Part shown: piece after piece, positions 1 to 64,000 of the stretch
Layout of the letters: the number at the start of each line of letters is the position of its first letter
Position numbering within the stretch: position 1 is the first letter of the stretch
IMG/VR virus record: IMGVR_UViG_3300040786_000016
DNA length: 64,000 nucleotides
DNA from: a virus
Reading direction: 5' to 3' (one strand)
Made by a program: the position numbers and the translations under genes
The notes under the pieces: generated by a model
Database searches by the model: none
Told to the model about the DNA's origin: nothing
Seen by the model: only the letters and a program-made list of their open reading frames with translations

Positions 1-1016
1 TAACGTAAATAAAGATTATACTGGATGGGAATTAAATAGGTTCTTAGAACTTATGGAAACTAATAACCCAACAGTTTTAGAATTATTAAATAGCCCTGAA
101 GATTGTATAATTAGCAAACACCCATTATTTGATTTAGTATTAGGACATAAACAAGATTTTATAACAAAAATTTGTAAAGATTCATTTGGTGGTTATGCTA
201 GACAGCAAATTAAAAGGCTAATGGTTTAGATAAAAAACAAATTGGGAAAGATAAAGTTACTCGTAAAGATTTACTTGATTTTTTGTTACATACTTGATGA
301 TGAAAAGTCTATACCTTGGAAACAATGGAATTTAGTTAAAAAATTTAATGAAAAGTTTATAGGTGCTGTGAACATACCTAATGCTAGGGATACATATGCT
401 TTATTTTATGATAGAACAGCTGAAATGATACATTCTGAAACATTTACCTCTGAAACTAGAGAAAGATATAAAAAAATTCTTAAAGAAGCTGGTAAACCAA
501 TGGGTTTTGGGTATAAGGGCTTGGTAAATACTGGACATGAAGATGAAGATGGTAAAATTAACTACGGTATTTCAAATCAATTAAGGTTATCTAGTATACC
601 TAAAAAAAAACCATTCGCTATAGTTATATATAATAAAGATGGTTATTCACAACATTGTAAAGATTATAAAGAATATCAAGAGTGGATAGAAAAAGGAATG
701 ACAGTAGATACGTAGAGGTGCAAGGTCATGGTCAACGAATTGATGGTAAAATATGATGCATTGTATGCGACTTATTCAAATGTCAAAAGAGATTGGTCGT
801 GGTGAGGGTATTATAGTACGTAGACCAGATGCTGCTGAGTTACTTAAAATTAGACGTGGAGAGGTTAATTTAGATTCATTGATAGCAATCGCAGAACAAG
901 AATTAATTGAAATGGATAAGATATTTGATGAATCTGATTTACCACGTAGAGTTGAGCCAAATTTAGTAAATGATTTATTAGTTAAAATTCGTAGAGAGTT
1001 TTATCGTTTATCTTAA
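1..1016 (+). CDS. Predicted nucleotidyltransferase (DNA pol beta superfamily, PF10127/RlaP-like), 5' truncated, split by indels
   Basis: Joined frames read ...GWELNRFLELMETNNPTVLELL...SFGGYARQQI...DGKNMMHCMRLIQM...LLKIRRGE...LLVKIR, typical of this family. Confidence 0.75.
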
Positions 1017-1023
1017 AAATAAA

Positions 1024-1349
1024 TTACTCGAAGAGACTATTATGTTCAAATAGAAATTTGATATTATCATCAGCAATTTCACAATCAGTAATGAATGAAA
1101 ATACTTGTTCATCGGTAAGCATACGCCATTCATTCTTAGCTTCAGATTTTGAACTAGAATGTTTTCGGTGTAACCATCGTTCTACTTTAAGGTAATTTTC
1201 AGTTATATATTGATTAAGTAAGCTAATTTTGTTAGGGTTACCTGTTTGAAGTTGTTTAATCCTAAGTTTAGGGTCATTTTAGTAATACCAATTTTATGGC
1301 TCTCATGACCATCAATATCTGTCTGTAGTAAAAGGTAAACATATCCCAT
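1024..1349 (-). CDS. GIY-YIG/T5orf172-domain protein (one indel)
   Basis: MGYVYLL...HKIGITKNDPKLRIKQLQTGNP...KVERWLH...NEW motif. Confidence 0.7.
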
Positions 1350-1452
1350 AATTAGAAATATAATTAATTTTAAAAATAAGTCAATAATTGTTTGATAATA
1401 TTAAATAAATAAAATTTTTATTAAAATAAACTTGATATTTAAAAACTTTTCG

Positions 1453-1499
1453 TATATTTGCTTATATTTATTAAACAACGTGGTATAACCACATAAAAT
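1453..1499 (+). promoter_or_regulatory. Tandem promoter for tRNA operon 1: Bacteroidota -7 box plus ATATTTAT motif and GTGGTA..CCAC hairpin
   Basis: TATATTTG at 1453-1460 (TAnnTTTG consensus); TATATTTATTAAACAACGTGGTA also precedes leader 2 (5842-5877). Confidence 0.7.
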
Positions 1500-1509
1500 A
1501 AAAAACAAA

Positions 1510-1584
1510 ATGAAAAATTTAACAATATTATTGGTCCTTGTATTATGTTCACTAGTCGTGAGCACGATGGGTTATAGTTGTTGA
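1510..1584 (+). CDS. Leader peptide 1 (MKNLTILLVLVLCSLVVSTMGYSC), putative attenuator for the Cys/Val/Leu tRNA operon
   Basis: 24-codon ORF; residues 7-17 are 10/11 Leu/Val/Cys; ATGGGTT (1567-1573) is complementary to the terminator 5' arm. Confidence 0.7.
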   Translation: MKNLTILLVLVLCSLVVSTMGYSC

Positions 1585-1608
1585 TTAAATTTAATCATTC
1601 AAAATATG

Positions 1609-1644
1609 AAACCCATTTGAGATAGTAACTTAAATGGGTTTTTT
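1609..1644 (+). terminator. Intrinsic terminator (attenuator) before tRNA-Cys
   Basis: AACCCATTTGA/TTAAATGGGTT stem followed by a T tract. Confidence 0.85.
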
Positions 1645-1646
1645 AT

Positions 1647-1724
1647 GGTGGTGGTAGAGTGGTCGAATGCGCCTGATTGCAAGTCAGGAAATAAACATCG
1701 CTGGTTCGAATCCAGCCCACACCT
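1647..1724 (+). tRNA. trnC: tRNA-Cys(GCA)
   Basis: Anticodon arm CCTGA-TTGCAAG-TCAGG, T arm GCTGG-TTCGAAT-CCAGC, T discriminator. Confidence 0.9.
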
Positions 1725-1751
1725 CAAAACAATTAAATAAAATAAATAGTA

Positions 1752-2071
1752 ATGGTAGAAAACGAAGTTAAAAAGACTTATACAAGTCTAAAGCAATGGC
1801 TAAATTTAGTCATTATGTTAGTGGTAATTTATATTATAAAGTTGAGTTGGCTGATGGGATATATCAATTTCCAATTGCAACAGTAGAAGAAGGGGAAACA
1901 TATATAGTTGCTGTAGCTTCAGATGGAATAGCTAATATTGACGATGTAGTAACAATAGAATTATCACATGATTTAGGTGATACAACTTTCGCTGCTGAAA
2001 TTAAGGGTTCAGATTTAAATAGATGGATTTCAAAGGCAATCAAGAATGGAGAATTTATAAAAGTAGTTTAA
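1752..2071 (+). CDS. Hypothetical protein
   Basis: ORF 1796-2071, extended upstream across an indel. Confidence 0.6.
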
Positions 2072-2083
2072 TACCTACTTATT

Positions 2084-2158
2084 TGGGGTATAGCTCAGTT
2101 GGTTCAGAGTGTCTGTTTTACAAGCAGAAGGTCGTTGGTTCGAATCCAACCACCCTCA
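2084..2158 (+). tRNA. trnV: tRNA-Val(TAC)
   Basis: TCTGT-TTTACAA-GCAGA anticodon arm; TAGCTCAGTTGG D arm; GGTTCGAATCC T arm. Confidence 0.9.
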
Positions 2159-2387
2159 CTAAAAGATAAAGATGACAAAATATGAAAAAATATGTAGATA
2201 GTGATGGGAATTATTTCTACAAATTGAAATTAGAAAATGGGTCTGAATTCACGGTTGAAAAGAGTTAGGTGATTATCTTCATCAACTTGAGCAAACAGTA
2301 AAGGGAGTTGAAAAACCATACAGTTGTAGTTGTGGATTAGGTGACAAGGTTATTGGTGAACACTATTGTCAGAAATGTTTAGGTGAA

Positions 2388-2537
2388 AACCCATTTTATT
2401 GTGTTTAATAATGTTGGTAAATACCAACATATAACCCATTTTATGCGTTTAACGTTGGTAAATACCAACACATAATGTATGTTATATCATACGTTAAAGG
2501 GTTGTTTTAAGTGATAATGTATGATATAACATACATT
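2388..2537. repeat. Two tandem ~43 bp units, each with a GTTGGTAAATACCAAC hairpin, followed by a perfect 19 bp inverted repeat
   Basis: Units 2388-2432 and 2433-2473; AATGTATGTTATATCATAC (2474-2492) and its reverse complement (2519-2537). Confidence 0.85.
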
Positions 2538-2638
2538 AAAATTGTCATCGCAAAATTGCGAAGGACTTGGTAAGTGACTAGTTCACATCAAACGTAATAC
2601 CTAAAGTTACGCTCCCTATATACGGTATAGGGTAATAT

Positions 2639-2720
2639 GCCCGTTGGTGGAATTGGTAGACACGCACGGCTTAGACCCGATGTGCCGAAAGGTGTGTCGG
2701 TTCGAATCCGACAATGGGTA
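2639..2720 (+). tRNA. trnL: tRNA-Leu(TAG)
   Basis: CTTAGAC loop, long variable arm GCCGAAAGGT, GGTGGAATTGGTAGACAC D arm. Confidence 0.9.
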
Positions 2721-2728
2721 CAAAAATA

Positions 2729-2760
2729 AAAAGCTAAAGATTAGGTTCTTTAGCTTTTTT
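2729..2760 (+). terminator. Intrinsic terminator closing tRNA operon 1
   Basis: AAAAGCTAAAGA/TCTTTAGCTTTT stem plus T tract. Confidence 0.85.
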
Positions 2761-2790
2761 TATATATCTTTGTAATCTAAATAAAATAAA

Positions 2791-3230
2791 ATGGAAAACA
2801 TTTATATAACAGAGTATCGTGTAGATAATATTGAAAATCAAGGTAGAGTATTATTTGAAACAGCTAAGTTGGCTAAAGAAAAGGTTTTGATTGGGGTGTA
2901 AAAGCTTACATTGAAACATTGGAACATACTTTAGAGCTTAGTGATGGGAACATTCTTTTCCCCATCACTTACCAAAAGATGGATAATAAAGAATTAGATG
3001 AATATGATGTTTTTCACGCTAAAGCACCAACACAATCTAGGTTGCAAAATGGTTACGAAGTTCATAATATACACCTTAAGCCAGATTTGCCTTGGATTGA
3101 ACATGGTTGGGAATTAAAGGCTTATTCTTTAAAGGGTGGACGTGAATTATTTTCTATAAACAAATATAAAAATATATTTCTTTTGAGCATGTATTAGAGG
3201 CTGGGTTAATTGAAGCATTAAAAGAATAAA
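2791..3230 (+). CDS. Hypothetical protein (split)
   Basis: ORF 2919-3197 with flanking coding-like sequence after a TATCTTTG promoter. Confidence 0.5.
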
Positions 3231-3756
3231 ATGTTAAGTATTAGATTATAGAAAATATTAATTAAAATTATGAAAACATTAGTAATACATCAAAGATGAT
3301 TCAACTTATTTTCTATCAACAATATATGAAGGTAAAGATTGGACAATAATAAACGATAGGCCAGGTAAAAGCTTATTAAAAAACTTATAAAACACATGAT
3401 AGAATTATAATGATGGGTCATGGTTGTGAAAAGGCTTATTTGATTCTAATTTTGACACTGTAATAGATAGTAATTATGTTTATTTATTAAGAGAAATATT
3501 GTGTTTCAATATGGTGTAATGCTGATATTTTCTTTTTTAAAATATGGTCTTAAAGGTTTATATACTGGTATGATAATATCAGATTATACTGAAGCTAATA
3601 TGAATCAGTAAACGCTACATACCATGAAATAGATGAATCAAATTTTCTGTTTGCTAAAGCAATTAAAAATGGTGTTGATAATGAAGATGTGCTTAAAGTA
3701 CAAAAACACTAGTGAAAATTTAAATAGGGTGATTAATTTCAATGAAACTAGAATTT

Positions 3757-4044
3757 ATGAAAAATTATAAATTAGAAAGGTTAGAAAATGGTGAAACTTT
3801 TCACCAAAGAAAAGGGTAATTCTATGAATCCATTGATAAAATCTGGACAAGAACATAGATTAGCACCAGCTACTTGGGAAAGTGTAAATGTGGGTGACAT
3901 TGTTTATTGTAAAAGTGAGTGGTAATTATACACATTTAGTTAAAGCTAAAAAACCTAGATAAAGGTTGTCAAATTGGTAATAATAGAGGTGGTATAAATG
4001 GATGGACCAAACAAGTATATGGTAAAGTAATTGAAGTTTTATAA
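3757..4044 (+). CDS. Peptidase S24/S26-like domain protein (split)
   Basis: KEKGNSMNPLIKSGQ...VGDIVYCKVSG...THLVKA, the G-x-S-M-x-P motif of S24/S26. Confidence 0.5.
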
Positions 4045-4360
4045 AAAATGTTAGTTTATATCTATTTTTTATGTATCTTTGCGTATTATTAATTTATAAT
4101 TAAAATTATATGAAAATTTTTTGAATATAGAATGATTGACTATGATATGTTTGATGAAGATATGTCAGTTGAAATCGAGGGTTTAACTTCTAGGGGTTGG
4201 AAAATAATTAGAATACTAGACCCATTACCATGGAAGAGTGATTATGATGGTATGTTCATTAGAATTTTCTATCAACGTAAAATAAAAAATAACTAGTTAT
4301 TTAAAAACAATATAATATGAAAATATCTGAAATTAATATAATAATATAAAAATAAAAATT

Positions 4361-4848
4361 ATGAAAATACTAATAGAAAATTATAGAAAGTGGGAAATAT
4401 ATTTTGATACTGATAGTGAAGAATTTTACACACTATCAAATCAATATGATAAGGAAAACACTAAAAAAGTTTTGCATCAACAAAAAAATATATTGATGAT
4501 TACATAAAAGAAAATAGTTCATTTAAACCTGTTATGGTTCAAAAATTTGAAACGACATTTTCTAGTGCTGAAATTATAAAATTGGTAGGTATACGAAAAG
4601 ACAATAAATTTATGTATGAAGATAAAAATGGTAAGATTAAACAATTGTCAACATATGATGAAAAAAATTATTTTTTAGTTAATACTGAGAATGATAAAAT
4701 AGAGTTAAAAATTAAAGAATTATTAGTAGATAAAGACAAAATTATTCGACAAGTGAAAGAAATGGAAAAACGGTTAATTAAAGTAGATGTTATAGAAATT
4801 AGGAAAGTATACTTGGCAAAGAATATTCAAAGTAAAATCTATAATTAA
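4361..4848 (+). CDS. Hypothetical protein
   Basis: ORF 4534-4848 plus upstream frame. Confidence 0.55.
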
Positions 4849-5140
4849 TGATAGTATATAAATTATTTAGACAATTAAAAAATGGTGATATAACACCATT
4901 ATTTATAAATAAAACAAAACGCTTACCTTTTAATGAATGGATGAATGCTGAATCTCATCCAACAAAGGGTTTGCTCTTAGACCGTTTTGGCATTGTACAT
5001 CAACACCAAGTGCCCCTCATTTATCAGAAAAGGTAGGGTATGGTTAAAAGTGGAAATTGAGGATTTTACTGAATTTCAAAGACCAGATAATCAAGGTGGT
5101 AAATGGTATTTGTAATAGAATGAAAATAATTGAAAAATTA
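4848..5140 (+). CDS. Hypothetical protein
   Basis: ORF 4848-5036 continuing across an indel (…WHCTSTPSAPHLSEKGRVW…). Confidence 0.55.
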
Positions 5141-5504
5141 TAGTATGGGACATATAAAGATATGACACCAGAACAAAGACGTGATTTTTTAGCATTTTCT
5201 TATTTAAGGAACAAAGAAGCTAGGGTAGGTAATTCTTTTGCCTACTTCAATCAAAAGTTTGGGACGAACAGGAAAAAAAAGGTTGGTTAATGTATAATGA
5301 TTTTAGTAGAGGTCATAATGATGCAACGAAGTCACAATTAGAAGCTGAAGAAGTGGTTAAAACCCTTAGGTCTGATGGTAATTATGCTAGGATTATATGT
5401 GGTTATGTTCAAACAAAACAAAAGTAAAACATTTTACGGTTATATACAAACTAAAAAATAAATAAGATGTTTTAATATGTTGTGATATTTATTAATAAAA
5501 TATT

Positions 5505-5735
5505 ATGGGAGCAAATAAAGAACAAATATTATCTATTATTAGATATTCATTAACAACTATAGGGACTATTTTAGTGACAACTGGAACATTAAATTCATTA
5601 ATGGTATTTCAAATAGGTGGTGGTATTATGGCATTAATATCTGGAATTTGGTCAATTCTTGACAAAACAGATTCTAACATGGCAATTAAAATGGCAGAAT
5701 ATCAAGCTAAATTAGAGGCTGAAAAGGTTAATTAA
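5505..5735 (+). CDS. Small two-helix membrane protein (holin-like)
   Basis: KEQILSIIRYSLTTIGTILV...GGGIMALISGIWSILDK; preceded by the ATATTTAT motif. Confidence 0.55.
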   Translation: MGANKEQILSIIRYSLTTIGTILVTTGTLNSLMVFQIGGGIMALISGIWSILDKTDSNMAIKMAEYQAKLEAEKVN

Positions 5736-5741
5736 ATAAAT

Positions 5742-5877
5742 AAATTAAAAATAATTACAAAAGACTTGCTTTATCTAAATAAGTGTAGTATATTTGCATA
5801 AGAATTAAAACAAAGAAAAATAGTCTTTTATAAAAAAAGCGTATATTTATTAAACAACGTGGTAAAACACATAAAAT
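5742..5877 (+). promoter_or_regulatory. Promoter cassette for tRNA operon 2
   Basis: TATATTTG at 5789-5796 and ATATTTAT at 5843-5850; 5742-5835 is nearly identical to 19579-19673. Confidence 0.8.
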
Positions 5878-5885
5878 TAAAAACA

Positions 5886-5975
5886 ATGAGAACACTTAAC
5901 AACATATTTGATTTTGCATTTTTTGCAGCCGAAGAGGATTACTCTTTCGGAAGGTCATCTCTTGTCATAAGTTAA
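5886..5975 (+). CDS. Leader peptide 2 (MRTLNNIFDFAFFAAEEDYSFGRSSLVIS), putative attenuator for the Phe/Asp/Ala/Glu tRNA operon
   Basis: 29-codon ORF; residues 8-18 FDFAFFAAEED; AGGTCA (5952-5957) pairs with TGACCT (6007-6012) in the terminator. Confidence 0.8.
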   Translation: MRTLNNIFDFAFFAAEEDYSFGRSSLVIS

Positions 5976-5998
5976 CGAAACTCGTTTAACATAAATTG

Positions 5999-6030
5999 AT
6001 AAAGTCTGACCTAATAAGTCAGACTTTTAT
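5999..6030 (+). terminator. Intrinsic terminator (attenuator) before the first tRNA of operon 2
   Basis: AAAGTCTGAC-CTAATAA-GTCAGACTTTT. Confidence 0.8.
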
Positions 6031-6048
6031 GTAATAAAAATAAATAAT

Positions 6049-6120
6049 GGGACTGTAGCTCAGTTGGTAGAGCGAGGGACATGAAGTCCTGCGTCACAGA
6101 TTCGATTTCTGTTGGTCCCA
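6049..6120 (+). tRNA. trnF: tRNA, probably Phe(GAA); anticodon loop garbled
   Basis: Clear D and T arms; loop reads CATGAAG inside an AGGGA/TCCT stem. Confidence 0.65.
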
Positions 6121-6236
6121 CAAATTAAATTAAAATATGGAAAATTATTTAGAAGAAATAGAATTGACTGAAAAAAATTGTTAGTGTTAAAAAATAAACA
6201 AAAGAATTAGTTAGGGTTATTAAAAATACGAATAAA

Positions 6237-6450
6237 ATGGGTTTCAATAGGAAAGAACATTTTAAAAGTGGTGATATAGTTCTATTTAATGGGTTTGGGT
6301 TAATCATAGCTAAAATTACTGGGAGAAGTGATATAAATGGTAGGGTTGGTTATAATATCGGTAATTCCATGCATTTTGACCATAGTGTTATTAGAGAGGC
6401 GACTATGAATGAGATTAAAATGTTAGGAGAAAAAATCTTTAACTTTAAAA
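6237..6450 (+). CDS. Hypothetical protein inside the tRNA operon
   Basis: MGFNRKEHFKSGDIV...; the track ORF runs on into the tRNA, true end about 6450. Confidence 0.5.
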
Positions 6451-6459
6451 TAAAAATAA

Positions 6460-6531
6460 GGTGCTGTAACTCAGCGGTAGAGTGTTGGTTTGAAGAACCG
6501 ATGGTCGTGGGTTCGAATCCCACTGGCACCA
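6460..6531 (+). tRNA. trnF: tRNA-Phe(GAA)
   Basis: TTGGT-TTGAAGA-ACCGA arm; GGTGCTG/TGGCACC acceptor. Confidence 0.9.
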
Positions 6532-6595
6532 CAAAATATGGAACAACATTGGTCCCGTAATGCCATGGCTCGTGCACGAGTTACGGGACACCTAT

Positions 6596-6668
6596 GCTGC
6601 GTTCATCTAGGGGTTAGGATTTCAGGTTTTCAGCCTGACCACATGGGTTCGATTCCCATACGCAGTAC
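6596..6668 (+). tRNA. trnE: tRNA-Glu(TTC)
   Basis: TCAGG-TTTTCAG-CCTGA arm. Confidence 0.9.
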
Positions 6669-6703
6669 TATCTGGTTAAGATTCCAGTAATAAAATCTAA
6701 ATT

Positions 6704-6778
6704 GGTCTATTCGTTCAACGGCTAGGATGCTACCCTGTCACGGTAGAGATGAGAGTTCGATTCTCTCATAGACCGCCA
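6704..6778 (+). tRNA. trnD: tRNA-Asp(GTC), CCA encoded
   Basis: CTACC-CTGTCAC-GGTAG arm; G discriminator then CCA. Confidence 0.92.
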
Positions 6779-6904
6779 AGTTTACGTAAGCGATACTTAC
6801 TTTAGAAGTAAACAACTCATTGACGTTGTGTGACATATAAACTATGAGGTTGTGAAAGCAATATGGTTTCAATGAGAGTAACGTGTTATTCAAAGTCACA
6901 AAAT

Positions 6905-6975
6905 GCTCCTGTCGTCTATCGGTTGGGACATCAGGTTTTCGACCTGAGAAGGAGGGTCGATTCCCTTCGGGAGTA
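6905..6975 (+). tRNA. trnE: tRNA-Glu(TTC)
   Basis: TCAGG-TTTTCGA-CCTGA arm; GTCGTCTATCGGTT D arm. Confidence 0.85.
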
Positions 6976-6987
6976 CAAAATTAAATT

Positions 6988-7058
6988 GGGACTATAGTAC
7001 AACGGCTAGTACGATGCGCTTGCACCGCATAGATGGGGGTTCGGTTCCCCTAGCTCCA
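6988..7058 (+). tRNA. trnA: tRNA-Ala(TGC)
   Basis: ATGCG-CTTGCAC-CGCAT arm; G3-U70 wobble in the acceptor stem. Confidence 0.9.
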
Positions 7059-7075
7059 CAAATTTAAATAATATT

Positions 7076-7310
7076 ATGGTTAAAAGTGAGTTATGGAAAT
7101 TACAATTAGATAATATAAAAGTATATCTAAATAATAATGGACTGAACGTTGATAAAGTTATAAGGTGGCAAGGTGGTTTCGCACATGGAGGAACTAAACA
7201 TGGTTTAACAATAATAACAACGGTAATTATTAATGGTGAGGAAAAAGGTTTTACATTCCAAGACTAGCACTTACGGATAATGAAGTACTACAATTTTAGT
7301 AGTTAATAAT
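7076..7310 (+). CDS. Hypothetical protein inside the tRNA operon
   Basis: ORF 7076-7267, probably extended by an indel. Confidence 0.45.
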
Positions 7311-7325
7311 TTAAATTAAATAAAT

Positions 7326-7394
7326 GGCCCGTTCGTCTATCGGTTAGGACGCTCGGTTTTCAACCTAGAAAGAGGGTTCAACTCCTACGGGCTA
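7326..7394 (+). tRNA. trnE: tRNA-Glu(TTC)
   Basis: TTTTCAA loop; GGCCCGT/ACGGGCT acceptor. Confidence 0.8.
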
Positions 7395-7400
7395 CAATAA

Positions 7401-7474
7401 TCGAGGTAAGGTCCACTGGCGAAGGATACCCGTCTGTCACATGGGTGAACTGGTTTCGAATACCAGTATCTCGG
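7401..7474 (+). tRNA. trnD: tRNA-Asp(GTC), divergent body
   Basis: CCCGT-CTGTCAC-ATGGG arm; CTGGT-TTCGAAT-ACCAG T arm. Confidence 0.8.
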
Positions 7475-7572
7475 CAAAATAAAGAGTTCGAATTCTTGAC
7501 TATTTACAAAAATATGTTATGATTGTAAAAGAGTTCGAATTATGGAAAACAAATAATTGTGTAACCATAACC

Positions 7573-7597
7573 CATCAGTTTTAATTTAAAACTGATG
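7573..7597. terminator. Hairpin between the convergent tRNA operon 2 and the minus-strand gene
   Basis: CATCAGTTTT/AAAACTGATG. Confidence 0.65.
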
Positions 7598-9671
7598 ATG
7601 TTTAGGTTTATTTTCCAGATACTACTATTACAAAACTTGAATTACCACTAGCGTCAAATTTTTCGTAAGCTAAATCTTTATTAAAATTGAAATTATTTAA
7701 TTTCAAATCAAATAAGCTAGTTCAAAATCATAAACATAACCAAAGTAACCTTTATTAGGTTTTGGTTGACAAAAGTATTTAAATTTATCTCACTACCATA
7801 AACTGATGCATTATTTTTATATTGGGTTAAGTACATTTTACCAGATATTGAGGATACACCACCTATTCTAGTTATAAATATTGATGCATTTACATTTAAA
7901 TCATTAAGGATAAATGTGTCTACTCGATTACAACCAAATATTGAGTTTAATATTATTGACGATGATGAAATATTATATTGTGAAAACTCATTTACAGAAG
8001 GACTAGTATATCCATTACCAAAAGTTGAATTATATACTCTACCGCTATTAGTTATACTACCATTAGCTAAAAGTACACTATTCGAAAATGTATTATAATT
8101 ATCGATAGCCATAGCGTCTAATGCTTTAATATTTACTATTTCACCAATATTATCAATATTAGCTGACGTTAAAATGTTGAATCAGTAATGCTACCAATCT
8201 TTGATGATACGTATATTTTACGGCTACTACCATATCTTTGACCATAATCAGCAAATACTGTATTATTTAAATTAGTGACGTTTATGGAAGAAACAATATC
8301 TTTTGGGTAATTATTTTCTAATGGGATTATAGTAAAATCTTTTGCTGCTGTTTTCCCAGTTGATGTTAAACCACTAAAAATAGATAATGGTAGACTTATA
8401 TTCACACTATATGTTGTTTCGGAATTACTAATTGGAAATCTATAAGCTGAACCAACGGAAGGTGCGCTGGTTGTACCACTAATAAATGGATTATCGACAT
8501 TTTAGCTAAATCAGTATATGCATTTATCTCATAAGGTTCAGATAAAAGATATGCATTATTCACGTTAACACCAGTGTTGCTTATTGTGCAAAAATTTATA
8601 CCACCCATAGAATAAATTGTAGAACCACTAGTCCCACTAAAACCACTAGCTGATTTTTTAAAATTATACCATTCCAATTGTCTGTGTCTAATTTATATCT
8701 TCTATATTTTTGTTCTCTCAATCTTTATTTATTGATATTGACCCATCTAAATTTTCTCTACTTAAAATAAAACCATTTCTAGTACCAATTTGATTTGAAT
8801 TCTCATCATAAATAATATTATCTAAAAAATCGTATTTTAATTTATCACCAGCGTAAGTAACACTTTCAGCTTCTCTTGAAAAGAGTCAACAGCTATTGCT
8901 GTTAATATTATAGTTTCTACTTTAGGTACTGTGTTCTCAGCAGCACTCATTGACATATATTCAGTACCATCATGTACCTCAGTATTTAAAATACCACTTG
9001 GTTTAATTACTGGTTTTACCATAAATATCGTTTATTACAATATTAGAAGGTATATTAGGATATCTTTTTTTGAAAATTGTATTTGTATTCCGATATCATT
9101 AGCATAAGTTAATCTAGGTGAAAATGATATATAACCAGCGTTAAAGTAATCAAGGATATTAACATAGCTACCAGTAGTAGTACTCGCACCACTAGGTGCG
9201 TAAACACATAAAACGGTATCGCCATCAGCGGCAATAGTATCTGGAACGTTATCAAATTGTGAATAAGCACCAGAAGAACCGATAATAGTGTGTATTTCTG
9301 TTCTATCACTTGAGTTTGTACCATTTATTTGGTAAATAGTTTTATAATCATTCAATACATAACGGTTACCAACAGTTAAACCACTAGAATTAACTAAATC
9401 TGTCAATTGACTATAAGAACCAGTAACGAATTCAATTTTAGTTGGTAAATTAAAATATGTTGTTGCTGAGATTGTAGAACCTTTTAGACCATTAGTAAAA
9501 TTTGTGGTACCACTTATAGTGCCCCAGTAAAATTGGTATCTATTCTAGGTTTAAGATACGTTACTAAGTCGGTTAAATCAGTTCGTACTGTAGTGTTATC
9601 GATAACAACTGGTATTATTGAATTTGGGGTTAATATACCAACGGCTAATTCGCTTATTTTTTATCTGACAT
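7580..9671 (-). CDS. Large Gly/Ser/Thr/Asn-rich protein, probably virion structural or tail-fibre-like (many indels)
   Basis: Collinear minus-strand ORF fragments 9406-9035, 8677-8402, 8405-8169, 8112-7717; start MSDKKISEL...; ATATTTAT motif upstream. Confidence 0.55.
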
Positions 9672-10356
9672 TTTCTTTATTATAAATATATAATAACTTT
9701 GATAAACTTGTTTTTTATTATTGTAATATACTTAGCTTATATAATAAAATAATTTATAAAAAAAAGGTAAATTTTTAATTTTATATCGTTTTTTATATTA
9801 TCTTTGTCGTCTAATTATAAAATTAATATATAACTATGGGTTAAAATTAGAATATCGAGAAAATAGTTATTTAAACGATAAAGATATTTTCTTTGTTATG
9901 ATAAGACACTTAAAAAATTATTTTAAGTAAGTTACATTTGATAAAGGTTTTGGTGGACAAATGAATCATTGAAATATAAGGTTACTACTATCGTAACACA
10001 AAAGGCTAATGGTTTCCTTAATAATACAATCAAATATAAGGGTATTGATTATGAGGGTACAGTTACTAAATTTTAACACCAAATGATATTGGTATTGTCT
10101 GGGCTCAAGGTAAACAAATAAAACAATATGGAATGGCTAATTTTGACTGAATTAAATAAATTAGAAATAAGTTATTTATTCTAAATTTTATTAGTATCTT
10201 TGTAAAAAAAGTGATATAGTTAAACAAAATATATCACCAGAATATTTTAAAATTATTATTAATTAAAACTTGGTCATTAATAAAATTAATAGTATCTTTG
10301 CATTCTAAATGATAAACACCAATAATAGTGTTAGATAATTAAAAAAAAAACAAAAA

Positions 10357-11155
10357 TGGGAAGATTTAAAGAAGTAACATCAGCAAACAGTGGTACAATC
10401 GTAGGTACAAGGTCTGGTACATCAGAGAAAAAAGCTAAGAATGAATCATCAATGTATATTCAAAACTTGAGGCTGACAAAATTGTATTGGAATCAAAATT
10501 GATGATTTAAGTGATTTTGGTCCAGATGAATCAACATCATTACGTCCAGTTGATAAAGGTTTTAATTTTACAAAATGGGTGGTTGAATTAAATGAAACAA
10601 CTTTAGCGTTAGAGTTGCAAGAAATTAAATTAAAATCTGCTAATAAGGTTCACAACGAATGGTTTGGTGATGACAAAAGTAGGGTTTACTTAGCTAAGTC
10701 AAATAGGGCAAATCAAATATTGTTAGTAATGTTAGAATAACTTTAAATAACTTTGATGTTGATGTAATTGAATATAGCGGTGGTCAATATAGTAATAATG
10801 CTTTACTATCGTGTGACTATTTAGTGGTCGTTCCAGAATCAACACCTAATTTAACAGATTTATCAAGTGAAATATCAATAGGTAAAGGGTTATATGAACA
10901 AATAGAGTCTTTATTGAGAATAATGACAATAAAAATGTGTTTATAATATTAGATGAAAATTTTGAAGTAGGTGGAGTATTTCATCTTAACATTATTAATT
11001 ATGATAATTTCATAAATTATGGTGAAATTGTTTTGTCTTCATATAGACTTGGTAAATTATGTGATGTATTATATGATACGTTTGGTGAAACTAATAATTC
11101 TCCACTTACTAATTTAAATAATGGTGAGTATTTGTTATTATTAACAACAGTATAA
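10357..11155 (+). CDS. Two overlapping hypothetical proteins (about 10357-10690 and 10671-11155)
   Basis: Coding-like frames after a TATCTTTG promoter; ORF 10937-11155 is the end of the second. Confidence 0.45.
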
Positions 11156-11259
11156 ATAATTAGTTCTATGAGGGGTTGTAAAAGATAATCATAGGTAATT
11201 ATGTCAGAAGTCCTACAGACATAACTAATGTAAATAGTGTGGTATAAAACCATACAAAT

Positions 11260-11333
11260 GGTGTGATAGCTCAGTCTGATAGAGCACTGGCCTGAAAAGT
11301 CAGGTGTCGGTGGTTTAAATCCATCTCCCACCA
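11260..11333 (+). tRNA. trnF: tRNA-Phe(GAA)
   Basis: CTGGC-CTGAAAA-GTCAG arm. Confidence 0.85.
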
Positions 11334-11417
11334 CAAATTAGTGAGCCATTATAAGGTGATAAGACTGCGACAATATCGAGGATAGTAAGTGTATCGCAAC
11401 ATTTGCCCTCTCACTAA

Positions 11418-11488
11418 GTGAAAGTACCTTAATGGATAAAGAACCTGTGTCGAACAGGTGCATGCGAGTTCGAGTCTCGTCTTTCACA
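11418..11488 (+). tRNA. trnR: tRNA-Arg(TCG), non-canonical position 33 as read
   Basis: ACCTG-TGTCGAA-CAGGT arm; GGATA D loop (A20); GTGAAAG/CTTTCAC acceptor. Confidence 0.7.
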
Positions 11489-11666
11489 CTATAAACAGAG
11501 TATTGATTCTGATTATGACGTAATAATATCGACCTAGGAAGAGATGTTATTATGGCGATTTCAATAGTTAAGTGGTAACTTTATATCATGGGTTATTCGT
11601 TGGCCCCTACACCCAGTAGAAAACTGAATAAACAAAAAATGATACCATTGGGGAATGGTATCAAAT

Positions 11667-11736
11667 GCGAGAATAGCTCAGCGGTAGAGCGTACCTATAA
11701 AACGGGATGTCGATGGTTCAAATCCATCTTCTCGCA
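11667..11736 (+). tRNA. tRNA, anticodon unresolved
   Basis: GCGAGAA/TTCTCGC acceptor with canonical D and T arms; anticodon arm garbled. Confidence 0.75.
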
Positions 11737-11751
11737 CTAGAATTTTATCAA

Positions 11752-11812
11752 GGGTAGTTAACCTAGTGGTTAGCTGTACATTATAGTGTGGGCTCGAATC
11801 CCAAACTACCCA
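11752..11812 (+). tRNA. Short or degenerate tRNA-like element
   Basis: GGGTAGT/ACTACCC acceptor, TGGG-CTCGAAT-CCCA T arm, shortened D and anticodon arms. Confidence 0.45.
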
Positions 11813-11832
11813 CTAACATTAAATAATTTAAT

Positions 11833-12006
11833 ATGGCAACAATTGCAAAGAATTCAAGACAATCTAGAGCATTAGTAATGCTTGAGAACCAACTAAAAAG
11901 TAAGGTTAAAACTCAAAAGAAAACAACTGATGTTAAAATTCCTTTAACAGATTCTGACATCAAAAGAATAAATAAAGAAATTGAAATATTAAAGAGTAGA
12001 ACATAA
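11833..12006 (+). CDS. Small basic hypothetical protein
   Basis: Intact 57-codon ORF MATIAKNSRQSRALVMLENQLK... Confidence 0.6.
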   Translation: MATIAKNSRQSRALVMLENQLKSKVKTQKKTTDVKIPLTDSDIKRINKEIEILKSRT

Positions 12007-12007
12007 T

Positions 12008-12340
12008 ATGAAAAAATGTTTTTTATTATTTAGTGTATTAACTTTATTTTCATGTAAGGAAAGTACCCCTGAAGCTGTAGATTTAAATGAGGGTACATAT
12101 ACTGAAGTTTTACGTGATACTATTATAGATGATAAGAATAATTATTGGGATTCTACTGAATTAAAATTACCTAAAGGCGTTGTAATAGCTAAAGATTGTA
12201 CTAATTGTACTTCTGAAGTTAATCAAAAAATTTCAGATAATTATGTGACTATTAAAAAAACAAATGGTGTTTTAACAATTATTAGAGATATCGATGTTGA
12301 CACTTATTTAAATTTAAAAATTAACGATATAATAAAATAA
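12008..12340 (+). CDS. Putative lipoprotein
   Basis: MKKCFLLFSVLTLFSC signal peptide and lipobox. Confidence 0.7.
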   Translation: MKKCFLLFSVLTLFSCKESTPEAVDLNEGTYTEVLRDTIIDDKNNYWDSTELKLPKGVVIAKDCTNCTSEVNQKISDNYVTIKKTNGVLTIIRDIDVDTYLNLKINDIIK

Positions 12341-12346
12341 AATAAA

Positions 12347-12712
12347 ATGAGGATAAATGGGAGTAGAGAAATCACCGTAAATAAAAGTGATTTAATTAAT
12401 AAAATAAAAGAGCATAAAGCAAATCATGAAGTTGAATACGTTAAAGCTGTTGAAGCTTATAAAGTAGAAGCTAAGAGACAACTAAATTTACAACAAAAGC
12501 TTTAAAAATGGTAGTCTTAAAATTAGTGTAAATTTAATTGCACCATCAAATAAATCAAGTGAATACGATAAAATAATTTCGATGTTTGATTGGGAGATAA
12601 ATGAATCTGTTACATTATCTCAAAGTGAATTTAATGAGTATATTTTAGATGAAACAAGTTTTGCTAGGGAAGCTAAAATGATGAATTCATCATATCTTAG
12701 TCTAGGTGTTTA
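12347..12712 (+). CDS. Hypothetical protein (one indel)
   Basis: MRINGSREITVNK...YDKIISMFDWEINESVTLSQSEFNEYILDE. Confidence 0.6.
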
Positions 12713-12896
12713 AATACTAACTTTACGTCTAATTATAAATAAAAACAATAGGGTGATATAGATTAATTTTTATATCACCCTATATTTTACCTAGACATTT
12801 AAACTTTTATTAAAAAATGTTGATTTTTATTTGGTAGTATCATTTATTTAATATACATTTGTACTCAATAAAAATAACAACTTAAAATAATATAAA

Positions 12897-13630
12897 ATGG
12901 GATTTAAAGATTTAATCGGTAAAGCGGTATTCGCTGATTATGTTTCAGAGGAAGAACCAAAACAGTTACACCAAAACAAGTAGTTCAGTCTACAAAATTT
13001 CCAAGTGCTCAAACAGAAGTTATAGAACCAGAACCAGTTTCTAAATCTATGTTTGGTTTTTCAGGACCAGTATCTACAACACCTACTTTTCTACAACTAT
13101 AAGTGATGGTGTGATTAACGCTGAACATTTAGAAAAAGCAATTGAATTGTATCAAAGTGGGTTTGATAATTTAAATCAGCCTGGATTTGATTTTTATGAA
13201 TATTATCAATTAGTTATGAATGGTGGTGTAACTAACCCACAATTTACACTATGGCTTTTACTATGGCGAATACTATGGACAAGTTAGTTACTAAAGTAAG
13301 TTTAATTTCACAATCTGATTTTTATATTAGTGAAATAACTAAGCAGTATGATGGTTTTGTTAGTAAAGGTAATCTAAAAAGAAGAATTAGAACAGCAAAA
13401 AACTAATGAAAATCAAAGTTTAGTTAGCGAGTTAAATACGATGAGAGAGCAGTTGGAAGCAATAAAGGTTCAAATTAATGACCGTGAAAAAAACTTTCAG
13501 CTATAGGTTCTAAATATGACCCACTACTTAACGATGTTAATAGTAAACTTTCTGCTAATACACAAGCCAAGAATTTAATAACACAATCAATAGAACAAGT
13601 TAAACAAGGAATTAATAATAATTTAAAATA
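12897..13630 (+). CDS. Coiled-coil hypothetical protein, first gene of the ABC/OmpA module
   Basis: Joined frames ...LNQPGFDFYEYYQ...; follows a TACATTTG promoter. Confidence 0.55.
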
Positions 13631-13633
13631 AAA

Positions 13634-14758
13634 ATGGGAACAGAAACTAAATTTAAAAACGCACCAACATTAAACGCTAATTTAATGAACTTGCCTATGA
13701 TGAAGAATTATAGTCAGAGTGAAATTGTCACAAAAGTAGATACATTTAGAAAGGGTGAGAAAAACCTTTTGGTTTCTAAAATTAGCAACAGTAATTGGTG
13801 TAGGTTACCTATCATGGGTTTATATATTACCACAAGTGTTTCAAATGCTTGGTAGGTGGATAGCAATAGCTTCTACTGGTATATTTTAATTTTCTTGTAG
13901 TTGCCGCACCAGCAATATTTGCTTGGGTACGTACATTAGCGAGCTTTACATGCAAGTGCTATTAAATTTGACCCTTTTGGTCAGTTAGGGTTACAGAGAC
14001 AAAAAAATGCTTGCGAATCAATCAACATTCCGTATTGCTAAAGCTAATTTACAAATGTTAGGTCAAGACATGTTGAATGAATCTAAAAATGCTCAAATAG
14101 ATGCTGAAAATGGTCAAAAAAAGTATTAAAACTTAGAGGTAAAGCTGAGAATATTAGAAGTGAGATGGAAAAGCTAGTTAGTACATTAGGTGTTGCGGCT
14201 AAAGAAGAAGATGAATATGTTAATTTTGCGGCTGAGTTACATAAAACACTAGCAAAATCAATTCAAGTTGCTAACAAAACAAAACAATCACAAGAATTTA
14301 CAGTTAAGTTTGGTTCTCGTGGTAGTGTTTTGAAAAAGTTAATCAAAAGTTAGTAATGGTTGAAGCTAATATGGATGTTAAAATTTCTGATTTTGATGTA
14401 ACAGTTGAAATGCTTAAGAAAGATTTTGCAACTGGTCAAAAAATTAAAATCAGCAACAAATGCCGCAGTATCAGTACTAGGGTTTAAAGATGATTGGGAA
14501 CGTGATTTAGCTTTAGACACTCTTGCAAACACTATTTCTGCTGATATGGCTATAAGTATGGGTAACTTTAAAGATATTGAGACCCTTACAAGTAATTATG
14601 ATTTAAATTCTGATGAATTATTTGAGAATTTGAATGCGATTGCTGATAAAATATCAACTGGGAATGACCCAATTGTTACCGCTAAAAATATAATAACCCT
14701 GATTACGTTCTAACCCAAGATGATAAATCAAAATCACAATTTGGTGAAATGTTCTAAT
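13634..14758 (+). CDS. Membrane-anchored coiled-coil protein, second gene of the ABC/OmpA module
   Basis: N-terminal hydrophobic segments, then the heptad-rich ORFs 14165-14353 and 14405-14713. Confidence 0.55.
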
Positions 14759-15016
14759 ATGTAATCATATTAATTAAAATTAAAAACTGTTCGAGTAGCC
14801 TTGGTGACTATGTATCCCAAGGTAAAGTAGTGGACAAATATATATATGGATGGCCGAGCCTAATGAGTAAGTAGGAAATCAAAGGAGTTTTAAATCGCAT
14901 GGGTAGTTTCTCTAATGGTTATAAAAAATTAAATTAAAATTTATTTGGTGGTTTAAAAAAGTTCTTATCTTTGTACCGTTAAATAAAACAAATATTAATA
15001 ATTAAAATAAAAAAAA

Positions 15017-16815
15017 ATGGGAAGACTTCTTAAAATTAGTAAATTAACAACTGGTATCGAGGTTGTAATTTCAGCAATCGCAATTGCAATTGTTTTAACT
15101 GGAATTAGTTATTTTGCGCCTGGTATGAGTGTTGCAATTTCAAAACAATTAACCTTTAATAGTATCAATTCTGATAATATTAATAACGTAACTAAAGGTG
15201 CTGAATTACCTTTACCGAGTGAATCAACATCCTCAAAGTTTCTGGTCAAGGTCTTATACGTATTGCAGAATATGCTTGGAATGGTAATTCGGGTATGATT
15301 GTCGCAAACGGTGGTCCTAGAACAACAGAAGGTTCACTTATGGAATCGTCTAATGTAAATTTAGAGATTGTAAGACAAGATATGGTTGGTGGTTTACGTG
15401 ATATGCAAATTAAATTCGTTGAAGAATTTGATAGCGGTGTAGCTTATCCTAAATCAGATAAATCAGCTTTTGCTGTATCTATAATGGGTGATGGTGTCCC
15501 TTTTATATTGCAACTACACAAAAATCCTTAGATGAAAAATTTGGTAGGGTAAATACCATGTACAAGTACTTGGGGCTTATGGGTTATCATATGGTGAGGA
15601 TAAATTAATCGGACCAAGAATTTGGAAAGATAATCCGCAAAGTATGAAGGGTTGTGTTATTTCATCAGTGATTGGTGATGGTGACTGGGTTGTTGCGATA
15701 AACTATGCTTTTGCTAATAAAATTGCTGTTAATCCTGATGCTACAACATATGATGCTAATGCTATTAACTTTGTACCATCACAAGATGATGATTATATTA
15801 ACTCGGTTAAAGAATTGATTAAATCTCAAAAAACTGGTTATACAGTACCATTGGATGAGGTTATTGATGGTAAAAGAACTGGTAAAAGATTAACCATAAA
15901 ATTGATGGTGCAACTACATGGACACCTGGTGATAAGATGGCATTTGATGCTTTAAGTGGCTTCACTGATGTTGTATCAACTAAAGACTTTGTAAACCAAA
16001 TGGCAACAACATTAGTAGGTGTTAAAGAATGGGCTTTGTTACACGATAAAGAGGTTATTAGTATATTAAAACAAACATATACAGCTTCTAACCAAATGAA
16101 GTTATATGATTCATGGGCAGTAAGAGCATCTGAAGCGGTTGCAAAACATACGCATTTGAAACCCTAAATACTGGTATGATTTATTTAAAGGACAAAAGGT
16201 GAAAAGATGGTTTATCATACAATATTGGTGGTTCAAGAGTGTTTAATTATGCTGATGCAATGCAATATTATGGAATTACTGATGGGAATAATAGATATAA
16301 AGCAGTGTATGACCAAGTATCTAGTTACCTAGTAGATTTAAACCATGTGGTTTTAATGAAACATGTAAAGATGGTGTTGTTCCTTATGAAGATGCTGTAA
16401 ATTTATATTTCTTAAAAGTGTTACAGATGTTGATGCTGGTAAAAAAAAATCACATATACCGAAACTAAAACTGAAGTAATGGCAAATGGTCAGTGGGTAT
16501 TAACTTTCAGACTGGTAGTAACGCAATTAATGGTTCAACTAAAGATTTAGAGACGATTTATAACTTGCTAGTACAAGCTGAACAAGCTAAATTAAAAGTT
16601 ATTGGACATACAGATAATACTGGTAATTCTAATAATAATATAACTTTATCTAAAGGTCGTGCTAATTCAGTTGTTGCTTATTTAACAAATAGGGTATTTC
16701 AGCTGACCGTTTTCAATTAGTTGATGGTAAAGGTGATTCATCTCCAATAGCTGATAACTCAACTGCTTCAGGTAAAGCTAAAAATCGTAGAGTAGAAATT
16801 ACGTTGTTAAAATAA
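15017..16815 (+). CDS. ABC substrate-binding protein (NMT1/TauA-like) fused to a C-terminal OmpA domain
   Basis: N-terminal TM segment, periplasmic-binding-type region, then INFQTGS...VIGHTDNTG...NITLSKGRANSV...KAKNRRVEI OmpA motif. Confidence 0.8.
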
Positions 16816-16930
16816 CAAATTATAAACATAAAACCCTAATATAAACTATTAGGGTTTTTATTAAAATTAGGTATTGTTAGATATTATCTATATATTTGCA
16901 ATCTAATTAAAACAATTAAAATCTAGTAAA

Positions 16931-17699
16931 ATGTTTAAAAAATTTTACACCGTTTCAAGAACTTAAACGTTCTTATAAAACAATTATGGTAACTACATGG
17001 TTATTATTAATGTTCTCATTTTGGTTTTAGTATCTTCTATAGGTACAACGCATCTTTCCCAACACCTATACAAGTCTTAACTGGTTTAGTTGATGTATGG
17101 AATGATGGTTTAATTATGCATTTATTTAATTCGTTATCTTTATGTTTCCAAGCTATTTTTTATTCCATTATTATATCTATGGTATTTGCTTATCTAACTA
17201 CAATATCATTTACTAAATCGTTAGGTACTTTCTTATCTAAATTAAGATATTTACCACCGACTGGAATTGCCTTTATGTAACTATTATGGTAAGTAACGCA
17301 AGAACAATTCAAGTTTGGGTGCTTGTAATATTTATGTCAACATTTTAATCACAAGTCTTATACAAATGATTAAAGATATCCCAAATGAAGAATTTGACCA
17401 TGCTAAAACGCTAGGTTGTAATAGATGGGAAATTCTATGGAAGTAGTGATTAAAGGTCGTATTGATTATGTTATTGAACTAGTTAGACAAAACTTAGCAA
17501 TTGTATGGGTTATGTTAGTTACTGTTGAGAGTATTCTTATTGCCGCTGGTGGTTTAGGTGTTCTAATTAAAAATGGAGATAGACTTGGTGCTAATGGTCG
17601 TGTTATTGCAGTACAAGGTATTATAATATTAGTTGGTATTTCTTTAGATTTTTATTAACTAGATTACGCAAATTATTATTCACATATTCAAATTATTAA
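16931..17699 (+). CDS. ABC transporter permease (NitT/TauT family)
   Basis: Hydrophobic frames with ...EEFDHAKTLGCNRWEILWEVVIKGR... EAA-like loop. Confidence 0.8.
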
Positions 17700-17703
17700 A
17701 ATT

Positions 17704-18518
17704 ATGTCATATAAAGAAACAAAACGTTATTATATATTGATAACCTAACAGTAGGTTATGGTGATAAAGCAATACTTAAAGATATCAATTTTGATGTCAA
17801 AGATGTAGTAAGAGAGGGTGTAAATTCAACAGGTCAGATAATCGCATTTATTGCTAGGTCTGGTTATGGTAAATCAACACTTTTCAAAGCATTAACTGGT
17901 TTGATTAAACCAATGGATGGTCAAATATTAATAACAAACCTATCTACTGAAGATGAAGAAGACGCTAAACCTTTAAGTGAAGGTGACATGGGGTTTGTAG
18001 ACCAAAATACACACTTTTAGACACAAAACTATATTAGGTATCTGTAACTATGCTTTGAGGAAAAGTAAGCTACAAAGGTGGAAAAGATACTATAATTGAT
18101 GAATATTTAAATACTTGGGGTTAACTGAGCATAAGGATAAGTATTCTTGTGAATTATCTGGTGGGCAACGTCAAAGAACTGCAATTATTGAGCAAATGTT
18201 AACATCTAAACATTTTATGATTTTAGATGAACCATTTTCTGGTTTAGATGTTGGTAATATAGAAAAAGTTAAATTATCATTTGATAAAATTAGTGCGGCT
18301 AATGAATTAAATACTATAATATTCTCAACACACGATATTCGTCTTGCAGTTGAATTATCGGATAGTATCTATATTCTAGGTAAGCATGGGAAGACCCAAG
18401 TTGCGCTACAATAATTAAACATTATGACCTTAAAGCTATGGGTTTAGCTTGGGAACCATTTAATGATGGGCATAGAAAATTACACCATGAGATTCATGAT
18501 TTAGTACTTAATACATAA
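17704..18518 (+). CDS. ABC transporter ATP-binding protein
   Basis: Walker A ARSGYGKST, signature LSGGQRQR, Walker B ILDEPFSGLD, STHD switch. Confidence 0.9.
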
Positions 18519-18940
18519 ATAATTAGTAACAAAAACTAAAAGGGTTAGAGATTTTACATTTATAATAGCTAATACAAATAGTTTTACTTATTAAAAAAAA
18601 AACGTATATTTAGTTTTAGATGATATTTATAATAAATAATAGTATTAAATACTAAAATATGGATAGTGATAGTAAAACGAACAAAATAAACAGGAAAGCA
18701 TTGGGGACAAGTTCTTTAATGATAGCGACATTTCTGAATCCTTTAGGGTACGATATATTAGTTTACAAATTAACGCAATTAACAAAAGATTATTGATTAC
18801 AATGTTCGTTCTCTATATTTGTGCGTTCCTATCATTTATATCATCATTTATTTCATTTAAAATAGGTAATAAATTTTGGGGAATATCCTAATCACATTTG
18901 CATTATTTTTAAACCCTTTGGTTATGATATAGTAGTTTAT

Positions 18941-19520
18941 ATGATTAATTTAGTGTTTAACGATTATTGGCTAACGATGATTATAATGTATGTGTTAGCT
19001 GGGTATTTTTTTAGTTTATCACTATACTTTTACAATATAAACCCAATTAGGGTTTTAAAATATAATTTAATAAAATTAAATAGAAAAATAAATAGGAAAA
19101 TGGATAAGAACTTTGATGAACTTTTGATGAATTTTGATGAATTTTCTAAGGGTAAAAATAAATTAGAAATTGAAACTAATAAATTTATTGATTTGATATC
19201 GGATATATCAAATCATAATAAAGGTGGTGAAGATACTAGTGAAATTGAAACTAATTTAGAAAATAAGTTAGGTGAACCAGATTCAGTAACTTATTATTAT
19301 GAAGATGGTTTATTCGTTGAGAAAAGTGCATGGAAACAAGCTAGTGGCTTAGTAATAAGAACAATTAAACAAAAAAAACCATTTGATGGTGAAAAGTTTT
19401 AGCACCAGAACTATTAATAAACGAACAATTAGAAATCGCCATTATTAATGAAGATTATGAGAATGCTGCTATATTAAGAGATAAAATCAAAAAATTTAAA
19501 AGACAAGCAAATAAGAAATT
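18941..19520 (+). CDS. Membrane-anchored protein with a C-terminal UVR (UvrB/C) motif
   Basis: ORF 18941-19402; next frame EQLEIAIINEDYENAAILRDKIK. Confidence 0.55.
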
Positions 19521-19578
19521 ATCATTATTAGTAACCAATATAAAAGTCTAAGGACTAGTAACCAACTAGTTATAAAAT

Positions 19579-19690
19579 AAATTAAAAATAATTATAAAAA
19601 GACTTGTTTTATCTAAATAAGTGTAGTATATTTGCATAAGAATTAAAACAAACAAAAATAGTCTTTTATAAAAGACATATATTTATAACA
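19579..19690 (+). promoter_or_regulatory. Promoter cassette for tRNA operon 3 (copy of 5742-5835)
   Basis: TATATTTG at 19627-19634, ATATTTAT at 19679-19686. Confidence 0.8.
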
Positions 19691-19718
19691 AATAGAGAAA
19701 TCTAAAATAAAAGAAATT

Positions 19719-19793
19719 ATGAAAACAATGACCACATATCAACCAAAACAGTATACGCAAGGCGGACTCCGCAGTGCAAACTGGGTATGTTAA
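19719..19793 (+). CDS. Leader peptide 3 (MKTMTTYQPKQYTQGGLRSANWVC), putative attenuator for the Tyr/Pro/Thr/Lys/Gly/Gln tRNA operon
   Basis: Residues 2-16 use only K,T,M,Y,Q,P,G; AACTGGGT (19779-19786) is identical to the terminator 3' arm. Confidence 0.85.
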   Translation: MKTMTTYQPKQYTQGGLRSANWVC

Positions 19794-19847
19794 GTTGTCA
19801 AGATTTAACCACGATATAAATGTAGAGTAAAACCTATATAAAATCAG

Positions 19848-19882
19848 ACCCAGTTCAGAGTAAAATCTAAACTGGGTTTTTT
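19848..19882 (+). terminator. Intrinsic terminator (attenuator) before tRNA-Tyr
   Basis: ACCCAGTT...AACTGGGT stem plus TTTTT. Confidence 0.85.
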
Positions 19883-19900
19883 ATGTTAAAAAATTAAATT

Positions 19901-19981
19901 GGGGTCCGCTAGAGTCGGAGAGCTAGGGCGGTCTGTAACACCGTTGCGAAAGCTGAATAGGTTCGAATCCTATGGTCCCCA
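19901..19981 (+). tRNA. trnY: tRNA-Tyr(GTA)
   Basis: GCGGT-CTGTAAC-ACCGT arm; long variable arm GCGAAAGC. Confidence 0.9.
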
Positions 19982-20050
19982 CAGAGAAGAGACTGTTACT
20001 AATTCATAGGACACCAAGGTAAAGTACTGGAAGCGTAGAATTAGAAATCA

Positions 20051-20141
20051 CTAGATGTGAAGGCAATTGGAAGCCGACTCCACTTGGAATGGAGAAGTAG
20101 TGTTAAAACGCTCAATGCGAGTTCGAGTCTCGTCTTCTAGA
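20051..20141 (+). tRNA. trnP: tRNA-Pro(TGG) with an unusually long variable arm
   Basis: CTCCA-CTTGGAA-TGGAG arm; C1-G72 and A73; 22 nt variable region. Confidence 0.8.
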
Positions 20142-20148
20142 CAAAATG

Positions 20149-20224
20149 CGTCCCATAGCTTAAATGGTAAAGCGGCATCCATGAGGGGTGTATGGATTGG
20201 AGGTTCGAGCACTCTGGGAGGCCA
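20149..20224 (+). tRNA. tRNA, anticodon unresolved (CAT present in the loop region; Met possible)
   Basis: TAGCTTAAATGGTAAAGC D arm and GGTTCGAG T loop; anticodon arm garbled. Confidence 0.6.
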
Positions 20225-20228
20225 AATT

Positions 20229-20301
20229 CGGGGTATAGCTTATATGGTAAAGCACTGGCTCGCTGTCAGTTTAATGGTAGGTTCGAACACTCCTACCCCG
20301 A
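20229..20301 (+). tRNA. tRNA with a Pro-like body; anticodon garbled
   Basis: CGGGGTATAGC start, TACCCCG-A end (C1-G72, A73). Confidence 0.65.
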
Positions 20302-20315
20302 CAAAAAATTAAAAT

Positions 20316-20389
20316 GCTATATACGCATAAACGGTGGTGCACAACATTTGTAACGTTGAATAGACTCGGTTCGATTCCGAGATATAGCT
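20316..20389 (+). tRNA. trnT: tRNA-Thr(TGT)
   Basis: TTTGTAA loop; GCTATAT/ATATAGC acceptor. Confidence 0.85.
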
Positions 20390-20482
20390 CTAAAATTAAA
20401 TAATATAGATTATGAAAAATATAAAGAACATAAAGAATAAACAGTAACTACCTTCAATGCGTTGAGGGATAGTAATAACTAT

Positions 20483-20554
20483 GGCTTCAAAACATTGCTG
20501 GCGATGTACTCGGCTTTTAACCGAGGAAAATGAGTTCGATTCTCATTGGGGCTA
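20483..20554 (+). tRNA. trnK: tRNA-Lys(TTT)
   Basis: CTCGG-CTTTTAA-CCGAG arm. Confidence 0.88.
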
Positions 20555-20571
20555 CTAGATTATATTAAATT

Positions 20572-20646
20572 GCATCTATAGCCAAAATGGAATAAGGCAC
20601 CTAACTTTTAATTAGGGCTGTCTGGGTTCGAGCCCCAGTGGATGCA
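20572..20646 (+). tRNA. trnK: tRNA-Lys(TTT)
   Basis: CCTAA-CTTTTAA-TTAGG arm. Confidence 0.9.
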
Positions 20647-20665
20647 CAAAATATAATATATAAAA

Positions 20666-20741
20666 CTGGGTGTAGACTAATTGGTAAGTCGCCTACCTTG
20701 GACGTAGGACATTATTGCAGGTTCGAAGCCTGTCACCCAGA
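20666..20741 (+). tRNA. trnP: tRNA-Pro(TGG)
   Basis: CCTAC-CTTGGAC-GTAGG arm; C1-G72, A73. Confidence 0.9.
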
Positions 20742-20874
20742 CGAAATTAGTAACAATACAATGTGTCGAAAGCATTGGTTACATTGCGATTAGAGCCACA
20801 ATGGGAAGTACGAAAGGAGTAATTAACCAGACGTAAGGGTTCGGTATAGTGATTAACCTTCCTTAATTTTATTT

Positions 20875-20946
20875 GCAGAAGTAGCTCAATGGTAGAGCAC
20901 TAGATTTCCAATCTGGGGGTTGCGAGTTCGAGCCTCGTCTTCTGCT
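20875..20946 (+). tRNA. trnG: tRNA-Gly(TCC)
   Basis: CTAGA-TTTCCAA-TCTGG arm; T discriminator. Confidence 0.92.
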
Positions 20947-21020
20947 CTGTGTTCAGTTTAGTCGAATGTTCATGATAATGAACAACCGAATATAATGAAC
21001 AACATACTGGAATAATATAA

Positions 21021-21089
21021 TGGGGTAGGATGTGATGGTTGCATACAACTCTTTGACAGTTGCTGATAAAGTTCAATTCTTTACCCCAA
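21021..21089 (+). tRNA. trnQ: tRNA-Gln(TTG)
   Basis: CAACT-CTTTGAC-AGTTG arm; T1-A72. Confidence 0.8.
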
Positions 21090-21146
21090 CAATAATATAT
21101 TCGAATAGCATTGACTAATTGAATTACTTTAAGTATCTTTGTTTAT

Positions 21147-21953
21147 ATGAAAAATAAATGGAGTAACGAAGAAGAAAAATTTTAATTGAACATTATGTTG
21201 ATTATGGTGCTAAATGGGTATCAGATAAATTATCTAGGAGTATTAATACTGTAAGAATTAAAGCTAGTTATAATGGTTTAAGTTTTAATAATATTGATGG
21301 AAAATATAAAGAGATATTTTAGTAATATTATCATTACATCCAATAATTATAAAGAATGTGTTAAGAAATTAGGATTAACCAGTACTGGTAATAATAATGA
21401 TACAGTTAAAAAATATATTAAATTGTATAATATTGATGTTTCACATTTTATACATGAAAATAATTCAACGACTAAAATTAATTTATGTGATATTTTAATT
21501 GAAAACTCATCTTATTCTAGGGCCTCTTTAAAAGACAGGTTATATAAGGAAGGTTTAAAAAACGTGAATGTGAATTATGTGGTCAAGGTGAAGAATGGGT
21601 GGGTAAAAAAATGTCGTTGATATTGGACCATATAAATGGTGTTAATAATGATAATAGAATAGAAAACATAAGGATAGTTTGTCCAAATTGTAATGCGACA
21701 TTAGACACACATTGTGGTAAAATAAGAGTAAAAAAATATTAAAAAAAGTAGATTTAGGTTTTAATATTAGTGATGATGTGAATTTTAGATTTATACAAAC
21801 TAAAGAAAAATAAACGCTCAATTTAATAATCGTAAAGTTAAAGATAGACCATCAATTGATATATTATTAATTGACATAAAAGAGTTAGGTTATTCTGGAA
21901 CAGGTAGAAAATATGGTGTTAGCGATAATGCGATTAGAAAATGGGTTAAATAA
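21147..21953 (+). CDS. HNH homing endonuclease-like protein with a C-terminal HTH, embedded in the tRNA region
   Basis: CELCG...LILDHINGVNNDNRIENIRIVCPNCNA...YGVSDNAIRKWVK across indels. Confidence 0.8.
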
Positions 21954-21962
21954 TAAAAGTAC

Positions 21963-22031
21963 TGGTCAAAAGTGTTACGGTACACCTCGGCATTTAGCTG
22001 GGTATTGTAGGTTCGAATCCTACTTGGTCGC
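21963..22031 (+). tRNA. tRNA, anticodon unresolved (Gln-like body)
   Basis: GTAGG-TTCGAAT-CCTAC T arm; CTCGG/CTGGG anticodon stem. Confidence 0.55.
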
Positions 22032-22099
22032 AAAATAAGTTACTTGAAATTTTGATAGTTTAAATTAATAATATATATTTGTAATCTAATACATATATT

Positions 22100-22420
22100 A
22101 TGGAATGTAGAAAAGAAGTTATAGTTGATGGTGTAAGGGTTTATGAAGATAAGATGAAATACGCTACGTTAGAAGAGGCCATTACTGCTTGTAAGGTTTT
22201 AAATTCGTATGATGATAGGGTACAAAAATTAGTCTCATATAAGTGTAAGGAATGTTTTAAGTTTCATATCGGAAGAAATGGTAGTTTGATTAAAGATAAA
22301 GATAAAACTAAATGCAAATAAAACTTGCTGAGAAAAGGTAAAAAAATCTTTTAGTGGTTTTAAGGTAGTTGGTTTTGTTGATTTAGATAGGATAAAGTAA
22401 AAAAAATTAAGTTTTATTAG
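22100..22420 (+). CDS. Small CxxC..H zinc-binding protein (paralog of 23322-23620)
   Basis: EEAITACKVLNSYDDR...YKCKECFKFHIGRNG. Confidence 0.6.
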
Positions 22421-22867
22421 GTTATATATTTTATTATATTTACCTTTGTTAAATAATCTTAAATTATAATAAAATGATAGTAAATATTAATGATTTAGAA
22501 TTCAATAACGAAAATTTAACTAAACATATTGAATCATTAAATTCACCACGTAATTTGAAAACAATTAAAAACGTGAAGACATGTTAATGATTGATTGGTT
22601 AAATATTGATATGAATAGAATTAATTTTTCAATTATTGACAAAGAAATTCTTTTAAATTTTTCCAATCAGAAAATTTAAATAATTTAAAAAATAAAGAAT
22701 TTTTTAGTTTATTATTTAAAGCTGTCGAGCTAAAAAATGAAGAATTTTATGGGTGTATTGTGTTGATATGAATAGAATAATTTCAAATGAATTTTATCTA
22801 ATGAACACATACGATGAAAATTTAGAGTTATTATTTAAATATTATAGTAATAAACAATAAGAAAAAT

Positions 22868-22940
22868 TGTTGAGTAGATTAATTGGCAAACGTCCTACGC
22901 TATAGTAGGAAGATGTGGTGTTCAAATCCCACCTCAACAG
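22868..22940 (+). tRNA. tRNA with T1-A72 and G73; anticodon unresolved
   Basis: TGTTGAG/CTCAACA acceptor; TCCTAC-GCTATA-GTAGGA arm. Confidence 0.6.
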
Positions 22941-23016
22941 CAAGATAAAGAATGATTTCAGCAATTAACAAAAACAAACTTTTAATTTGAAACAAACATA
23001 TCATTCTGTTCTTAAT

Positions 23017-23094
23017 GGGTTCATTGAGCAATTGGTTGGCTCGCTTGGTTGTAGCCCAAGTCTTAATCGCATGGGGTTCGAACCTCTGGACCCA
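23017..23094 (+). tRNA. trnY: tRNA-Tyr(GTA)
   Basis: CTTGG-TTGTAGC-CCAAG arm; extended variable region; A73. Confidence 0.7.
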
Positions 23095-23162
23095 CTAGTT
23101 ATAGTAAATTTTAGATTTTTGTCTAGTAATTGGCATTTTCAATGGGACAATAAAATCAAATT

Positions 23163-23236
23163 GCTCTGTACGCATATATGGTGGTGCACCTCACTTGTAA
23201 TGAGGATTAGAGTCGGTTCGAACCCGTCACAGAGCT
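23163..23236 (+). tRNA. trnT: tRNA-Thr(TGT)
   Basis: CCTCA-CTTGTAA-TGAGG arm. Confidence 0.88.
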
Positions 23237-23321
23237 CTGGAAACATTTTTATTTAAATATTATTGCTTTTATTCTAATTTATTAGTATATTTGTATTGTA
23301 ATAATTTAAAGCTTATAAAAT

Positions 23322-23620
23322 ATGGAATGTCAAAAACTATAATAAAAGATGGTATTACAACTATTAGTCCTAAACAACAATACAATACCAATGAAGAAGC
23401 TATTAAAGCTTGTAAATTTTTAAATTCATACCCAGATAGAACACAAAATTGGTTCCATATAAGTGTCATAAATGTTTTAAATTTCATGTTGGTAGAAATG
23501 GTAAATTAATTGATGTTAAAAGTAAATCATTTAACAAAACTATAGAACCTCTAATCAATGTAGAGTTTACAGGGTTTACTTTAGTTGGACATATAGATTT
23601 AAGTGTTTTGATAATAAATA
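23322..23620 (+). CDS. Small zinc-binding protein (paralog of 22100-22420)
   Basis: EEAIKACKFLNSYPDR...YKCHKCFKFHVGRNG. Confidence 0.6.
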
Positions 23621-23736
23621 AAATATAGTATAAAATCGCTTGACAAATAAATTAAAACGTTATATTAAATAAAAAACATGAAAAACACATTAAAAAAATA
23701 CTCTGTTCTAAGGACTAATTCCTTAAAAACAGAGAT

Positions 23737-24500
23737 ATGAGTAGAAATACAAAACACAAAGATTACAAACGCTTTTAGCGTTGTTAGAGAAACAAAGTGA
23801 AATCAAATCCCAAATTAAAGCATTGGGGTATAGAACACTTGATAAACCAATTCATCATGGTTATAACGCTTATTTTACTCTTAGAGAAGATATTGCAAAA
23901 AGAGATGATAGATTATCTTGGGCTTACCAATATTTTATCGATAATTTTTCAACACAACCTTGGTCTAGGACTATAGATTTTAAAAGGAAAAATAAGAAAA
24001 GTAAAGAGGTGATTAAACCTGAATTTATTAGAATTAGTGAGAAACAATATAATAGTTATGTGCCTTGGGCTCAAGAAGTACTTAAAAAACGTATTGAATT
24101 TCATTGGGGTAATGAATATTACCATTACGAATGTGAAATACCAGCTTATTGTTTAGTGACTAAAATTAAAAATAGTTACATAACAACTGAGAAAATTATT
24201 GATGGGAATCTTGAAAGTGAGTTATCATTTATCAGTGATGAGTTATCAAAACTGTACTCAATATTCTCTAAAGGTAGAGGTGGTTCTTATAAATGGTTTC
24301 AAACAGAATTTAATAGAAGAGATAGGAATTATAATAAACAAACATTAAAAGAACCTTAAAAATATAAATCCGTTTGAAGATGTAGATGATGATGGGTGGT
24401 TAGATACTGATTGGAAAGAATGGGTATCATTTACTGGGTTAAATGACAATGAGTGCTATTTAAAATATAAACCAAGAAATAGTGCTAAATGGTATTGGTG
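23737..24500 (+). CDS. Hypothetical protein
   Basis: 192 aa ORF 23781-24359 plus flanks. Confidence 0.65.
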
Positions 24501-25673
24501 GTAAAAAAATCGTGACATGTAGTAAAGGTAATCAAGCTAATTACCCCTAGTTAAACGATGACTAGGAACCAAAATTAAAATAACTTACTTTTATTTGGTA
24601 AGTTATTTTTTTTTTTATATTTGTACCATAATAATTAAAATAAATAATTATGGGTGTAGAAATCAAAAGAAATGAAAAGGTTTATACCAATTAAAAGCGG
24701 TATTAGTGATGAGTCATATCATCCAGAAAAAAAATGGATTAGTGAAGAAGAAAGTAAAAAATTCTTATTACTAATGAAATTTGGTCTTTATTGAAAAAGT
24801 TATTGAAATTGATAATTGTTTTCCTAGTAATTATAGGGTTAATGATATACATGATTATAAAAAATAATACAAAAGAGAACACTTACAATGGCTTAATGAT
24901 AATGCCTATGATGATGAAGGTAGTAAAATATTAGGTGATAGATTTGAAGGTATAATAAAAGACTAGGTATTGATTTAAAATTTTAAGATATGATAGGATA
25001 TATAGGTGTTACTATATTATTATGTTGTTTTGGGTATATATTTTATATCTTTAAAAACCTTATAGTAAAATTAAACAAAACGTTACCTTGATGTTTATAA
25101 ATCTGGTGATTCTGCAAAAATACCTGGTATGAGCACTTCAAGAAGCAAAAAAAAGAAAAGATAATGGCTAGAAAAGATATTAACTTAAGTATTTACATAA
25201 TTGTAAAATTAGGTATGATTTATTGTATTTATTACCTTAATTGGGTTGGACTATTAGGTTATACAATAGCTACTATATTTGCATATATTAATATGATGAA
25301 AGAAGATTAACAAATTTAATAAATAAATAAAATGAAAAACACACTAAAGGTTAAGCTAATACTAGTAATGGTTATTTTATGCTAGTATCTTGTACTAGTA
25401 ATAATGATTTTGAAAATGGAAAACAACAGTTAGATTCTCAGGGTTATACTGAAATCGTGAATACTGGTCATAGTTATTTTTGTTGTGATGATAAAGACAC
25501 ATACTCAACGGGTTTTAAAGCCAAAGATAGGCGTGGTAATATTGTAAAGGGTTGTTTTGTTCTTCAATATTAAAAGGGTTGACTATTCGCTTTGAATAAA
25601 ATATTAATAAAAAAATAAAATTACCATTTATTTATATTGTTTATTTATATATATTTATATATAAATAAACAAT

Positions 25674-26233
25674 ATGAATATTAAACTGAATTACGAAAAG
25701 CTTTATTAGTTGAAGCTGAAAAAAAGACCATAAAAGAGAATATGGTTGTCTAATGATATTTTAGACGTTAATAAAAAAATCATGGAAAGAATTACAAGAT
25801 ATGATTGATGACGATGATTTATATAATGAGGAAGCTGGTGATAGTTATGGTAGAGAAAATGAACCACACGTTACTATATTATATGGACTTCATGATGATA
25901 TTAAAGATAAAGATATAGAAGTTGACATTAAAGAGATAAAAACTCTAATATTAAATTTAAAATATTTCTTCATTTAATAATGATAAATTTGATGTGTTGA
26001 AATTTGATGTTGAGAGTGAAGACTTAAATAAATTAAATAAAGTGTTTAGTGATTACCCAAATACTAATAAATTTCCAGATTATCATCCACATTGTACAAT
26101 TGCCTATTTAAAATCTGGTAAAGCGGCAAAATATATAAAGAAAGCTAAAGATTTAGTTAATATGGATATTAAACCAGATAAAATTGTTTACTCAAAGCCT
26201 GATAATACTACAAAAAATTATAATTTACAGTAA
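25674..26233 (+). CDS. 2H phosphoesterase (2'-5' RNA ligase-like / Acb1-like)
   Basis: Two HxT motifs: EPHVTILYG and YHPHCTIAY. Confidence 0.8.
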
Positions 26234-26264
26234 TGTTAGATATTTATATTAAGATATTAATAAC

Positions 26265-27096
26265 ATGAAAGATTTAATTAAAATTTATTACGGGAAAACT
26301 TACTTGATGAGGATTATAATGTTCATACTGAAATGCAAGACTTATCAAACGATTTATTTAAAAAAATTGTAAGTTCACTTGTTGAAAGATGTGTAAAAAC
26401 TAAGTATGAATATTTTAAAATGCCAACAATACATAATTCATTCAATGGTTTAGTTTCAAAATATTCAAAGCTTAATGAATTTATGAATAGTTTTAGTTTA
26501 AGTTTAGCGATTAAAGATACTGATTATCGTGTTAAGGGTGATTTTAGGATGATGGCTAAAAATACTGGTGCTATTACTTTAAGAATTAGTTATGATGATA
26601 TTAGAAATTCGTTAGTAAAATACGTTAAACCATCATTAGGGAAGATTTAACTCAAGAAATGGTAAACGAAATGGTTAGTAATGTATATTTTAATCTTTTG
26701 ATAATCAAATTCTTTCAACGCTATTACATGAATTACAACATGCATATGATTCTTGGAGAAGTAATACTAAATTTACAAACTCTCGTAGGTCTAATGATTT
26801 TTTATAGTAAATATGGTAATGACAACACCTTTAATAAAATAAGTATGATGAGTACATTAAGATGCAACACGAAATAAATGCTAGATTTTCACAAGCAATT
26901 AGTGATATTAAGTTTTAAATTAAATTTTAGTGATGATGAAACTAAACCACTTAGATATAGAGTATTATTTCCGATAGATACTGTAATTGCTGATTTTAAA
27001 AGCACATTTATGGGTTATCAAGCAATGGCACCATCAGTACAAGAAAGGCTCTTAAATCGCTTAATAAAGATTTATTCACAAGCAGAAGAAAGGTAA
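26265..27096 (+). CDS. Hypothetical protein (split), after an ATATTTAT motif
   Basis: Collinear ORFs 26333-26650, 26659-26877, 26878-27096. Confidence 0.5.
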
Positions 27097-27120
27097 AAGA
27101 ATATAATGATAAATTATAAA

Positions 27121-27142
27121 AAAAGAGGCAATTGCCTCTTTT
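27121..27142. terminator. Bidirectional terminator
   Basis: AAAAGAGGCAATTGCCTCTTTT between convergent genes. Confidence 0.85.
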
Positions 27143-27148
27143 ATTTTT

Positions 27149-27290
27149 TTAACCTTGACCTCTAGTCTTTTTTTTTCAAATAATTCTTAGATTGTTTAAG
27201 TTTAGAAGATTTAGATTTAGAATGAACGCCTGGTCTTTTCTTTTTAGTTCTTTCTAATTTAGAAGACGATGTTGCTGCTTGTTTTGCCAT
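27149..27290 (-). CDS. Very basic ~46 aa peptide (…RPGVHSKSKSSKLKQSKNYLKKKTRGQG)
   Basis: Own ATATTTAT motif upstream; one indel in a poly-A run. Confidence 0.65.
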
Positions 27291-27942
27291 AGTGTGAAAA
27301 TTTATTAATAAATATTAGATTATAATTAAAAAATTAGTATATTTGTAAAAAAATTAAAATATGGAACAATTAATTATAATAAACATTGACCAAATAGGGA
27401 ACAAATGATTAAAATTGGTAAAGAACCATTGCCAGAGATAAAAACACCTGAAGAAGCTAAAGAAATGGTCCTTACAGATATTGACTGGATATCTAAGTCA
27501 TTAATTAAATTAATTAGAGTTGCTGATGAAAGTGGATACGCCAATAAAAAATTTTAATTGATAAATATACTAATTCATTATCTGAATTATTATTAGAGGA
27601 AATTTCTGATGAAAAAAAGCGATTCAGAAAGCTGAATTAATAATTGAATCATGTATTACTAATGAGCAATTTGATAGTGCTAGTGATTTTTTAGGGTTAT
27701 ATATGAAGAAATATGAAAACCAAAAGATATATGATATTTTAATGTTTTCATTAACTAATAAACGAAAACAAATAAATGGGTAATTTTAAAAAAATAATTC
27801 GTGGTGATGAATTATATCTTTACAATGGTAAGGGTGAATTAATCTATAAAAGATGGCTTAAAGAAATACATCAGTAGTGTTTGATGTCATGCCATATGGA
27901 AAGATACACTAATATCAATCACTGATAATAATACGATAAAAA

Positions 27943-28440
<498 letters not shown>

Positions 28441-28823
28441 CGGAACGAAAGAGAGTTGAAATATCGGAAGTTCCTAAAGCGGAACCTAGAAAAGAGTTGA
28501 GACATTAGAACCAGTAAAAGCAGAACCTAGAAAACGTGAACAACCAATAGTCATAGATGAAGAAGTAGAGGTTAATGAAAACCCATACCATCTAAAGTTG
28601 TTATAGCTAAAGTTATATTAGAAGATGAAGAACCTATAGCTGAAAAAGAGAGCTAGAGCAAAAGCTAGTGATGATAAATACATACGTTTTTCATTAAAAG
28701 AATATAGTCAAAACTTTAAATTAATATCAGATAGAGTACAAAAAAGATGAAATAAGATGGGCTTATTACGCAATAGATGGTGATGAAGGTTACCATTATT
28801 TTATAATAAATAAATAAAACAAA

Positions 28824-29257
28824 ATGAATTTAAAAGAAAGAATAAATAGTGATTTCATGATAGCTTACAAAGCTAAAGATATGAATAAAAAAACATTTCT
28901 TGGGATATTAAAAGGAACGCTTCAAACCCAAGAAACCAAAGAAAACCAATCTTATCGACTGACGATAATGTATTATTATTAATTAGAACAATAGAAAAGG
29001 GTTATTGGAAACAATTGCTGGTCGTAAAAAAATGGGTTTAGATGTAAGTAGTGAAGAACTAGAACTTACATACTTAAAACCATATCAACCAGAGCTAATG
29101 TCTGAAGAATTAGTTAGGACTTTAGTTATAGGTTTAATTAAAGAATCAACAAATAAAACCAAGGATTTTAATAGGTCAATTTAACAAAAAAATTTAGTAG
29201 TGGTGCTTTAGGATTTGATAATAAACTTGTTGGGTTAATACTAAAAAAGAATTAGAA
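28824..29257 (+). CDS. GatB/YqeY domain protein
   Basis: MNLKERINSDFMIAYKAKD...LGILKG...YLKPYQPELMSEE. Confidence 0.75.
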
Positions 29258-29258
29258 A

Positions 29259-29840
29259 ATGAAAATTAGATTAGATAAACAAAACATATTTTTCTGTTCA
29301 GATTTACATGAAAACCATGCTAATGTGATAAAGTATGATAATAGACCGTTTAAAGATGTTAGTCACATGAATGCTGAGTTAATCCGAAGATGGAATAATA
29401 AAGTAGGTGTTAATGATACGGTATTTTATTTAGGTGATTTAACATTTAGAAAAAATATTGAAGAAATTAAACTATTTGTAAACCAGTTAAATGGTAAGAT
29501 ACACTTCATATACGGTAATCACGATGATGATAGAATTATTACTAAATTAAATAGGTTTGAAACTATAAGTGATTATGTAACTTTATCAATTTTAGATAAG
29601 GATTCACCTAGAAAATATCAAGATATAATGTTATCTCATTATGCTATATTAAGTTGGGATAAGTCACATCATGGTTCATGGCATTTACATGGTCACTCAC
29701 ATCAAAGCCTTGTGAAACCAAATCCAGAATATTATAAACGTAAAGTTATTGATATTGGATGTAATGGTTGGGATTATGAGCCATTATCGTATAATGAAAA
29801 AAAAAATAATGTCTAATAAAGAAATTTCTGAACATCATTA
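29259..29840 (+). CDS. Calcineurin-like metallophosphoesterase
   Basis: SDLH, LGD, GNHD, HGHSH motifs. Confidence 0.9.
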
Positions 29841-29917
29841 AAAAAAAAGACCTGATAATTTGTATTATCGGGTCTTTTATTATATATTGCACAGTAAAAT
29901 AAAAACATATAAATATT

Positions 29918-30907
29918 ATGGAAATTAAAACAGAATATAATACCAAAGATTTTCAAGTAGGTGCTTTGGTTGGTAGATTTCACGTAGATGAATTACACAT
30001 AGGTCATAGAGATTTGCTAGACCATGTAATTAATCATAAAAAAAGTTATTTTATTTCTAGGGGTATCTAAAACGGTATCAAATAAAACCCTTTGATTATG
30101 CCACACGTAAAGGTATGGTTCAATCAGAATACCCAGACATATAATACTACCCTTGGTTGACCAACGTTATAATGATATTTGGAGTAATAATTTAGACTCT
30201 GCATTAGCAATCCCATTCGGTGAGAAAAAAGTTCTATATATGGTAGCCGTGATTCATTTATACCATCTTATAAAGGTAAAAATAAAACTGTTGAGTTAAC
30301 ACCAGTTTTGATTATTCAGGTACTGAACTTAGAGAAGAAATTGCTAGTGTAGTTGTTAATCATAAATATTTTAGAGCTGGGGCAATTTATAGTGTTTATG
30401 GTGGTAGAGGAACAACTTTCCCAACTGTTGATATTTGTGCTTATAATGAGAAAGGTGAGATTTTAATGGCTAGAAAACCTAATGAAACTCTATGGCGATT
30501 TGTTGGTGGTTTTGTTGATAGAAATGATGAGACATATGAGGTTGCCGCAAAAGAGAATTTTATGAGGAAACTGGTGGTAATGCTAGAATTGGTGAGTTAA
30601 CATATATTTGTAGTCAACAAGTACATGATTGGAGATATAAAGGTACTGAACATGGTATAATGACAACACTTTTTTTAGCTAGGTTTGGTTTTGGTAATGC
30701 GGTTGCATCAGATGATTTAGCAAATGGTGGTGCCATTAAATGGGTTAGTATTAAAGAATTTAGTAACTATGAGGGCTAATATTATGCCTGAGCATAGAGA
30801 ACTAATGTTATCGTTAGTTAATAAAGTTTATGGTGAAAACTAATACCAAATATTGGTAGTAGACTTGCTGAAAGAACTGATAACGTAATTTATATTAATG
30901 AATAATG
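29918..30907 (+). CDS. nadM: Bifunctional NMN adenylyltransferase / Nudix hydrolase (NadM-Nudix)
   Basis: GRFHV..LHIGH motif, then RFVGGFVD...AAKREFYEETG Nudix box. Confidence 0.88.
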
Positions 30908-31440
30908 AAAATAATTAAAGAAATAATCAATAATCTAAAACCAAATACTATTTGCTCTATTGTGGGTGGTTATGGTGTAGGTAAAACAACTATTTTATCA
31001 GTAATATCAGCTGAATTAATAGTTAAGGGTAATAAGGTTTTATATCTAACCGATGAACTAGATAAAAAAGGTAATAATTAGTAAAGTATTTAATATCTTA
31101 AAAATAAGAAAATTAATAATATTAAGGGTTCATCTTTTGTTGTTGAAGAAATTATTTCGTTAACAGATGTTTTGAGGATAGTTTTAAAAGAAAATTTTGA
31201 TTTTGTTTTAGTCGATTCAGTGTATAATCTAGGTCGTGAAGAAAATTTAAAATTATTAACTGAAAAATTTAAATGTGCTGTAATAGCATCTATCAATCTA
31301 ACAAATCCTTTGAAATATGGTTTAAATAAACATAAACATATTAGAATATCTGATTTGATTGTTAATATAACACGAAACCCTAAAATATCTTTTGGCTTAA
31401 TTTAAAATATCAAATTTTATTTTGGTTAGATAAACCAAAT
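30904..31440 (+). CDS. P-loop NTPase (DnaB/RecA-like fragment)
   Basis: GGYGVGKTT Walker A; VLVDS downstream. Confidence 0.5.
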
Positions 31441-31671
31441 TTAAATATGAAGGTAATTAAAATAGATTTGGTAATTTATCAAATAATTACATCTATCTTA
31501 ATTTTAAAACTAATGAAAGAATATACGGTATACATGCAATGGGATAGCTACGAAGGTAGTTTATTCAATGAGACATATACTAGTTGGTATTATGCTTCAT
31601 CAAAAGTGATGCGAACTCACAAGCTAGAGCCCAATTTGGACATAACAAAGGATTTATTATAACAGGGTAAT

Positions 31672-32002
31672 ATGAAAGTAGCGGTAATTGGTGGTAGAGA
31701 TTTTAAAGATTATGAACTTGTTAAAAAACACTGTCTAAATTAACCATTACAGTTATTGTTTCTGGTGGTGCTTTAGGTGCTGATTTATTAGCTGAAAGAT
31801 ACGCTGATGAAAACAATATACCTAAAAAATATTCTTACCTGATTGGAAAACATACGGTAAAATAGCTGGTTTTAAGAAATACAGATATAATAAATGAGGG
31901 TGAATTAACTATAGCTTTTGGGATGGTGAGTCTAAAGGAACCAAAGATAGTATAAATAAAGCTAGAAATTTAAAAAAAAGGGTAATAATAGTTGGTTATT
32001 AA
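31672..32002 (+). CDS. SLOG family (DUF2493/YspA-like) protein
   Basis: VAVIGGRDF...IVSGGALGADLLAERYA...AG..RN...AFWDGESKGTKDSI. Confidence 0.8.
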
Positions 32003-32041
32003 TAAAAATAGTGTATCTTTGCACTAATAAATAAATAAAAC

Positions 32042-33596
<1,555 letters not shown>

Positions 33597-33652
33597 ACAA
33601 TTAAATATAAATAATACTTCTGAGTGGAGTTATAAAACTCAAAACAATATAA

Positions 33653-34400
33653 TATGAAAAAAATTATCTTACTTTAACGGTTACTTTAACCACAATGTTC
33701 ACATCATGTACAACAGACGAAACGTCAATGGATGCAAAATGGAAACAACTAGCGTAAATTTCGCAGTCTCTGAACCAGCATCAACAGCTAAAACTATTGA
33801 TAGAAATTCTATCCCTTTATATGTTGATAACTTAACCATTAATGCGGCTAGTAGAGCGTTAAGTCCTTATGTAGCGACTGAAACCTTTGATTTTTAGGTG
33901 TTTTAAATGGATTAGCCCCAGCATTAACTTTAAACGGTGTTGCATTAGGTGTAAATACTTTTTCAGCAACAAGTACAAGTGCTAACAATAATAAAGTACA
34001 ATTATTAGCTTCTTCAAGTGCAATAAATTTAGATGTATTAAAAACTAACACACCTTATATTCCTTGTTTTCAATTAATGACCCATCACCTAATATTATTT
34101 ATGGTGTAAATGATGTTATTAATTTAGCTATGGATACAAATCATGGTAGGGTTTATCGTTATTTACAATTGATTCTGATGCAAATAAATACGTAGTTGTT
34201 ATTAAAGCAACAGTAGCTAACACTACAACTCAAACTATTACTATTAGACCAGAAACAAATAATAGAACAGCAACATTTGAATGGTCAAATCAATTAGCGG
34301 TAGATGGTGCTAAAGTAACTTATGTTATTTCTATCCTTGAAACAAGTGGTAATGTAACCCTTAAAACAATAACTAAAGAATTAGTAGTTAGAAAAGGTAA
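33653..34400 (+). CDS. Secreted or structural hypothetical protein
   Basis: MKKIILL signal-like start; split frames. Confidence 0.45.
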
Positions 34401-34724
34401 ATCATTATCTTGTGTTTATACGATTGGTAAAGATGACGTATATCAAAATATTATCATAGGTGGGATTAAAATTACATTCCCAACAATTGAGGAAATAGAT
34501 TGTGCAACAGTTTATGATAATGAAGGTTACAACTGTCATGGTGATGATAAAGATAAGCATAATAAAGCTTACGATGATTGTGGTTACCATAAAACAACTG
34601 GTAAATATAATGAAAACCAAGATAAAGATAAGACTGATGGTTCAAGTAAAGCAAAATGTAACTAAAAAAAAATAAAAACTTAAAACCCTAATGTATTTTA
34701 AGGGTTTTAATTAAAAATAAGATT

Positions 34725-35310
34725 ATGAAAAAATATTTTAATACTCGCTCTTTTATATCATTTATAACACTAGCGCAAGGACCTGAATTTGAGGTTTATA
34801 CTGGAATAACTATTCCTAATGTGGATAATGGAAATATTGGCCATATTATTGGACTAAATGTTACACCTAATTTATATCAGACTGATAAATATAATCCTAA
34901 TAAAAATCGTGAATACTTAAATAAATTATCTTTAGGTATTGAATATTCTGGTTATCAAACAAAGTCAAATACATTAGTGGTTGAAAAGGTGCAGTAGTAT
35001 CTACAACAATTGATTGTAATTGTGAATTAACAAACGTAGATGGTTTCAGCGGTACATATATCTCAAAGGAAGATGTTAGAGCGTTATCACTTAATTTTGG
35101 TATTGAAATTTATAAGGGTTGGTATGTTATGAGTGGTGTGTCTAGTTACATACATAGAGACATATTAAATAACGTAACGGTTAATAAATATCGCTCAACA
35201 TATATTGATGGTGGTATTAAAAATATGTTAAAATTGGGGCTATTTATTTGTCACCAATGTTTAAATTTAATCCAGAAGTAACAAGTTTTGGTGTTGGTTT
35301 TCATATTATA
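34725..35310 (+). CDS. Putative outer-membrane beta-barrel-like protein
   Basis: Signal-like start, alternating beta-strand pattern, C-terminal GVGF. Confidence 0.4.
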
Positions 35311-35369
35311 AAAGATAGTATTAGGTTATAATAAAAAATAATAGTATATTTGTAAAAAAAAATAAAATT

Positions 35370-35814
35370 ATGATTAGATATATAGATGGAGATTTATTAA
35401 AATGTCCAAAGATTTTGATGTAATTGCACATTGTTGTAACTGTTTTGTACTATGGGTGCTGGTATTGCACCACAAATAAAATCTAAATTCCCAGACGCAT
35501 ATATCGTCGATTGTCAAACAATAAGAGGTGATATTAATAAACTTGGGACTATTAGTTATACATTGAATACATCACCATTATTGTTAACTTATATGGTCAA
35601 TTTGATTATAGTGGTAGAACCCGTGGTGAAATTGATTTAAACTATGTTGCATTAAGGGAATCACTAAAAAAAAAAAAAAAGGTTTTCAGGTAAAACATTT
35701 GGTATGCCTAAAATTGGTGCTGGGTTAGCTGGTGGTGATTGGGAACTTATCGAAAGTATTATCGACGAAGAATTATCTGGTGAATCTGTTACGATAGTAA
35801 ATTATGTAATATAA
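35370..35814 (+). CDS. Macrodomain (ADP-ribose-binding/hydrolase) protein
   Basis: GDLL...IAHCCNC...MGAGIAPQIK...FGMPKIGAGLAGGDW. Confidence 0.9.
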
Positions 35815-36243
35815 TGGGTATAGTAAAATCAATACTTAAAAATCATTATGGTTTAAAAATTAGCAGAAATTGGGATAAAACCTATTGGGCTTTTGATATT
35901 CATGGTACAATACTTAAACCTAATTATACATATGGTAATATACCAGATGAATTCTATCCATTAGCTTTAGAGACTTTACAAATGATTAGTAAAATGTCAG
36001 ACGTTGTAATATTCTTATATACTTGTTCACATCCACATGAGATTGAGCAATATTTAAAATTATTTTCTGATAATAACATACATTTTAAGTATGTAAATGA
36101 AAACCCAGAAGTTGCTACAGATTTAAAGGTTATGGGTGTTACGATAAAAAACCTTATATGAATGTTTTATTTGAAGATAAAGCTGGGTTTGACCCAGAAA
36201 ATGATTGGAGTTTAGTATATAGTTTAATAAATGCAAATAAATA
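35814..36243 (+). CDS. HAD-like hydrolase
   Basis: AFDIHGTI motif I; FEDKAG. Confidence 0.6.
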
Positions 36244-36248
36244 GTTTT

Positions 36249-36530
36249 ATGAAAAAATTGACTTTAATATTATTGTTGTTATTATTTGTTAGCTGTGCTA
36301 ATAGAGTGGATTACCAAATAGACCAAACTCAACATATTTATGGGTTTTGGGGTGGTGTATGGCATGGTATGATTATGTTACCCGATTTTATAGGTAGTTT
36401 AATTTGGGATGATGTAGCTGTTTATGCAACAAATAATAATGGTACATGGTATGATTTTGGATTTGTGGGTGGCCTATCAATAATAATTAAATTTATTCGT
36501 ACTTTATTAAGGGGTAAAGATGTTAAATAA
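36249..36530 (+). CDS. Membrane lipoprotein
   Basis: LLLLFVSC lipobox; YGFWGGVWHG; WYDFGF. Confidence 0.65.
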   Translation: MKKLTLILLLLLFVSCANRVDYQIDQTQHIYGFWGGVWHGMIMLPDFIGSLIWDDVAVYATNNNGTWYDFGFVGGLSIIIKFIRTLLRGKDVK

Positions 36531-36560
36531 TTAGTACATTTGTACTGTAAAATATAACCT

Positions 36561-37281
36561 ATGAAAAGAAAATAGTAATATTCAGCGGTGCTGGTATAAG
36601 TAAAGAGTCTGGTGTCTTAACATTTAGGGACGTTAAAGATGGTTTATGGAATAACTATAAAATAGAAGATGTGGCAACTATAGAAGCTTGGAAAAAACCC
36701 AGAAATGGTTCTTAACTTTATAATGAGCGTAGACGACAATTACCTGATGTTAAACCTAATGGTGCTCATTGGGCAATTGTTGGTTAGAAGAAGATTTTGA
36801 TGTTACGATTATAACTCAAAATGTTGACGATTTACATGAAAGAGCTGGCTCTACAAATATATTACATTTACATGGTGAATTAACCAAAGCTAAAAGTTCA
36901 TACGGTACTGGTAATAGAAATTTTGATACTGTATGTGAACCAATTAATATTGGTTATGATGATATTTATATGGTGATATAGATGAAAAGTTTCATCAACA
37001 AATAAGACCAGACATTGTTTGGTTTGGTGAATATCCAAAATGTATTTCAAAAGCTTATGATGTTATACGTAAAGCTGATAATTTATTAATAGTTGGTACA
37101 AGTCTTCAAATTGGTTATACCTTAGACATGTTACAAAATGTAAAAACAACGTGTAAGATAGTCTATATTGACCCAGAGCCAGCTAACTATTTAGATAACT
37201 ATGGTTTAAATGTTAAATATATAAGAGAAAACGCTGTAAGTGGTGTAAACGCTTTTGTGAATAAATTACACGATGAAAATA
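36561..37281 (+). CDS. cobB: Sir2/CobB family NAD-dependent deacylase
   Basis: [50 protein letters not shown]. Confidence 0.92.
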
Positions 37282-37662
37282 ATGAAAAAAATAGATAAAG
37301 ATATGAGTTTAATTAAAATTACAATAACTGATAACCATTTAAAATTACTTAAGTATTTACGTTGGTCAGTTAATAAAGCTGGGTTTATAATAGGTACTGA
37401 AGATGAAGATGAGGACCAAGCACCGTTTGTTGAAAATAATCTATATGAAGCTATTAATCTGATATTAAATGGTATTCCAGAAAATTTTGACCCATTAAAT
37501 ACTGAAGACGAGGAAGAGTATTCAACAGAGCAGAAAGCAGAATGGGATAAATTATATAGTGAACTACCAAGATGTCTTTCAGTTATATTACAAACTCAGA
37601 AATTTGAAACTGGTGATTACAAATCAAAATTTAACGATATTATGTGGAAAAAAGTAAAATAA
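37281..37662 (+). CDS. Hypothetical acidic protein
   Basis: Intact ORF. Confidence 0.65.
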
Positions 37663-37922
37663 TAATTTAAAACCAAAATGTTATGTTTAAGATTAATGAA
37701 GTAGGATTAGTATTAATTTTCTTAGCTATATTGCTAATTATTATTATTATACAAGCCATAATGTTTGGTGTATTTTATTTACTATTATTTTAAAATATAT
37801 GATAATTTCTGGGGTAATTCTCGGTGTTATATATTTTTAATGAAAATAAATAAAAAATAATTTACTTTATTAAATAAATTTGCTTTATCTTTGTTAATAA
37901 ATTAAAACAATTAAAACAATTA

Positions 37923-38885
37923 ATGTTATGTTAGAATCAGTAATTATTTCAATAGATGGTAGAGTAGATTTAGTTGATAATATATTAGAATTTTACGTGG
38001 TAGAGATAATACCACTATTGACTATGTTAATTCTCAAAAGTTTTCAGATGGTGAGTTATGTGTAGATTTTAAAACTCAATAAGAGGTAAAAGAGTTTATA
38101 TTTTAACTAGTCCAAATACTTCAGATGAGATTATGAAATTAAATTTAGCCATTGATGCTGCTAAACGTGCAGCAGCTAAAGAGATAATTCCATTTTACCA
38201 TATTTCCCATATGCTCGTCAAGATAAAAGACCAGTCTCGGCCTATTGGTAAAGTTATTGTTGAAATGATTGAAAATCGTGGTGCAACAGGTGTTATCACT
38301 TATGATTTACATGCTGACCAAATACAAGGCTTTTAATATTCCAGTAACACATTTAGAGGGTAAAATGTATTTGATACATATATAGCGTCGATATATGATG
38401 CCGATACAATACTTTGTGGTCCAGACGCTGGTTCTGGGAAGCGAGTTAAACGTATGAAAGAACAACTATCAAAAATATCATAACATAGGTATTAATTATG
38501 TGATGTTAGATAAAACACGTAAAGAAGCTAATGTTATCGATGAAATGATAATAATTGGTGATGTATTTGGTAAAAATATTATAATACTTGATGATATGAT
38601 TGATACTGCTGGTACGTTATGTAAAGCGGCTGATGTATTAATTGAAGCTGGTGCTAAAAGTGTTAGAGCAATTATTAGCCATGGTGTTTTATCAGGTCCA
38701 GCATATCAAAAGAATAGCTAAATCTAGTTTAACTGAATTGGTTATTAGTGATTCATTAACATCAAAAGGTGGTTATAAAATAAGCACAATCAGTGTAGCT
38801 GACCAAATAGGTTTAGGTATTATGGCAATTAATAGTAAATCAAGTTATGAGTACTTGAAAAAGAAAGATTTTAAGATGAGTAAAA
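37923..38885 (+). CDS. prs: Ribose-phosphate pyrophosphokinase (Prs-like)
   Basis: FSDGE, PYARQD, DLHADQIQGF, PDAG, IILDDMIDTAGT, HGVLSG motifs. Confidence 0.92.
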
Positions 38886-39864
38886 AGAACTTTGGGAAAA
38901 TATTATAGATATTTCTTTAATTTTAGGTGCGATATTTTATGTTTAATGGATAAAGATGGTTGGGGTTGGTTATTATTAATTTATGTTTTAAAAAAATTTA
39001 TAATGGAGTTTACTTTAAATTTTAACGAGATGGAATGTAAACGCTTTTAATTAAAGAAGGTTATACAATTGAAAGATATCATGGGATAGTTGAAGATGAT
39101 TTATTTCATACATTAGAAGGTTTTACTATTATACTAGCATATAAAGAAAGAAAAGATTGGTCAAATATTGATAAATATTTCTGACCAATATCAGTTAAAT
39201 AATGTTTTAAAAAGTTTTTAATGAAAAATAAAAAACGTACTATTATCATGGTAAGTAAATAACAAAAAATATAAAGTATGACAACAGATAAAGAATTAGC
39301 AAATAAAGTACTAGGCATTTATTTTCGTATGAATTATAATATTTATGGTTCAAAAAATTCACCAGAAGATTTAGCTTTATTAAAATAATACGTTTAAAGT
39401 AATTGTAACTGATAAAAGTAAAAAAAATGGATATGTAAATGATTCAGACAAAGTAGCGAAAAAATTAGAATTGTATAAACCATATGAATTAGAAATTATG
39501 TATGTTGGGCAGTCATCTAGTACTATAAAGTTAGTTGATTTCCATATGAATCTTTTAATTCTGTTAATTTTGAATTTTACCGTTGGAAGAATTAAAGATT
39601 AACACTACTGATATTTTGAGTTAACTATAATCCAGAAAGAATTAAGAGATAAACATCAAATATATGTTGAGGTTAATACTGATTGTACAACAGCCCCTAA
39701 ATTTTGTTATCGCATAACACAATTTATTGGTAACCTGATTTAACTGAAAAGAATGGTATTGGGGCACACTTGATAATCAGATAAATGGTTCTTATACAGA
39801 AAATATGAGGATGCATTAAAAGATGGTTTACAAGAAGCTTCATTATTAATTTTAAAATAATATT

Positions 39865-40480
39865 ATGGAAAAAGGTTATAAAATAATTAGGAACGCTATC
39901 GATAAATTCTATCTAGGTGGGATATCAAGAGATTTAGAAGCGGTTGCATTAACTTGTAACCCTGAAGATGTTTTAGAACTGAAAATGGTGATATAAAACA
40001 GATTCAAAATTTACAAAATGAATGGATGTTTAGTGCTATTGCTAAATGTATTCAAAGAGATTTAGGTTATAAGGGTACTGTAATTAATATGCAATATTTT
40101 GTTAAGCACCCTAATTATAAGATAACTGCTCCACATCAAGATGGTGCTTATTTTGAGGATAACGATTCAGATATTTTAACGTTTTGGATACCATTACATA
40201 GTGTTAGTTCTGAAACATCGACAATGTTTTATCATGATTGGGATGGTAAGCGAGAAATTGTCGAACATAAAGATTGTGGTAAAAATAATAGGACTAGAAC
40301 TGGTAAAACTGGTGTGTCACAATATACTGATATTCACCCATTAGAAGATTTTACACCAGTTGATTTAATGGTGATTGTGTAGTACATAACCAATTTTCAG
40401 TTCACTATTCAAATGAAAACCTAACTGATAACCCAAGAATAGCGATAACTTGTATAATAAAATTAGATAAAAAAATATAA
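39865..40480 (+). CDS. 2OG-Fe(II) dioxygenase (PhyH-like); start uncertain
   Basis: QYFVKHP...TAPHQDGAYF...TFWIPL; downstream VVHN. Confidence 0.75.
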
Positions 40481-40484
40481 TAAT

Positions 40485-41280
40485 ATGGGAAAAGATACAA
40501 GTTTTTCAGGTAGAATGAAAGAATATGAAAACTGTTATAGTTTTAAAGTACCTAATAGGTCATACGTAATAGTAAGACTTGATGGTGTTAGGTTTAGTAA
40601 ATACACCAAAATTTTGGAAAACCATTTGATGATTTATTGTCAAATGTTATGGATGCCACTACAATTGAATTATGTAAACAATTCAACCCTAAAATGGCTT
40701 ATACTCAATCAGATGAAATTAGTCTTATTTTTACGAATAGATAATATTAATTTGATTTGATTTATGATGGTAAAATACAAAAAATTGCAAGTATAACTGC
40801 TGGTAAAGCAACTTCAACATTTAATAGTCTTATGTTAAGAATGCTTTCAACGCTTAAATATTCACAAGAAGAAATAGCTGATAAAATAGCTAATGATAAT
40901 TTTCCAGAAATAAATGCTTTTTTTTGATTCTAGGGTCTTTATTATACCAGATATAACAGAGGTATATAATTATTTTACATGGAGACAACAAGATTGTACA
41001 CGTAACAGTATATAGTATGGCAGCCTCGGCTTATTTTTCACACAAAGAATTGGATAACATGTCTAGTGATAAAAAACAAGAAATGTTATTTAGTAAAAAA
41101 AGGTGTTAATTGGAATGATTATAAAATTAAATATAAAAGAGGTCTAGTAGTTAAAAGACATGTAATTACTCAAATGTCACCATTAAACGAAGAAATTACA
41201 CGTAGTAAATGGATACCCGATTATATAACACCTATTTTTCACAAGATAAGGAATACTTACAAAATTAATCCCAACTAGTA
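40485..41280 (+). CDS. thg1: tRNA(His) guanylyltransferase Thg1-like protein
   Basis: RMKEYE...VIVRLDG..F, YTQSDEISL, FDSRV, YFTWRQQDCTRNSI. Confidence 0.9.
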
Positions 41281-41357
41281 AATAGTTGGGTATAATACTG
41301 TTAAATATATTATTTAGTAGTATGTTTGTCAAAATAACGTAAATTAACATAAAATTA

Positions 41358-42935
41358 ATGAAATTTAAAGATTTAACTGAAGCGCAAATAGAATACGCAA
41401 AAGTGTTTATCAAAATAAAGAATTATCTTGGGACGATAGAATGAATCTATTAGTTAAATTCTTTGGTAAATCAGAAAGAACAGCAAGAAAATGGTGTGCT
41501 GTAAAATTAGGTTTTAAGGAAAAGATTGATGTTGAGCCTGAACAATATATTAAGGCTAAAACTAAATCACATGATACTAAAACTAAACGTTTTATAATTA
41601 CTTGGGCACAAAACAATACACCAGTACATAAAGGTTTTTTCATAATATCCAAAAATATGCTAGTTTTATTCATGCTGATATTCATGTAATTGCTGGTCGA
41701 TATAAAACCCTACGAGTATTTGGACTGCTGGTCAGAAAAGTGAGGAATATTGGGCTCAAGAGTTGTTACCTTTTTTAGATGCCAATAGACATGATATACA
41801 TAAATATGTATCTATATTATCTGATATCAAGATTCAACCAACAGCTGTTAACCCTATGACAGGTATGCAAGCGTTAAGTGGTATTAATTCATGCGTTTTC
41901 GGGGCACCTAAGGTACAGATGGAAATGATTCCTGTACTAGATGGTCAGAAACCAAAATTATGCTTACAACGGGCGCTATAACTAAAAAAAACTATACTGA
42001 TTCTAAATCTGGTAAAGTTGGTGATTTTCATCATACATTTGGTTTTGTGATTGTTGAGATTAAAGATGATAATTTTTTTATTAGACAAGTAACTGCTGAT
42101 GATAAAACTGGTAATTTTAATGATTTATATTATAATGTTAAAGATGGTAATATAAATAAAATAGATACTATTTCAGCTATTGTTTTAGGTGATGTTCACT
42201 ATGGTCATCATGACCAAGTAGTGTTAGATTCTACGATGAAATTAATGAGTAAATTAACACCAGAACATGTTATTTTACATGATGTATTTGATGGTAATTC
42301 TATTAGTCATCATGAAATGAAAGACCCATTTGTTCAATATGGTAAAGAGATTTCTGGTACAAATGATTTAGGTAAAGAGATTGGGATAATGTTGAGTGGA
42401 CTAAATGCCTTTACAAAATTTAAGAATGTTGTAATCGTTAGAAGTAATCACGATGATTTTTAGATAGATGGTTGAAAAATGAAGATTGGAAAAAACAACC
42501 AACATATAAAAACTCAAGACTTTATATGAAATATTCTGATATTTTATTAGAACAATATGGTAAAACCCTCACATCGTTAAAGGTGTTATACCTACGTTGA
42601 TTAATGATGTTTACCCAAACTATATAACATTAGGTAGAAGTTCTTCTTATCAAGTTAAAGGTTGGGAGTTGGGTCAGCATGGTGATGTTGGTGCAAATGG
42701 TAGTAGAGGTTCATTACTACAATTCAGAAAATTGAATACCAAAATAATTGTTGGGCATTATCATAGTCCTGGTAGAAAGATGGAGCGTTAGCTGTAGGTA
42801 CATCTACAACTATGCGTGTGGGTTATAATATTGGTCCAAGTTCTTGGTTACAGGCACATGTAATAATACATAATGACGCTAGAGCTCAACATATCAATTT
42901 TATTGATGGTGAGTACACAACTTTTAAAATTAATA
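41358..42935 (+). CDS. T5 A1-like metallophosphoesterase-fold protein
   Basis: RFIITWAQNNTPVHKGF, IQPTAVNP, TTGAITKKNY...HHTFGFVIVEI, LGDVH, LHDVFD, SNHDDF, GHYHS. Confidence 0.75.
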
Positions 42936-42965
42936 GTATGTAAAATCTTCTTAATGTAGTATTTT

Positions 42966-43008
42966 GAATCCCAGTAGCTCTGATTATCTTAGTTATTGGG
43001 ATTCTTTT
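42966..43008 (+). terminator. Intrinsic terminator upstream of the cas operon
   Basis: GAATCCCAG/TTGGGATTC stem plus TTTT. Confidence 0.75.
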
Positions 43009-43155
43009 ATTATATAAATTTAAAGTTTTTTCTTTAATAGTAAATAATTAATGAAATGTTTGCGGGGTTAAAATATAGTTAGTATATTTGCAGTGTTAAA
43101 ATAAAAAACTATAAACTTCATAAATGGAGAATTTACAACATTTTAAAATAAACAA

Positions 43156-45368
43156 ATGAAATTATTAGCAAAAGTAATGGTTTAGAGTTAAAAGTACATT
43201 CACAAATTGTATCAAAGACCTCATTATTATTATTAAATAATATTAGTTCTAAAGAAATCGCTGATAGATATAGTAAAACTATAAGTTATTCAGCCTTGTT
43301 ACACGATATTGGTAAATTAACTGTTAATTTCAAAAATTCTTAATGGTAAATTAAAAAACCAAATCTAAAGTTTAGACATAATGAAATTGGTTGGGCGTTT
43401 TATCTAAATATTTATCTGATGATTTTGAACATAAAACAATAATTACAAACAGTGTTCACTGGCATCATGGTATATCAAATAGAGTTGAGGGACATACTGA
43501 TACTGAAATATTAGATTCTTTAGATAATGAATCAATTAATAATATGTTAGAATATTTGGTTGAATGTGTTAGTGTTGATAATTTAAATGAAAATGTAGAA
43601 TATTCAGATGCTGTATTCACTCCATTATTTAATATACTAGATAATAATTTACCACATTTAACATTTTGTAGGTCAATATTAATAACTTCTGATAGGATTT
43701 CATCTAGTATAAATGATTTATCAGAAGTTTCAGTTAAACTTATTGATGATTATTTAAATGTACAAAATAAAACAATAATAACTAAATGTAAATATGATAA
43801 TACGCCTAGATATCTTGAACAACAGGAAATAGTTAAAGCATGTAAACAAACAACAATAGTTAAAGCTCCAGCTGGTTTTGGTAAAACTATTATTGGGTTA
43901 TTATGGGGTTTAAGAAATAATAAAAAATTAATTTGTAACACCTAGAAATTTAATAGCTGAATCAGCGTACAATTCAATCTTAGATGAGTTAAAGTTTGTA
44001 TATAAATCCTTCGGTTCAATTAATAATTGGTAGTCGAATAGAAAAACAAATTCAAATTCAAATAAAATGTTTGATGCTGATATTATCGTTACAAACATTG
44101 ATAACTTCAGTTCTCCAACATTTAAAAATGATGTAATGGATTCTTCAAGTTTAGTTTTGGTTGTAATGTAGTTTTGATGAATATCATGAGTTAGATACAA
44201 AATCAGGTTTGATGTCAGTTTTATTAACATAATGAAAGTCCGAAATACTTTAACAATGGTTGAAACTTTATTATTATCAGCTACACCAATAAATTGTGAA
44301 TTTTTATGGGAATCGATAACAAAAAAACAACTATTTTACCAAATAATGAGACTCATTATAGAGGGTTCATAATAAAAAATATTTAATTAACATTTTAAGT
44401 GAAGGCCAAACATAAAGGAAATACTAACACACTTGTTGTTAAAAAATACTATTAGTTCAGCTCAAGAGGAAAAACAAAATGGTGAATATTCGATGTTACT
44501 ACACAATGAATATTTAAAAGAAAAGAAAGAAAAGATTTTGATAGTTTAATATTAAATTATGGTAAAACCTCAACTAATTCTAATAATAAACCAAATATTG
44601 TTGGTACATACATATTGCAAAGCTTCTTTAGATATTAGTTTTAATGATTTGTATGAAGATATTTTATCACCACAATCAACATTACAAAGAATTGGTAGGT
44701 GTGATAGGTTTGGTAATTGTATTGGTGAATCAGTAATTAATATTATTAAAGAATCGCCCAAGGTGAAACCAATAAAGGTTATCTAATGTCTCAAGCAATG
44801 ATTAAAAATATTTTATATAATAGAAATCTATCAGATGCTTGGTTTGATTATTTATTACCTTATGATAAAAAACATTTAACATTAGATGAACTATATATTA
44901 TTTATAATTCATTTAATATAAAATATAAAACAGAGATTAGAAAACATATTAATAACAATCACAGTGAGAGTAAAAAAATGTTAAAATTAATCTACCCAGT
45001 TAAATTTACTAGTAAAAAAGAAAAGTGGTATATTAACTGCTGGTCAAAATAAATTGAGAACTAACAATAGTGAAATATTTTACACAGTTCAACATAAAAT
45101 GGTAATTGGGTTGGTACTTTTAGTAAACAAATTATTAGAAGTTTTGATGAAGAATTTAATGAAAAGGGTAATATTATCAATAATATGTTTAAAACGATGA
45201 CTAAAATTAGAGATTCTAATAATAGTGATTTTGAATATAATGATATTCTTGATGACCAAAAATATATAACTATTGATAAAATAAGAAAACTAGGTAAAAA
45301 TCTAACACACCGTATATTGTTTATGATAGATATTACGATGATGTTTTAGGTATTGTTAAAATTAAATA
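43156..45368 (+). CDS. cas3: Cas3 (HD nuclease fused to SF2 helicase), split by indels
   Basis: ALLHDIGK, RHNEIG, HWHHG; APAGFGKT, FDEYHE, SATP, QRIGRCDR. Confidence 0.9.
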
Positions 45369-45388
45369 AACTAATAAAAAAAAAAAAG

Positions 45389-46426
45389 ATGAAAATTAAA
45401 CATGTAAATTTTAAGGTTGAAATTAAAGGTAATGGAATTGTAAATTTTGATTCTGGTCAGCAAAATTTTGTGGAACAGAGAAAGTCAAAATGGTAATAAA
45501 ACAAATTCACTTCGGCAAATGATAATAATAATTACTCAAAACACTATAATAGAAATGAAAATGGTGCTTTAGATTATAAAATTAAAATATCGTCAGATGC
45601 GTTAAGAAATGCTATTTTCACTGGTGATGCTATTGCGACTAATCCGAATATTTCGCAACACAAAGTATTGTTAAATTCGTTTATTGGTAGTACAATGGGG
45701 TTAGTTAGAGGTTATATGTTTGCTAATAAAACAGAGACAATTAAAGAAAAAGCCCATTAACTATAACTTCGGCTATACAAACAAATAACACTGAATCTTT
45801 ATGGAATTTCATTCAAGAAGTGGTGGTAAAAGTTCATGATGACTCTGATAAATCAGATACAACAATTTTCAATAAAGAAACTATCGGTGAAATCACATAT
45901 GATGTTGAAGGTGCGTTTAATTTACAATCAATGGAGTTTTAAGTTCTGACCCTATTTTTGATAGATATTCATTCAATTCAGATGATTACTCAATTCTAAA
46001 AGTTTTTTAAGTAATACATTACAAATTTTGATTCTGAATTGGCTTATTATTCACTTAAAACATCTTGTATTGATATTGCGGAATATGGTATAAAATTTAC
46101 CTCAGAACAAATTTTGTTCCTAATTAAAGAGACGCTGAAAAGAATGTTAAAACTTAGGATAGATAGAGCTGGTGCTTATGCTAAATTAAGTAAATTAAGT
46201 ATTGAACTTGTTTTAGACCCAATTGAAAAAAGAATATTTTTATTGATATAAATTCATTTGAAGATATTGATAATTTATCTTTGATATCGAAGAAAGTTAT
46301 GTTTTAGCGGACGAATTAAAAGCTAGGAACAAAGAACGAGTATTGAAAACTCAATCAAAGAAGAGATTAAAAAACTTCTGATAAAAAAACAAGTGTTAAA
46401 AAACAAAAGATGAACAATCTAAATAA
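45389..46426 (+). CDS. cas7: Cas7-like backbone protein
   Basis: Position after cas3; KGNGIVNFD, ISSDALRNAIF, GLVRGYMFA, KSPLTITSA resemble Cas7 RAMP motifs. Confidence 0.65.
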
Positions 46427-46432
46427 TTAGAT

Positions 46433-47296
46433 ATGAGCAATAAATTCATAAAGTTTAGCATTAAAACGCTAAACTTTTCCCAAAAAATGAGAAAACTAAA
46501 GATTTTGTTAGAGTTATTGGGGTTAATAAAGATAAATTAATCTTTAATAGAGAAAGTAGAGCCAATATTAAAAATTCATCTTTTAAAGAAACTATCACAG
46601 TACATCAAATTTCAAATGTATTACATGTTTTAATAGGTGAAAGACCAGTTCCAAGTTTCAGAAAACTTTTATGAACGAAATAACTCTATTTTTGAGTTAG
46701 CTAATAATACCTATTTAAGAATTGATTCACCTAAAATAACTATAGTAAGAAAAGGTGAAATAGTTGAAACATATATCCCAGAGTTCATTAAATTAAACAA
46801 ATCGGCAAATGATTCGTGGAAAAAAGACCAATCGATACAATGGTTTAAAATAAAGAAATACATGGAGTCAAGTTTTGATGATTTCATTTCTTTAATTAAT
46901 ATAAAATTAGAGTATGATGTTCTTTCAGAGCCTTTTGAAAACTTATTAAATTGTTATGATAAATTTGGGGTAAAATTAGACGATGTAATTAAATTTTATT
47001 AGATAAAAAAAGACACCAATCGTTAATTTTTTACTAAAGAGATAGTTGATAGGTCGAAATCACTAAAAATAAAGCATTATCTGAAACAATAGTTTCAGGT
47101 ATAGATAACATAACAATCATTAATGGTGAGTTTTTAGTACCTTATGACCAATCATATGTTGATAGGTTAATGAAAAACTCAGCAAATATTTTAGATGGTG
47201 GGTTTGTTAAAATTGAAGGTGTTTTTTAATGAAGATGAATTAGGTGATATTGATGGATTTATTAAAATGTCTGATATTTCAGATGAAAAATATTAA
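46433..47296 (+). CDS. cas5: Cas5-like protein (divergent, ~285 aa)
   Basis: Lies between cas7 and cas6; N-terminal ITVHQISNVLHVLIGERP recalls the Cas5 helix; assignment is by position and motif shape. Confidence 0.45.
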
Positions 47297-47307
47297 ATAA
47301 AAAAAAA

Positions 47308-47992
47308 ATGAGAATTAAAATATTATTATCAGCAACAACGGAAGAACTACCAATAAACCACCAACACATTGTTAACTCATTTATACACCGAGTTTTAGGT
47401 AAAAATAAGTATCATGATGCTAAGAATGAATATTCAATTTCTTCTTTGCAAGGTGGTAAATTGATTGGTGGAACTAAAATATTAGTTTTTTACATGGTGG
47501 ATATATTACGATATCTAGTTTAAATGAAGGGTTTATTAATAATATTCTTTGAAATTATACATGACTAGTTTTATTGTGATATAAAGGTTATTGGGGTTGA
47601 ATTTATTGATGAGGATTTTTATAATGGTTGGAACCATTTTGTTACTTTATCACCATTTGTAATTAAAAATATGAATCAAAAAAATATATGGTTTCCATAC
47701 ATTAGAAGATGAAGGATTTGAAGAAGTAGTTAAAACCATCTTATTTCTAAAATATCTAAGATTAACTGAAATTAGATTTATCTGATTTGAGGTTTCTATA
47801 CCTAAACACGTTAATCATAAAATAAGTCGTGTAATAGTTAAAATGTTTTAAATATTTCAAATTCTTTACATATTAGTATTAAAACTAATAAAAAAAGTTG
47901 CTGAATTAATATATAATATTGGTTTAGGTCAATCAACTGGTTGTGGTTTTGGAACAATATATAAAACAGAAAACAAATCTATTTATCGTTAA
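47308..47992 (+). CDS. cas6: Cas6 crRNA endonuclease
   Basis: YSISSLQGG, FVTLSP and the C-terminal GLGQSTGCGFG loop. Confidence 0.9.
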
Positions 47993-48100
47993 TAGGATTT
48001 AAAAAAATGGGTAAAGTTATAGTTAATAAGGACAAAATAGTCATTTTTATTTGATAAAATAGGTATTTTATCAATGAATTCAGCACATTACAAAGGGTAG

Positions 48101-48978
48101 GGTAGTAATCATAGTAATCCGTAAGGGAATCACAACTTGTTTTAATAAATAAAAGTGATATTGGTAGTAATCATAGTAATCCGTAAGGAATCACAACGTA
48201 TTATCAGCATTTGAGTCCAGGTAGTAATCATAGTAATCTGTAAGGGAATCACAACTCATAATATAACTACAAAATTTGGGGTAGTAATCATAGTAATCCG
48301 TAAGGGAATCACAACTAGACCATTTCATTTGTTCAATGGTAGTAATCATAGTAATCCGTAAGGGAATCACAACAGTTGAACAGCCAAATAGTGGTAGTAA
48401 TCATAGTAATCCGTAAGGGAATCACAACAAGGTTGTTAAACATATTACATTTTTTCAGGTAGTAATCATAGTAATCCGTAAGGGAATCACAACGGTAAAT
48501 CGGTTACCAAATTATCAGGTAGTAATAGTAACCGTAAGGGAATCACAACTAGGATATTCTTTCGATTTTATCCAATACGGTAGTAATCATAGTAATCCGT
48601 AAGGGAATCACAACTCTGCTCAAAGAATTGCATTGTCCGATGAATGTAGTAATAGTAACCGTAAGGAATCACAACACAAACAATCTTGAAGGGTCAAAAC
48701 CTTCAGGTAGTAATCATAGTAATGTATGAATCATAACATAGTACTGCAACCTATGTTTATTGTAATGGTAGTAATCATAGTAATCATAGTAATCCGTAAG
48801 GGAATTACAACAATTGTTAGCTAAAAAATCAAGATGTAGTAATCATAGTAATCCGTAAGGGAATTACAACACACACAACGCTTATAATCATATAACCGTA
48901 AGGGAATCACAACTATATGTTACTTAATATATAATAGAATAAGGTAGTAATTATAGTAATCCGTAAGGGAATTAAACT
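48101..48978 (+). CRISPR. CRISPR array, 15 repeats and 14 spacers
   Basis: Consensus GGTAGTAATCATAGTAATCCGTAAGGGAATCACAAC (36 nt); spacers 13-31 nt as read; degenerate repeats on the right. Confidence 0.97.
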
Positions 48979-49302
48979 TAAAATAAAAGATATTTTATAA
49001 TGTAATATTAAAATAATAATAGTATCTTTGTATAAAATTAAATAAATATGAAAAATTAATTGGGTTATTAGTATTGTATTATTAGCTTCATGTGCTGATA
49101 GTAAAGAAATTAATATTGGTGGTAAAGATGTTCTAGTAGAACCTTATGGTTGGTTTGATAGTTCAGTAAAAATGATAGTGTAATTTATAAAATAAATACT
49201 GAAATGTTATTTTAAGTGTTATTTTTTCTGAAACAATAATTGCACCTATTCTAATCACTGGTACTCAGATTTATGAACCTATAGGTAAAAAACAAAACTA
49301 AA

Positions 49303-49700
49303 ATGGAAATTAATATTGATTTCGATGGAACATGCGTTACACACGATTTTCCAAATATTGGCACTGATATTGGGTCAATACCAGTATTAAAAAAATTAGT
49401 AGCTAATGGTCATAAATTAATACTTTTACTATGAGAAGTGATAAGCATTTTATTAGACAAGATGGTAGTATTGATAAAATGGGTTAGGTGATGCTATTAA
49501 ATGGTTCAAAGATAATGATATTCCATTGTATGGTGTGCAAACTAACCCAACTCAAAAACATTGGACTACATCACCTAAAAGTTATGCTTCATTAATGATA
49601 GATGATAGTGCATTAGGTTGTCCATTAACTTATAACCCTAAAATACACCCAAGGCCATTTGTTAATTGGTCAGAAGTTGAAAAAATATTAATAAACACAT
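49303..49700 (+). CDS. HAD-like hydrolase
   Basis: NIDFDGTCV...LILFTMRS...IDDSALG. Confidence 0.7.
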
Positions 49701-49949
49701 AAAATAATTAAATGATAACAAAATAAAGAATTTTTTCAAAGTTGAAAACCTATTGAAAATGAAAATAACCAATTAAAGAAAACTATTGATGAATTAATAG
49801 TTGAGCGTGATGTATTAATACTAAAAAATTTATCTTTGACCGCCAAAGCTGCAAAGTATAATTCAAAATATTTGTTATTACCACAAGTTTTACTATTTAA
49901 ATAAAGTTAATAGTAAAACTTTTAGTGAGGATACTACACCTAAAAAATT

Positions 49950-50280
49950 TAGAAGTTGTAGAACTTGTAAAAGTTAATAAAGCGATAATTAAAAATGTTA
50001 AAATTAGAAACGAAATGGGTTTGTTGATATAAATCAAACAAAATTATTTTACCAACGAATAAAAATAAAGATACTATTTTATAGATAAAGCTATTAAAAA
50101 CATGGAAATAAATACAGTTATTTAAAAGTTAATTACACTAACGCACATACTAATGTTACAATTACATGTTCAGAACATGGTAATTTTCAACAAAGAGCAA
50201 CTAATCATTTGATGGGTCAAGGTTGTCCAAAATGCGCTAAAATTGCTAGTAAAATAAAAAAGAGACAATAAGAGCACAAA
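49950..50280 (+). CDS. Homing-endonuclease-associated zinc-ribbon fragment
   Basis: VTITCSEHGNFQQRATNHLMGQGCPKC. Confidence 0.55.
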
Positions 50281-50314
50281 CAAAACACAATTTTTTTTAA
50301 TTTAAATATACAAT

Positions 50315-51195
50315 ATGAACACATCAGATTTAAAATCATTTCATTATTTAGAAAATGGTTCAATAACTTTTTCAATATTAGATACTATAAAAACATCACC
50401 TAAACTTGATACTGGTATTTATAATCTTGCTTGGTTAGAATACCCTGAAAGTAAGCTTCAATTAACCTCAAATGTTGATGGTGAAACAATAAAAATGCAT
50501 GAGTTTCCAGATAAGAAAACTTTAGATAATTTCAAATGCTTTTTTTAATAAAAAATTATCAGTAAAATGAAGACATTAGGGTTTTACCATAAAGGTGGTA
50601 TTTACTACATGGTAAAGAAGGTACTGGAAAGACTACAATTATTAAAAATTATGTCAATAAAATAGTAAAAGATAATGATGGTATTGTGTTTTATGTAAAT
50701 GGTAATGGTAATGTCATTAAATGTTGGGCTTTTATAAGTGAAATTAGAAAATACAAAATAACCCTATCGTTGTTATATTTGAAGAATTTGACACGTTTTA
50801 GGTACAAATAATATGAATGTTGGTCCTTTAAAAACAATATTAGATGGTAATCACTCTATGGATAATTGCTTAGTTTTGCCACTACAAATTATATTGATAA
50901 AATACCTGATGCACTTAAAAAAGACCATCTAGATTCAAGTACGTACTAGATATTGAGGGTATTCAATGTGAAAAGAAATTGTTGAATTGTTAAAAATATG
51001 ATTGGTGATATGTTTACTGATTCTGAAATAAATAGTTTTGCTAGTGATTTAAAAGGTAGTACATTAGATTTGATAAAACAGTTCAGTATTGATAAAATAA
51101 TGGATTTATCACATTATAACTCTAAAAATAATAAAAAAAATAGGTTATGTTTAAAATATCTTTATAAATTAATAAAAAACGAAAATATTAAATAA
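50315..51195 (+). CDS. AAA ATPase
   Basis: LHGKEGTGKT, IFEEFD, LDG, TTNY...RPSRF across indels. Confidence 0.75.
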
Positions 51196-51204
51196 AATAT
51201 TGTA

Positions 51205-51652
51205 ATGGGTAAAGTAATAGCTGCTGGTGTGTTCTTAGTGAACAAAAAAATGAAGTTTTGATTTGTCATCCGACAAACCATTCAATGAATCTTTGAGTAT
51301 ACCTAAAGGTAAAGTTGAAGTTGGTGAAACTATGATTAATGCGGCAATTCGTGAAACATACGAAGAAACCAATATTAATTTAAGTAAAGCTGATTCATTT
51401 ATTATGCTAGATATGGTGACTTATACTCATAGAAAAAAGGCAATACAAGGGTTTCTTTTACTTGAAACTAAAACCCTAGTGTTAATTTTGATTTATTTAA
51501 ATTAAAATGTAATTCTAATGTTCCAAAAGAACGTGGTGGATTTCCAGAAATGGATGATTACAAATGGGTTTTAATTGATGAGGCTAGAGAATTATTACAT
51601 TATACTCAAGTTGAATCATTAGATAAAATTGAAGAAATAATTAAACGTAAAT
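51205..51652 (+). CDS. Nudix hydrolase
   Basis: IPKGKVEVGETMINAAIRETYEETN. Confidence 0.88.
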
Positions 51653-51907
51653 AAAATGGATTTAACAAATTTGTTAAAAGGTAAGATGGTTAATTATATG
51701 ACCGATGCTAAGGTAAATGTAAAATTAGAAATTGAAACAGCAATAGAAAAAACCATACTAGAGATTTAGAACCAGCAACAAGGGAAAATGATTGGTATCC
51801 TAAAACTGAGGGTTGGTCAACAATTGAAATTAAATTTACAACTGGTTTTATTAAATCATATCGAAGTTTAACTAGTATTGAGTTAATAGAATGAATTTAG
51901 ATTTATA

Positions 51908-52150
51908 ATGTGGTATGTTTATATCTTACAGTGTTCAGATGGAACATTGTACACTGGGATAACCACAGACATCAATAGGAGAGTTGAGACACATAATAAA
52001 GGTAAAGGTGCTAAATATACCAAGACTAGACTTCCAGTCGTTCTAATGGTGTCATTTGAATCCACAGATAGAAGTAATGCTAGTAAAGAAGAATATCGAA
52101 TTAAACAGTTAAAAGAGTAGAAAAATAAAGTTAATAAATAAAACAAATGA
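51908..52150 (+). CDS. GIY-YIG nuclease (UPF0213 type)
   Basis: [32 protein letters not shown]. Confidence 0.9.
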
Positions 52151-52154
52151 GTAA

Positions 52155-52615
52155 TGGAAAAATCAATAGAAATTCAATCACCTAATGAGGTGGTAATAGA
52201 TGTAGAGTATATCAATATATTTCTAGGTGGTAGTATAGAAATGGGTAAAGCTGAAGAATGGCAAAAAAATGTGATTGAAAAATTATCAGATAAACCGATT
52301 AGATTTTAAACCCAAGACGTGATGATTGGGATTCAACTTGGGCTGATAAATCAGATAAACTTGTTGAACAAATAGTATGGGAATTATCAGCAATGGAAAT
52401 GGCACATATTATAATCATGTATTTCGACCCAAACACAAAATCACCAATATCTCTATTGGAATTAGGTTTAAACGCTAGAGAACAGAAATTAGTGGTGTTA
52501 TGTCCAGAGGGTTATTGAAAAAAGATAATGTTGATGTAACTTGTGAGTATTACAGCATTAATCAAGTTGATACATTTGATGAGTTAATTGAATTTATTTC
52601 GTCGAATGTTTAAAT
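52155..52615 (+). CDS. Nucleoside 2-deoxyribosyltransferase-like protein
   Basis: IFLGGSIEMG..EEWQ...NPRRDDWD...WEL...YFDPNTKSPISLLELG. Confidence 0.8.
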
Positions 52616-53437
52616 AAGCTTTACAATTATTATCTAAATGTTTATTATTGTATATGGAAAAATTATACATAAATATTTAGATAATAGGTTTGAAATTAAG
52701 TTAAGTACTGCGTTTAACGATGGTATTTATCTAAAATATGAAGGTAATGCTACACCTTTTATGGGTTATAATCTAATTGAAGATTTATCAATTATTTTTA
52801 ATGTAAATAAAAAGAATTAAAGTTAATTATAGATACTTGGAGTATAACTAAAAAACGATACTGACTTAGAATTTTATTGGTGTCATAATTTTGGTTCTAG
52901 AATCCAAGGTATACTACCTATTGTTAGTCGTGTTATGAGTAGTACTATTGCATCAGACTTAATTTCGGTAAAACCTTTACAAAAGCCAACTAATATCATT
53001 TATTATTTTGATTACATAAAAAAACCAATTTATATTGTAATATTTGAAAAATATGGAGATATTTGTATTACCTTACAAAAAATTTACTTAAAAGTAAATA
53101 CTATAATTAAAATGAAAAACATTTAACAACAACAAGAGAAGGTGCTTTACGATATAACTTAAATGTTGAGTTAACAAATAAATCACCAAATTTAGAAAAG
53201 ATTATTAGTTACATCAATGAGTATGAGAAAATAATCTAGCAACAATCGATAAACTAAAAAGGTAAAACTATTGATACTAAAAGGATTAATGGGGCACTTA
53301 AATGTACTATAAAAGCTCATGGACCTATAACTATGGTTTTAATTGGTTCTGCTAGTAAACGTATATATGGTAGTTTATTAAACAATCACTCTGAAACAGA
53401 AATTATTAATGAAAATATATTTAAAAAAATATTAAAA

Positions 53438-53985
53438 TGGATACGAAAAAAATAACTAAGATGGCAATTTTGATTTTGATGGTACTTTGGTGGACACAGA
53501 ATTACCAGAAAGTGGAAAACAAATATACTTAGATAAAACAGGAAAAGAATGGCCACATATTGGTTGGTAAAGCAGAATCATTAGATATTGAGATTTTGAA
53601 AATAAATTAGTTGATTCAGTTAAATTATCCTATGATGAAATGAAATTAGCTGATGATACTCTAATGGTTATGTTAACTGGTCGCAGAATTGTACTTTCAA
53701 CACATGTAGAAAAAATATTAGAAAAATATGAGTTAGAATTTGATGAATACCATTATAATACAGGTGGTCCTACTGAAGTTTCTAAAATAAATACAATTAC
53801 TGAGTTGTTATTAAAATTCACAGATATAGATGAAATTCTACTGGGATGATAGGTTATTACACATACCATTTTCACTGAGTTTTTAGATAAACAATGTAAA
53901 ATCGAGAGAATTAAAAATTTTCGATTACTATTGTACCATCTAATAATCATATTGATGCTGTGAAACCAATAATTAAAAAAAAGAA
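53438..53985 (+). CDS. HAD-family protein (RNA-repair HAD-like)
   Basis: FDFDGTLVDT...WPH.GWW...VMLTGR...WDDR. Confidence 0.65.
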
Positions 53986-54085
53986 AAATAAACATTAATT
54001 TAAACCCTACTTAAAAAAAGTGGGGTTTTATGTTATAATTAAATAATTTATTGTATCTTTGTTGAGAATTAATAAAGTAAATAAA

Positions 54086-54570
54086 ATGCTTAGAAAAATA
54101 AAATTATTAAAGTCAAATAATATAATTCTATTATCATTATTGATAACTGGGTTGTCTTATTCACAAGACCAACACTCAATCAATTTAACTACTGATAATA
54201 TGATTTTCCAAAATGGTAGATTTTATGGTGGTGTAGAGTTTGACAACAAATTTACAAATGGTGTTTATGTAAGACCGCAAATACACTATGCAGATTTAAA
54301 CGGTAAAGACTATTTAGAAACATCATCAGGTATAGGTTGGCATGTAGCTTTGAATAGATTTGAAACTACAATTTTATAGCGGTATTAAATTAGGTCTTAT
54401 ACATCGAGGTCCAACATACCCTTTATTTGGTATTGAGTCAGGGATTGAAGTAGAAGTACTAAATGGTATTTCATTAGGTTTAAGAGCGAGTTATGATGTT
54501 CGTGAAGATATGGATAGTAAAGATAATTGGCGATATAATTCACAGGGGTACCAAAAATTAAGTTATAAAA
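54086..54570 (+). CDS. Secreted or outer-membrane beta-barrel-like protein
   Basis: Signal-like N-terminus, alternating strands, ends YNSQGY. Confidence 0.45.
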
Positions 54571-56488
54571 AATATAAATGGAGAACTATAGTGGAACATT
54601 AAGAATATCAAACCCCAAAACTTTACAAAATTGGATTATAAGAGGTTGGTATCAGAAATTAATTAATGAAGGTTATATTTTAATGTAGGTTGTGGAAGGT
54701 TTAAAACTGAAAAAATGCGCATGTTCTGCTTGTAGAACTAGGACACGTCCAGAATTATTAAAAGTTATCGAAGAAATATTAACATAAAATAATTTAAATA
54801 TAATAATATGGGAAATACACTAAAATTTATTGATACAATTATACAATAAATAAGATACGCAATAGTAAATCAGATGCAGAAGTCAGAAGATTATTAAAAG
54901 AAAGTTTAAAGATATAAAAAAGATGATAATCAAGAATTAATTAATATTGTGGTTATACCTCGTATCGTTCCAGACTATATCTATATTGAACTTGAGGGTA
55001 TTAAATGTGAAATATACGGTGGATTATGGGAACAAATGGATAACCAAGTTGCATTTGTAGATGGTCAATGTGCTACTATAGAATTAGTGAAAAATGGTTA
55101 GGTAAATTATAAATTAGATTATGCAAAGTAAAGATTCGTTATTAACTCAAGAAATCCTTGAAAATTTAAAACAAGGTACAAAAGTAGAGTTCAAATGGTG
55201 GGGTTCTAAAAGTTTATATATTGGAAGAATAGAAGTTGATAAGTATGGTGATTTATATTTTGTAGGCGAATCTAATTATACCAATGAAGTAAGAAGTGAA
55301 GGTATGAGGTATTATAATTCATTAGATAGTTTCTTTGTTATACATATTTCAAAGTTATAGATGACTGTGTTCAGTAAATAATAAAACTAAAATTAATTAC
55401 AAAATAAATGGAAAATATGTATTATGTTAGAAATGAGGGTTATTTAGGTAACACTATTATGGTGGAAAAAAGGTTGTAATGGTTATACTTGTGATATTAA
55501 TAATGCACATAAATTTACTAAAGAAGAAGCTGAAAGTACTTGTAAACGACCACAAGATACTGCTTATGAGTGTGATTATATTGATAATTTATTAGTTGCT
55601 CATAAATTAATAATTGATTCTCAATACGTAGATAATAAAATGCGATTATGGATATCTTAGTAATTTTGTGACAGTTAAACTAATAATAGTTATGAAAATT
55701 TATCGAAATATCACAAACTTAGAATTAGTACAACTGATATTATATTATAGAGGTGGTGAGAAAAAAGGTTTATAGTATCGGTTGGAAATCTGAAACCTTG
55801 AAATACCCATTAAGCTCGACAGTAGCCAACCATAACCACCTCTAATATATAAAATATTTTTAAGGTACAGTTATTTGAAATTCAACTACTTCGTAAGTTA
55901 ATAATGTATAAGACTAATAACTAAACATATAAAAATGAACCCAAAGAAGAAGCAATAGAGTTAATCGAATCACACACTTTATGAAGGTGATAATGGTGCT
56001 TTAAAAGAATATTATACTGATAATTTAGAAGCTAAAAGACATGCTTTAATATCGATTAATGAGAAGATAAAATATCACGAATCACTATTTGATAAAGGAT
56101 TTAAAGATGTTCATATTGTATTAACATCACCAATAAGACATACAATGAAATCTTGAACCCATTACTAAAGCACTTGATAGAAGTACGTAAAGAAATAGAA
56201 AAACTATAAACATGGAAGTTAAATATAAAAACAAAACAAACGGTAAAGTAGCAATAATAATAAGTAATAATGGTTCTGGAATGTGTTATAAGACATTAGG
56301 TGTTACAATGGTTATTTATAAATATGAAGGTGATACTTATGATTATCCTTTTATTATGGAACACCGAGTTTTACAAAGAACATCTTGAAGTAGTAGAATC
56401 GTAGTGTGGTATTTATACCTAAATTAGCTACTAATAACTGGATTTTTTTTTTACTTTTACGCATATTTATAGATAAAACACATATATT

Positions 56489-57226
56489 ATGGGAAATGAC
56501 ATGAGAAAACTTATTGACCAAGTTAAAAACTTTGGTAAAAATACTTTAAACGAAGAATCTAAAGGATTATGGGCTAATATTCAAGCTAAAAAAGAAAGAG
56601 GTGAAGAACCAGCTAAAAAAGGTGATAAGGATTATCCAGATAAAAAACAATGGGATAATTTAACCAAAGAAGAAATTGAAAAGACAATAATTATATGTTT
56701 TGGCAAAATCTTAAAACAATCCACCATGCTTGTGGTGAGTTATTAGCTATGGATAAATCTAAAATTGATGATATGGTGGCTAATGGTCACGCTTGGGCTG
56801 TTGACCACATTGCAACATCATCTGATGATATCGAAGAAGTATATCACTTCTTTGAGGCAAATATTGAAGATGGTGAAAATGAAGGTGGTGAAAATTAAGG
56901 TGGTGAAAATGAAGGTGGTTATGAAGATGAGTATGGTAGCGTTGAAAATATAAATTTAAACGAAGCTGAATATAAGGTAAAACAGTTGAATTAGGTAAAC
57001 CAACACAAGGAGACGTTAAAAGTTTAAAGTTTACGTTAAAAATAGTAAGGGTAATGTTGTAAAGGTTAATTTTGGTGACCCAAATATGGAAATAAAAGAG
57101 ATGACCCAGAAAGAAGGAAATCATTTAGAGCAAGACATAAATGCTCGGATGCAAAGATAAAACAACACCAAAATATTGGTCTTGTAAAATGTGGTCTAAT
57201 ACACCAGTATCTAAAATTTTAAATAA
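56489..57226 (+). CDS. Conserved large-phage hypothetical protein
   Basis: GLWANIQAKKERGE...; KFKVYVKNSKGNVVKVNFGDPNMEIKRDDPERRKSFRARHKC...YWSCKMW; ATATTTAT upstream. Confidence 0.6.
56866..56925 (+). repeat. 15 bp tandem repeat inside a CDS (GAAGGTGGTGAAAAT units, Glu-Gly-Gly-Glu-Asn)
   Basis: Three to four imperfect copies. Confidence 0.8.
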
Positions 57227-57522
57227 AAAATAAAATATGGCAATAATTCATGAAATACAACAAGTTATTTTGGTTCAAACTATTCATGGAGAAGGTTTAT
57301 CATTATTTTGATAGATTATGGACCTAATTTAAATACAATATGGGTTATTGCTAATTGTAATGATGGTAAAATAAGACATTATGATTCAAATGATATTGTC
57401 TTAAAAGAAATGATACTTTAAAACTAAACGATAAAAGTAATTACGGTTTTAGTTGCAAATATTAATTATTTTTAGTAACTTTGTGAAAAAATTAAATATA
57501 ACAGATATATATAAACAAAATT

Positions 57523-57810
57523 ATGATTTGGATTAAAACAGATTAATACCTTTGATGGCTATAAGGCCATTACTATTTTTCCTTTTGTTTTCTACAAAGG
57601 AAGTAAACCAACGCTCAAAACTATCAACCATGAGAATATTCATGGAAAACAACAAATTGAATTGCTGATAATACCATTTTATATTATATACCTAATAGAA
57701 GCTATATTTAAAGGGTATAAGAATATAAGTTTTGAAAAGAAGCTTATAGAAAAGAGCAAGATTTTGACTATTTAAAGAGAAGAAAAATATTTGCAATGTG
57801 GCGAAAAACA
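57523..57810 (+). CDS. Small membrane protein with a HExxH-like motif
   Basis: AITIFPFVF...NHENIH..QQIEL..IPFY...ISFE.EAY. Confidence 0.6.
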
Positions 57811-60800
57811 ATTTATAACGTTAAAATAAAAGTAGCTTATGAAAATAGATGATGTCATATTAAAATTACAAGAATATAAAAAAGAACATGGTAATATTGA
57901 AGTTCGTGTAGCTGGTAGTATAGAATATTGGGAACAACTTACAATGAAGTAGATGATTATACTTTAAGAGTTGATGAGAAAACAACTTTAAACCCAAAAA
58001 ACAAGAAGATACTAAATCGGTTGTTTTCTGTTTTGGTTACGATGTAAATATCTTATAATGTTTTTCACTTATATGAGGTTATTGTACTTTCAATAAACTC
58101 AATTAATTACTAATTAAAAGAAATACAAACTAATGGTTAAATTAAGTAATAAACAGCCATATATCATACACGATATTAACAATAGTGATTTTCGTGTAGT
58201 TGAATACGATGGTGTTTTTCAAATACAAAGAAAACAGATTAAAATTAAAATTCTTGGTATTTTATTTTGGAAAAAAAGAAGAAGTTGATTGGAAATGTGT
58301 TGATAAATATGGAAAGTGCGTTTATTCAATTGACTTACGGTTTGGTAATATGAATAATTATCACCAAATTAAAGATTTTAAAGATTTGGATAGTGCTTTA
58401 GAAAAATAAAAGTGATGATTAAAGGTTACGTTATCATTACTGTTAACGTTTGGTGACCTATAAATACCTATTATAGTAAGTAGTGGGTAATTAAAACAAA
58501 ATTATAATATACCAAGACAAATGATTAAAGATAAAACAATAACAAATTAAAGATGAATTAGTTAATAGCTCAAAACTGAAGTTAGTACTTGACCTTGTGA
58601 CATATGAGCCGAGATACTCTTTTAATGATGAGCCTGATAAAATGGGAAGATGGGCAAGGAAAGCTATTTACAGAAAATTACATATTGCTTGGATTTCAAG
58701 AATAGAAAGTAATGGGTTATTAAATTTATAGTAAATACTTATTTCCCACTAACTGGTAATGATTGTCCAAATAAACACGAAATATGTAGCACTTATGAAG
58801 ATGCAAAATGGTAGTTGAAACTGTGGACCCATTCTTGAGGGTTGTATCTGAACCGATTGTGTAAATTAAAGACTATCACAAAATAATAACAACCTAAGCA
58901 CAAATGTAACAGCTTTATTTTATACTATTATGAAAACGGATTATCAATTATCATTAGAAACGAAGAACAATTTGAAAAGGTGTCTAAATTCATTGAGAAA
59001 ATTATTGTTACGTTAAATGGTTCCACAAATGGCTGAATATGAAACAGCGTTAGTTGTATGGGCAAAAAAGAAAACAAATAGAAGTACTGGGTCATTTTGT
59101 GCTAAAAAGTCAAAGACAAGATGAAATTAGAACGGTTGAATTTAGTGAGTTATTCTCATAACTTGATTAAAACGACCACAAAATAAAAACTAAATAAATA
59201 ATATTATTATGGATTTAACAGGTTTAGAACACGAAATCAATGGAACTACGCCAATGCCGAAATGCAATGATTTATATACATTGTTAGGTGCAGTTAATGT
59301 TAAAGACTATAAATGTCCTAATTGTGGTAAATGGAATAATGACGACCAATATGAAGTGAATAAAGAGCAATATCCTAAATGTTTTAATGAAAGCAAAGGC
59401 TATAATGATGGATGGAACCCATTGGGATTGGGAAGAGGTTCATTGTTATGAAGATTGTGAAACAAAATATTGGTTTAGTAACGGTGCTTATTAATTGTAC
59501 ATAACGTTTTGTGTATATACGAGGTACACATTAACTGAATTTTTAAATTATAAACAAATACTTGTAGGTATCTTGTATATATGCTATTATAAGTTGATTA
59601 AATTTTATTATATGGAAACTTACGATTATGTGATTTATGTAAACAATTCAAAGTATGGTGAAGCTAATAACCACCAAGAACTTATTGAGTTAATTGAACA
59701 AATTAGAGTAGAACGTGGAGAAGGTGCTAAATACACCATAACTCTCCATAAAATTTAATTTGTTTATAACATTTGCAAATATTTATAGTGGCTGATTCAA
59801 AACTATTGCAACCAAATATTACTAATAATTAAATTAAAAATTATGTCACAAGAAAATACAAATGAGCCATTTAGCAAGACTGCTATTATGTGTAGTTCGG
59901 ATTATGAACTGCAAAAAATGGTTTCAGATAAAGAATTAGATAAAGTTTTTAACCTATTCTAATTTTGGCGGTTCTACAAAAGAGATGTGGTAAGATATGC
60001 TTTAATGAAAGTCGCCTGTGGTTATCATAACGGACATACTTCTCAATGTATCATTAATGAACTTGGTTTATGCAGTAAAGACTTAATTCTAACTAAAAAG
60101 GAAAAGAGTATTTGTACGAATCTTTCATATACGGCACTAATCATTAGCATTACGCACAACAGTTTCAAATATGTTTAGGTTTTATTTGGAACACAAAACT
60201 TGAATTATTCACAAAATTAAATTATAAAATATGAACTTGAATGAACCACAAAACCGCAATTTAATATAGGTGATGTTAGCAGTAGTTACATTGGTAAAGA
60301 ATGTTTTGGGTAGATAAAGTAACCTATAAAAGACATATGATGGTAGAAAATTAGGTAAATGTGTAGATGAAGGGGTACATTCTTTACATAAACTACCAAT
60401 AGTTTGGTTTGAAAAACCTTTTCTTGGATTTACTTGGCAGTATAAATCGGATGTTCGTCTGTAATTACTGCTAAGGTTGGGTGTATAAGAAGTTTTTTAT
60501 TTGTAAATTTCAAAGTTATACTTATCTTTGTAAAACTTTTTTTATACTTTATAAGTATGTATTATTTTGTTTTACCAATTAAAAAAATTAAATTATGAAA
60601 TGTAAAGTATGTAAAGAAGAGATTAACCTAACTGTTTTGGAATACCAAACGATACATGTTGGGGTTGTTTACAAGATGAACAAAAGAAAGAAGTTGTGGA
60701 TACAAATATTAAATTATCAAATGAAATTGCTTATTTAAATATAAGTAGTACGATTAATTATGACTCTATAAAATACAGTCTAAATAGATTATTAGAAGAA

Positions 60801-60983
60801 AGAAAATGGGTTGCTATTGCTATTTTAGACCATAGTGAAAATACATATTACAAAGAATTATATGATTACTTAAATGTGAAAATAAAGTTTTACTAGCACT
60901 GGCTTAGTCTTGCTGTTAACGTTTAGCAACTATATTTAGTGCCGACTTATGAAAACTAAATTTTAAACTTAAAATTAAACAAA

Positions 60984-61256
60984 ATGAATAAAAGTACAAA
61001 ACCAACTGAAAATTTAGCCGAATGTGGTAATAAGTCAAAACCACTGTTAGCAAATCGTTATTTTAAGGATTTTAAATATACTTTAAAAAGAAAATTTACT
61101 TCAAGAGATAGTGACTTTGGTTCAAAAGAAAGACCATTCCCTAAAGATTGGAAAGAAAATCCAATGATACAAATAGCGTTATCAGATTACAAAGAAACTT
61201 TGATTAAAAACAATTTTGACATTTTAGTTGATGAAAATTTAGATTTTGATATATAA
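60984..61256 (+). CDS. Cassette-encoded hypothetical protein; start codon lies inside the upstream attC-like loop
   Basis: ATG at 60984 is within hairpin 60914-61052. Confidence 0.7.
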   Translation: MNKSTKPTENLAECGNKSKPLLANRYFKDFKYTLKRKFTSRDSDFGSKERPFPKDWKENPMIQIALSDYKETLIKNNFDILVDENLDFDI

Positions 61257-61670
61257 TGTTTGCTAACGGTTACAGATATATTCAGTTGAATACAAACTTA
61301 AATTGAAATACAAATGATAAAATTTATAAAGAACTTATTTAAAATACACAGAAAATTAAATATATCTGTTGTTATGTGTAGTGTTTGTGGTTCAAAAATA
61401 TCACAACAAAAGAACAAATGAGAAGAACTGGTGGTAAATTACATAAAGGTAGAATGATGAGTTATGGATATTTTTGAATGTTCATACTTGTGATGATTGT
61501 GGTAATGTGTGGATGGTGAAAGAACAAGAAATTCTTAACATTACACATAACGGTTGCAAATATAAGTAGTTATTAACTAAATTTAATTAAAAGAAAAAAT
61601 TGATATTAACAACATTTATTTGGAAGTAATGAAATAATTACTTATATTTGTTGTTATAAAACGTTTATTT

Positions 61671-61890
61671 ATGAAAGCACACGAATTTATTGAAAAGAAC
61701 ATTGGTAATAAAGTGTATGTAACTGGTGATGGTGATTTAGCAATGTGTTATGAATTTAGGAAAATTATTTTCAACAAAACAGAATTAACTATTGTTAAAT
61801 TAACTAAAAGTGGTATGGCTTATTTGACTGATGATGAAAATAATTTTATTTAGTACCACCAATGAAATGTTCGTGAGGTTGGTTCTTAAA
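61671..61890 (+). CDS. Cassette-encoded hypothetical protein
   Basis: ORF bounded by GTTATAA (61653) and TTATAAC (61895). Confidence 0.6.
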
Positions 61891-62402
61891 TGTTTTATAA
61901 CGGGAAAGCTATACGATGGTTGGGAAACGTACAGACCAATTCATTGATTAAAGACTGATTAAAAAAGTACAAACTAAACTTTAAATTTAAAAATTAACCC
62001 AACTATTGTATAGCGAATGTTAGCAGTAGTTATAATACTAAACGAGATGTCAACACAAAGCACAAAATGTCTTAGATACTTTAAGAAACTCGGTATTAAT
62101 AGACCATATTGACGAGGAAGAATTAGAGATAATTGCTCAAAGCATAGTTGAAAATTTATGTATAGAACACGATAGAGCACCAAAGTGGGAATAATTACTG
62201 CTAACGTTTTGCCTATTTTCTTAGTGCGGACTTAAACAACGAAAAACTTAATTATTAAAAATATGAAAACGATGATACACAAAACCGCATTGAGCAAAAC
62301 GAGTGTTAGCACTAGTTGTGGCTTATGAAAATAATTCACTTTTATTTGTTTATTACGTTTATTATACGTTACTTTGCCATATAATATTAAAAGATAGAAA
62401 TT

Positions 62403-62890
62403 ATGTCAAATACAGAATTAATGAATTTATCAGTTGAACAATTGAGAGATTTGAACAAGAGAATTATTGAGGTTGTAAAATTAAACAACAAAGTGTTGCC
62501 TTTGTAAATAAAGAACAACTTTCAAAAGGAATGGTGGCTGAATATGTAGGTAATTCTACAAATATTCATTACAAAGAATTTGAGATTATCAAAATCAATC
62601 GAACTAAAGCCGAATGTAAATGTGTAGTAACTGGGAAATTGTGGACTATTCAAATTTGCAATTTAAAACCAACAGAAAAACAGTTGAATTATCACACTCA
62701 ATTATCAACAAAACAGAAAAACAACCTAACAATAAAAAGCAATGGTAAGAATAGAAATGCAATTAACAGAGGAAGAAGTTGCAATTATAGAACAGATTGC
62801 AAAAGAAGAAAGTCGCTCACGTAAAAGCAATGTGAAACTTACATGAGGAAGATGATTTCTGATTATAAACGTAAACGTAGCAATTAGCGC
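62403..62890 (+). CDS. Two-gene cassette: SH3-like small protein and a ribbon-helix-helix-like peptide
   Basis: MSNTELMNLS...GMVAEYVG...; MVRIEMQLTEEEVAIIEQIAKEESRSRK; internal TACTTTG promoter-like box. Confidence 0.45.
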
Positions 62891-63093
62891 TAACGTTTTG
62901 CAGCTACAACGGTCAAGCCTAACCGTAATAAAACTTCGGCTTGATAAGTTGTAACTGCTGTTACCACTACCGTTGATAGCAAACTTCCTCATACACCTTG
63001 TTATACACAGTGCGGATTATTATAAAGAAAATTTAATTAAAAAAATATAAAATTATAAAAAATTATTTATTAACAGATTTTAATACTGAACGA

Positions 63094-63430
63094 TGGAAAG
63101 GTATTAATTTAGAAAGTGTGAAAACGCAAGTAGAAAATTTGAATGAAAAAATTAATAAAATTGGATGTTTATTTGGTGAAATAGGAAATCCAGAAACGTT
63201 TGACATTTCATTATCAAGAGCATCACATTCAATTAAAAATTTAACAGTAGTAGATAGTAAAGTTTATGGTGATGTTGAATTTTTGAATAATGATAACGGA
63301 AAACAAGCAGACAATTTTATTAATAATATGGATTGTAGATTTGGTATAAAAGTACAGGAACATCAGAACAATATAAAGATGGTGAAATAGCTATTCATTC
63401 AATTTTTACTTGGGATGTAATCAACTCCTA
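63094..63430 (+). CDS. Cassette-encoded hypothetical protein
   Basis: ORF 63118-63390 plus flanks, between GTTATAC (63000) and GTATAAC (63478). Confidence 0.55.
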
Positions 63431-63556
63431 ATAATTTTATTGGATGAGCTTGATTAGAAGTAGAGATGTAGCATTGTGTATAACGGTTTGCATCTTGTGG
63501 AAGTTGCGGATGATTCAAGACTGAACATCACAAAAAAAAACCTTTAAATTAAAACT

Positions 63557-63760
63557 ATGAATACAAATAACGACCAAGCACCGCAATTACCACAAAATGC
63601 TGTTATAAGCCGTTTTGTTTCTGTAAAATTAAGCAGAGAAATAGTAGAAGGGATGATTTCTACTTATGAATTTCTTGAATGGCAAAACAAAGGCTCTGAT
63701 GATGCAAAGGAATGTAAAAAATACTAAACGCACTTAAGAAGTCTCTGCTTTAAATGGCTT
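63557..63760 (+). CDS. Cassette-encoded hypothetical protein; start inside the attC-like loop
   Basis: MNTNNDQAPQLPQNAVISRF; GTT core at 63602 encodes the Val. Confidence 0.6.
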
Positions 63761-64000
63761 ATAACGGAATGTTGCTTCGGCTTGCTGGCTTGTAGCGCAG
63801 GTTATATTCTCGGCTTTTTTTACTAACAAATTAAAATAAATAAAATGAAACTAGAACAAAAATTTGAAGTAGTAGAGCCAAATCACGTAAATTATCTTGA
63901 AGGTTTGGTAGAAGTTGCTGATGAATATGCAATTGATTTTGCAAAATGGTGTTTTAAAATTTTGATATGACAACTACAATTGACGAATTATTAGAAATCT

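Follow-up and report, generated by a model that had tools for sequence, protein, structure and literature searches.

Candidate leader-peptide attenuators ahead of phage tRNA operons, with leaders composed of the amino acids of the tRNAs downstream

Introduction

The closest described systems are the enterobacterial attenuators, which include trpL, hisL, leuL and pheL, the ilvGMEDA leader (Ile/Val/Leu) and the thr leader (Thr/Ile). These consist of a promoter-proximal short ORF with a regulatory codon run, an intrinsic terminator and an overlapping antiterminator, the upstream strand of which lies where the ribosome decides the outcome. The multivalent ones combine several amino acids in one leader. 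The pheST attenuator of E. coli, with its pheM leader peptide, controls a translation component for the amino acid that is sensed. Finally, T-boxes are terminator/antiterminator switches in the 5' leaders of translation-related genes that report tRNA charging, through direct binding of tRNA by a specifier loop and the T-box motif, with no ORF.

As for phage tRNAs, these take the place of host tRNAs lost to depletion or cleavage in the course of infection, as counter-defence or as a host-independent supply (PMC10264068, PMC11464382, PMC11555353). Such replacement of lost host tRNAs is the need that a phage sensor of the kind described here would answer. For phage tRNA genes, no attenuator, leader, terminator or promoter is mentioned in PMC10264068 or in the opinion piece PMC11025619, and our literature search returned no prior description of attenuator control of tRNA genes.

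Here we describe tRNA operons of a large phage that are preceded by such leaders, three of them in the window (the whole stretch of 64,000 nucleotides analysed). The short ORF with its codon run, the terminator and the overlapping antiterminator are as in the enterobacterial attenuators, as are the multivalent leaders and the biased choice of synonymous codons (PMC1183508). The differences are that the units precede tRNA genes instead of biosynthetic enzymes, that one leader covers up to seven amino acids with four leaders partitioning all 20, and that the element is viral with Bacteroidota-type promoters. Like the pheST leader, they would act as attenuators on part of the translation machinery for the very amino acids they sense, but pheST is cellular and concerns an aminoacyl-tRNA synthetase and a single amino acid. 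Unlike T-boxes, the phage leaders have an ORF and neither the specifier loop nor the T-box motif.

Results

Three units in the window follow one plan, with a Bacteroidota-type promoter, an ORF of 24-29 codons, an intrinsic terminator and then tRNA genes. They start at 1432 (unit A), 5766 (unit B) and 19604 (unit C), and the features of these units given below lie on the + strand. The common plan had been claimed in the initial annotation, and on checking the coordinates all three units were found in place. The same phage species has the plan once more, in unit D. The distance from terminator to first tRNA is just 2-21 bases, a space too small for a further promoter ahead of that tRNA. The tRNAs at 11260-11810 of the window have no leader.

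The window is an indel-rich assembly, with just 7 ORFs of at least 150 aa in 64 kb and about one gap per 125 bases when compared to short-read contigs. Single-base details are therefore uncertain, for example in the tail of leader C and in the short T-run of terminator B. Among public runs, this DNA occurs in a single one, a DNA run of an ice metagenome.

The Bacteroidota promoter consensus has TTG as its -33 box and TAnnTTTG as its -7 box. The predicted promoters at 1432-1460, 5766-5796 and 19604-19634 contain the two boxes at their normal spacing, and 27 viral-contig loci share a conserved 23-base motif over the -7 box ahead of their leaders. For comparison we used 27 distinct leaders from about 20 related viral contigs, fetched by the promoter motif and a neighbouring gene. 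All 27 leaders contain an ORF of 24-34 codons with its own start codon.

In unit A (Cys/Val/Leu), the predicted promoter (1432-1460) has the -33 TTG at 1432-1434 and the -7 box TATATTTG at 1453-1460. A small stem-loop, GTGG..CCAC, is found in the 5'-UTR at 1480-1492, ahead of the start codon; other leaders have equivalent small stem-loops that differ in stem sequence. Leader ORF A (1510-1584) has 24 codons, MKNLTILLVLVLCSLVVSTMGYSC, with the regulatory run LLVLVLCSLVV at 1528-1560, and is identical in a contig 99% identical to the window. Region 2, the upstream strand of the putative antiterminator, is GATGGGTT at 1566-1573 and pairs with AACCCATT in the 5' arm of the terminator. This terminator (1609-1645) is predicted by folding, with arms at 1609-1621 and 1629-1641 followed by a T-run, at -15 kcal/mol and a z of -5 for the whole leader. 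tRNA-Cys starts at 1648, 2-3 bases past it. Operon A (1648-2721) contains tRNA-Cys(GCA), a 91-aa ORF, tRNA-Val(UAC), short ORFs and tRNA-Leu(UAG), and is closed by a predicted terminator at 2728-2759.

The predicted promoter region of unit B (Phe/Glu/Asp/Ala) spans 5766-5855. The -33 TTG and -7 TATATTTG boxes occupy 5766-5796, and another -7-like box is found at 5842-5855. Over its first 29 bases the region does not differ from that of unit C, and the promoter boxes of unit D of the same phage are near-identical to those of both. Leader ORF B (5886-5975) has 29 codons from its ATG, MRTLNNIFDFAFFAAEEDYSFGRSSLVIS, with the run FDFAFFAAEED at 5907-5939. Region 2 is AGGTCA at 5952-5957, and its pairing partner TGACCT (6007-6012) lies where the 5' arm meets the loop; a relative has the compensatory variant AGGTCGAG with CTCGACCT. 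The predicted terminator B lies at 6001-6028; its T-run is short in the indel-prone assembly, against 7 T in relatives, and its stem shows compensatory changes among them. Operon B (6049-7475) has eight tRNAs with two ORFs between them, namely a Phe-like tRNA with an odd anticodon loop, then Phe, Glu, Asp, Glu, Ala, Glu and Asp. ARAGORN sets the anticodon of the first (6049) one base off, as TGA and not GAA; from synteny with relatives it is assigned as Phe.

Unit C (Pro/Gln/Tyr/Thr/Gly/Lys) has a predicted promoter region at 19604-19704, containing the -33 and -7 boxes (19604-19634), a palindrome (19661-19676), a second box (19678-19689) and a 5'-UTR stem-loop (19693-19704). A palindrome between the two promoter boxes is also found in unit B, and in the same place in unit D. 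Leader ORF C (19719-19793) is 24 codons as assembled, MKTMTTYQPKQYTQGGLRSANWVC, with the run KTMTTYQPKQYTQGG at 19722-19766, and its tail may contain a 1-base assembly indel. Region 2, AACTGGGT at 19779-19786, is identical to the 3' arm of the terminator and pairs with ACCCAGTT. The terminator, predicted by folding, is at 19846-19882. Operon C (19901-23237) contains Tyr, Pro, two tRNA-like genes, Thr, Lys, Lys, Pro, Gly and Gln, an HNH-like ORF, and then Lys, Tyr and Thr. The order claimed earlier (Tyr, Pro, Thr, Lys, Lys, Pro, Gly, Gln) is right for those tRNAs, but it left out the two tRNA-like genes (20148-20223 and 20229-20302) and the further C-set tRNAs Lys, Tyr and Thr that continue to 23237. 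The Thr gene at 20316-20389 is detected by Rfam alone.

In terms of leader composition, the central codon runs had been described as matching the downstream tRNAs in three separate sets. This was borne out beyond chance, with own-set runs of 7, 11 and 12 residues in leaders A, B and C. In a simulation against phage amino-acid frequencies the chance of such runs was p = 3e-5 (A), 5e-6 (B) and <5e-6 (C). The statistics given here and below use related sequences, so that the p-values overstate independence, the independent evidence being about four classes times a few lineages. Across the 27 leaders own-set runs are 5-23 residues long. The initial annotation had also suggested a comparison of leader composition with tRNA content in relatives, and the two track each other class by class. 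The own-set fraction of pre-antiterminator residues is 0.60, 0.54, 0.95 and 0.93 in the four classes (range 0.54-0.95), against background frequencies of 0.15, 0.23, 0.32 and 0.30 for the same sets (0.15-0.32). Off-diagonal fractions are 0.01-0.27, the highest being those for D-set residues (N, I, R) towards the N-terminus of A (0.24) and B (0.27) leaders. The match is imperfect, since a few residues fall outside the set of their leader, namely Ser (A), Tyr (B), Met (C) and, near the N-terminus of A and B leaders, N/I/R/T.

Across relatives the core keeps its composition and not its sequence. Of the types of variation in the regulatory columns, 33 are synonymous, 33 stay within the set and 12 fall outside it. 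Indels in the core of aligned leaders are 3 or 6 bases, and 1-base indels and frame changes are found solely downstream of the core, where conservation is at the RNA level. Judged from its sequence, the leader core appears to be read as codons. Rare synonymous codons are favoured in the leaders (mean log fraction -1.19 vs -0.89 +/- 0.04), and both the number of distinct codons (334 vs 310.5 +/- 6) and the number of cluster anticodons covered (121 vs 110.8 +/- 3.4) exceed expectation. For the six fullest clusters checked, a cognate tRNA was present in the cluster for 74 of the 77 own-set codons.

A fourth leader, rich in R/H/I/N/S/W and placed before another tRNA cluster, had been predicted. 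A contig with 99% identity to the window contains it, some 23 kb ahead of where the window begins; there the leader of unit D is followed by tRNAs for Ser, His, Trp, Asn, Ile, Met and Arg. This leader is present in the same phage species and about 10 relatives. The four sets, C/V/L, F/E/D/A, P/Q/Y/T/G/K and W/S/H/I/M/N/R, together make up all 20 amino acids. In class D a conserved 56-62-aa protein is encoded directly past the terminator.

A hairpin with a folding energy between -12 and -18 kcal/mol and a T-run behind it is present in every leader, and the stems show compensatory changes. Every leader also has a region 2 of 5-10 bp, from codon 19-23, complementary to the 5' arm of its own terminator, with seven distinct compensatory variants of this pairing. 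Cognate duplexes of region 2 and terminator average -13.5 kcal/mol, against -10.3 +/- 0.66 when permuted, and 0 of 200,000 permutations were as good. An antiterminator strand at the 3' end of the ORF, as first proposed, is thus supported by pairing and by co-variation with the leader's own terminator. Some relatives have a weak antiterminator in classes B and D, consisting of 5-6 bp and a second helix of 2-4 bp, and taken singly these are no better than shuffled controls (p 0.02-0.3).

Folding of the leaders with ribosome-masked segments, a check proposed at the outset, shows a switch. For a ribosome stalled in the core, the probability that the 5' arm is sequestered at a stage when the 3' arm has yet to be made is 0.6-0.8, and this falls to 0.2-0.45 when region 2 is covered by the ribosome. 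At equilibrium the terminator is always favoured, so the switch must be kinetic. The E. coli trp leader is likewise terminator-favoured at equilibrium.

The genes downstream are tRNAs, small ORFs and HNH-like ORFs, instead of genes for amino-acid biosynthesis, transport or aminoacyl-tRNA synthetases. A cmscan of window positions 1-26000, with E up to 1, gave no match to the Rfam leader families (Trp, His, Leu, Thr, Phe and others) or to the T-box (RF00230). It returned tRNA matches and five low-scoring matches to unrelated families, all under gathering scores. Genes for Rnl1-like and Rnl2-like RNA ligases and for an RNase Z-like protein lie between the tRNA clusters of this phage.

Discussion

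The units are probably ribosome-mediated (leader-peptide) transcription attenuators, each with a phage promoter ahead of it and a tRNA operon behind, given the anatomy, conservation, codon composition, alternative-helix co-variation and masked-folding behaviour that we observed. The trp/his-type logic that the initial annotation had applied to tRNA operons is supported by the masked folding, the tracking of sets, the co-variation and the fourth leader. From these data we infer translation of the ORFs, coupling of ribosome and polymerase, and a regulatory response. RNA polymerase would start at the Bacteroidota-type promoter and transcribe the short leader ORF, whose central codons would be decoded by the tRNA species encoded just downstream. 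With fast decoding the ribosome would move over region 2, the terminator hairpin would form and transcription would stop ahead of the first tRNA gene. If charged tRNA were scarce for any core codon, decoding would slow and the ribosome would stall upstream of region 2, which could then pair with the emerging 5' arm, so that no terminator forms and the tRNA genes are transcribed. The net effect would be a negative feedback on decoding capacity, in four channels for 20 amino acids. Each phage tRNA set is probably made only under slow decoding of its codons.

That the short ORFs encode functional micropeptides or are untranslated, with hairpins that are plain promoter-proximal terminators or processing signals and an incidental likeness in composition, is hardly credible. 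Small ORFs are common in AT-rich phage DNA and leader A does resemble a hydrophobic signal or membrane peptide, but each of the four different compositions corresponds to its own tRNA set in many relatives, in cores that keep composition without sequence. Moreover, the tails switch frame yet keep the RNA motif, and region 2 co-varies with the terminator. It is also quite improbable that the alternative RNA structures are real but set by a protein or RNA factor, such as an antiterminator of the phage or, in the manner of T-boxes, a bound tRNA, and not by the ribosome. The palindrome between the promoter boxes of units B, C and D, the conserved 56-62-aa protein directly past the class D terminator and the absence of strong Shine-Dalgarno signals in Bacteroidota would suit such a factor. 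Against it, matches to T-box or other riboswitch models are absent from window positions 1-26000, and a factor would need neither an in-frame codon run matched to the tRNA set nor 3-base indels. Bacteroidota-type translation initiation involves A-rich stretches before the ATG, and those found ahead of each leader ATG fit it.

The same attenuator hardware could instead take amino-acid starvation (uncharged tRNA) as its input, like the classical attenuators, and not a loss or shortage of tRNA molecules due to host shut-off, codon mismatch or anticodon-nuclease defence; tRNA output would then be tuned to host nutrition. Attenuators sense the rate of codon reading, which is set by charged tRNA whatever the cause (PMC1183508), and the sequence does not separate the two inputs. 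We nevertheless regard starvation as unlikely: extra tRNA cannot relieve a shortage of amino acid, which would make the feedback futile, the rare codons and the several isoacceptors per amino acid fit the monitoring of individual tRNA species, and the RNA ligases and the RNase Z-like protein point to a concern for tRNA integrity.

Returning to ribosome-mediated attenuation, it is possible, though short of likely, that the leaders form a complete four-channel sensor of decoding capacity that samples codons for all 20 amino acids, often one per isoacceptor and with rare ones preferred, each leader switching on just those tRNA genes whose products can read its codons. Such a sensor may supply tRNAs on demand when host tRNAs are lost to host shut-off or to tRNA-cleaving defences such as PrrC, RloC, PARIS or retron effectors, alongside the tRNA-repair ligases encoded between the clusters, and may be a general and overlooked feature of tRNA-rich phages. 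If true, tRNA production in this phage would be an on-demand response to host tRNA loss, and the same logic may be general among tRNA-rich phages.

Leader units of the tRNA operons

We found 26 tRNA genes in the window with ARAGORN, on the plus strand between 1648 and 23237. Most were confirmed by Rfam, and one extra tRNA was added at 20316-20389. The same layout is present ahead of each of three tRNA clusters (units A, B and C). A predicted Bacteroidota-type promoter (-33 TTG, -7 TATATTTG) is followed by a short 5' UTR rich in A and by an ORF of 24-29 codons with an ATG start. Then comes a strong hairpin with a T-run, and the first tRNA starts 2-21 bases downstream. In unit A, the promoter is at 1432-1460, the ORF at 1510-1584 and the terminator at 1609-1645; the corresponding positions are 5766-5796, 5886-5975 and 6001-6028 in unit B, and 19604-19634, 19719-19793 and 19846-19882 in unit C. 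All three leaders fold far better than shuffled sequences (z = -5.0, -3.4 and -4.4). The initial annotation, which had described three operons of one design, is borne out by these coordinates and this layout. Since the space before the first tRNA is too small for another promoter, this tRNA can only be reached by read-through of the hairpin.

A small tRNA cluster at 11230-11810 contains Phe, an Arg-like and a Phe-like tRNA, and a further tRNA-like stretch. It is preceded by neither a leader ORF nor a terminator, only by a stem-loop resembling the 5'-UTR hairpin of leader A, so not every tRNA of the phage is behind an attenuator. Cluster C also contains an HNH-like ORF (21294-21742).

In terms of sequence quality, the window has only 7 ORFs of at least 150 aa in 64 kb, with consecutive ORF fragments in shifted frames. 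Short-read contigs from the one public run with this DNA, an ice metagenome, show about 1 gap per 125 bases against it. An alternative genetic code was considered for the broken ORFs and rejected, as no code repairs them; indel errors are the cause. Taken together, these results identify the window as an indel-rich assembly. The errors affect single-base statements, namely those on terminator B with its short T-run, on the tail of leader C, which may have lost one base in assembly, and on the odd anticodon loops of several tRNAs. The overall design, checked on cleaner relatives, is unaffected. A 17-base pattern scan for an independent copy of leader C gave unrelated contigs only.

Aberrant anticodon loops are seen in the tRNA-like genes at 6049-6121, 20148-20223, 20229-20302, 11418-11489 and 11667-11737. 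Two of them have a CATGA loop and are called Ser(UGA) by ARAGORN despite a length of 73-76 bases, and others are called Ala(CGC) and Phe(AAA). These loops could be assembly indels or deliberate alterations.

Four leader classes in related viral contigs

A 23-base motif spanning the -7 box retrieved 27 loci from a viral-contig collection, and further loci were retrieved with a small conserved gene that follows the leaders of one class. Together, motif and small gene gave 27 distinct leaders, to which two further class D leaders were added. A terminator of -12 to -18 kcal/mol was found in 27/27 leaders. A DNA search of a cultured-phage collection gave matches at the tRNA level only.

The leaders sort into four classes. 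Class A has the typical core ILVLCLCVLVL and is followed by tRNAs for Cys, Val and Leu. In class B, the core FDFAFFAAEED precedes Phe, Glu, Asp and Ala, while in class C the core TYTYYQPKTQGGKTP precedes Pro, Gln, Tyr, Thr, Gly and Lys. Finally, class D has the core INNMINSINWRHNSRS, with Trp, Ser, His, Ile, Met, Asn and Arg. With 3, 4, 6 and 7 members and no overlap, the four sets account for all 20 amino acids.

The initial annotation had predicted a fourth leader from the missing amino acids. It was found as class D, both in relatives and in the phage species of the window itself. The window is extended by a 40.9-kb viral contig with 99% identity to positions 1-3000, which reaches 36.6 kb upstream. 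About 23 kb before the window start, this contig has the leader MNTINIHMISISNWRRNSHLMSGMLNTGGTEV, a terminator, a small ORF and then the tRNAs Ser, His, Trp, Asn, Asn, Ser, Ile(GAU), Met/Ile(CAU), Arg, Arg and Ser.

Units B, C and D share a nearly identical backbone of promoter and 5' UTR, with completely different ORF cores; they resemble a cassette in which the cores have been exchanged. A perfect palindrome, GTCTTTTATAAAAGAC, is located between two promoter-like boxes at 19661-19676 in unit C, and at the corresponding position in both B and D. It may be an operator.

Leader composition and codon choice

For each leader we counted the residues before the antiterminator that belong to its own set, the amino acids carried by the tRNAs downstream, against the amino-acid frequencies in long ORFs of relatives. 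A match between leader and tRNA content across relatives, put forward as a check in the initial annotation, is present class by class. Own-set fractions range from 0.54 to 0.95, with a background of 0.15 to 0.32 (class A, 0.60 vs 0.15; B, 0.54 vs 0.23; C, 0.95 vs 0.32; D, 0.93 vs 0.30). Fractions for the other three sets are 0.01-0.27, with the top values for D-set residues in A (0.24) and B (0.27) leaders, because of N-terminal N, I and R residues. Own-set runs have 5-23 residues, mostly with simulated p < 5e-6, and measure 7, 11 and 12 in the three leaders of the window. As the leader sequences share kinship, the truly independent evidence amounts to about four classes in several lineages. 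Even allowing for this, the match is far beyond chance.

Indels in the regulatory core are of 3 or 6 bases; single-base indels and frame changes occur only downstream of it, where the conserved element is a nucleotide motif that lies in any of three reading frames. The regulatory columns vary by 33 synonymous codon types, by 33 amino-acid changes within the own set and by 12 leaving it, so that composition is conserved and sequence is not. This is expected of a codon sensor, not of a functional peptide. The core appears to be read as codons and the tail to be conserved as RNA.

As for codon choice, rare synonymous codons are commoner in leaders than in phage genes (mean log fraction -1.19 vs -0.89 +/- 0.04). 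GTT makes up 57% of Val codons in genes vs 0/20 in leaders, and GTC plus GTG 12% vs 18/20. Attenuation leaders are known for a bias in their regulatory codons (PMC1183508). Leaders also contain more distinct codons than expected (334 vs 310.5 +/- 6). They touch more anticodons of their clusters than under synonymous recoding (121 vs 110.8 +/- 3.4), a codon-to-anticodon match that is significant in sum and not leader by leader. In the six fullest of the clusters examined, a cognate tRNA is present for 74 of the 77 own-set codons.

Pairing between leader and terminator

Every leader contains, starting at codon 19-23, a segment of 5-10 bp (region 2, the upstream antiterminator strand) complementary to the 5' arm of its own terminator, at times reaching into the loop. 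Both sides vary together: GATGGGTT is found with AACCCATT, GGCTGGG with CCCAGCC, ACTGGGC with GCTCAGT, AACTGGGT with ACCCAGTT, GTCGGGT with ACCCGAC, AGGTCA with TGACCT, and AGGTCGAG with CTCGACCT. Co-variation was counted with anchored scripts; a MAFFT alignment of the class A switch regions had the window-type sequences out of register. When terminators were permuted among 14 distinct leaders, the duplex energy of the true pairs (-13.5 vs a permuted mean of -10.3 +/- 0.66 kcal/mol) was matched in 0 of 200,000 permutations. In classes B and D of relatives, a bipartite antiterminator helix, (A)GTCA plus GCU with AGC...UGAC(U), is the minimum-energy fold in every case and, each taken singly, no better than shuffles.

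Folding with ribosome-masked segments, another check named in the initial annotation, gave the expected change. The footprint was masked and the nascent RNA folded up to the loop, with the 3' arm still absent. The pairing probability of the 5' arm is 0.6-0.8 when the A site lies in the core and falls to 0.2-0.45 with the ribosome over region 2. In equilibrium folding the terminator always wins, so the switch must be kinetic. The terminator is likewise favoured at equilibrium in the classical trp leader, also a kinetic switch.

Other features near the tRNA clusters in relatives

In relatives, each class D terminator is followed first by a conserved ORF of 56-62 aa (13896-14081 in contig L033), and only then by the tRNAs; the ORF has the consensus MSEERYKKLG..K.KDLE.DFD...LKFVKERGK. 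The protein has no Pfam or PHROGs match, and neither tRNAs nor a leader are found near a homologue in a 635-kb uncultured phage. A pair of tRNA-Met(CAU) genes is found behind its own promoter (L033:2380-2762; also contigs L010, L022 and L025). Between promoter and pair there is a short conserved ORF with KESVQQ and a structured stretch, but a codon-matched leader is absent; initiator tRNA may thus have a control of its own.

The first tRNA-Cys gene is split just after the anticodon by an insertion of about 600 bases in L005 (reverse strand, ~640-1300), L002 and L006, containing a second tRNA-Cys and an HNH-endonuclease-like ORF; in L004 the gene is uninterrupted. Adjoining the tRNA clusters, L041:2327-2679 and L045:6935-7003 have a tmRNA-like match (46.1 bits, cut-off 47, E 1e-15) and an HDV-like ribozyme match (42.2 bits, cut-off 44). 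Lastly, several phages of this group have an amber-suppressor-like tRNA with a CUA anticodon, labelled Pyl by ARAGORN (L033:5128-5200; L013; L045:2717-2787).

Proposed mechanism and trigger

In the proposed mechanism, a core that is decoded fast would place the ribosome on region 2 by the time the terminator is transcribed, and transcription would end ahead of the tRNAs. Slow decoding of any core codon would keep region 2 exposed, so that it could pair with the 5' arm, and the polymerase would continue into the tRNA genes. As the output, tRNA, relieves the input, slow decoding, each unit would act as the homeostat of one part of the tRNA pool. Functional ribosome-mediated attenuation of the tRNA operons, as read in the initial annotation, is supported in silico, including by the blind prediction of the fourth leader, and we consider it probable. 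The stronger reading, an on-demand answer to the loss of host tRNAs, is put forward tentatively, as a possibility on the doubtful side of even.

Decoding could be limited by amino-acid starvation, which would then trigger read-through, or by a shortage of tRNA molecules. We favour tRNA shortage as the natural limit, because starvation is not cured by extra tRNA and because genes for Rnl1-like and Rnl2-like RNA ligases and for an RNase Z-like protein lie between clusters D and A of the same phage. In L034, the contig with 99% identity to positions 1-3000 of the window, this region (3118-13177) contains the two ligases (PF09511 and PF09414, respectively) and a protein with homologues in phages that overlap annotations of RNase Z / metal-dependent hydrolase. 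Also present are an ATP-dependent DNA ligase, a PARP-like ADP-ribosyltransferase domain and a weak, sub-threshold HD-domain match. The gene content suggests a tRNA repair and processing module adjoining the tRNA operons.

Relation to known systems

The hardware is the same as in known leader-peptide attenuators (trpL, hisL, the multivalent ilv and thr leaders, pheM-pheST). They differ in one defining feature, since the regulated genes here are tRNAs. No Rfam leader or T-box model matched, and no description of attenuation of tRNA operons was found in full-text literature searches or in term searches within papers on phage tRNAs.

Leader-peptide attenuation would thereby reach beyond amino-acid metabolism to the supply of tRNAs, and to viruses of Bacteroidota. 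Instead of the one to three amino acids of known leaders, a single leader would cover up to seven, and the leaders as a set would divide up the whole genetic code. The short leaders could double as compact natural reporters of individual tRNA supply. The purpose of tRNA genes in phages has been under debate for more than 50 years (PMC10264068). A sensor within the tRNA operons would show the signal relevant to the phage itself, the slow decoding of the codons that those tRNAs read, and the function of phage tRNAs would thereby become a testable question.

Follow-up and report, generated by a model that had tools for sequence, protein, structure and literature searches.

Layout of the locus and the reading of the leader ORF

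The window analysed here is a stretch of 64,000 nt of viral DNA (IMG/VR record IMGVR_UViG_3300040786_000016). A compact module, about 215 nt long from promoter through terminator (module 1), lies upstream of a small operon of tRNA genes. The features of the module and its operon are as follows.

1432-1460, + strand: Bacteroidota-type promoter, with TTG, 18 nt (19 in the polished sequence) and TATATTTG
1463-1471, + strand: second conserved promoter-region motif, TATATTTAT
1480-1492, + strand: small stem-loop (GTGGT-ATA-ACCAC) close to the probable 5′ end of the transcript, present in every fold prediction
1510-1584, + strand: 24-codon leader ORF, MKNLTILLVLVLCSLVVSTMGYSC, closed by TGA at 1582-1584, kept in 38 relatives
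1528-1560, + strand: proposed sensor run, codons 7-17 (LLVLVLCSLVV), 10 of 11 residues being Leu, Val or Cys
1547-1563, + strand: conserved in-ORF hairpin H1 (GTTCAC / TAGTC / GTGAGC), predicted de novo by RNAalifold
1566-1573, + strand: antiterminator 5′ strand (region 2), GATGGGTT, pairing with 1610-1617, AACCCATT
1582-1597, + strand: 16-nt perfect palindrome over the stop codon, TGATTAAATTTAATCA, the apical antiterminator stem in this lineage only
1608-1644, + strand: intrinsic terminator, with a 14-bp stem (1608-1621 / 1629-1642) and a T run at 1639-1644; region 3 is 1610-1617
1647-1725, + strand: tRNA-Cys (GCA), the first regulated gene
1796-2071, + strand: ORF of 91 aa inside the operon
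2084-2159, + strand: tRNA-Val (UAC)
2639-2721, + strand: tRNA-Leu (UAG), the last gene of the unit
2728-2759, two-way: 13-bp terminator closing the operon

The promoter at 1432 is the only match to TTG-N17-21-TAnnTTTG on the + strand from 1432 to 3424, no second promoter of the TTG...TAnnTTTG type being found between 1460 and 3424, and an equivalent box lies upstream of the leader in relatives. The + strand carries the second motif, TATATTTAT, at just four sites: 1463, 5842 and 19678, which mark three modules, and 25650. The last of these sites was considered as a fourth module and rejected, as it is merely AT-rich spacer before a gene. The regulated unit consists of the three tRNA genes together with a pair of small ORFs that lack a Pfam match; it includes no biosynthesis enzymes or synthetases. 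The 91-aa ORF matches phrog_20427 weakly and is found beside tRNA genes in five relatives, in all five directly after tRNA-Cys and before the Val/Leu tRNAs. The neighbouring gene fragments at 1206-1349 (− strand) and 753-1013 also gave no Pfam match.

The window sequence contains many small deletions, and the stop codon of the leader ORF was checked in two independent assemblies of the same phage, IMG/VR contig L003 and Logan contig X1 (depth 74). ORF and stop are identical in both. Compared with the window, L003 and X1 differ nearest the ORF by one inserted base at each of 1440 and 1638 and by a GT at 1647; the lack of this GT in the acceptor stem of the window tRNA-Cys is an assembly error. 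The gene starts 63 nt past the last base of the leader stop codon. Two ways of extending the ORF were rejected: L003 and X1 rule out a frame that continues past a sequencing error, and reading TGA as Trp is excluded by relatives that have TAA or TAG in the same column (an extended reading would, moreover, traverse the tRNA gene).

A preliminary description of this region had allowed that polished sequence might turn the ORF into a longer, secreted protein, and had cautioned that the peptide resembles a signal peptide. The first possibility fails with the stop retained in L003 and X1. A Sec or lipoprotein signal peptide of a secreted protein does not fit either: the stop after codon 24 is confirmed, it is conserved in relatives, no mature domain or other residue comes after the C-terminal Cys, and LVLC is a poor lipobox. 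The leader peptide had no match in Pfam, and in PHROGs it gave only a weak match (E 0.04) to a PHROG of unknown function.

Conservation of the leader and its RNA structures

We found 38 distinct DNA copies of the module (35 peptides) in IMG/VR, phage and metagenome contigs. All of them combine a short ORF with a T-run hairpin and, within a few bases, a tRNA-Cys, and the Val and Leu tRNAs are present wherever a copy extends far enough downstream. The 38 copies come from a single syntenic lineage and cannot be counted as separate origins. The search patterns account for some of the conservation of the core; loci recovered via a neighbouring protein or via a C-terminal pattern have the same core. 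The preliminary description had rated module 1 the weakest on its own, an assessment that does not survive once these relatives are counted. Beyond this family, a megablast search of 1-4000 against GenBank phages gave no matches, and a distant search returned tRNA matches and two huge uncultured phages with a shared upstream gene, and nothing else; no tRNA genes lie near that gene at either huge-phage locus. No RNA runs were listed as containing 1300-2800, and a single ice-metagenome DNA run contains this stretch.

The reading frame is preserved across the family. The ORF has 24 codons in 29 copies, 25 in eight and 27 in one, and indels within it are of whole codons only. The stop codon may be TAA (31 copies), TGA (5) or TAG (2) but occupies the same alignment column in 37 of the 38. 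The untranslated spacer after the stop, in contrast, takes lengths of 22-30 nt that do not favour any frame (13/12/13). Within the ORF, variation in codons 2-8 is spread evenly over the three codon positions, and the N-terminal peptide is thus unconstrained. The order of the core, VLVLC(L/S)LVV, is conserved among the relatives.

Covariation in the terminator is strong. Pairing is kept in 97% of cells over the 38 sequences, and both partners have changed in 8 of 11 pairs, a level of covariation reached by none of 500 shuffles, and the T run directly after the stem is conserved. In the window, the hairpin at 1608-1642 has a predicted stability of about −16 to −18 kcal/mol, depending on the stretch folded, and its 3′ arm runs into the T run (7 T in the polished sequence), ending 3 nt ahead of tRNA-Cys.

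The segment ATGGGTT at 1567-1573 had been described as a duplicate of part of the terminator 3′ arm that could pair with the 5′ arm. Both points are correct: it is a copy of 1634-1640, it is complementary to AACCCAT at 1610-1616, and the pairing is conserved in the 38 relatives. For the full helix (1566-1573 with 1610-1617), 98.4% of cells are paired, compared with 32-52% in slid-partner controls in which the antiterminator and the in-ORF hairpin were scored together. Only one pair changes on both sides (C-G in 20 sequences, U-A in 8), as the 5′ strand hardly varies. RNAalifold predicts the helix de novo once the 3′ arm of the terminator is cut off. The position of the 5′ strand relative to the end of the ORF is fixed; a gap of 9 nt separates it from the stop in 14 of 15 measured copies, and the aligned stop column gives this distance for 37 of 38.

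Folding of the nascent RNA gave 6-8 of the 8 antiterminator pairs in the minimum-energy structure of all 15 sequences, and a median helix probability of 0.97-0.98 (37 sequences). When a ribosome was scanned along the window leader, the antiterminator probability was 0.75-0.87 for A-site positions at codons 1-15, fell to 0.45 at codon 16 and was 0 at every later position, from codon 17 up to the stop. The terminator is always favoured at equilibrium, and the attenuator model therefore rests on kinetic folding, as for classical attenuators. The antiterminator also forms without any ribosome. The default state would thus be ON, unlike that of trp, and the switch could report on translation generally rather than on specific tRNAs.

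The leader region as a whole folds far better than its shuffles (z = −4.9). Within the ORF, all six pairs of H1 form in 38 of 38 sequences, two of them with both partners changed (in 7 and in 14 sequences), and Ser/Leu and Val/Ala swaps in the leader follow the base pairing of H1. This hairpin, which was examined in module 1 only, may serve to pause the polymerase or to help the antiterminator form. It is here, rather than at the palindrome, that the conserved hairpin is located. The palindrome at 1582-1597 is, as had been noted, perfect and overlaps the stop codon; the suggestion that it is a pause hairpin does not hold. It occurs in the closest relatives only, it forms the tip of the antiterminator in the nascent fold, and it is not exceptional, as the window has 7 palindromes of this kind where shuffles have 3.7 ± 2.0. 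We rejected it as a pause site on the grounds that it is neither conserved nor rarer than chance. In the window sequence, the 5′ part of the ORF pairs with 1574-1600; this ORF-wide hairpin was considered as a possible 1:2 helix and is not relied on, as RNAalifold shows no conservation. The small stem-loop at 1480-1492 may play some part near the transcript start, and some relatives have small hairpins at its position.

Codon content of the leaders and their tRNA genes

The enrichment of residues 7-17 in Leu, Val and Cys had been pointed out previously and can be read directly from 1528-1560. For the whole window peptide, the Leu/Val/Cys content has a binomial P of about 1e-4, and conditioning on hydrophobic residues only gives about 4e-4. 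Across the family, a 12-residue core is 82% L/V/C. Ile, Met and Phe account for 4% of the NTN codons in this core against 51% in the genes of the window, and GTT for 5% of the leader Val codons against 46% genome-wide. These biases suggest that the core reflects codon selection rather than plain hydrophobicity, a point that we count in favour of attenuation.

The fit between the leader codons and the tRNA genes of the operon is imperfect. The proposed match covers 10 of 11 codons; however, four of the six Leu codons of the window leader are TTA or TTG, which cannot be read by the only tRNA-Leu of the operon (anticodon UAG). No tRNA-Leu(UAA) was found within the window, whilst most relatives carry Leu-UAA in the operon. 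As the ending of the leader on a Cys codon (TGT, then stop) is also found in leader 3 and in one module 2 leader of a relative, the last Cys codon is common to different leaders and should not be counted as Cys sensing. One relative (L007) has an inserted tRNA-Phe yet no Phe codon in its leader, and a few Ile codons have no tRNA-Ile to match. Small differences in tRNA content are not followed by the leaders, which counts against attenuation.

Two further modules of the window share promoter motifs with module 1, and a 45-nt repeat is common to modules 1 and 2. Like module 1, modules 2 and 3 have a promoter, a leader ORF, an antiterminator strand at the 3′ end of the ORF, a terminator and a first tRNA. 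They differ from it in their codon sets (Phe/Asp/Ala/Glu/Ser and Tyr/Pro/Thr/Lys/Gly/Gln) and in encoding peptides that are not hydrophobic. When the three leaders were compared with the three tRNA sets, the matches on the diagonal were 12/23, 16/28 and 16/23, against 2-10 off the diagonal.

Probable leader-peptide attenuation of a tRNA operon

We consider it probable that module 1 is a ribosome-mediated (leader-peptide) transcription attenuator that gates the operon of tRNA-Cys, tRNA-Val and tRNA-Leu. This agrees with the reading offered in the preliminary description, and the comparison supports it, as 38 relatives conserve the ATGGGTT:AACCCAT pairing together with the terminator and the leader ORF, always before tRNA-Cys. 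What argues for it in sequence and comparison is the preserved frame, the terminator, the mutually exclusive antiterminator, the geometry of the stop, the codon skew and the lack of a second promoter of the type at 1432. Translation of the ORF, stalling at these codons and termination at the hairpin are what the model predicts from them. Judged computationally, module 1 has the short ORF, the run of cognate codons, the intrinsic terminator and the maskable antiterminator of an attenuator; it departs from the usual pattern in that the targets are tRNA genes and not biosynthesis enzymes or a synthetase. The module may thus work like the attenuator family, with a new kind of target.

In this model, transcription would start at the promoter of 1432-1471, and a ribosome would translate the 24-codon leader whilst RNA polymerase advances. 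Where decoding is fast, the ribosome would reach the stop codon and its footprint would cover GATGGGTT (1566-1573); with this strand masked, the terminator at 1608-1644 would fold and the transcript would end 3 nt before tRNA-Cys. Where the ribosome is slow on the Leu/Val/Cys codons 7-15, GATGGGTT would be left free to pair with the nascent AACCCATT (1610-1617). The 5′ arm of the terminator would then be occupied, and polymerase would continue through all three tRNA genes and both small ORFs, as far as the terminator at 2728-2759. Overall, such a feedback loop would supply these tRNAs on demand.

The same elements could instead form a general switch of translation capacity, in which the only thing that counts is the timely arrival of some ribosome at the stop codon. 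Such a switch would raise the tRNA operon whenever translation is globally slow or blocked (host shut-off and a shortage of ribosomes being examples), with no specificity for Leu, Val or Cys. The folding predictions would suit such a sensor, given that the antiterminator forms without a ribosome or with one anywhere on codons 1-15, and so would the four Leu codons that the operon's own tRNA-Leu does not read. A general sensor, though, would not need three modules with three codon sets, each fitting its own tRNA genes, nor a core nearly devoid of Ile, Met and Phe, which make up half of the NTN codons of the genome; we regard it as unlikely. A rather different view would make the ORF a gene for a small hydrophobic membrane peptide (toxin-like or membrane-active), with a leaky terminator, constitutive read-through into the tRNA genes and the L/V/C content a by-product of hydrophobicity. 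The transmembrane- or signal-like segment, the conserved order of the core and the weak PHROG match are all compatible with this. It sits poorly, however, with an N-terminal third that is unconstrained at the amino-acid level, with Ser/Leu and Val/Ala swaps that obey RNA pairing and not peptide chemistry, and with the avoidance of Ile and Phe, the usual membrane residues of this AT-rich genome. Paralogous modules encode non-hydrophobic peptides on the same scaffold, the distance from the antiterminator strand to the stop is constant at 9 nt, and the peptide has no Pfam match; we judge this reading improbable. Set beside the small hydrophobic toxins of type I toxin-antitoxin systems, the leader has an unconstrained N-terminal third, core substitutions that go with RNA pairing, and no Pfam family.

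Were the ORF incidental, the region could be a non-coding structured RNA, either a small RNA or a leader for the processing or stability of the tRNA precursor. We give this very little credence. Although the folding z-score and the two covarying hairpins would be expected of such an RNA, the frame is kept in 38 of 38 copies with whole-codon indels, and the position of the stop is held in 37 of 38 across TAA, TAG and TGA whilst the spacer beyond it is free. The T run, in addition, is conserved directly after the stem, and only tRNA families reached the Rfam gathering score in the window.

Attenuation at module 1 can be compared with several known systems. The ilvGMEDA, ilvBN and leu leaders are multivalent leader-peptide attenuators of enterobacterial branched-chain amino-acid operons. 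Module 1 shares with them a short, hydrophobic, Leu/Val-rich leader ORF placed after the promoter and ahead of the regulated genes, an intrinsic terminator whose 5′ arm can be taken by a competing antiterminator, and a terminator more stable than the antiterminator, such that the choice would be kinetic; in both, completed translation of the leader favours termination (for module 1, as predicted). Unlike them, module 1 targets tRNA genes and not biosynthetic enzymes, belongs to a phage of a probable Bacteroidota host, and has a Cys codon within its sensor run. Its in-ORF hairpin lies beside the antiterminator strand and not over it, and, as that strand is not sequestered by any conserved 1:2 helix, read-through appears to be its default in the absence of translation.

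In E. coli, the pheM leader attenuates the pheST operon, which encodes phenylalanyl-tRNA synthetase. There, as would be the case here, attenuation serves the translation apparatus for the sensed amino acid and not biosynthesis; pheM differs in controlling a synthetase and not a tRNA, in sensing a single amino acid and in being cellular and not viral. T-box riboswitches likewise couple tRNA supply to terminator read-through via an alternative antiterminator. They bind uncharged tRNA directly and independently of translation, however, and span 200-300 nt with specifier and T-box motifs, whereas module 1 has a conserved ORF; the Rfam T-box gave no match in a permissive scan of 1-8000 or in a gathering-threshold scan of the window. 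Leader-peptide control of tRNA genes was not found described in the full-text literature, a search with most subscription journals outside its scope.

Why tRNA genes are present in phages has been a matter of debate for decades. One answer, to which we would give about an even chance, is that large phages of Bacteroidota-type hosts have a demand-sensing tRNA supply, with their tRNA genes divided by amino-acid group among a few operons, each behind a leader written in the codons of its group. Each block of tRNAs would be transcribed only when ribosomes decode its codons slowly, which could come about where host tRNAs are depleted, are cleaved by defence nucleases or are outrun by the codon demand of the phage. 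Module 1 would be the Cys/Val/Leu channel of such a system and a compact, codon-specific sensor of translation speed. If so, the phage would be regulating its supply of tRNA, and classical attenuation would extend beyond enzymes to include tRNA genes, and beyond cells to include viruses. Among the relatives, the leaders of module 1 and module 2 have the N-terminus MKTFNN in common.

Transcription unit and leader ORF of module 1

Module 1 comprises a promoter, a leader ORF and a predicted terminator hairpin placed before tRNA-Cys, -Val and -Leu genes. The features are as follows.

1432-1460, + strand: Bacteroidota-type promoter, the only one of its type on the + strand from 1432 to 3424
1463, + strand: motif TATATTTAT, after the promoter
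1510-1584, + strand: leader ORF encoding MKNLTILLVLVLCSLVVSTMGYSC and ending in TGA
1608-1642, + strand: predicted 14-bp terminator hairpin that leads into a T run, with its end 3 nt upstream of tRNA-Cys
2728-2759: strong two-way terminator just after tRNA-Leu

Given the lack of a second promoter of this type between 1432 and 3424 and the terminator at 2728-2759, the region is a single unit from promoter to terminator, in the order promoter, leader, terminator, tRNA-Cys, a 91-aa ORF, tRNA-Val, a second small ORF, a repeat-rich spacer, tRNA-Leu and terminator. As far as the Bacteroidota-type promoter goes, all three tRNAs would need passage of the hairpin at 1608-1644. From general knowledge of such promoters, we take the TTG-N17-21-TAnnTTTG boxes to indicate a Bacteroidota-like host. 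On the + strand of the 64 kb, TATATTTAT is found only at 1463, 5842, 19678 and 25650, i.e. in the three leader/tRNA modules and one unrelated spacer, and may represent an additional promoter element specific to the modules. In the three modules, the copy follows the TAnnTTTG box at a distance of ∼2-44 nt.

The preliminary description had proposed an attenuator here, from an ORF at 1510-1584 with a TGA stop, Leu, Val or Cys at 10 of the 11 residues 7-17, a palindrome over the stop codon and a segment, ATGGGTT, able to pair with the terminator 5' arm. We recovered each of these elements: the palindrome lies at 1582-1597, and ATGGGTT at 1567-1573 is repeated at 1634-1640 and is complementary to 1610-1616. 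The attenuator reading is supported, with the corrections below. A check of the stop with accurate reads had also been called for; in two other assemblies of the phage, an IMG/VR contig (L003) and a Logan contig (X1, depth 74), the ORF and its stop are unchanged, so that continuation of the ORF into a secreted protein is ruled out. The nearest differences in these contigs are +A at 1440, +T at 1638, which is the seventh T of the terminator T run, and +GT at 1647, which makes the tRNA-Cys acceptor stem perfect again.

More generally, the window assembly is deletion-prone: frameshifts break genes, and the two other assemblies add single bases at many sites. Gene and tRNA calls in the window, including at least 26 tRNA genes that are nearly all on the + strand, should be read with this in view. 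Around module 1, bases are missing relative to both contigs at 1440, 1638, 1647, 1686, 1769, 2084, 2160, 2257, 2438, 2537 and 2551, all single bases except the GT lost at 1647 inside the acceptor stem, and frameshifts disrupt the genes at 2-1016 and 2182-2408. Among named phage records, the sole distant matches to the window are two uncultured phages of ∼640 kb; DNA of the window is present in an ice metagenome run.

Conservation of the reading frame and RNA structures

Relatives were sought by four routes: the 91-aa ORF as an anchor, patterns for the leader core and for the leader C-terminus (both run on viral contigs) and a longer pattern (run on metagenome contigs). All five relatives with tRNA genes near the 91-aa ORF have tRNA-Cys just upstream of the ORF, a homologous leader further upstream, and Val and Leu tRNAs after it. 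With the C-terminal pattern, which does not specify the core, every match in a leader context had a Leu/Val/Cys core and an adjoining tRNA-Cys. Pooling the routes gave 38 distinct DNA copies (35 distinct peptides). In every one, a short ORF is followed by a hairpin and T run, and tRNA-Cys starts a few bases further on. Where the contig is long enough, tRNA-Val and tRNA-Leu come next; the stray deviations are a tRNA-Phe, a doubtful tRNA-Ile and two calls without an assignment. All 38 copies belong to one lineage, and document conservation and not repeated invention.

The ORF has 24 codons in 29 copies, 25 in eight and 27 in one, and indels within it are whole codons without exception. The stop column, common to 37 of the 38 copies, holds TAA (31), TGA (5) or TAG (2); TGA therefore acts as a stop here. 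The spacer from stop to terminator varies from 22 to 30 nt and is spread over the three residues mod 3 (13/12/13). Judged from the alignment, whole-codon indels, a fixed stop and a free spacer form the pattern expected if selection keeps open a frame of constant length.

The helices predicted by RNAalifold on the family were two: the terminator and, within the ORF, a hairpin of 6 bp (1547-1552 with 1558-1563). In the terminator, 97% of cells are paired and 8 of 11 pairs are changed on both sides, which none of 500 shuffles matched. The in-ORF hairpin is paired in all 38 sequences, and two of its pairs are changed on both sides (U-A to C-G, n = 7; A-U to G-C, n = 14). These changes match exactly the Ser/Leu (TCA, TTA, TTG) and Val/Ala (GTG, GTA, GCA) swaps in the peptide; here the RNA pairing would set the amino acids, not the reverse. 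Our guess is that the hairpin could pause the polymerase until the ribosome has caught up, or could form a helix stacked on the antiterminator.

When the alignment was cut before the terminator 3' arm, RNAalifold predicted, unprompted, 8 bp between GATGGGTT and AACCCATT. The antiterminator built on ATGGGTT in the preliminary description was thus recovered de novo, with 98.4% of cells paired in the 38 sequences. One pair is changed on both sides (C-G 20, U-A 8) and the remaining changes are G-U compatible; slid controls, with antiterminator and in-ORF hairpin scored together, were 32-52% paired. Nearly all changes in the terminator 5' arm still pair with the near-invariant ORF strand, while the 3' arm compensates. 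In each of 15 sequences, the minimum-energy fold of the nascent RNA includes 6-8 of the eight antiterminator pairs, and the local antiterminator structure (-12 to -22 kcal/mol) has roughly the stability of the terminator (-12 to -19).

In 14 of 15 copies measured, the antiterminator strand comes to an end 9 nt before the stop codon, a distance that the stop column of the alignment gives for 37 of 38 copies. That strand would therefore be masked by a ribosome whose A site is on the stop. Ribosome positions were scanned by masking the nascent window RNA from -15 to +12 relative to the A site and folding it. The antiterminator probability was 0.75-0.87 with the A site on codons 1-15, 0.45 at codon 16 and 0 from codon 17 to the stop. 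In 37 relatives, either without a ribosome or with a stall near the central Cys codon, the median was 0.97-0.98. At equilibrium the terminator is always favoured in the full transcript, so the on/off choice must be kinetic, as in classical attenuators. Since the antiterminator forms without a ribosome, the untranslated default looks ON in these folds, and in this it differs from the trp attenuator.

Proposed codon specificity and alternative readings

Codons 2-8 vary equally at the three codon positions (entropy 0.95, 1.05, 1.09), and the N-terminal third of the peptide is therefore unconstrained. At codons 9-12, T is held at position 2 (entropy 0.20) and position 1 alternates between Leu and Val. 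The 12-residue core contains, across the family, 207 Leu, 130 Val and 38 Cys among 456 residues (82%), with only 11 Ile, 3 Met and no Phe. GTT makes up 8 of 173 Val codons in leaders compared with 46% in genes, and GTA plus GTG, the codons read best by tRNA-Val(UAC), make up 71% compared with 48%. The window leader has four Leu codons (three TTA and a TTG) that are unreadable by the operon's tRNA-Leu(UAG). No tRNA-Leu(UAA) was found in the window, whereas the operons of most relatives have Leu-UAA and often Leu-CAA and Leu-AAG too; one tRNA-Leu seems to have been lost or moved in this phage. Small changes in tRNA content are not tracked by the leaders. The final Cys codon, replaced by Phe, Tyr or Asn in five relatives, is probably a shared scaffold, because TGT plus stop also closes leader 3 of the window and one module 2 leader in a relative.

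The leaders of the sister modules, MRTLNNIFDFAFFAAEEDYSFGRSSLVIS (module 2) and MKTMTTYQPKQYTQGGLRSANWVC (module 3), both match their own downstream tRNA sets. In a matrix of leaders against tRNA sets, the diagonal scores are 12/23, 16/28 and 16/23 (binomial P of 1e-4, 5e-4 and 5e-3) and the off-diagonal scores 2-10. In nascent folds of modules 2 and 3, the ORF 3' end again pairs with the terminator 5' arm. Modules 1 and 2 have a 45-nt repeat in common in the promoter region. Because the N-terminus MKTFNN and highly similar promoters are common to module 1 and 2 leaders in the relatives, the modules are paralogues with the central codon run exchanged.

We consider it reasonably probable, from alignment and folding, that module 1 would control its Cys/Val/Leu tRNA operon by codon-specific, ribosome-mediated attenuation. 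An ordinary gene for a membrane peptide, suggested by the hydrophobic sequence, is quite unlikely. In so AT-rich a window (∼28% G+C), a membrane helix should draw freely on Ile and Phe: Ile equals Leu in the window's genes (9.4% each, Phe 4.5%), their few hydrophobic 11-residue segments have 23% Ile and 8% Phe, and Ile, Met and Phe take 51% of NTN codons in genes compared with 4% in the leader core. Module paralogy is the strongest argument for the hydrophobic peptide being a sensor and not a membrane protein. A non-coding RNA is very improbable, as it does not predict the conserved-frame pattern of whole-codon indels, fixed stop column and frame-free spacer. A general sensor of translation capacity, with the same parts and no codon specificity, is unlikely, and is left some room by an antiterminator that forms without any ribosome. 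Chance or something else takes the remainder.

In mechanism, such codon-specific attenuation would most resemble that by the leaders of the enterobacterial ilv and leu operons, which are multivalent (Leu/Val/Ile), and by pheM, the leader of pheST. Module 1 has all four structural features of a leader-peptide attenuator, but where such attenuators target biosynthetic or synthetase genes, its target would be tRNA genes. T-box identity was rejected, with no Rfam T-box match in a scan of the window. A full-text literature search covering few subscription journals, and so weak evidence, found no description of leader-peptide control of tRNA genes. Module 1 would thus be a known kind of control in a new form, and is directly testable.

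Neighbouring genes, spacers and other tRNAs

In every relative with tRNA genes nearby, the 91-aa ORF (1796-2071) comes directly after tRNA-Cys and ahead of tRNA-Val and tRNA-Leu; there are also phage contigs that have the ORF but lack these tRNAs. Nothing in Pfam matches it, and phrog_20427 does so only weakly; in a lower-depth strain variant, part of it is replaced (joint 1881 to 2050). The tRNA-Cys is 82 nt in the polished contig (window 1647-1725; L003 3848-3929) with a variable region of ∼12 nt, which is unusual for tRNA-Cys; lengths in relatives are 72 to 84 nt.

In the spacer at 2409-2638 before tRNA-Leu, the hairpin GTTGGTAAATACCAAC is present twice, together with a long inverted repeat (∼2477-2540). 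Contig depth in run X1 rises to 140-308 in and around this spacer compared with 74 elsewhere, and contigs are broken at 2133, 2408 and 2643, leaving loose ends. This pattern suggests that an element between the tRNA genes is repeated or varies among strains.

A tRNA at 20316-20389 was found by Rfam (42 bits) and missed by ARAGORN; its anticodon loop reads TGT (Thr) by eye, which would agree with the presence of Thr codons in leader 3. Upstream of a further cluster at 11150-11820, called as Phe, Arg and Phe-AAA with a tRNA-like stretch at ∼11750-11814, neither a leader ORF nor a T-run terminator is obvious. The cluster does have a hairpin, GTGGTATAAAACCAT, that resembles the hairpin at 1480-1492.

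Follow-up and report, generated by a model that had tools for sequence, protein, structure and literature searches.

A probable ribosome-mediated leader-peptide attenuator upstream of a phage tRNA operon

Transcription of bacterial and phage tRNA genes is thought to be controlled mainly at promoters, via growth rate and the stringent response. The 64,000-nt stretch of viral DNA analyzed here (IMG/VR record IMGVR_UViG_3300040786_000016, referred to below as the window) is phage-like, has a G+C content of 28%, and carries 26 tRNA genes recognized by ARAGORN in its first 24 kb. One group of these genes is preceded by a short open reading frame (ORF) with a run of codons for the very amino acids that the downstream tRNAs carry, which raises the question of whether translation of this ORF could control transcription of the tRNA genes. 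The initial annotation of this locus had answered in the affirmative, proposing a leader-peptide attenuator of the tRNA operon. All predictions of this proposal that could be tested at the sequence level turned out in its favor; nothing has been shown experimentally, and there are no expression, ribosome, or termination data. Because the start and frame of the ORF, the matching codon run, a terminator with compensatory changes, a mutually exclusive antiterminator, the absence of room for a promoter between the terminator and the first tRNA gene, two sister modules, and 21 homologues all agree, we consider it probable, albeit well short of certain, that this locus (module 2 of the three described here) is a ribosome-mediated, multivalent leader-peptide transcription attenuator that makes tRNA synthesis demand driven.

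The leader ORF, read directly from the sequence, occupies positions 5886 to 5975 of the plus strand, with the ATG codon at 5886 and the TAA codon at 5973-5975, and its 29 sense codons specify the peptide MRTLNNIFDFAFFAAEEDYSFGRSSLVIS. Eleven consecutive residues had been said to come solely from Phe, Asp, Ala, and Glu, and this is indeed the case for residues 8 to 18, which form the sequence FDFAFFAAEED (positions 5907-5939, plus strand; TTT GAT TTT GCA TTT TTT GCA GCC GAA GAG GAT, the last codon, GAT, being at 5937-5939). In the six-frame translation of the 64-kb window (93,656 residues), this is the longest run composed of these four amino acids, the runner-up having 6 residues, and it immediately precedes the only Phe/Glu/Asp/Ala tRNA operon of the window. 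Short ORFs and hairpins are abundant in DNA with 28% G+C, and it could be argued that an ordinary short ORF and a terminator just happen to precede tRNA genes. However, with a combined frequency of the four amino acids of 0.151 among the six-frame residues, only ∼1e-4 such runs are expected per window (our own arithmetic), and chance would have to account as well for the 21 homologues and for a design that is repeated three times, which makes this explanation a very unlikely one. The occurrence of the Phe/Asp/Ala/Glu run in front of the matching tRNA operon is real and lies far beyond chance. The last codons of the run are covered by a hairpin, hairpin P (CCGAAGAG / CUCUUUCGG; 5929-5950, plus strand), that forms in all homologues, its stem differing between groups by compensatory changes, and is located just upstream of the antiterminator rod described below. 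Its role can only be inferred; it may be a candidate pause signal or a spacer hairpin.

The operon itself comprises eight tRNA genes recognized by ARAGORN within positions 6049-7475, all on the plus strand. Seven of these are of the types represented in the run, namely, Phe(GAA) at 6460-6532, three Glu(UUC) genes at 6596-6668, 6905-6976, and 7325-7395, two Asp(GUC) genes at 6704-6778 and 7402-7475 (the latter below the Rfam tRNA threshold), and Ala(UGC) at 6987-7059; two small ORFs lie between the tRNA genes of the 6460-7475 region. The original statement that all eight tRNAs belong to these four types therefore holds for seven of them but not, in its simple form, for the first (6049-6121), which is not a clean tRNA-Phe. 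This gene has a Phe-type body and a 7-nt anticodon loop that reads CAUGAAG, with an A at position 33 and the GAA triplet shifted by one base, which led ARAGORN to label it Ser(UGA). Its D-arm is identical to those of the Phe(GAA) tRNAs of the homologues L014 and L023 and differs by one inserted base from that of L053, and it occupies the same place, the first after the terminator, as do the Phe tRNAs in all three of these homologues. Judging from its sequence, it derives from a tRNA-Phe whose loop has shifted, and what it decodes is uncertain; it could be either a decaying copy or a case of unusual decoding. The distance from the terminator to this first tRNA gene is 20 nt, which leaves no room for a promoter directly in front of it, and this spacer contains no TAnnTTTG box; internal promoters deeper in the operon are not excluded. 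At the other end, a hairpin (7572-7598) followed by convergent minus-strand genes bounds the transcription unit. Elsewhere in the window, a group of tRNA genes for Phe(GAA), Arg(UCG), and Phe(AAA) at positions 11260-11814 has no promoter-leader-terminator module in front of it, so that control of this kind does not extend to all tRNAs of this phage.

Upstream of the leader ORF, a host-type promoter candidate could be read from the sequence at positions 5766-5796 of the plus strand, consisting of TTG (5766-5768) and, after 20 nt, TATATTTG (5789-5796); its function as a promoter is inferred. We take this arrangement to fit the −33/−7 (TAnnTTTG) promoter pattern of Bacteroidota. The candidate lies within a 126-nt repeat that is common to the upstream regions of modules 2 and 3, and the TTG...TA(T/C)(A/C)TTTG pattern is kept upstream of the module 2 homologues. 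With the spacing fixed at 19 nt (it is 20 nt in the module 2 promoter), the −33/−7 pattern gave one unrelated match, at position 31992. A second conserved box, TATATTTAT (core ATATTTAT), is found at positions 5842-5850 of the plus strand, 35 nt 5′ of the ATG codon. The box is common to modules 1 and 2, and it precedes all three leaders of the window as well as leaders of relatives. It is possibly a second promoter, but its role is unknown. In the homologue L069, the ATATTTAT box is only ∼8 nt 5′ of the ATG codon, and, should this box act as a promoter, the leader ORF of L069 might be translated from a nearly leaderless transcript. In modules 2 and 3, as in their relatives, a short A/U-rich palindrome is also found between the host-type promoter and the ATATTTAT box (positions 5820-5850 and 19660-19690 of the window), for example, GTCTTTTATAAAAGAC in module 3 of the window and GACTTTTTAAAAAAAGTC in module 2 of the relatives G010 and G006. 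The TATATTTGCA promoter box occurs a third time in the window, within positions 16891-16990; an 11-codon ORF and a small hairpin come after it there, without any tRNA genes behind them.

Between the leader ORF and the first tRNA gene lies an intrinsic terminator (6001-6028, plus strand) of the structure AAAGUCUGAC-CUAAUAA-GUCAGACUUU followed by U residues, with a folding energy of −12.3 kcal/mol and a z score of −5.37. The hairpin itself covers 6001-6027; the U tract after it is short in the window, UUUU, compared with at least 7 U residues in 20 out of 20 relatives. The 5′ arm of this terminator can alternatively be engaged in a 61-nt antiterminator rod (5952-6012, plus strand) formed by pairing of AGGUCA with UGACCU, of CU with AG, and of UUGUCAUA with the UGAUAA region, and capped by an apical hairpin. 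Several components of this structure had been recognized in the initial annotation. The AGGTCA segment is located, as had been claimed, 12 nt past the last codon of the run (5952-5957, with the GAT codon ending at 5939), and it is complementary to TGACCT, but these 6 bp are merely the base of the rod. The TGACCT segment (6007-6012) is shared by the terminator 5′ arm and loop; more precisely, the arm ends in TGAC and the loop begins with CT. The hairpin described as overlapping the stop codon, GUUAACGA/UCGUUUAAC (GTTAACGA/TCGTTTAAC; 5971-5990, plus strand), does contain the stop codon at 5973-5975 but is not a separate element, as it forms the tip of the rod. The rod 5′ strand and tip span codons 23 to 29 and the stop codon of the leader ORF.

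In the nascent RNA from 5952 to 6017, i.e., before the terminator 3′ arm exists, the rod is the minimum-free-energy fold (−15.6 kcal/mol, z score of −4.21), and none of 200 shuffled sequences folds as well. When the stretch occupied by a ribosome on the run is masked, RNA ending at the terminator loop prefers the rod over any other fold, in agreement with the earlier suggestion that the spacing would let a ribosome stalled in the run leave the AGGTCA segment exposed; moving the masked ribosome to the stop codon yields the terminator instead. The rod also wins in the absence of a ribosome, which makes read-through the predicted default for untranslated transcripts, unlike the trp attenuator, in which an untranslated leader terminates via 1:2 pairing. 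In the full-length RNA with the upstream part masked by a ribosome, the fold that includes the terminator has a slight energetic advantage over the rod (−17.5 versus −15.9 kcal/mol), so the attenuator model depends on the folding kinetics, with the rod forming first.

These alternative folds suggest the following mechanism. Transcription would start ∼85 to 90 nt 5′ of the leader ORF, and a ribosome would begin translation of the leader. When charged Phe, Asp, Ala, or Glu tRNAs are scarce, slow decoding would make the ribosome stall within positions 5907-5939 and leave the RNA from position 5952 onward free to fold into the rod; sequestration of the terminator 5′ arm would then let the polymerase read through into the eight tRNA genes. 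When decoding is fast, the ribosome would proceed to the stop codon through the last eight codons, all of them located in the rod 5′ strand and tip, and, with the rod blocked in this way, the terminator at 6001-6028 would fold and transcription would end. The predicted net effect is a negative feedback, with the tRNA set made on demand, and this feedback on decoding capacity would be direct because the regulated tRNAs themselves decode the run. Translation of the leader, the kinetics, the direction of control, and the identity of the sensed signal, which may be either the abundance or the charging of tRNA, are inferences. A weak point of the model is that attenuation presupposes coupling of transcription and translation in the presumed Bacteroidota host, where the existence of such coupling is unknown. 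Other points that count against it are the shortness of the outer helix and of the U tract in the window, the closeness of the rod and terminator energies at equilibrium, and, among the homologues described below, residues from outside the set in some runs and additional tRNAs that lack a leader codon.

The direction of control could, in principle, be reversed, with efficient translation of the leader causing read-through and thereby a positive feedback on the tRNA supply. Attenuators of the pyrBI type, in which a closely following ribosome blocks the terminator, provide a precedent for that polarity. In module 2, however, a gap of 25 nt separates the end of the stop codon from the terminator 5′ arm, placing the arm out of reach of a terminating ribosome, and the RNA with a ribosome masked at the stop codon adopts the terminator fold; such a reversal appears very improbable. 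It is also conceivable, although unlikely, that stalling in the leader acts not on termination but on another step, such as processing of the tRNA precursor, its stability, or transcript cleavage. This would explain the codon run and the translation signals equally well, and the equilibrium energies of the rod and the terminator are close, but it leaves unexplained the repeated complementarity between the terminator arm and the ORF, which comes in four solutions in the homologues and recurs in three modules (see below).

Homologues of module 2 were sought by pattern scans of the IMG/VR and JGI/ENA metagenomes, which yielded 21 distinct versions, all on contigs of uncultured giant phages (up to 362 kb) from freshwater, ice, estuary, and marine samples. 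One set of homologues was fished with the terminator loop and the others with AGGTCA and TGTCATAAGTTAAC; as these patterns fixed one side of the helix, each set is unbiased only for the other side. No close relative was found in the INPHARED phage collection, where only the tRNA genes matched, and a search for relatives of the 76-aa protein encoded just upstream found none. The sequencing runs that carry module DNA were exclusively DNA metagenomes from ice, freshwater, estuary, and marine sources, with no RNA run found.

Conservation of the leader bears the marks of translation up to the end of the run and of RNA structure beyond it. The ATG codon is invariant in all 20 aligned homologues and is also present in L069, the reading frame through the run is kept in 21 of 21, and the indels between the ATG codon and the end of the run (in L005 and L060) are of 3 nt. 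The sole 1-nt deletion, in L007, falls after the run; it changes the tail of the peptide, leaves AGGTCA and the following bases intact, and makes hairpin P perfect, a pattern that points to a frame-level constraint upstream of the run end and an RNA-level constraint downstream of it. As its codons match the tRNAs encoded downstream, the run could also be imagined to bind their anticodons directly, without any ribosome, in the manner of a T-box or a tRNA sponge. Such a sensor is hardly credible, given that the conserved ATG codon, the in-frame stop codon, and the 3-nt indels all argue for translation and that nothing in the module resembles the T-box antiterminator bulge. An Rfam scan of positions 1-24000 of the window matched only tRNA models at the gathering score, with no match to T-box or to the Trp, His, Leu, Thr, or Phe leader families.

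Within the run, the composition is kept and the order varies: the versions include FDFAFFAAEED, FDFAFEAAFED, FDFAFFAAEADE, FDFAFEAAEAD, and DFRFETAAFED. Some of the swaps within the set, such as TTT to GAA in codon 13 and GAA to TTT in codon 16, require three base changes. Residues from outside the set interrupt the run in some leaders (R and T in L005, I in L023, and N in L007). Genes for Phe, Glu, and Asp tRNAs follow in every homologue with enough downstream DNA, and a tRNA-Ala gene follows in all but L007, L065, and the short contigs L064 and L067. Additional tRNAs encoded in the operons of some homologues (His, Met, Gln, and one with the anticodon UCA) have no codon in the leader; the lone possible match of this kind, an ACT codon in L061 with a tRNA-Thr(AGT) gene downstream, is too thin to count. 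The tRNA with the anticodon UCA, labeled "SeC" by ARAGORN, was observed in the module 2 operons of several relatives (L042, ∼19866, in G010, the same place in G006, and also L014), and it is possibly a UGA-reading suppressor. Several relatives also encode tRNA-like genes with 4-nt anticodon calls (agac and ttcg). In the marine metagenome contig L065, an almost identical leader is followed by a repetitive string of tRNA genes (7 for Asp, 3 for Pro, and 2 for Gln) that represents either a contig artifact or a recent expansion of the array.

The downstream RNA structures are preserved in a different way. Terminator stems show compensatory changes (GUCUGAC, GCCUGAC, GCUCUGA, GUUUGGC, and GCUCGACCA); counting of pairs on the MAFFT alignment gave 75.5% paired for the terminator, a value muddied by stems that are out of register. 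The rod, with AGGUCA paired with the terminator arm and loop, is the best nascent-RNA fold in 18 of the 20 homologues examined. Where the terminator differs, a new complementarity to the 3′ end of the ORF is found, resulting in four different solutions. Thus, L060 has an unrelated terminator, yet its GGUCAAAC pairs with GUUUGGCU; in L054, the loop sequence CCU is changed to AGU, and ACUGUCA now pairs with UGACAGU; the pairing in L069 is between UGGUC and GACCA, where an A-U pair has become U-A and, by the same change, Arg has become Trp in the peptide. Formal support for covariation is weak: on the MAFFT alignment, RNAalifold found the 6-bp outer helix alone and gave a covariation term of ∼0. 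The outer helix is nearly invariant (in part because the search patterns imposed this), and the interior cannot be aligned. The inner rod is too rich in indels to be aligned by sequence, and folds of individual sequences were relied on instead. The anatomy of module 2, the nonrandom nature of its run, its conservation, and its alternative folds are thus matters of observation, to which the two other modules of the window can be added.

Modules 1 and 3 have the same layout as module 2 but unrelated sequences. In module 1, the leader MKNLTILLVLVLCSLVVSTMGYSC precedes tRNA genes for Cys, Val, and Leu; in module 3, the leader MKTMTTYQPKQYTQGGLRSANWVC precedes tRNA genes for Tyr, Pro, Lys, Gly, Gln, and Thr, among others. 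Comparison of the three leaders with the three tRNA sets gave a strictly diagonal matrix in the window and in the relatives G008, G009, and G010, and in the module 3 leader of G010, an uninterrupted stretch of 17 residues is drawn from precisely the six amino acids that its downstream tRNAs carry. In both modules, 6 to 9 nt of the terminator 5′ arm can pair inside the ORF, in 6 out of 6 cases (the window, G010, and G009). The ORF segment of module 1 varies together with the terminator between phages, as in ATGGGTT/AACCCAT, GGGCTTT/AAAGCCC, and GATGGGTT/AACCCATC.

The sister modules also bear on the possibility that the leader is simply a small phage peptide with a function of its own, followed by a leaky, unregulated terminator, and that its match to the tRNAs is incidental or reflects codon adaptation to the phage tRNAs. 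The module 2 peptide is well conserved in its length and at its ends, with an MRTL..N start and a GRS..VIS end, and the module 1 peptide resembles a signal peptide, both of which speak for this view. However, the C-terminal conservation is at the nucleotide level, as L007 shifts the frame but keeps the bases and L069 replaces R with W while the pairing stays; a structured peptide would not tolerate the Phe-to-Glu and Glu-to-Phe swaps seen in the run; and the coincidence with the tRNA genes would be needed three times, with unrelated peptides. This explanation is therefore an unlikely one, on a par with that of control at the level of processing or stability, and attenuation by the translated leader remains the preferred interpretation. 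A more speculative extension of the attenuator model, which we consider doubtful, although somewhat less so than these two alternatives, is that the modules, acting on single tRNA groups, also sense tRNA loss inflicted by the host, for example, through anticodon nucleases or tRNA-depleting defense systems, and switch on replacement tRNAs only for the codon classes under attack, having arisen from a single duplicated promoter-leader cassette in which the peptide was rewritten for each cargo.

Module 2 shares individual features with several known systems. The ilvGMEDA leader with its Ile, Val, and Leu codons and the thr leader with its Thr and Ile codons are multivalent enterobacterial attenuators, and, like module 2, they combine a short promoter-proximal ORF and a codon run for multiple amino acids with mutually exclusive terminator and antiterminator structures chosen by the ribosome position. 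They show no sequence relation to module 2, which differs from them in being carried by a phage, in sensing four amino acids, and in targeting tRNA genes instead of biosynthetic enzymes, whereby the product feeds back directly on the sensor. In addition, module 2 lacks an anti-antiterminator of the 1:2 type, and the 5′ strand of its antiterminator is part of the ORF, in the portion that leads up to and includes the stop codon. The pheST operon of Escherichia coli, with its Phe-rich leader, PheM, is similar in that its attenuator senses the supply of charged tRNA-Phe and controls a component of the translation apparatus, but its target is a synthetase, it responds to a single amino acid, and it resides on a bacterial chromosome. 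The distance from the regulatory codons to the terminator, 89 nt in module 2, is of the same order as in the trp and his attenuators (trpL and hisL; ∼80 to 90 nt in trp). These attenuators also resemble module 2 in that stalling of the ribosome frees the antiterminator strand and in the possibility that pausing is signaled by a hairpin close to the run. T-box elements likewise couple the status of tRNA to read-through of a terminator in front of translation-related genes, but they bind uncharged tRNA directly and need no ribosome. Attenuation of tRNA genes did not turn up in full-text literature searches or in a targeted look at a genome-wide attenuator survey. Compared to the known systems, the distinguishing features of module 2 are the tRNA-gene target, the giant-phage carrier, and the location of the antiterminator 5′ strand in the ORF without an anti-antiterminator.

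If the attenuator model is correct, module 2 would represent a new use of attenuation, a product-feedback loop acting on decoding capacity, in which a test ORF is decoded by the very tRNAs that it controls. Such a loop would account for the way in which giant phages adjust their dozens of tRNA genes to a host tRNA pool that does not fit a genome with 28% G+C. The disjoint amino acid sets of the three sister modules would provide built-in specificity controls, and the leader peptide would serve as a readable label of the tRNAs that form one regulatory unit.

What the first reader, a model, noticed from the sequence alone, without database searches (positions are those of the whole stretch)
19719..19981. 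Module 3: seven-amino-acid sensor leader before the Tyr/Pro/Thr/Lys/Gly/Gln operon
Residues 2-16 use only K, T, M, Y, Q, P and G. Every confidently assigned tRNA in 19901-21089 is in this set, as are the later Tyr and Thr genes at 23017-23236. The 8-mer AACTGGGT, again 12 nt after the last sensing codon, is an exact copy of the terminator 3' arm, giving a clean either/or pairing with ACCCAGTT. The internal Met codon predicts that the unresolved tRNA at 20149 is tRNA-Met.
Basis: partly seen in the sequence, partly recalled or inferred. Interest (0 to 1): 0.85.

Follow-up and report, generated by a model that had tools for sequence, protein, structure and literature searches.

The report
Leader-peptide switch gating phage tRNA genes
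A tiny translated "test" gene, written almost only in the six amino acids whose tRNA genes lie just behind it, is wired to a switchable transcription stop signal, so this phage probably makes that tRNA set only when ribosomes read those codons slowly, a control I could not find described for tRNA genes.

Summary
At 19719 a short ORF follows a Bacteroidota-type promoter. Its first 16 to 19 codons use almost only K, T, Y, Q, P and G. An 8-mer inside it (19779-19786) copies the 3' arm of the intrinsic terminator at 19848-19882, and every canonical tRNA behind that terminator belongs to those six amino acids.

Short-read contigs from the probable source sample show the window is indel-noisy. One G is missing after 19763, so the real leader has 33 codons (stop at 19817-19819), not 24. 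The polished peptide matches relatives.

Eleven distinct homologous modules in viral contigs, plus two diverged ones in a 636-kb phage, keep four things: the promoter box, the six-letter front of the leader, the three pairing strands, and tRNA cargo that is 93% in-set. The sequence between the strands is unalignable. Region 2 is conserved in two reading frames.

Modules 1 and 2 and their relatives show the terminator arms and the leader's 3' copy changing together (permutation 0/20000).

The best reading is a trp/his-type ribosome-mediated attenuator applied to a tRNA operon. It is inferred, not shown. The tRNA-Met prediction is not supported.

This scan has noted the same design before on other DNA (over 90 genomes). 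Eight literature searches found no description.

The parts
19604..19634 (+). Bacteroidota-type promoter: TTG (19604-19606), a 20-nt spacer, then the -7 box TATATTTG (19627-19634). It is part of a ~94-nt cassette shared with module 2.
   Evidence: Searches give the 30-mer identical at 5785 and 19623. TAnnTTTG lies 49-119 nt upstream of the ATG in all 11 relatives. That this motif is the Bacteroidota sigma-A -7 box is established knowledge. The transcription start is not mapped.
19719..19819 (+). Leader ORF. It has 33 codons once the G missing after 19763 is restored, with the stop at 19817-19819. As printed in the window it reads 24 codons and stops at 19791-19793.
   Evidence: X1 contig: +G after 19763; polished translation. 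Relatives share the G-G-T/K-P-Q motif that only the polished frame gives. Gaps in the front of alignment A2 are multiples of 3.
19722..19775 (+). Sensor codons 2-19. 17 of 18 residues are K, T, Y, Q, P or G; the only exception is M4.
   Evidence: Masking a ribosome with its A-site on codons 1-17 leaves region 2 free.
19757..19777 (+). Small G+C-rich hairpin inside the ORF (GCA..GCGG / CCGC..UGC). It may be an RNA-polymerase pause hairpin.
   Evidence: It appears in the folds. A hairpin sits at the same place in relatives with different stems (AGGCG/CGCCU, AGGC/GCCU, AAGGU/ACCUU), read. The pause function is inference.
19779..19786 (+). Region 2, the antiterminator strand AACTGGGT. It is an exact copy of region 4.
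   Evidence: It is conserved at nucleotide level in two different reading frames across relatives.
19787..19847 (+). Variable spacer with local hairpins. It holds the leader's non-conserved tail and the stop codon.
   Evidence: It is unalignable among relatives. Hairpins appear.
19848..19855 (+). Region 3, ACCCAGTT. It pairs either with region 2 or with region 4.
19870..19882 (+). Region 4 (AACTGGGT) and the T-run (6 T in the window, 7 in the X1 contig). With region 3 it forms the intrinsic terminator, hairpin dG about -15 kcal/mol.
19901..21090 (+). Gated tRNA operon: Tyr(GUA), a 92-nt long-arm tRNA(UGG), two aberrant tRNA-like genes (20148-20223, 20229-20302), Thr(UGU) at 20316-20389, Lys(UUU) x2, Pro(UGG), Gly(UCC) and Gln(UUG). 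The first tRNA starts 18 nt after the T-run.

Best explanation
Module 3 is a ribosome-mediated (leader-peptide) transcription attenuator placed in front of a phage tRNA operon.

Transcription starts at a host-type promoter, and the 33-codon leader is translated as it is made. Two outcomes follow.
- Slow decoding of Lys, Thr, Tyr, Gln, Pro or Gly codons: the ribosome lingers on codons 2-17. Region 2 (19779-19786) stays free and pairs with region 3 (19848-55) as soon as region 3 emerges. The terminator cannot form, and the polymerase runs into tRNA-Tyr and the rest.
- Fast decoding: the ribosome is on region 2, or inside the loop between regions 2 and 3, when regions 3 and 4 emerge. Then 3:4 plus the U-run terminates.

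The result is negative feedback of each tRNA set on its own synthesis.

Shown: the sequence anatomy, its conservation and its statistics. Inferred: translation of the leader, the kinetic choice between helices, and the direction of the response.
For: (1) Composition. The leader is the unique best match in 64 kb to the cargo's amino-acid set. Modules 1 and 2 are the same for their own sets, and the 3x3 matrix is diagonal: 10-11 of 11 on it versus 5 or fewer off it.

(2) Homologous modules in 11 distinct viral contigs. The front of the leader is in-set for 197/214 residues and the tail for 20/87. Replacements stay in-set 14/29 times against 18% expected, p=2e-4. 75 of 81 downstream tRNAs are in-set. 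Every leader-like hit that has downstream sequence is followed by a terminator and tRNAs.

(3) The ATG, regions 2, 3 and 4, and TAnnTTTG are conserved while the 2-3 spacer is unalignable. Indels in the front are multiples of 3. Region 2 is conserved in two frames, so selection acts on the RNA.

(4) Covariation. L012 has G/C/G at the same triple position. LR756504 module A has arms ACCCGAAG/CTTCGGGG with region 2 CTTCGGGT. In M1 and M2 relatives the arms differ completely and the leader's 3' part carries the matching copy: own-arm duplex -11.6 versus -6.4 kcal/mol, permutation 0/20000.

(5) Folding. 2:3 forms (P 0.74-0.96) with a ribosome on codons 1-17 and not on codons 18-28. 3:4 dominates the full RNA.

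(6) Only 18 nt lie between the T-run and the first tRNA, so there is no room for another promoter.

(7) Partial tracking. G001 lacks tRNA-Val and its M1 leader core lacks V. LR756504 A gains D codons before tRNA-Asp. LR756504 B has no G codons and no Gly cargo.
Against: - No RNA or functional data exist. No holder among the sequencing runs is on record as RNA.
- Within the M3 family the arms are almost invariant, so formal covariation is weak (shuffles reach the observed value 134/500 and 151/500 times).
- Region 1 is weak. Without a ribosome the model still predicts 2:3, meaning read-through.
- At equilibrium the terminator always wins, so the switch must be kinetic, which was not tested.
- The stop codon lies about 30 nt past region 2, so a terminating ribosome does not cover region 2. 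The model then needs steric exclusion inside the loop.
- L011 and L017 carry a G-to-A mismatch in region 2, and 2:3 is predicted poorly there (P 0.03-0.07).
- Tracking is imperfect. The G001 M3 leader keeps K, Q, T and G codons although its operon holds only Tyr and Pro. 6 of 81 cargo tRNAs are out of set.
- The codon-level match to anticodons is loose (for example GGC against tRNA-Gly UCC).
Confidence: 0.75

Rival explanations
1. The ORF is translated and the switch works as described, but it reports general translation capacity, such as ribosome availability after host shut-off, rather than the supply of these particular tRNAs. On this reading the composition is a by-product.
For: The no-ribosome state is predicted to give read-through, so any loss of translation would open the gate. 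Some leaders keep codons with no matching cargo (G001 M3).
Against: It does not explain three non-overlapping, cargo-matched codon sets in one genome. It does not explain the sharp drop from 92% to 23% in-set residues at region 2, or replacements that stay in-set.
Confidence: 0.1
2. This is an ordinary small conserved peptide gene ending in an ordinary terminator. The upstream 8-mer copy is a duplication relic, and the tRNAs are made by leaky read-through or from other promoters.
For: In L005-type relatives about 60 nt with a conserved A/T-rich block separate the terminator from the first tRNA and could hide a promoter. The arms of the M3 family show little covariation.
Against: The peptide tail is not conserved, and region 2 is kept in two frames. 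Arm and region-2 changes are compensatory in L012, in LR756504 and across M1/M2 relatives. In the window only 18 nt separate the T-run from tRNA-Tyr. The chance of the composition match is about 1 in 4x10^4 windows, three times over.
Confidence: 0.08
3. It is a ribosome-independent RNA switch. The codon run binds tRNA anticodons directly, in the manner of a T-box, or binds a protein, and that binding chooses between the helices.
For: It accounts for the same cargo-matched triplets and the alternative helices without requiring translation.
Against: No T-box or any other Rfam cis-regulator matches the window. The invariant ATG, the in-frame stop and the codon-sized indels in the front argue for translation. 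No specifier-loop architecture is present.
Confidence: 0.04

Closest known systems
Multivalent leader-peptide attenuators of enterobacterial amino-acid operons (ilvGMEDA leader: Ile/Val/Leu; thr leader: Thr/Ile; also trpL, hisL, leuL, pheL)
   Same: Promoter-proximal short ORF, a run of regulatory codons for several amino acids, mutually exclusive antiterminator and terminator helices, and an intrinsic terminator just before the first structural gene.
   Different: The cargo is tRNA genes, not biosynthetic enzymes. Six amino acids are spelled out. The stop codon lies about 30 nt beyond region 2 instead of at its edge. Region 1 is weak. The context is a Bacteroidota-type promoter with no Shine-Dalgarno sequence. 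There is no sequence or Rfam relationship.
E. coli pheST attenuator (pheM leader peptide)
   Same: A leader-peptide attenuator controls a component of the translation apparatus according to the supply of the cognate charged tRNA.
   Different: It controls an aminoacyl-tRNA synthetase and uses a single amino acid. It is bacterial, not viral.
T-box riboswitches
   Same: The physiological logic is the same: tRNA status decides between terminator and antiterminator upstream of translation-related genes.
   Different: A T-box binds uncharged tRNA directly through a specifier codon and the T-box sequence, without an ORF. No T-box match was found here.
Drug-sensing leader peptides (ermCL and similar)
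   Same: A ribosome stalled on a short leader remodels the downstream RNA.
   Different: The stall there is caused by a drug and the nascent peptide, and usually controls translation. Here the codon identity and the tRNA cargo are matched.

Membership tests
Ribosome-mediated (leader-peptide) transcription attenuator | Short ORF with start and stop codons between the promoter and the first structural gene | tested here: met
   33-codon ORF at 19719-19819 after polishing. The ATG is invariant, and in-frame codon-sized indels occur in 11 relatives.
Ribosome-mediated (leader-peptide) transcription attenuator | Run of codons for the amino acid(s) tied to the regulated genes | tested here: met
   17 of 18 residues at positions 2-19 are in the cargo's set, and this is unique in 64 kb. 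In relatives the figure is 197/214.
Ribosome-mediated (leader-peptide) transcription attenuator | Intrinsic terminator directly upstream of the regulated genes | tested here: met
   An 8-bp stem (plus 3 more pairs), then U6-7, dG about -15 kcal/mol, 18 nt before tRNA-Tyr.
Ribosome-mediated (leader-peptide) transcription attenuator | Mutually exclusive antiterminator whose availability depends on ribosome position | tested here: met
   Region 2 is an exact copy of region 4. 2:3 forms when region 4 is absent. The prediction is weak in L011 and L017.
Ribosome-mediated (leader-peptide) transcription attenuator | A 1:2 (pause or anti-antiterminator) helix that gives termination without translation | tested here: inconclusive
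   Only a CAGU:ACUG core plus a local hairpin is present, and the no-ribosome model still favours 2:3.
Ribosome-mediated (leader-peptide) transcription attenuator | Termination shown to respond to translation of the leader or to charged-tRNA supply | not testable with these tools
   No holder among the runs found is on record as RNA. This needs Term-seq, reporters or in-vitro coupled assays.
Rfam leader families (His, Trp, Thr, Leu, Phe leaders) and T-box (RF00230) | Match to the family covariance model at gathering score | tested here: not met
   cmscan of the whole window returned only tRNA hits. The relaxed scan of 19880-21120 returned nothing relevant.

The most novel reading that the evidence does not exclude
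The three codon-matched leaders are on-demand counter-defence sensors. When host anticodon nucleases or phage-induced host shut-off deplete particular tRNAs (Lys, Tyr, Thr, Gln and others), ribosomes stall on the matching leader and only that replacement tRNA set is induced. Nested elements may add a second tier: the Lys-rich mini-ORF before the tRNA-Lys pair, and the odd tRNA-like genes with shortened or A33 loops.
Probability: 0.2. Interest if true: 0.9.

Novelty: new variant of a known kind. Interest (0 to 1): 0.8.

Why it matters
How phages regulate their own tRNA genes is essentially unknown, and tRNA genes in general are not known to be controlled by leader-peptide attenuation. If this reading is right, a classic amino-acid-sensing device has been repurposed as a monitor of decoding capacity that gives each tRNA subset its own feedback loop.

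That would explain why phage tRNA arrays are split into blocks of fixed amino-acid composition. It would also give a direct handle on when phage tRNAs are needed, whether because of a codon-usage mismatch, host shut-off or tRNA-cleaving defences.

The modules are small and modular, and they occur in phages from 93 kb to over 600 kb, so the idea can be tested with simple reporters.

Tried and rejected
- Alternative genetic codes as the reason for the short ORFs. TGA=W and TAG=Q do not open the frames. The cause is indel noise in the assembly.
- No whole genome is held for the window.
- megablast against the phage records found nothing. An exact 27-mer of the promoter cassette is absent from IMG/VR.
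- tRNA-Met at 20149. No placement of CAU at positions 34-36 gives a stem. Polishing changes only the T-arm.
- Formal covariation on the 8-bp helices of the M3 family is not significant, because the arms are nearly invariant.
- The run-length test with G-U pairs allowed was uninformative in this A+T-rich DNA. I replaced it with duplex energies.
- The sigma-70 consensus scan gave no more sites than shuffles did, and it sees the terminator only on the minus strand because of its loop limit.
- Eleven of the 25 hits to the leader-codon pattern were chance matches inside unrelated coding regions and were discarded.
- Eight literature searches found no description of leader-peptide control of tRNA genes.

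Full report
**Context.** The window is 28% G+C and strongly biased to the + strand. It carries 26 ARAGORN tRNA genes. Its only DNA relatives among deposited phages are weak hits to uncultured huge phages of 595-636 kb. No whole genome is held for it. ORFs are short under every genetic code I tried.

**Sequence quality.** One public run holds 81% of the sampled words of 19560-21100. It is coded X1, an ice metagenome, and is probably the source sample. Its short-read contig covers 19670-20975 with no substitutions but eight single-base indels. The window is therefore an indel-noisy assembly, which explains the broken frames.

One of those indels matters here: a G is missing after 19763, inside the leader. 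Restoring it gives MKTMTTYQPKQYTQGGTPQ-CKLGM-LSCQDLTTI, which is 33 codons with the stop at 19817-19819. Relatives independently support this frame, because they share the G-G-(T/K)-P-Q stretch that only the polished frame yields.

**The observation.** As printed, the window has these features:
- a TAnnTTTG promoter box at 19627-19634;
- an ATG at 19719;
- residues 2-16 drawn only from K, T, M, Y, Q, P and G;
- AACTGGGT at 19779-19786;
- ACCCAGTT at 19848-19855;
- AACTGGGT again at 19870-19877, followed by six T;
- tRNA-Tyr 18 nt later.

ARAGORN and Infernal together give Tyr(GUA), a 92-nt tRNA(UGG) with a long variable arm, Thr(UGU), Lys(UUU) twice, Pro(UGG), Gly(UCC) and Gln(UUG). Further on come Lys, Tyr and Thr. 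Two tRNA-like genes, at 20148 and 20229, are aberrant.

**Chance.** I examined every stop-free 15-residue window in all six frames of the 64 kb (44,608 windows). The leader is the only one with at least 14 residues from {K,T,Y,Q,P,G}. The polished 18-residue run has no competitor at all. The leaders of modules 1 and 2 are equally unique for {C,V,L} and {S,F,E,D,A}. The three-by-three matrix of leaders against tRNA sets is diagonal: 10-11 of 11 on the diagonal and at most 5 off it.

**Relatives.** I ran two exact-pattern scans of IMG/VR, one on the three pairing strands and one on leader codons only. Together they returned 11 distinct homologous modules.

In alignment A2 the ATG, the front codons and regions 2, 3 and 4 are conserved. 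The 60-70 nt between regions 2 and 3 cannot be aligned. Gaps in the front are whole codons. A 1-nt difference just before region 2 puts that strand in two different frames (T-T-G-Y versus K/Q-L-G-M), so it is kept as RNA and not as peptide.

The front of the leaders is in-set for 197 of 214 residues, and the tails for 20 of 87. Minority residues stay in-set 14 times out of 29, against 18% expected (p=2e-4). All 11 modules carry TAnnTTTG 49-119 nt before the ATG and have a terminator hairpin of -13 to -16 kcal/mol. Downstream tRNAs are in-set 75 times out of 81, in varying order.

**Alternative pairing.**
- Without region 4, region 2 pairs with region 3.
- In the full RNA the terminator forms.
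- A ribosome mask with the A-site on codons 1-17 leaves 2:3 intact (P 0.74-0.96). A-sites on codons 18-28 abolish it.

Within the M3 family the arms hardly vary, so formal covariation is not significant. One triple change exists, G/C/G in L012. The diverged module A of LR756504 has arms ACCCGAAG/CTTCGGGG, with CTTCGGGT at the region 2 position.

I also scanned the whole contigs of five relatives. They contain M1-like and M2-like modules whose terminator arms differ completely between phages. Each leader carries the matching copy at codons 19-27. Duplex energy with the module's own arm averages -11.6 kcal/mol, against -6.4 with other arms. Of 20,000 permutations, 0 reach the observed sum.

**Does the spelling track the cargo?** Partly.

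For tracking:
- G001 lacks tRNA-Val, and its M1 leader core has no Val codons.
- LR756504 module A adds Asp codons and precedes tRNA-Asp.
- LR756504 module B is rich in K, Q and Y, has no Gly codons, and precedes Tyr, Tyr, Gln and later Lys genes.

Against tracking:
- The G001 M3 leader keeps K, Q, T and G codons although only Tyr and Pro follow.
- A few out-of-set tRNAs ride in some operons: Glu, His, Ser and a CUA suppressor.

**Mechanism.** The best reading is a trp/his-type attenuator. Slow decoding of the sensor codons holds the ribosome upstream, 2:3 forms, and transcription enters the tRNA genes. Fast decoding puts the ribosome on region 2, or in the loop between regions 2 and 3, and 3:4 terminates.

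The anatomy, conservation and statistics are shown. Translation of the leader, the kinetic choice between helices and the sign of the response are inferred.

Weak points:
- Region 1 is feeble.
- The terminator always wins at equilibrium.
- The stop codon lies 30 nt past region 2.
- Two relatives (L011, L017) have a mismatch in region 2.

Met is not conserved at position 4. The element at 20148 is not a recognisable tRNA-Met. Polishing adds only a T in the T-arm, and the loop stays CAUGAGG.

**Known systems and novelty.** The architecture meets the sequence-level criteria of leader-peptide attenuators. It matches none of the Rfam leader or T-box models. Eight full-text searches found no report of such control for tRNA genes.

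Earlier AI notes of this scan describe the same design in over 90 other genomes. I treat them as leads, not support. My own tests on this window and on 13 related modules agree with them. I rate it a new variant of a known kind.

Noticed in passing
window 19670-20975 (and 25334-25570): The assembly is indel-noisy: 8 single-base indels per 1.3 kb against short-read contigs of the probable source sample. This explains why almost no long ORF exists in the 64 kb. For example, a lipoprotein-like gene starting at 25334 needs a frameshift in its signal peptide.
   Followed up: partly
window 20412-20482: An 11-codon Lys-rich mini-ORF (4 Lys codons) is followed by two small hairpins, with no T-run. It abuts the pair of tRNA-Lys(UUU) genes. 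It is conserved with conservative changes in L004, L006 and L028. It may be a nested Lys-specific sensor or a processing signal.
   Followed up: partly
window 20051-20142; L004 (identical over ~85 nt): A 92-nt tRNA has a 3-bp D-stem and a ~21-nt variable arm, the class II body typical of Leu, Ser or Tyr tRNAs, but a clean CUUGGAA loop (anticodon UGG, Pro). Its aminoacylation identity is unclear.
   Followed up: partly
window 20148-20223, 20229-20302, 6049-6121; L006 oriented 1040-1112: tRNA-like genes with abnormal anticodon arms. The loops are CAUGAGG or CAUGAAG with A33, or equally a 5-bp stem with a 5-nt loop (AUGAG, UCGCU, AUGAA, AUGCG). The two at 20148 and 20229 also have an A61 mismatch in the T-arm. 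They may be non-decoding tRNA mimics.
   Followed up: partly
window 19983-20049; repeated in L004 and L006 between tRNAs: A conserved ~65-nt inter-tRNA spacer has a CTAATTC...GAATTAG hairpin. A second conserved spacer, rich in TGTTCA/TGAACA repeats, lies at 20948-21019. These could be processing signals or small RNAs.
   Followed up: no
window 19579-19673 and 5742-5835: The promoter cassette is a multi-copy repeat. Contig depth over it in run X1 is about 4 times that of the flanks, and variant contigs map there.
   Followed up: no
L002 minus strand 27007-27460 (LR756504.1, 636-kb phage): Two tandem diverged modules with a K-Q-Y-Q-P core. The first gates a single tRNA-Asp. The second gates Tyr, Tyr and Gln, with Lys genes further downstream.
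   Followed up: partly
L007 oriented 835-960 (complete 339-kb phage G001): A Lys-rich mini-ORF, a strong hairpin and a free-standing stem-loop with the tRNA-Lys anticodon loop CTTTTAA, but no tRNA-Lys gene.
   Followed up: no
L017 (IMG/VR contig of 110 kb), about 2.7 kb downstream of its M3 leader: A tRNA with anticodon CUA (amber suppressor) sits inside the M3-type operon. This suggests stop-codon recoding in that relative.
   Followed up: no
window 21150-21950: The coding stretch between the tRNA blocks matches regions annotated as HNH endonuclease in other phages. A homing-type insertion splitting the tRNA array is likely.
   Followed up: no

Follow-up and report, generated by a model that had tools for sequence, protein, structure and literature searches.

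A probable integron-like gene cassette array in a phage genome and its site family in Bacteroidota and their phages

Does the alternation of hairpins and single small open reading frames (ORFs) near the 3' end of the window, the whole 64-kb stretch of phage DNA analysed here, represent gene cassettes that move by an integron-like mechanism? To our knowledge, integrons, the textbook system of bacterial gene capture, are known almost only from Proteobacteria with IntI enzymes. The initial annotation had read the locus as an integron-like array, and this reading is supported by the structure of the sites, the co-variation of unit ends, the turnover of units in related phages and the linkage to a recombinase, all of which were observed, with corrections as to the crossover and the enzyme. 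We consider it very probable that mobile gene cassettes, arranged as an array and belonging to an integron-like system specific to Bacteroidota and their phages, occupy the window from position 58054 and extend past 64000.

Sites and cassettes in the window

A search with an attC-type covariance model, which the initial annotation had suggested, was carried out with our own model, R1, trained on 33 sites (5 of them from the window) and restricted in scope to the long-hairpin class. Scanning the whole 64-kb window at E<0.01 returned 11 matches, all on the + strand and all inside 58054-63614, a density of 11 model-supported sites per 5.6 kb; 6 of the 11 were absent from the training set, and the rest of the window outside the array was without any match better than E=0.05. 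Three further, weaker sites were spotted by eye only. The hairpins placed at 58441, 60462 and 63752 have no support from R1. The proposed bounds, 58441-63807, were too narrow, the array starting at about 58054 and continuing past 64000.

The window sites have an attC-type architecture, consisting of an imperfect palindrome, AAC/GTT cores, an unpaired spacer, an inner helix and a variable loop, and the inner arms first quoted were located again at 61271/61358, 61908/61998 and 63491/63581. The cores fit the suggested RYYYAAC and GTTRRRY only loosely, the invariant part being just TAAC and GTTA; window sites left of about 61.2 kb carry mutated versions (TAAT, ATTA, TTAC, TAAG). The criterion for a CALIN (at least two clustered attC-type sites with no integrase nearby) is fulfilled, with the caveat that the window end cuts the array.

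Site 1 (58054..58187, + strand, as are all features below) has the degenerate cores TAAT and ATTA and scored 34.1 bits with R1 (E 8e-5). A possible site at 58435..58593 (TAAC 58444-58447, GTTA 58581-58584), which was the first hairpin of the initial annotation, was recognised by eye and has no R1 match at E<1. The 925-nt stretch at 58581..59505 remains unresolved; its ends are unpaired (own-pair score 2/9) and it may hold decayed units. Further sites lie at 59500..59598 (TAAC 59502-59505, right core ATTA 59586; 35.3 bits, E 5e-5), 59765..59897 (TAAC 59767-59770 followed by A, right core ATTA 59885; 27.4 bits, E 0.002) and 60148..60287 (left core TTAC, right core GTTA 60275; 43.3 bits, E 1e-6). 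The loop of the site at 60915..61059 (34.5 bits) contains the ATG of ORF 60984-61256. The site at 61262..61383, with arms ACAGATATATT / AATATATCTGT, scored 51.3 bits (E 2e-8) although it lies outside the training set, and is followed by sites at 61546..61665 (37.6 bits; a training-set member), 61896..62031 (77.4 bits) and 62200..62317 (62.3 bits). For the site at 62889..63012 the match (62889-62974, 34.9 bits) ended at an inner GTTA (62960), and the paired right core is at 63000. The highest score, 100.5 bits, was that of the site at 63479..63614, whose loop contains the ATG of ORF 63557-63727 and which has 78% identity to a site of phage filifjonk9-1. A short possible site at 63752..63814 (TAAC 63762-63765, GTTA 63801) was seen by eye only; the array continues beyond the window.

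The claim that each left core is complementary to the GTT core opening its own cassette was borne out, since the two ends are mutually paired in 10 of 13 window units and none of 100,000 permutations attained the own-end complementarity outside the 4-nt core. Pairs of the form GTTA...TAAC with 13 of 14 complementary positions are confined, within the 64 kb scanned, to the last 2.7 kb. The end pairs quoted earlier are present at 61371/61551, 62019/62205, 63000/63484 and 63602/63765; additional pairs were found at 61653/61901 and 62305/62894, and weaker ones at 58175/58447, 60275/60475, 59586/59770 and 61046/61267.

Among the cassettes with weaker pairs, 58175..58447 has the ends ATTAACAATAGTG / CATTACTGTTAAC (8/9 positions beyond the core pair) and an ORF that begins at 58133, inside the loop of site 1. 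Cassette 60275..60475 ends in GTTAGCAGTAGTT / AATTACTGCTAAG, with the 3' core mutated to TAAG and 9/9 positions beyond the core paired, and cassette 61046..61267 in GTTAGCAAATCGT / AATGTTTGCTAAC (7/9). Cassette 61371..61551 (GTTATGTGTAGTG / CATTACACATAAC) carries a small CxxC...CxxC ORF that is broken by an assembly frameshift. The end pair of cassette 61653..61901 (GTTATAAAACGTT / AATGTTTTATAAC; ORF 61671-61853) also brackets unrelated ORFs in two Baltic Sea phages, and such identical end pairs around unrelated ORFs cannot be accounted for simply by cassettes that have moved as unchanging units. The remaining cassettes are 62019..62205 (GTTAGCAGTAGTT / AATTACTGCTAAC), 62305..62894 (GTTAGCACTAGTT / AATTAGCGCTAAC), 63000..63484 (GTTATACACAGTG / CATTGTGTATAAC; ORF 63118-63390, with a weak match to phrog_207) and 63602..63765 (GTTATAAGCCGTT / AATGGCTTATAAC). 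Searches of Pfam and PHROGs for functions of the window cassettes gave nothing convincing. The TAA within TAAC is often the stop codon of the cassette gene.

The hairpin helix is maintained by compensatory changes, with double changes at 9 of 15 pairs, and the mean folding energy of the reconstructed circle junction is -15.7 kcal/mol, compared with -11.9 in the array context. Since inverted repeats bracket the units and empty GTTAAC motifs occur at 58442 and 60915, each unit could instead be taken for a small transposon with terminal inverted repeats, inserted at the TA of GTTAAC. We regard this as extremely unlikely and rejected it: the repeats differ among units in their outermost 6 nt and are constant further in, opposite to what transposon ends show, there is no linked transposase, and the hairpins between units would be left unexplained.

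Compared with short-read contigs of the same ice metagenome, the window contains many 1-5 nt deletions. These small assembly deletions are the cause of the short ORFs; an alternative genetic code was considered for them and rejected, as it does not explain them. Among the short-read contigs of the sample, the 3' half of the site at 60915..61059 (60972-61050) occurs in several contexts, and five contigs have other sequence joined at 63801. A low-depth contig omits 62921-63801, with 38 other letters inserted, and several contigs break at cores; these last two observations come from assembled contigs only and are merely suggestive. Among these assembled contigs, to which the search was limited, no circular cassette was seen.

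Turnover of units in related phages

No close relative of the window phage was found, as megablast against phages returned none, exact 36-mers were absent from viral and metagenome contigs, and looking up the proteins by exact identity was likewise without result; cassette turnover could therefore be demonstrated in other phages only. The same layout is present in cultured Flavobacterium phages, the sequences of which are error-free. The comparison of cassette order between related phages that had been proposed at the outset revealed gain, loss and reordering of units, based on nine related Flavobacterium phages, as well as a window cassette shared with an unrelated phage. The latter is cassette 62305..62894, the body of which has 79% identity to a cassette of Flavobacterium phage FPSV-D15 that has other neighbours and a different paired 6-mer; the similarity of the hairpins flanking the two cassettes is no higher than that of shuffled sequence.

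Phages that are 99.9% identical differ by whole units, with breakpoints within TAAC(GTT). Homology ended within 6 nt of a TAAC core in 91 of 207 cases, against 1.2% expected by chance, and at GTTA in 12 of 207. The initial annotation had placed the crossover at the right core (G/TT); it maps instead to the left core, where TAAC on the coding strand corresponds to G/TT on the other. Consequently each hairpin mostly belongs with the gene downstream of it, and in near-identical Flavobacterium phages a hairpin usually travels with its downstream gene. The unit formed by hairpin h4 and the methyltransferase cassette B6, for instance, was found behind six different upstream cassettes. In related phages the variability of array content peaks at the 3' end, and all nine Baltic Sea phage arrays terminate at one junction, TAAC/TACAATATTA, for which no function has been shown.

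A minority of junctions runs counter to this pattern, lying at the GTTA core or within hairpins, and certain hairpins are common to different bodies. Such junctions would be in keeping with a shuffling of units by general homologous recombination, in which conserved hairpin sequences serve as linkers, a process suggested earlier for the promoter-stem-loop (PeSL) cassettes of T4-type phages. The hairpins do have common conserved blocks (GGCTTTG / CAAAACC), and the related phages encode recombination functions, namely an exonuclease and a NinB-type protein. However, the breakpoints fall on 4-7 shared bases amid unrelated sequence, outside the longest shared blocks, and homologous recombination leaves unexplained the gene-specific complementary ends, the compensatory changes and the recombinase at the array end. 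We therefore hold this explanation to be unlikely.

Linked recombinases, gene orientation and proposed mechanism

The site family is large, barely described and common to Bacteroidota phages and their hosts. In Bacteroidota chromosomes the same sites form same-strand arrays, in one case of about 500 kb, and these arrays adjoin orthologous tyrosine recombinases related to IntI and XerA. The nearest solved relative of the array-linked recombinase is VchIntIA; it does not have the IntI-specific insert, and its scores lie under the cut-offs of the IntI family models TIGR02249 and NF011946. The bacterial form has an extra N-terminal domain of about 85 aa. In a sample of 101 Flavobacterium genomes, 52 of the 56 that bear the recombinase have sites, and canonical IntI was absent from five array-bearing genomes. 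A homologue was present in 10 of 120 viral contigs with sites, in 9 of the 10 just 3' of the array; in some phage contigs this homologue, at the array 3' end, has a length of 267 aa. As to the search for an IntI-like recombinase recommended by the initial annotation, an enzyme related to IntI and XerA stands beside bacterial arrays and in some phages; no homologue was found in the 64-kb window, where the array runs off the end at which other phages carry the enzyme.

In viral contigs the genes are sense to the sites (87 against 7 antisense), whereas in bacterial arrays the sites are antisense to the genes (85 against 10 sense), which is the classical layout. With phage genes on the opposite strand, each site precedes its gene, for which it often provides the start codon. 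An alternative explanation is a function at the mRNA level alone, whereby the hairpins and end pairings would affect processing, stability or the control of translation start: the two ends of a gene would close as a helix, with the start codon in a structured leader, and the cassette-like variation would be a by-product. Start codons lie within loops and reading frames pass through the 3' arm and core, the coding strand folds slightly better than its complement, and the constant mismatch of the end helix is a G.T on the coding strand (G-U in RNA) as opposed to an A.C on the other. The antisense position of the bacterial sites, by which bacterial mRNA carries the other strand, argues against a role in RNA only, as do the linkage of the sites to a tyrosine recombinase and the breakpoints on a 4-nt core in near-identical phages. 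In addition, no Rfam family matches and the array has no terminator-like site (a GC-rich stem plus a T run); terminators and sigma-70 promoters are not enriched. We consider an exclusive RNA role quite unlikely; a secondary one in phages is not excluded.

On the coding strand, a unit begins with G, a 5' arm, an AT-rich loop (often with the start codon) and a 3' arm, continues with GTTA, 6 variable nt and GT, and after the gene body closes with AT, the complementary 6 nt and TAAC. Once a cassette is free and circular, its two ends are predicted to come together with the hairpin as one long imperfect, attC-like hairpin, in which a 13-bp helix that includes a constant G.T pair is followed by an asymmetric spacer without pairing, then by a second helix and a loop. 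An IntI/XerA-related tyrosine recombinase may cut inside the TAAC of the folded strand; catalysis by the linked enzyme, the single-stranded nature of the substrate and the exact cut position are inferences. The IntI-specific insert of classical integrases reads the flipped-out bases of attC, and as the array-linked recombinase is without it, the use of a folded single strand is an extrapolation. The enzyme would excise cassettes and insert them chiefly at the array 3' end, which here lies beyond the window and would explain the decayed sites on the left and the intact ones on the right. It might come from the host (about half of the sampled Flavobacterium genomes encode it) or from a 267-aa phage copy past the window end; which of them serves the window phage can only be inferred.

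We further lean, though not strongly, towards the view that an integron class not yet described is common to Bacteroidota and their phages, with a Xer/IntI-like enzyme lacking the IntI insert and with accessory or anti-defence genes (e.g. DNA methyltransferases) carried as inverted cassettes. If so, the recombination site doubles as the translation start region in phages, and phages and hosts draw on one pool of sites of which they read opposite strands. More generally, the mobile array, if confirmed, would bring a major phylum, along with its temperate and lytic phages, within the reach of the integron principle by way of a different enzyme branch, and would offer a specific mechanism by which the early regions of these phages, with their methyltransferases and many unknown small genes, become hyper-variable. 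The gene-specific end pairs that also frame unrelated genes, and the inversion of gene orientation between phage and host, offer new angles on the origin of cassettes. For annotation, it matters that start codons lie within sites and that genes stop at the TAA of TAAC; standard integron-detection software, where it relies on a canonical IntI, would not call a complete integron at this locus.

Comparison with known systems

Classical integrons consist of IntI, attI and arrays of attC cassettes, and the chromosomal arrays of Vibrio have repeats of about 125 nt. The present arrays resemble them in having imperfect palindromic sites, about 100-135 nt long, that comprise AAC/GTT cores, unpaired spacer, inner helix and variable loop, in carrying one gene per unit with ends that pair together and not with array neighbours, and in forming same-strand arrays that adjoin a tyrosine recombinase, with turnover greatest at the enzyme-side end. 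They differ in the recombinase, which in Bacteroidota has no IntI insert and scores below the IntI cut-offs, in paired ends that extend over 13-14 nt and include both a 6-mer particular to each gene and an invariant G.T pair, and in the strand of the phage genes, which is the opposite one; neither an attI nor a Pc promoter has so far been defined. The integron criterion that genes lie upstream of their own attC and are read away from attI is failed by the phage arrays.

A published precedent is the CALIN in Polaribacter phage P12002L, with the site P12002L_attC1 (TGCTAAC...GTTAGGC), on which IntI1 gave no recombinants (PMC9892861). In that study, which identified 17 CALINs in a set of 10,705 phage genomes, they were handled as standard attC sites; the breadth of the family, the reversed orientation of its phage genes, the length of the paired ends and the association with a Xer/IntI-like enzyme are not described (Qi et al. 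2023, PMC9892861). In our analysis P12002L_attC1 is a short-hairpin member of this Bacteroidota site family and its only published site, lying between methyltransferase cassettes with paired ends; R1 gave only two weak matches on P12002L, the short hairpins being missed.

With respect to the Xer recombinases (XerA, XerC, XerD), the array-linked enzyme scores 211 bits with the NCBIfam XerA/integron-integrase model, against a cut-off of 220. Xer enzymes act on a single dif-like double-stranded site and not on arrays of hairpin sites. Unlike them, the linked enzyme is associated with arrays of hairpin sites and, in its bacterial form, is distinguished by the additional N-terminal domain.

Hairpin sites and paired ends of the array

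The initial annotation had proposed an integron-like cassette array from the sequence alone; every sequence quoted there was found in the window, and the array is indeed real and integron-like. Each site is a hairpin with a left TAAC core and a right GTTA core, and a cassette consists of such a hairpin and the gene body downstream of it, framed by paired GTTA...TAAC ends with a variable 6-mer. When the 64 kb were scanned for GTTA...TAAC pairs complementary at 13 of 14 positions, these were confined to the last 2.7 kb and shared one non-Watson-Crick position (position 11), where a G of the 5' copy faces a T of the 3' copy. A covariance model of the sites (R1), trained on 33 sites from the window and cultured phages, detected 11 window sites at E<0.01, all on the + strand within 58054-63614 and six of them absent from the training set, with no comparable match in the remaining 58 kb. 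Three sites near the right end scored highest, and those to the left of about 61.2 kb had lower scores and mutated cores. A weak lone R1 match directly after the phosphoesterase gene (29760-29874, E 0.05) and a 50-nt hairpin amid the tRNA genes (2481-2530, GTTATATCATACGT...ATGTATGATATAAC) may be stray or decayed sites.

The ends pair beyond the 4-nt core in 10 of 13 units, a result equalled by none of 100,000 permutations. When both ends of a unit are joined through the hairpin upstream of it, as they would be in a circle, one continuous hairpin results, with a mean folding energy of -15.7 kcal/mol compared to -11.9 kcal/mol in the array context. The inner helix is maintained by compensatory changes at 9 of its 15 pairs. 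The inner helix also has a constant C opposite A (GGCTTTG / CAAAACC; alignment A1 columns 35/145); this and the G/T position of the end helix are two constant mismatches favouring opposite strands, and they may set polarity.

Phage origin, assembly errors and relatives

The window is AT-rich (GC about 27%), carries nearly all genes on the + strand and includes 26 tRNA genes in several clusters (1648-23237, + strand only). Judged by gene content, it belongs to a large phage with a host of Flavobacteriia type, because fragments of phage genes occur in it (nicotinamide phosphoribosyltransferase, phosphoesterase, helicase and a T5 A1-like DNA transfer protein) and the A1-like protein has its nearest relatives, at 44% identity, in Cellulophaga and Flavobacterium phages. 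No long ORFs were found in the window under any genetic code, and frameshifts break genes along its whole length, the nicotinamide phosphoribosyltransferase gene lying in at least two pieces (e.g. 32595-33657). These frameshifts are errors of an error-prone assembly, since short-read contigs of the same sample (one public run holding the sequence, an ice metagenome) show dozens of small insertions relative to the window, each of 1-5 bases and most of them A; no substitutions at site cores were listed between these contigs and the window.

Sensitive blastn matched single cassettes or hairpins to the Flavobacterium phages FPSV-D15, filifjonk9-1 and mumin and to huge uncultured phages, and these error-free genomes have the same layout as the window. 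In the relatives, the hairpin loop contains the start of about half of the annotated genes, whose reading frames then run through the 3' arm and GTTA core, the TAA of TAAC is a frequent stop codon and several cassettes encode DNA methyltransferases. The window cassette at 62305-62894 is 79% identical to one of FPSV-D15; the flanking hairpins are alike only to the level of shuffled sequence, the neighbours differ and the 6-mers are unlike, yet mutually complementary within each cassette.

Where cassettes are exchanged

In nine related Baltic Sea phages, array content and order vary, most at the 3' end, and all nine arrays terminate at TAAC|TACAATATTA; next comes a small gene whose product resembles a ribbon-helix-helix (RHH) protein. 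Such a gene lies directly 3' of the last cassette in both phage groups (filifjonk9-1 gp003, L002 4623-4820; FPSV-D15, L001 4875-5078), at the position that the small recombinase occupies in other phages. Genomes 99.9% identical differ by three insertions/deletions with breakpoints within TAAC(GTT), on the left side of the hairpin. Among 207 homology ends, 91 are no more than 6 nt away from a TAAC core (chance expectation 1.2%), a further 74 fall within 30 nt of one, on the side where shared flanks lengthen the match, and 12 lie at GTTA cores. The crossover is placed within the TAAC of the coding strand, i.e. G|TT of the complementary strand; the exact cut position, catalysis and single-strand use are inferred, not shown.

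Hairpin h4 and the methyltransferase cassette B6 occur as a unit behind six different upstream cassettes; a hairpin therefore usually travels with its downstream gene. There are exceptions: one hairpin lies upstream of two different bodies, and an identical 14-nt end pair, GTTATAAAACGTTT / AAATGTTTTATAAC, surrounds three unrelated ORFs (window 61653-61901; L003 3212-3502; L009, snork9-1), as if ORFs had been swapped inside a fixed frame. In one short-read contig of low depth, 62921 is linked to 63801 through 38 nt of other sequence, matching a variant without two cassettes, both ends at GTTA cores; five short-read contigs join other sequence at 63801. The polarity of the array points to its 3' end, beyond the window, as the likely entry point of new cassettes.

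Recombinases, bacterial arrays and known integrons

No recombinase homologue was found in the window or in the Muminvirus genome filifjonk9-1; as the array's 3' end lies beyond the 64 kb, an enzyme of the phage's own is neither shown nor excluded. A 267-aa form of the recombinase occurs in 10 of 120 site-bearing IMG/VR loci; in nine of these it directly follows the array's 3' end, on the strand of the genes. In one IMG/VR contig of a temperate-type phage (L143 2848-4818), the array ends at this Xer-like 267-aa enzyme, and an ordinary 387-aa phage integrase is convergent with it.

A pattern derived from the sites matched more than 120 loci in Bacteroidota and Ignavibacteria genomes, which form same-strand arrays under R1. 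Gene orientation relative to site polarity in phages is opposite to that in bacteria (87 sense and 7 antisense in viral contigs; 85 antisense and 10 sense in bacterial genomes), and direct reading concurs. In at least 10 genomes, a tyrosine recombinase of 359-376 aa, orthologous between them, lies at the array end in fixed orientation. In a sample of 101 Flavobacterium genomes, the enzyme is present in 56 and sites occur in 73; 52 of the 56 enzyme-bearing genomes also have sites. In the Bacteroidota MAG SSA2 (CP058707.1), R1 detected a one-strand array of about 507 kb (3,475,000-3,982,500; loci L133, L260 and L261) at about 0.45 sites per kb, and a 371-aa recombinase adjoins its end (L133 7784-8899, - strand). 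To our knowledge, this array would far exceed known chromosomal integron arrays in size.

The bacterial recombinase scored slightly below the XerA/integron-integrase model and far below the IntI models; its best solved relative is VchIntIA, but it lacks any equivalent of the IntI-specific insert (about residues 210-245). A full-text literature search found no published description of this site family. Bacteroidota are among the phyla with detected integrons (review, PMC8618304), and 17 CALINs, attC clusters without an integrase, have been reported in phage genomes (Qi et al. 2023, PMC9892861). In that study, only P12002L_attC1 was not recombined by IntI1, and this site belongs to the window's site family, as a member with a short hairpin.

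Follow-up and report, generated by a model that had tools for sequence, protein, structure and literature searches.

Integron-like hairpins with start codons in their loops appear to separate small, swappable genes in a giant phage

The phage DNA considered here, a window of 64 kb in all, ends in an array of small genes divided by attC-like hairpins, and this raises the question of whether a hairpin of this kind can supply the start codon and first residues of the protein encoded behind it. A preliminary description had proposed as much from five ATGs in AT-rich loops (59843, 60231, 60984, 61314, and 63557), all of which lie where they were placed. Overall, its observation is borne out: the sites are recovered by a covariance model, and four of the five ATGs are read through. 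Its interpretation survives in part, in that the loop supplies start and N terminus, but not in the canonical layout that it assumed, in which a hairpin closes the cassette before it. The array at 59.5-64 kb is probably best explained as a series of small gene cassettes, integron-like but of reverse polarity compared with bacterial integrons, in a giant phage of the Bacteroidota type. A literature search found no earlier description of a loop-start hairpin layout.

Sites were located with a covariance model, R1, that was built from 51 sites of other phages and included none from the window. It gives 10 matches in the window, all on the + strand and inside 59490-63922, the best of them at S11 (Table 1), with no credible match outside the array across the 64 kb. 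Each hairpin is placed 5′ of the ORF that it serves and, read along the coding strand, consists of a flank of 6-8 nt, TAAC, an unpaired spacer of 4 nt, a covarying stem of 17-19 bp, and an AT-rich loop, with 0-1 nt, GTTA, and a further flank of 6-8 nt after the stem. Among the 51 external sites, AAC and GTT are the only invariant columns, and all 19 stem pairs have compensatory changes. A wider comparison of 121 unique related sites comprised 92 of a long class and 29 of a short class, 72 of the 121 being 120-129 nt in length. When the 8 nt that follow GTTA are compared with the reverse complement of the 8 nt that precede the next TAAC, 5.5 of 8 positions agree; for the pair of flanks around a single hairpin, the figure is 2.6 of 8. 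Every gene body is bordered by its own covarying inverted ends. Families of these hairpins occur in phages that differ widely, with contigs from 9.6 to 327 kb in length, and the covarying family is present in over 50 independent contigs as well as in cultured phages. Among bacterial genomes of 185,579 species there are 5 real matches, all in metagenome-assembled genomes, and in four cases the contig is no longer than about 7 kb.

Table 1. Hairpin sites of the array, with the evidence for each and the reading frames at or behind the loop (window coordinates)
Site	Position	Strand	Cores and class	Basis	Loop and following gene
S1	59502-59589	+	TAAC 59502-59505; degenerate right core ATTA 59586-59589	R1 59490-59601, 38.4 bits, E 2e-6	gene after site has its own ATG at 59613
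S2	59767-59888	+	TAAC 59767-59770; right core ATTA 59885-59888	R1 59755-59900, 22.9 bits, E 0.009	loop ATG 59843 in frame (..TAIMCS); ORF 59843-59962, TAA break, same frame resumes to 60178; further in-frame ATG immediately 3′ of core (ATT ATG)
S3	60157-60278	+	CAAC 60157-60160; GTTA 60275-60278	R1 60145-60290, 70.1 bits, E 1e-13	loop ATG 60231 (see text)
S4	60460-60575	+	degenerate: left core mutated to TAAG, right arm decayed	R1 left arm only, 60460-60497, E 2.6	loop contains TTTG-N17-TATCTTTG (60523-60530); following gene starts at ATG 60595
S5	60917-61049	+	TAAC 60917-60920; GTTA 61046-61049	R1 60905-61061, 22.7 bits, E 0.011	loop ATG 60984, shifted frame CTG TTA GCA (..LLANR) into intact 90-aa ORF 60984-61256
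S6	61264-61374	+	TAAC 61264-61267; GTTA 61371-61374	R1 61252-61386, 62.5 bits, E 7e-12	loop ATG 61314 in frame (..NISVVMCSVCGSK); zinc-ribbon gene behind it broken across three frames, to 61569
S7	61548-61656	+	TAAC 61548-61551; GTTA 61653-61656	R1 61536-61668, 57 bits, E 1e-10	no read-through ATG in loop; TATATTTG at 61643-61650 in right arm; next ORF 61671-61853
S8	61898-62022	+	TAAC 61898-61901; GTTA 62019-62022	R1 61886-62034, 83.1 bits, E 1e-16	no ATG in loop; ATG 62017 straddles core (A-T-G, then TTA); frameshift near 62112 in gene behind it
S9	62202-62308	+	TAAC 62202-62205; GTTA 62305-62308	R1 62190-62320, 59.6 bits, E 3e-11	loop ATG 62263 through GTT, stop 7 codons on (TGA 62326; 21 codons); next gene starts at ATG 62403
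S10	62891-62963	+	short class: 73 nt, 18-nt loop	fold and arm duplex -17.3 kcal/mol, 4-nt and 0-nt spacers	no ATG in loop
S11	63481-63605	+	TAAC 63481-63484; GTTA 63602-63605	R1 63469-63617, 89.4 bits, E 4e-18; 25 K homologues	loop ATG 63557 in frame (..PQNAVISRF) into K gene 63557-63727, 3′ end shortened by one-base loss in A-run 63716-63721 (compared with relatives)
S12	63762-63801	+	short or weak site after K; left core GGCTTATAAC, inverse of K's 5′ GTTATAAGCC, then run CTCGGCTTTTTTT	weak R1 match 63750-63922, E 0.036	next gene ATG 63845

The extent of a cassette can be judged from gene K, which follows S11. Homology between K loci always ends at the next AAC core, running past it in none of 130 locus pairs, whereas in 35 of 106 pairs it continues beyond the GTT core and into the hairpin upstream. 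In four records, the last hairpin cassette is followed immediately, on its own strand, by a gene for a tyrosine recombinase, and a conserved ATTATATATA follows the last AAC core at the array end; phi19:3 has a similar junction two genes ahead of its recombinase. The breakpoints at K, together with the recombinase and attI-like motif at the downstream array end, point to reverse polarity rather than the canonical layout; most likely, therefore, hairpin and ORF form one cassette, with the hairpin at its head and leading the ORF. The recombinases have open frames of 273-289 aa (in the two examined loci, the ORFs as called are 267 and 268 aa long) and match PF00589 with E-values of 1e-33 to 1e-42; the two examined also match PF13495, and TIGR02249 with 156-158 bits. 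They score under all NCBIfam cut-offs and align with the IntI model in two separate stretches, so that the IntI-specific insertion may be missing from them. No recombinase was found by tblastn in the 64-kb window, and there are no PF00589 matches in three complete or nearly complete records of site-carrying phages (G001, G008, and G027). We infer that the primary crossover would take place in the folded coding strand, at the AAC core, catalyzed by a short Xer/IntI-like tyrosine recombinase whose gene would lie beside the attI-like AAC, followed by WATTATATATA, at the downstream array end; in this phage, that gene would be beyond base 64000. Given such a crossover and a recombinase at that end, a cassette would consist of hairpin plus ORF, with the loop ATG as its own start. 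Breakpoints at both cores are nevertheless unlike the outcome of a single canonical crossover.

Rather less probable, although the strongest of the alternatives, is that the hairpins are mainly RNA elements, either holding an AT-rich start region unstructured in the loop or acting as processing sites, in phages whose hosts do without Shine-Dalgarno-led initiation. Mosaic junctions at the hairpin edges would then stem from ordinary recombination, either homologous or by single-strand annealing, among conserved copies; the PeSL motifs of T4-like phages, for which this has been proposed, offer a precedent (PMC2839356, PMC4122927). The arms are more stable on the coding strand in 111 of the 121 sites and on the other strand in 7, and one stem pair is G.T (G.U in RNA) in 48 of the 51 external sites. 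In the arm codons, none of the three positions varies, which places the constraint on nucleotides rather than peptide, and several site-carrying phages encode RecT-like annealing proteins and no tyrosine recombinase. A role in RNA leaves unexplained, however, the invariant AAC and GTT and the fixed spacers of 4 nt and 0-1 nt, as well as a complementarity that links the two ends of a gene body and not the flanks of one hairpin. Nor does it account for short-class sites, which share the cores yet have no start codon, or for the recombinase and attI-like junction at array ends in five loci.

Evidence that the loops are used for starts comes largely from the related sites. A loop ATG opens a frame of at least 30 codons beyond the core in 62 of the 92 long sites but in only 3 of the 29 short ones, and those 62 divide into 54 in which GTT is read as Val, 8 with the shifted frame xxG TTA, and none in the third frame. 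The loop ATGs are in frame far above chance expectation, and the earlier remark that the core is mostly Val, with LLANR the shifted case, holds across the family, the shifted class being a real minority. Frame-dependent on/off switching of translation is plausible, given that there are two frame classes and that certain loop ORFs terminate shortly after the core. Conservation of K starts at V[IS]SRF in 25 loci, and the loop ATG is its sole possible start; in K, DUF4326, and the 90-aa family of the window, no ATG, GTG, or TTG occurs between the core and the conserved residues, and the conserved protein begins exactly at the core, as expected if loops supply start codon and N terminus. The Pfam match to DUF4326 starts at residue 25, immediately after the core-encoded residues. 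RefSeq annotation puts the start of phi19:3 gp033 in the loop, and the starts of P12002L gp42 and gp60 are also inside hairpins. In the long class (~125 nt), translation would accordingly begin in the loop and the ribosome would read the 3′ arm and GTT core as codons, so that the site would encode a leader of ~20-24 aa fused to the gene body.

It seems improbable that the loop ATGs go unused, with translation beginning at or after the core and the open arm frames a by-product of AT-rich, stop-poor sequence. Such an account would suit GTTATG, which places an in-frame ATG right behind the core in 20 of 121 cases (S2 and S6 are of this type), the one-third of long sites that have no loop ATG and whose next gene lies 3-100 nt downstream, and the loop ORFs that end a few codons past the core, as at S9 and at L131 3216-3336. 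It is difficult to reconcile with three protein families that offer no other start, with a 54 : 8 : 0 distribution of frames, or with an ATG-to-core distance of 19 codons in 25 of 28 sites of one hairpin family (family-6).

In the window itself, read-through of arm and core is seen at 59843, 60984, 61314, and 63557, the (G/A)TT of the core being read as a codon in all of these but 60984. It fails at 60231, where the frame meets a stop (TAG 60267) as sequenced because one base is apparently missing from the A-run at 60250-60253; a homologous L130 hairpin has one extra A there, which would restore the frame. The right arm of S3 is ~80% identical to L130 hairpins encoding ..KPQLNIGAV, and the peptide QFNIGDVSSS, previously assigned to this ATG, lies in a different frame, closed upstream by TGA 60242. 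The ATGs at 62017 and 62263 are additions to the earlier set. Both TAnnTTTG promoter boxes that had been reported, at 60523 and 61643, are present within the two sites named; a host-type box occurs in only 2 of the 12 sites, and the density of the motif in the array, 0.89 per kb, shows no enrichment over the 1.38 per kb of the whole window. Frame breaks are abundant throughout the window, closing one of the five loop ORFs as sequenced, and single bases are lost from A-runs compared with relatives, as in K, so frame arguments from the window alone are fragile. No ORF exceeds 192 aa with table 11, with table 4, or with TAG=Q; if TAA is taken as Gln, frames open on the two strands alike, but only at the cost of many recoded codons. 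An origin of the sites as chance inverted repeats in AT-rich intergenic sequence, or as an artefact of assembly, can be dismissed: a loose duplex scan does give ~1 weak match per 2 kb over the whole window, and indel errors are present, but stem covariation, in a family shared by so many independent contigs and by cultured phages, and the clustering of R1 matches (E-values down to 4e-18) in the array only refute this idea.

If leaders belong to hairpins, the same leader should be found on unrelated proteins, and a check for shared N-terminal peptides on unrelated ORFs, suggested at the outset, proved positive. The loop-started proteins, 65 in number, form 52 blastp families, and the family-6 leader, MKKEQNL..QAL[NT]IPVV, heads ~20 of these unrelated families, in 29 IMG/VR contigs. 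One and the same hairpin (90% identical from TAAC to GTTA) precedes different bodies at L122 5915-6043 and L132 1698-1826. The S5 leader M..TKPTENLAECGNKSKPLLAN (KSKPLLAN) is also found on YopX (PF09643) and other unrelated proteins. The reverse is seen as well, one ORF carrying different leaders, and the 90-aa body of S5 occurs with six other N termini. These comparisons show repeated re-assortment of leaders and bodies at the GTT core, and hairpins appear to encode the first ~20 residues of numerous proteins that are otherwise unrelated. The proposal that shuffling swaps N termini is upheld to the extent that swaps at the GTT core are seen in these comparisons; with hairpin and ORF in one cassette, however, canonical shuffling would keep leader and body joined as they move. 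Exchange at the GTT core would be a second, rarer route, creating new leader-body fusions.

Several known systems share features with this array. PeSLs, too, are regulatory motifs that recur 5′ of small genes in variable phage regions, and they have been proposed to mediate modular shuffling (PMC2839356, PMC4122927). A PeSL combines an early promoter with a terminator hairpin, unlike the phage sites considered here. We know of no AAC/GTT cores, complementary cassette ends, protein-coding part, or dedicated recombinase in PeSLs. The Vibrio cholerae repeats, attC sites of ~120 nt in sedentary chromosomal integrons, resemble the phage hairpins in their narrow length class (~125 nt here) and in forming sequence families common to many unrelated cassettes. 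They follow the ORF, however, and are not known to be translated as part of it, and the phage families are almost absent from bacterial genomes.

Clusters of attC sites without an integrase (CALINs) have been reported in phages (Front Microbiol 2023, PMC9892861). Like integron attC sites and CALINs, the phage sites are folded imperfect palindromes in which only AAC and GTT are invariant, with an unpaired spacer, a variable loop, and mutually complementary cassette ends, in arrays of small ORFs of unknown function; in some phages, one end of the array has both an Xer/IntI-superfamily recombinase and a junction resembling attI. Unlike integron attC sites, they lie 5′ of ORFs on the coding strand, the loop has a start codon, and the 3′ arm and core would be translated. 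The recombinase is short, codirectional with the cassettes, and under the IntI model cut-off. Many carriers have no recombinase at all, and homology breaks at both cores. P12002L_attC1 of the same paper is a short-class member of the phage hairpin family (NC_028924 30008-30056, - strand); it is the sole family member tested in the literature and gave no recombination with IntI1. The term "start codon" has zero occurrences in the main text of that paper.

A parallel to a loop start is provided by ORF-11 and ORF-18 of the class 1 integron attI1 site, where, as outlined in a review (PMC8876359), a start codon lies in the recombination site and the frame crosses the crossover point into the inserted cassette, with a result set by the cassette's first bases. 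ORF-11 is a short upstream ORF, confined to attI, that normally terminates within the core and assists the first cassette through translational coupling. In contrast, every long phage site can carry a start, and the frame goes on as the cassette protein itself.

Between 59.5 and 64 kb of the window, the intergenic stretches are imperfect inverted repeats, recognizable by eye and on folding, that run from TAAC at the left core to GTTA at the right core; in two of the window sites, these cores are degenerate. In an alignment of 51 sites from outside the window (A2), the only invariant columns are the AAC and the GTT, inverted cores of the integron type. RNAalifold gives these sites a 19-bp stem with compensatory changes at 19 of 19 pairs; that is, structure is conserved over sequence, as in attC. 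A scan of all fetched loci of related phage and metagenome contigs for the same architecture yielded 121 unique sites (92 long and 29 short), ranging from 48 to 196 nt in length, with a peak at 120-129 nt (72 sites) and a smaller cluster at 80-99 nt. The TAAC is followed by 4 nt (typically GKTT) and the GTTA preceded by 0-1 nt in nearly every site. An ungapped scan with the arms proved too strict, and matches in IMG/VR to a 14-mer taken from the left arm were no more than chance.

The stem is not strand-neutral. One of its pairs (columns 36 and 142 of A2) is G·T in 48 of the 51 sites, with neighboring pairs covarying freely, and on the opposite strand it would be a C·A mismatch. The arms are more stable on the coding strand in 111 sites of the survey versus 7 for the opposite strand. 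The conserved G·T pair may mark the active strand or a contact made by RNA, and a role of the hairpins as RNA would fit both this pair and the coding-strand bias in stability. Conserved bulged (extrahelical) bases marking the recombined strand were not seen in the aligned sites.

A covariance model built from the 51 external sites (R1) matches the window ten times, always on the + strand, between 59490 and 63922 and with E-values down to 4e-18; over the rest of the 64 kb, it finds nothing credible. The matches cover all five ATG-bearing loops and both supposed promoter sites of the preliminary description, one of the latter (60460-60575) through its left arm only, at E 2.6. A short-class site, evident from its fold and arm duplex, fills the remaining place in the row. 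The two TAnnTTTG boxes are indeed present, each with a TTTG ∼17-23 nt upstream, and it is plausible from their sequence that they act as promoters. As a property of the array they do not stand, being found in 2 of 12 window sites and at a frequency no higher than elsewhere in the window. Two orphan half-sites, also listed in the table, have the appearance of leftovers from sites that decayed or were deleted.

Positions of hairpin-associated features in the window, related loci, and Cellulophaga phage phi19:3
Feature	Source	Position (nt)	Strand	Description
Orphan left arm	window	58435-58454		CATTACTGTTAACGTTT, without partner
TAnnTTTG box	window	60523		TATCTTTG
TAnnTTTG box	window	61643		TATATTTG
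Split gene	window	61314-61569		visibly split across frames
Split gene	window	62017-62192		visibly split across frames
Short-class site	window	62891-62963		
Orphan right arm	window	62995-63012		ATACACCTTGTTATACAC, just past the short-class site
Protein K	window	63557-63727		
(C/T)TCGGC and T-run	window	63798-63822		CTCGGCTTTTTTT
(C/T)TCGGC and T-run	L122	6326-6345		
Shared hairpin	L122	5915-6043		exactly TAAC to GTTA
Shared hairpin	L132	1698-1826		exactly TAAC to GTTA
Short Xer/IntI-like tyrosine recombinase	L222	1468-2274	-	
Short Xer/IntI-like tyrosine recombinase	L223			
Short Xer/IntI-like tyrosine recombinase	L224	1468-2271	-	
Short Xer/IntI-like tyrosine recombinase	L225			
Short Xer/IntI-like tyrosine recombinase	L158	4560-5363	-	
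Stretch with three hairpin sites, gp033, attI-like junction, and gp036	phi19:3 (L146)	4997-8254		gp033 annotated with its start at the loop ATG
attI-like junction	phi19:3 (L146)	∼6707-6725		AAC followed by AATGTTATATAA

It had been proposed that the loops supply the start codon and the N terminus of the protein encoded 3′ of the site. In the window, the frames opened by the loop ATGs at 59843, 61314, and 63557 do run on through the right arm, reading (G/A)TT as a codon, and that at 60984 continues in a shifted frame (CTG TTA GCA) into an intact 90-aa ORF. The loop ATG at 60231 is likewise in place, but as sequenced its frame does not read through, ending at a stop at 60267; the peptide attributed to it, QFNIGDVSSS, belongs to the GTT frame of that site, which is closed upstream, and homologous hairpins of locus L130 encode ..EKPQLNIGAV in frame with one more A. 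Two further ATGs were found, one (62263) that passes the GTT at 62305 and stops after 21 codons, and one (62017) that straddles the core of the site at 61898-62022. Across the survey, a loop ATG with its frame open for at least 30 codons past the core occurs in 62 of the 92 long sites versus 3 of the 29 short ones. Tabulated against the core, these 62 long sites read GTT as Val in 54 cases, xxG TTA in 8, and the third frame in none, so that the preference for Val noted in the window holds for the family. GTTATG stands at 20 of the 121 cores, whereby some bodies also have an ATG of their own right behind the core. Codon-position entropies within the loop (0.85, 0.61, and 0.97) constitute a weak coding signal; in the arms, all three codon positions are fixed, and arm entropy is therefore uninformative on translation.

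The window is rich in A + T (28% G+C), carries almost all of its genes on the + strand, and has 26 tRNA genes; no ORF longer than 192 aa was found in positions 1-64000 under table 11, table 4, or TAG read as Gln. Alternative codes (table 4, TAG as Gln, and TAA as Gln) were rejected as an explanation: none restores long ORFs, and TAA as Gln gives no clean + strand genes. The breaks look like indels rather than recoding. Within the array stretch, two genes are visibly split across frames, the A-run at 60250-60253 is one A short compared with relatives, and an A missing from the run at 63716-63721, again compared with clean relatives, cuts off the last 11 residues of K, the small protein led by the site at 63481-63605. 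The window's 90-aa protein has several counterparts in the protein collection with differing truncations; among JGI proteins P0009-P0015, several are nearly identical to it and are cut off at different points, a pattern pointing to one phage assembled several times with errors. The window is probably an indel-rich assembly, and any argument from its reading frames must therefore rest on relatives.

Those relatives are informative. The 56-aa K of the window has homologs in 2 IMG/VR and 23 metagenome contigs, nearly all with the same type of hairpin upstream and an in-frame ATG in the loop. Conservation of K starts exactly at the core (V[IS]SRFV.VKL), and the peptides upstream vary with hairpin type. 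Because the interval between the core and the conserved part contains no ATG, GTG, or TTG, proteins of the K family can start nowhere but at the loop ATG. The same is true of a DUF4326 protein, whose Pfam match runs from residue 25, and of the 90-aa family, relatives of which were found in the protein collection and not by a pattern search of IMG/VR. The observation on the loop ATGs is confirmed, and comparison of these families, which have no other start, supports well the supply of start codon and N terminus by the loop. That translation would also be switched by frame, as was suggested, is something we infer.

K itself, ∼65 aa long over its 25 loci (L121-L145; ..RFV.VKL.R...EGMISTYEFLVW..), occurs widely in phage contigs from aquatic sources, and a scan of one homolog (L131:3001-3204) returned no Pfam family. 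At L121, L124, and L125, it has lost its hairpin and comes second in a cassette of two genes. Past the core of the next site after K stands (C/T)TCGGC followed by a T-run; this is conserved between the window and L122, where its pairing with the 3′ arm resembles that of an intrinsic terminator.

A second line of evidence is the sharing of leaders, the hairpin-encoded N termini, by unrelated proteins. The arm of the commonest hairpin family (family 6) is present in 29 IMG/VR contigs, in about two dozen of which a loop ATG is followed 19 codons on by the GTT and then by bodies that differ from contig to contig behind the common head MKKEQNL..QAL[NT]IPVV. The 65 loop-started proteins of the fetched loci fall into 52 blastp families. 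One hairpin, 90% identical between L122 and L132, has K behind one copy and an unrelated ORF behind the other. The leader of the window site at 60917-61049 (M..TKPTENLAECGNKSKPLLAN) also heads YopX-domain proteins, besides three or more other bodies, and the window's 90-aa body (RY.KDFKYTLK...) occurs with six other N termini. Shared N-terminal peptides on unrelated ORFs, for which a database search had been proposed, therefore exist in the form of both the MKKEQNL.. leader and that of the window. Frame compatibility is a real constraint on such joining, since the body end GTTAGCAGTAGT is read as VSSS in one frame class and as LAVV in the other.

The ends of the gene bodies are inverted and covary, for example GTTAGTAGCC...GGCTACTAAC and, in the window, GTTATAAGCC...GGCTTATAAC and GTTAGCAGTAGT...ATTACTGCTAAC. 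Over 70 bodies, the flank of right core n agrees with the reverse complement of the left flank of n+1 at 5.5 of 8 positions, compared with 2.6 of 8 for the two flanks of one hairpin. Complementary body ends are the classical signature of a circular cassette intermediate and, taken alone, fit either polarity. It is the BLAST breakpoints that allow a choice, in favor of a unit made of the hairpin and the ORF that follows it. The next AAC core is the limit of K homology in 130 of 130 locus pairs and is crossed in none; on the 5′ side, the GTT core is the limit in 71 of 106 pairs, and in the other 35 the homology continues into the hairpin (in 18 through the whole of it). L131, L132, L133, and L136 have hairpin and K in common, and their sequences part directly to the left of the stem and again just past the next TAAC. 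The cassette borders assumed in the preliminary description, in which a loop starts the protein of the next cassette, are probably wrong, polarity being reversed; this is indicated by the K breakpoints and by a recombinase and attI-like motif downstream in related phages. Heads and bodies have been exchanged as well, as is evident from how often homology breaks at the GTT core.

Two other routes to such an array were considered. Insertion of hairpins into a palindromic TAAC/GTTA target was rejected, as complementarity is lacking between the two flanks of a single hairpin, and flipping of bodies between their inverted ends, as invertible segments, was rejected as well, K having the same orientation relative to the hairpins in 25 of 25 loci. 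Within the 12 nt outside each core, the body ends of all loci have a systematic form, ...GT in the 5′ end and AT... in the 3′ end; if body ends pair, an A would face a G at a constant ∼11 nt from the core.

Of the 25 IMG/VR records with these hairpins, 4 encode a tyrosine recombinase (open frame, 273-289 aa; PF00589, E 1e-33 to 1e-42), in 4 of 4 directly downstream of the last hairpin cassette and on the same strand. At two loci, the called ORFs (267 and 268 aa) match PF13495 too; their best NCBIfam match is NF040815 'XerA/integron integrase' at 177-197 bits (cut-off 220), and TIGR02249 (IntI) reaches 156-158 bits (cut-off 265), the match being split in two stretches. In 3 of the 4 records, a conserved ATTATATATA takes the place of a hairpin after the last AAC core, and this junction is a candidate attI. 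The junction in phi19:3 is similar, and one gene later lies gp036, a 418-aa tyrosine recombinase different from the short one. As an integron integrase, gp036 was rejected, with no match to TIGR02249 and only generic matches to PF00589 and PF13102. Combining hairpins, an attI-like junction, and a tyrosine recombinase in a cultured phage, phi19:3 provides a bench-ready model.

Read on the opposite strand, the arrangement would be that of an integron: integrase, attI, and cassettes that each end in a folded site, with the distal core as the crossover point, the difference being that every ORF would be antisense to the usual direction. Such a layout would make the hairpin the head of the cassette that it leads and the loop ATG the cassette's own start. 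Our tentative reading, to which we give slightly less than even credence, is that Bacteroidota phages run their own reverse-polarity integron, in which the hairpins are portable modules of start codon and leader and site-specific recombination at the GTT core builds in-frame proteins; a site-specific route of hairpin recombination is itself part of what we infer. Against an integron stand several points. PF00589 found no match in three complete or nearly complete site-carrying records, and tblastn over the 64 kb of the window found no recombinase. The sites are nearly absent from bacteria: a scan of bacterial genome contigs with the family-6 arm gave 45 matches, of which only 5 are full hairpins, all in metagenome-assembled genomes and 4 of the 5 on contigs of ∼7 kb or less, and no bacterial integron with this hairpin family was found in it. 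The G·T pair and the coding-strand bias belong on this side too, since they would equally fit an RNA role. Finally, P12002L_attC1, identified here as a short-class member of the phage family, gave no recombinants with IntI1 (PMC9892861). A second site, P12002L_attC2 (29175-29243, + strand), was rejected as a member, as it does not have the full architecture.

The consequences of a reverse-polarity integron would be considerable. Dozens of unrelated proteins carry the same head of ∼20 residues, a single body occurs with many heads, and if their recombination is site-specific, the system would be a natural maker of in-frame fusions, in which silent bodies are turned on by joining a start codon. 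Shared leaders may have functions of their own in the timing of translation, targeting, or turnover. If true, such a fusion system operates in viruses, virulent and jumbo phages included. Annotation is affected too: in these phages, starts, site orientation, and cassette borders will be placed wrongly by gene callers and integron finders.

An integron cassette is usually viewed as a complete gene that lacks a promoter and has a non-coding recombination site behind it. In the phages, the site stands in front of the gene and, to judge from comparison of relatives, is translated. With integron attC, the phage sites share inverted AAC/GTT cores, a covarying stem, an unpaired spacer, a variable loop, and complementary cassette ends. 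However, attC follows its ORF, which runs in the sense of the array from attI, whereas the phage sites precede their ORFs, and in related phages the array has the recombinase and attI-like motif at its downstream end, on the strand of the cassettes. The PeSLs of T4-type phages place a host-type promoter and then a terminator-like stem-loop before each mobile ORF, whereas the phage-site stems enclose the start codon and show no such order. In the literature searched, on CALINs in phages (PMC9892861), ORF-11 and ORF-18 of attI1 (PMC8876359), and PeSLs (PMC2839356, PMC4122927), no start codons or leaders inside attC-like sites are described. The closest parallel is ORF-11 of attI1, which has its start codon inside the recombination site and a frame that crosses the crossover point into the cassette, as do 62 of the 92 long phage sites; because the phage sites are attC-like and not attI, this is functional analogy rather than homology. 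By analogy also, fusion of leader and body at the GTT core would resemble exon shuffling with a phase rule, GTT being read as Val.
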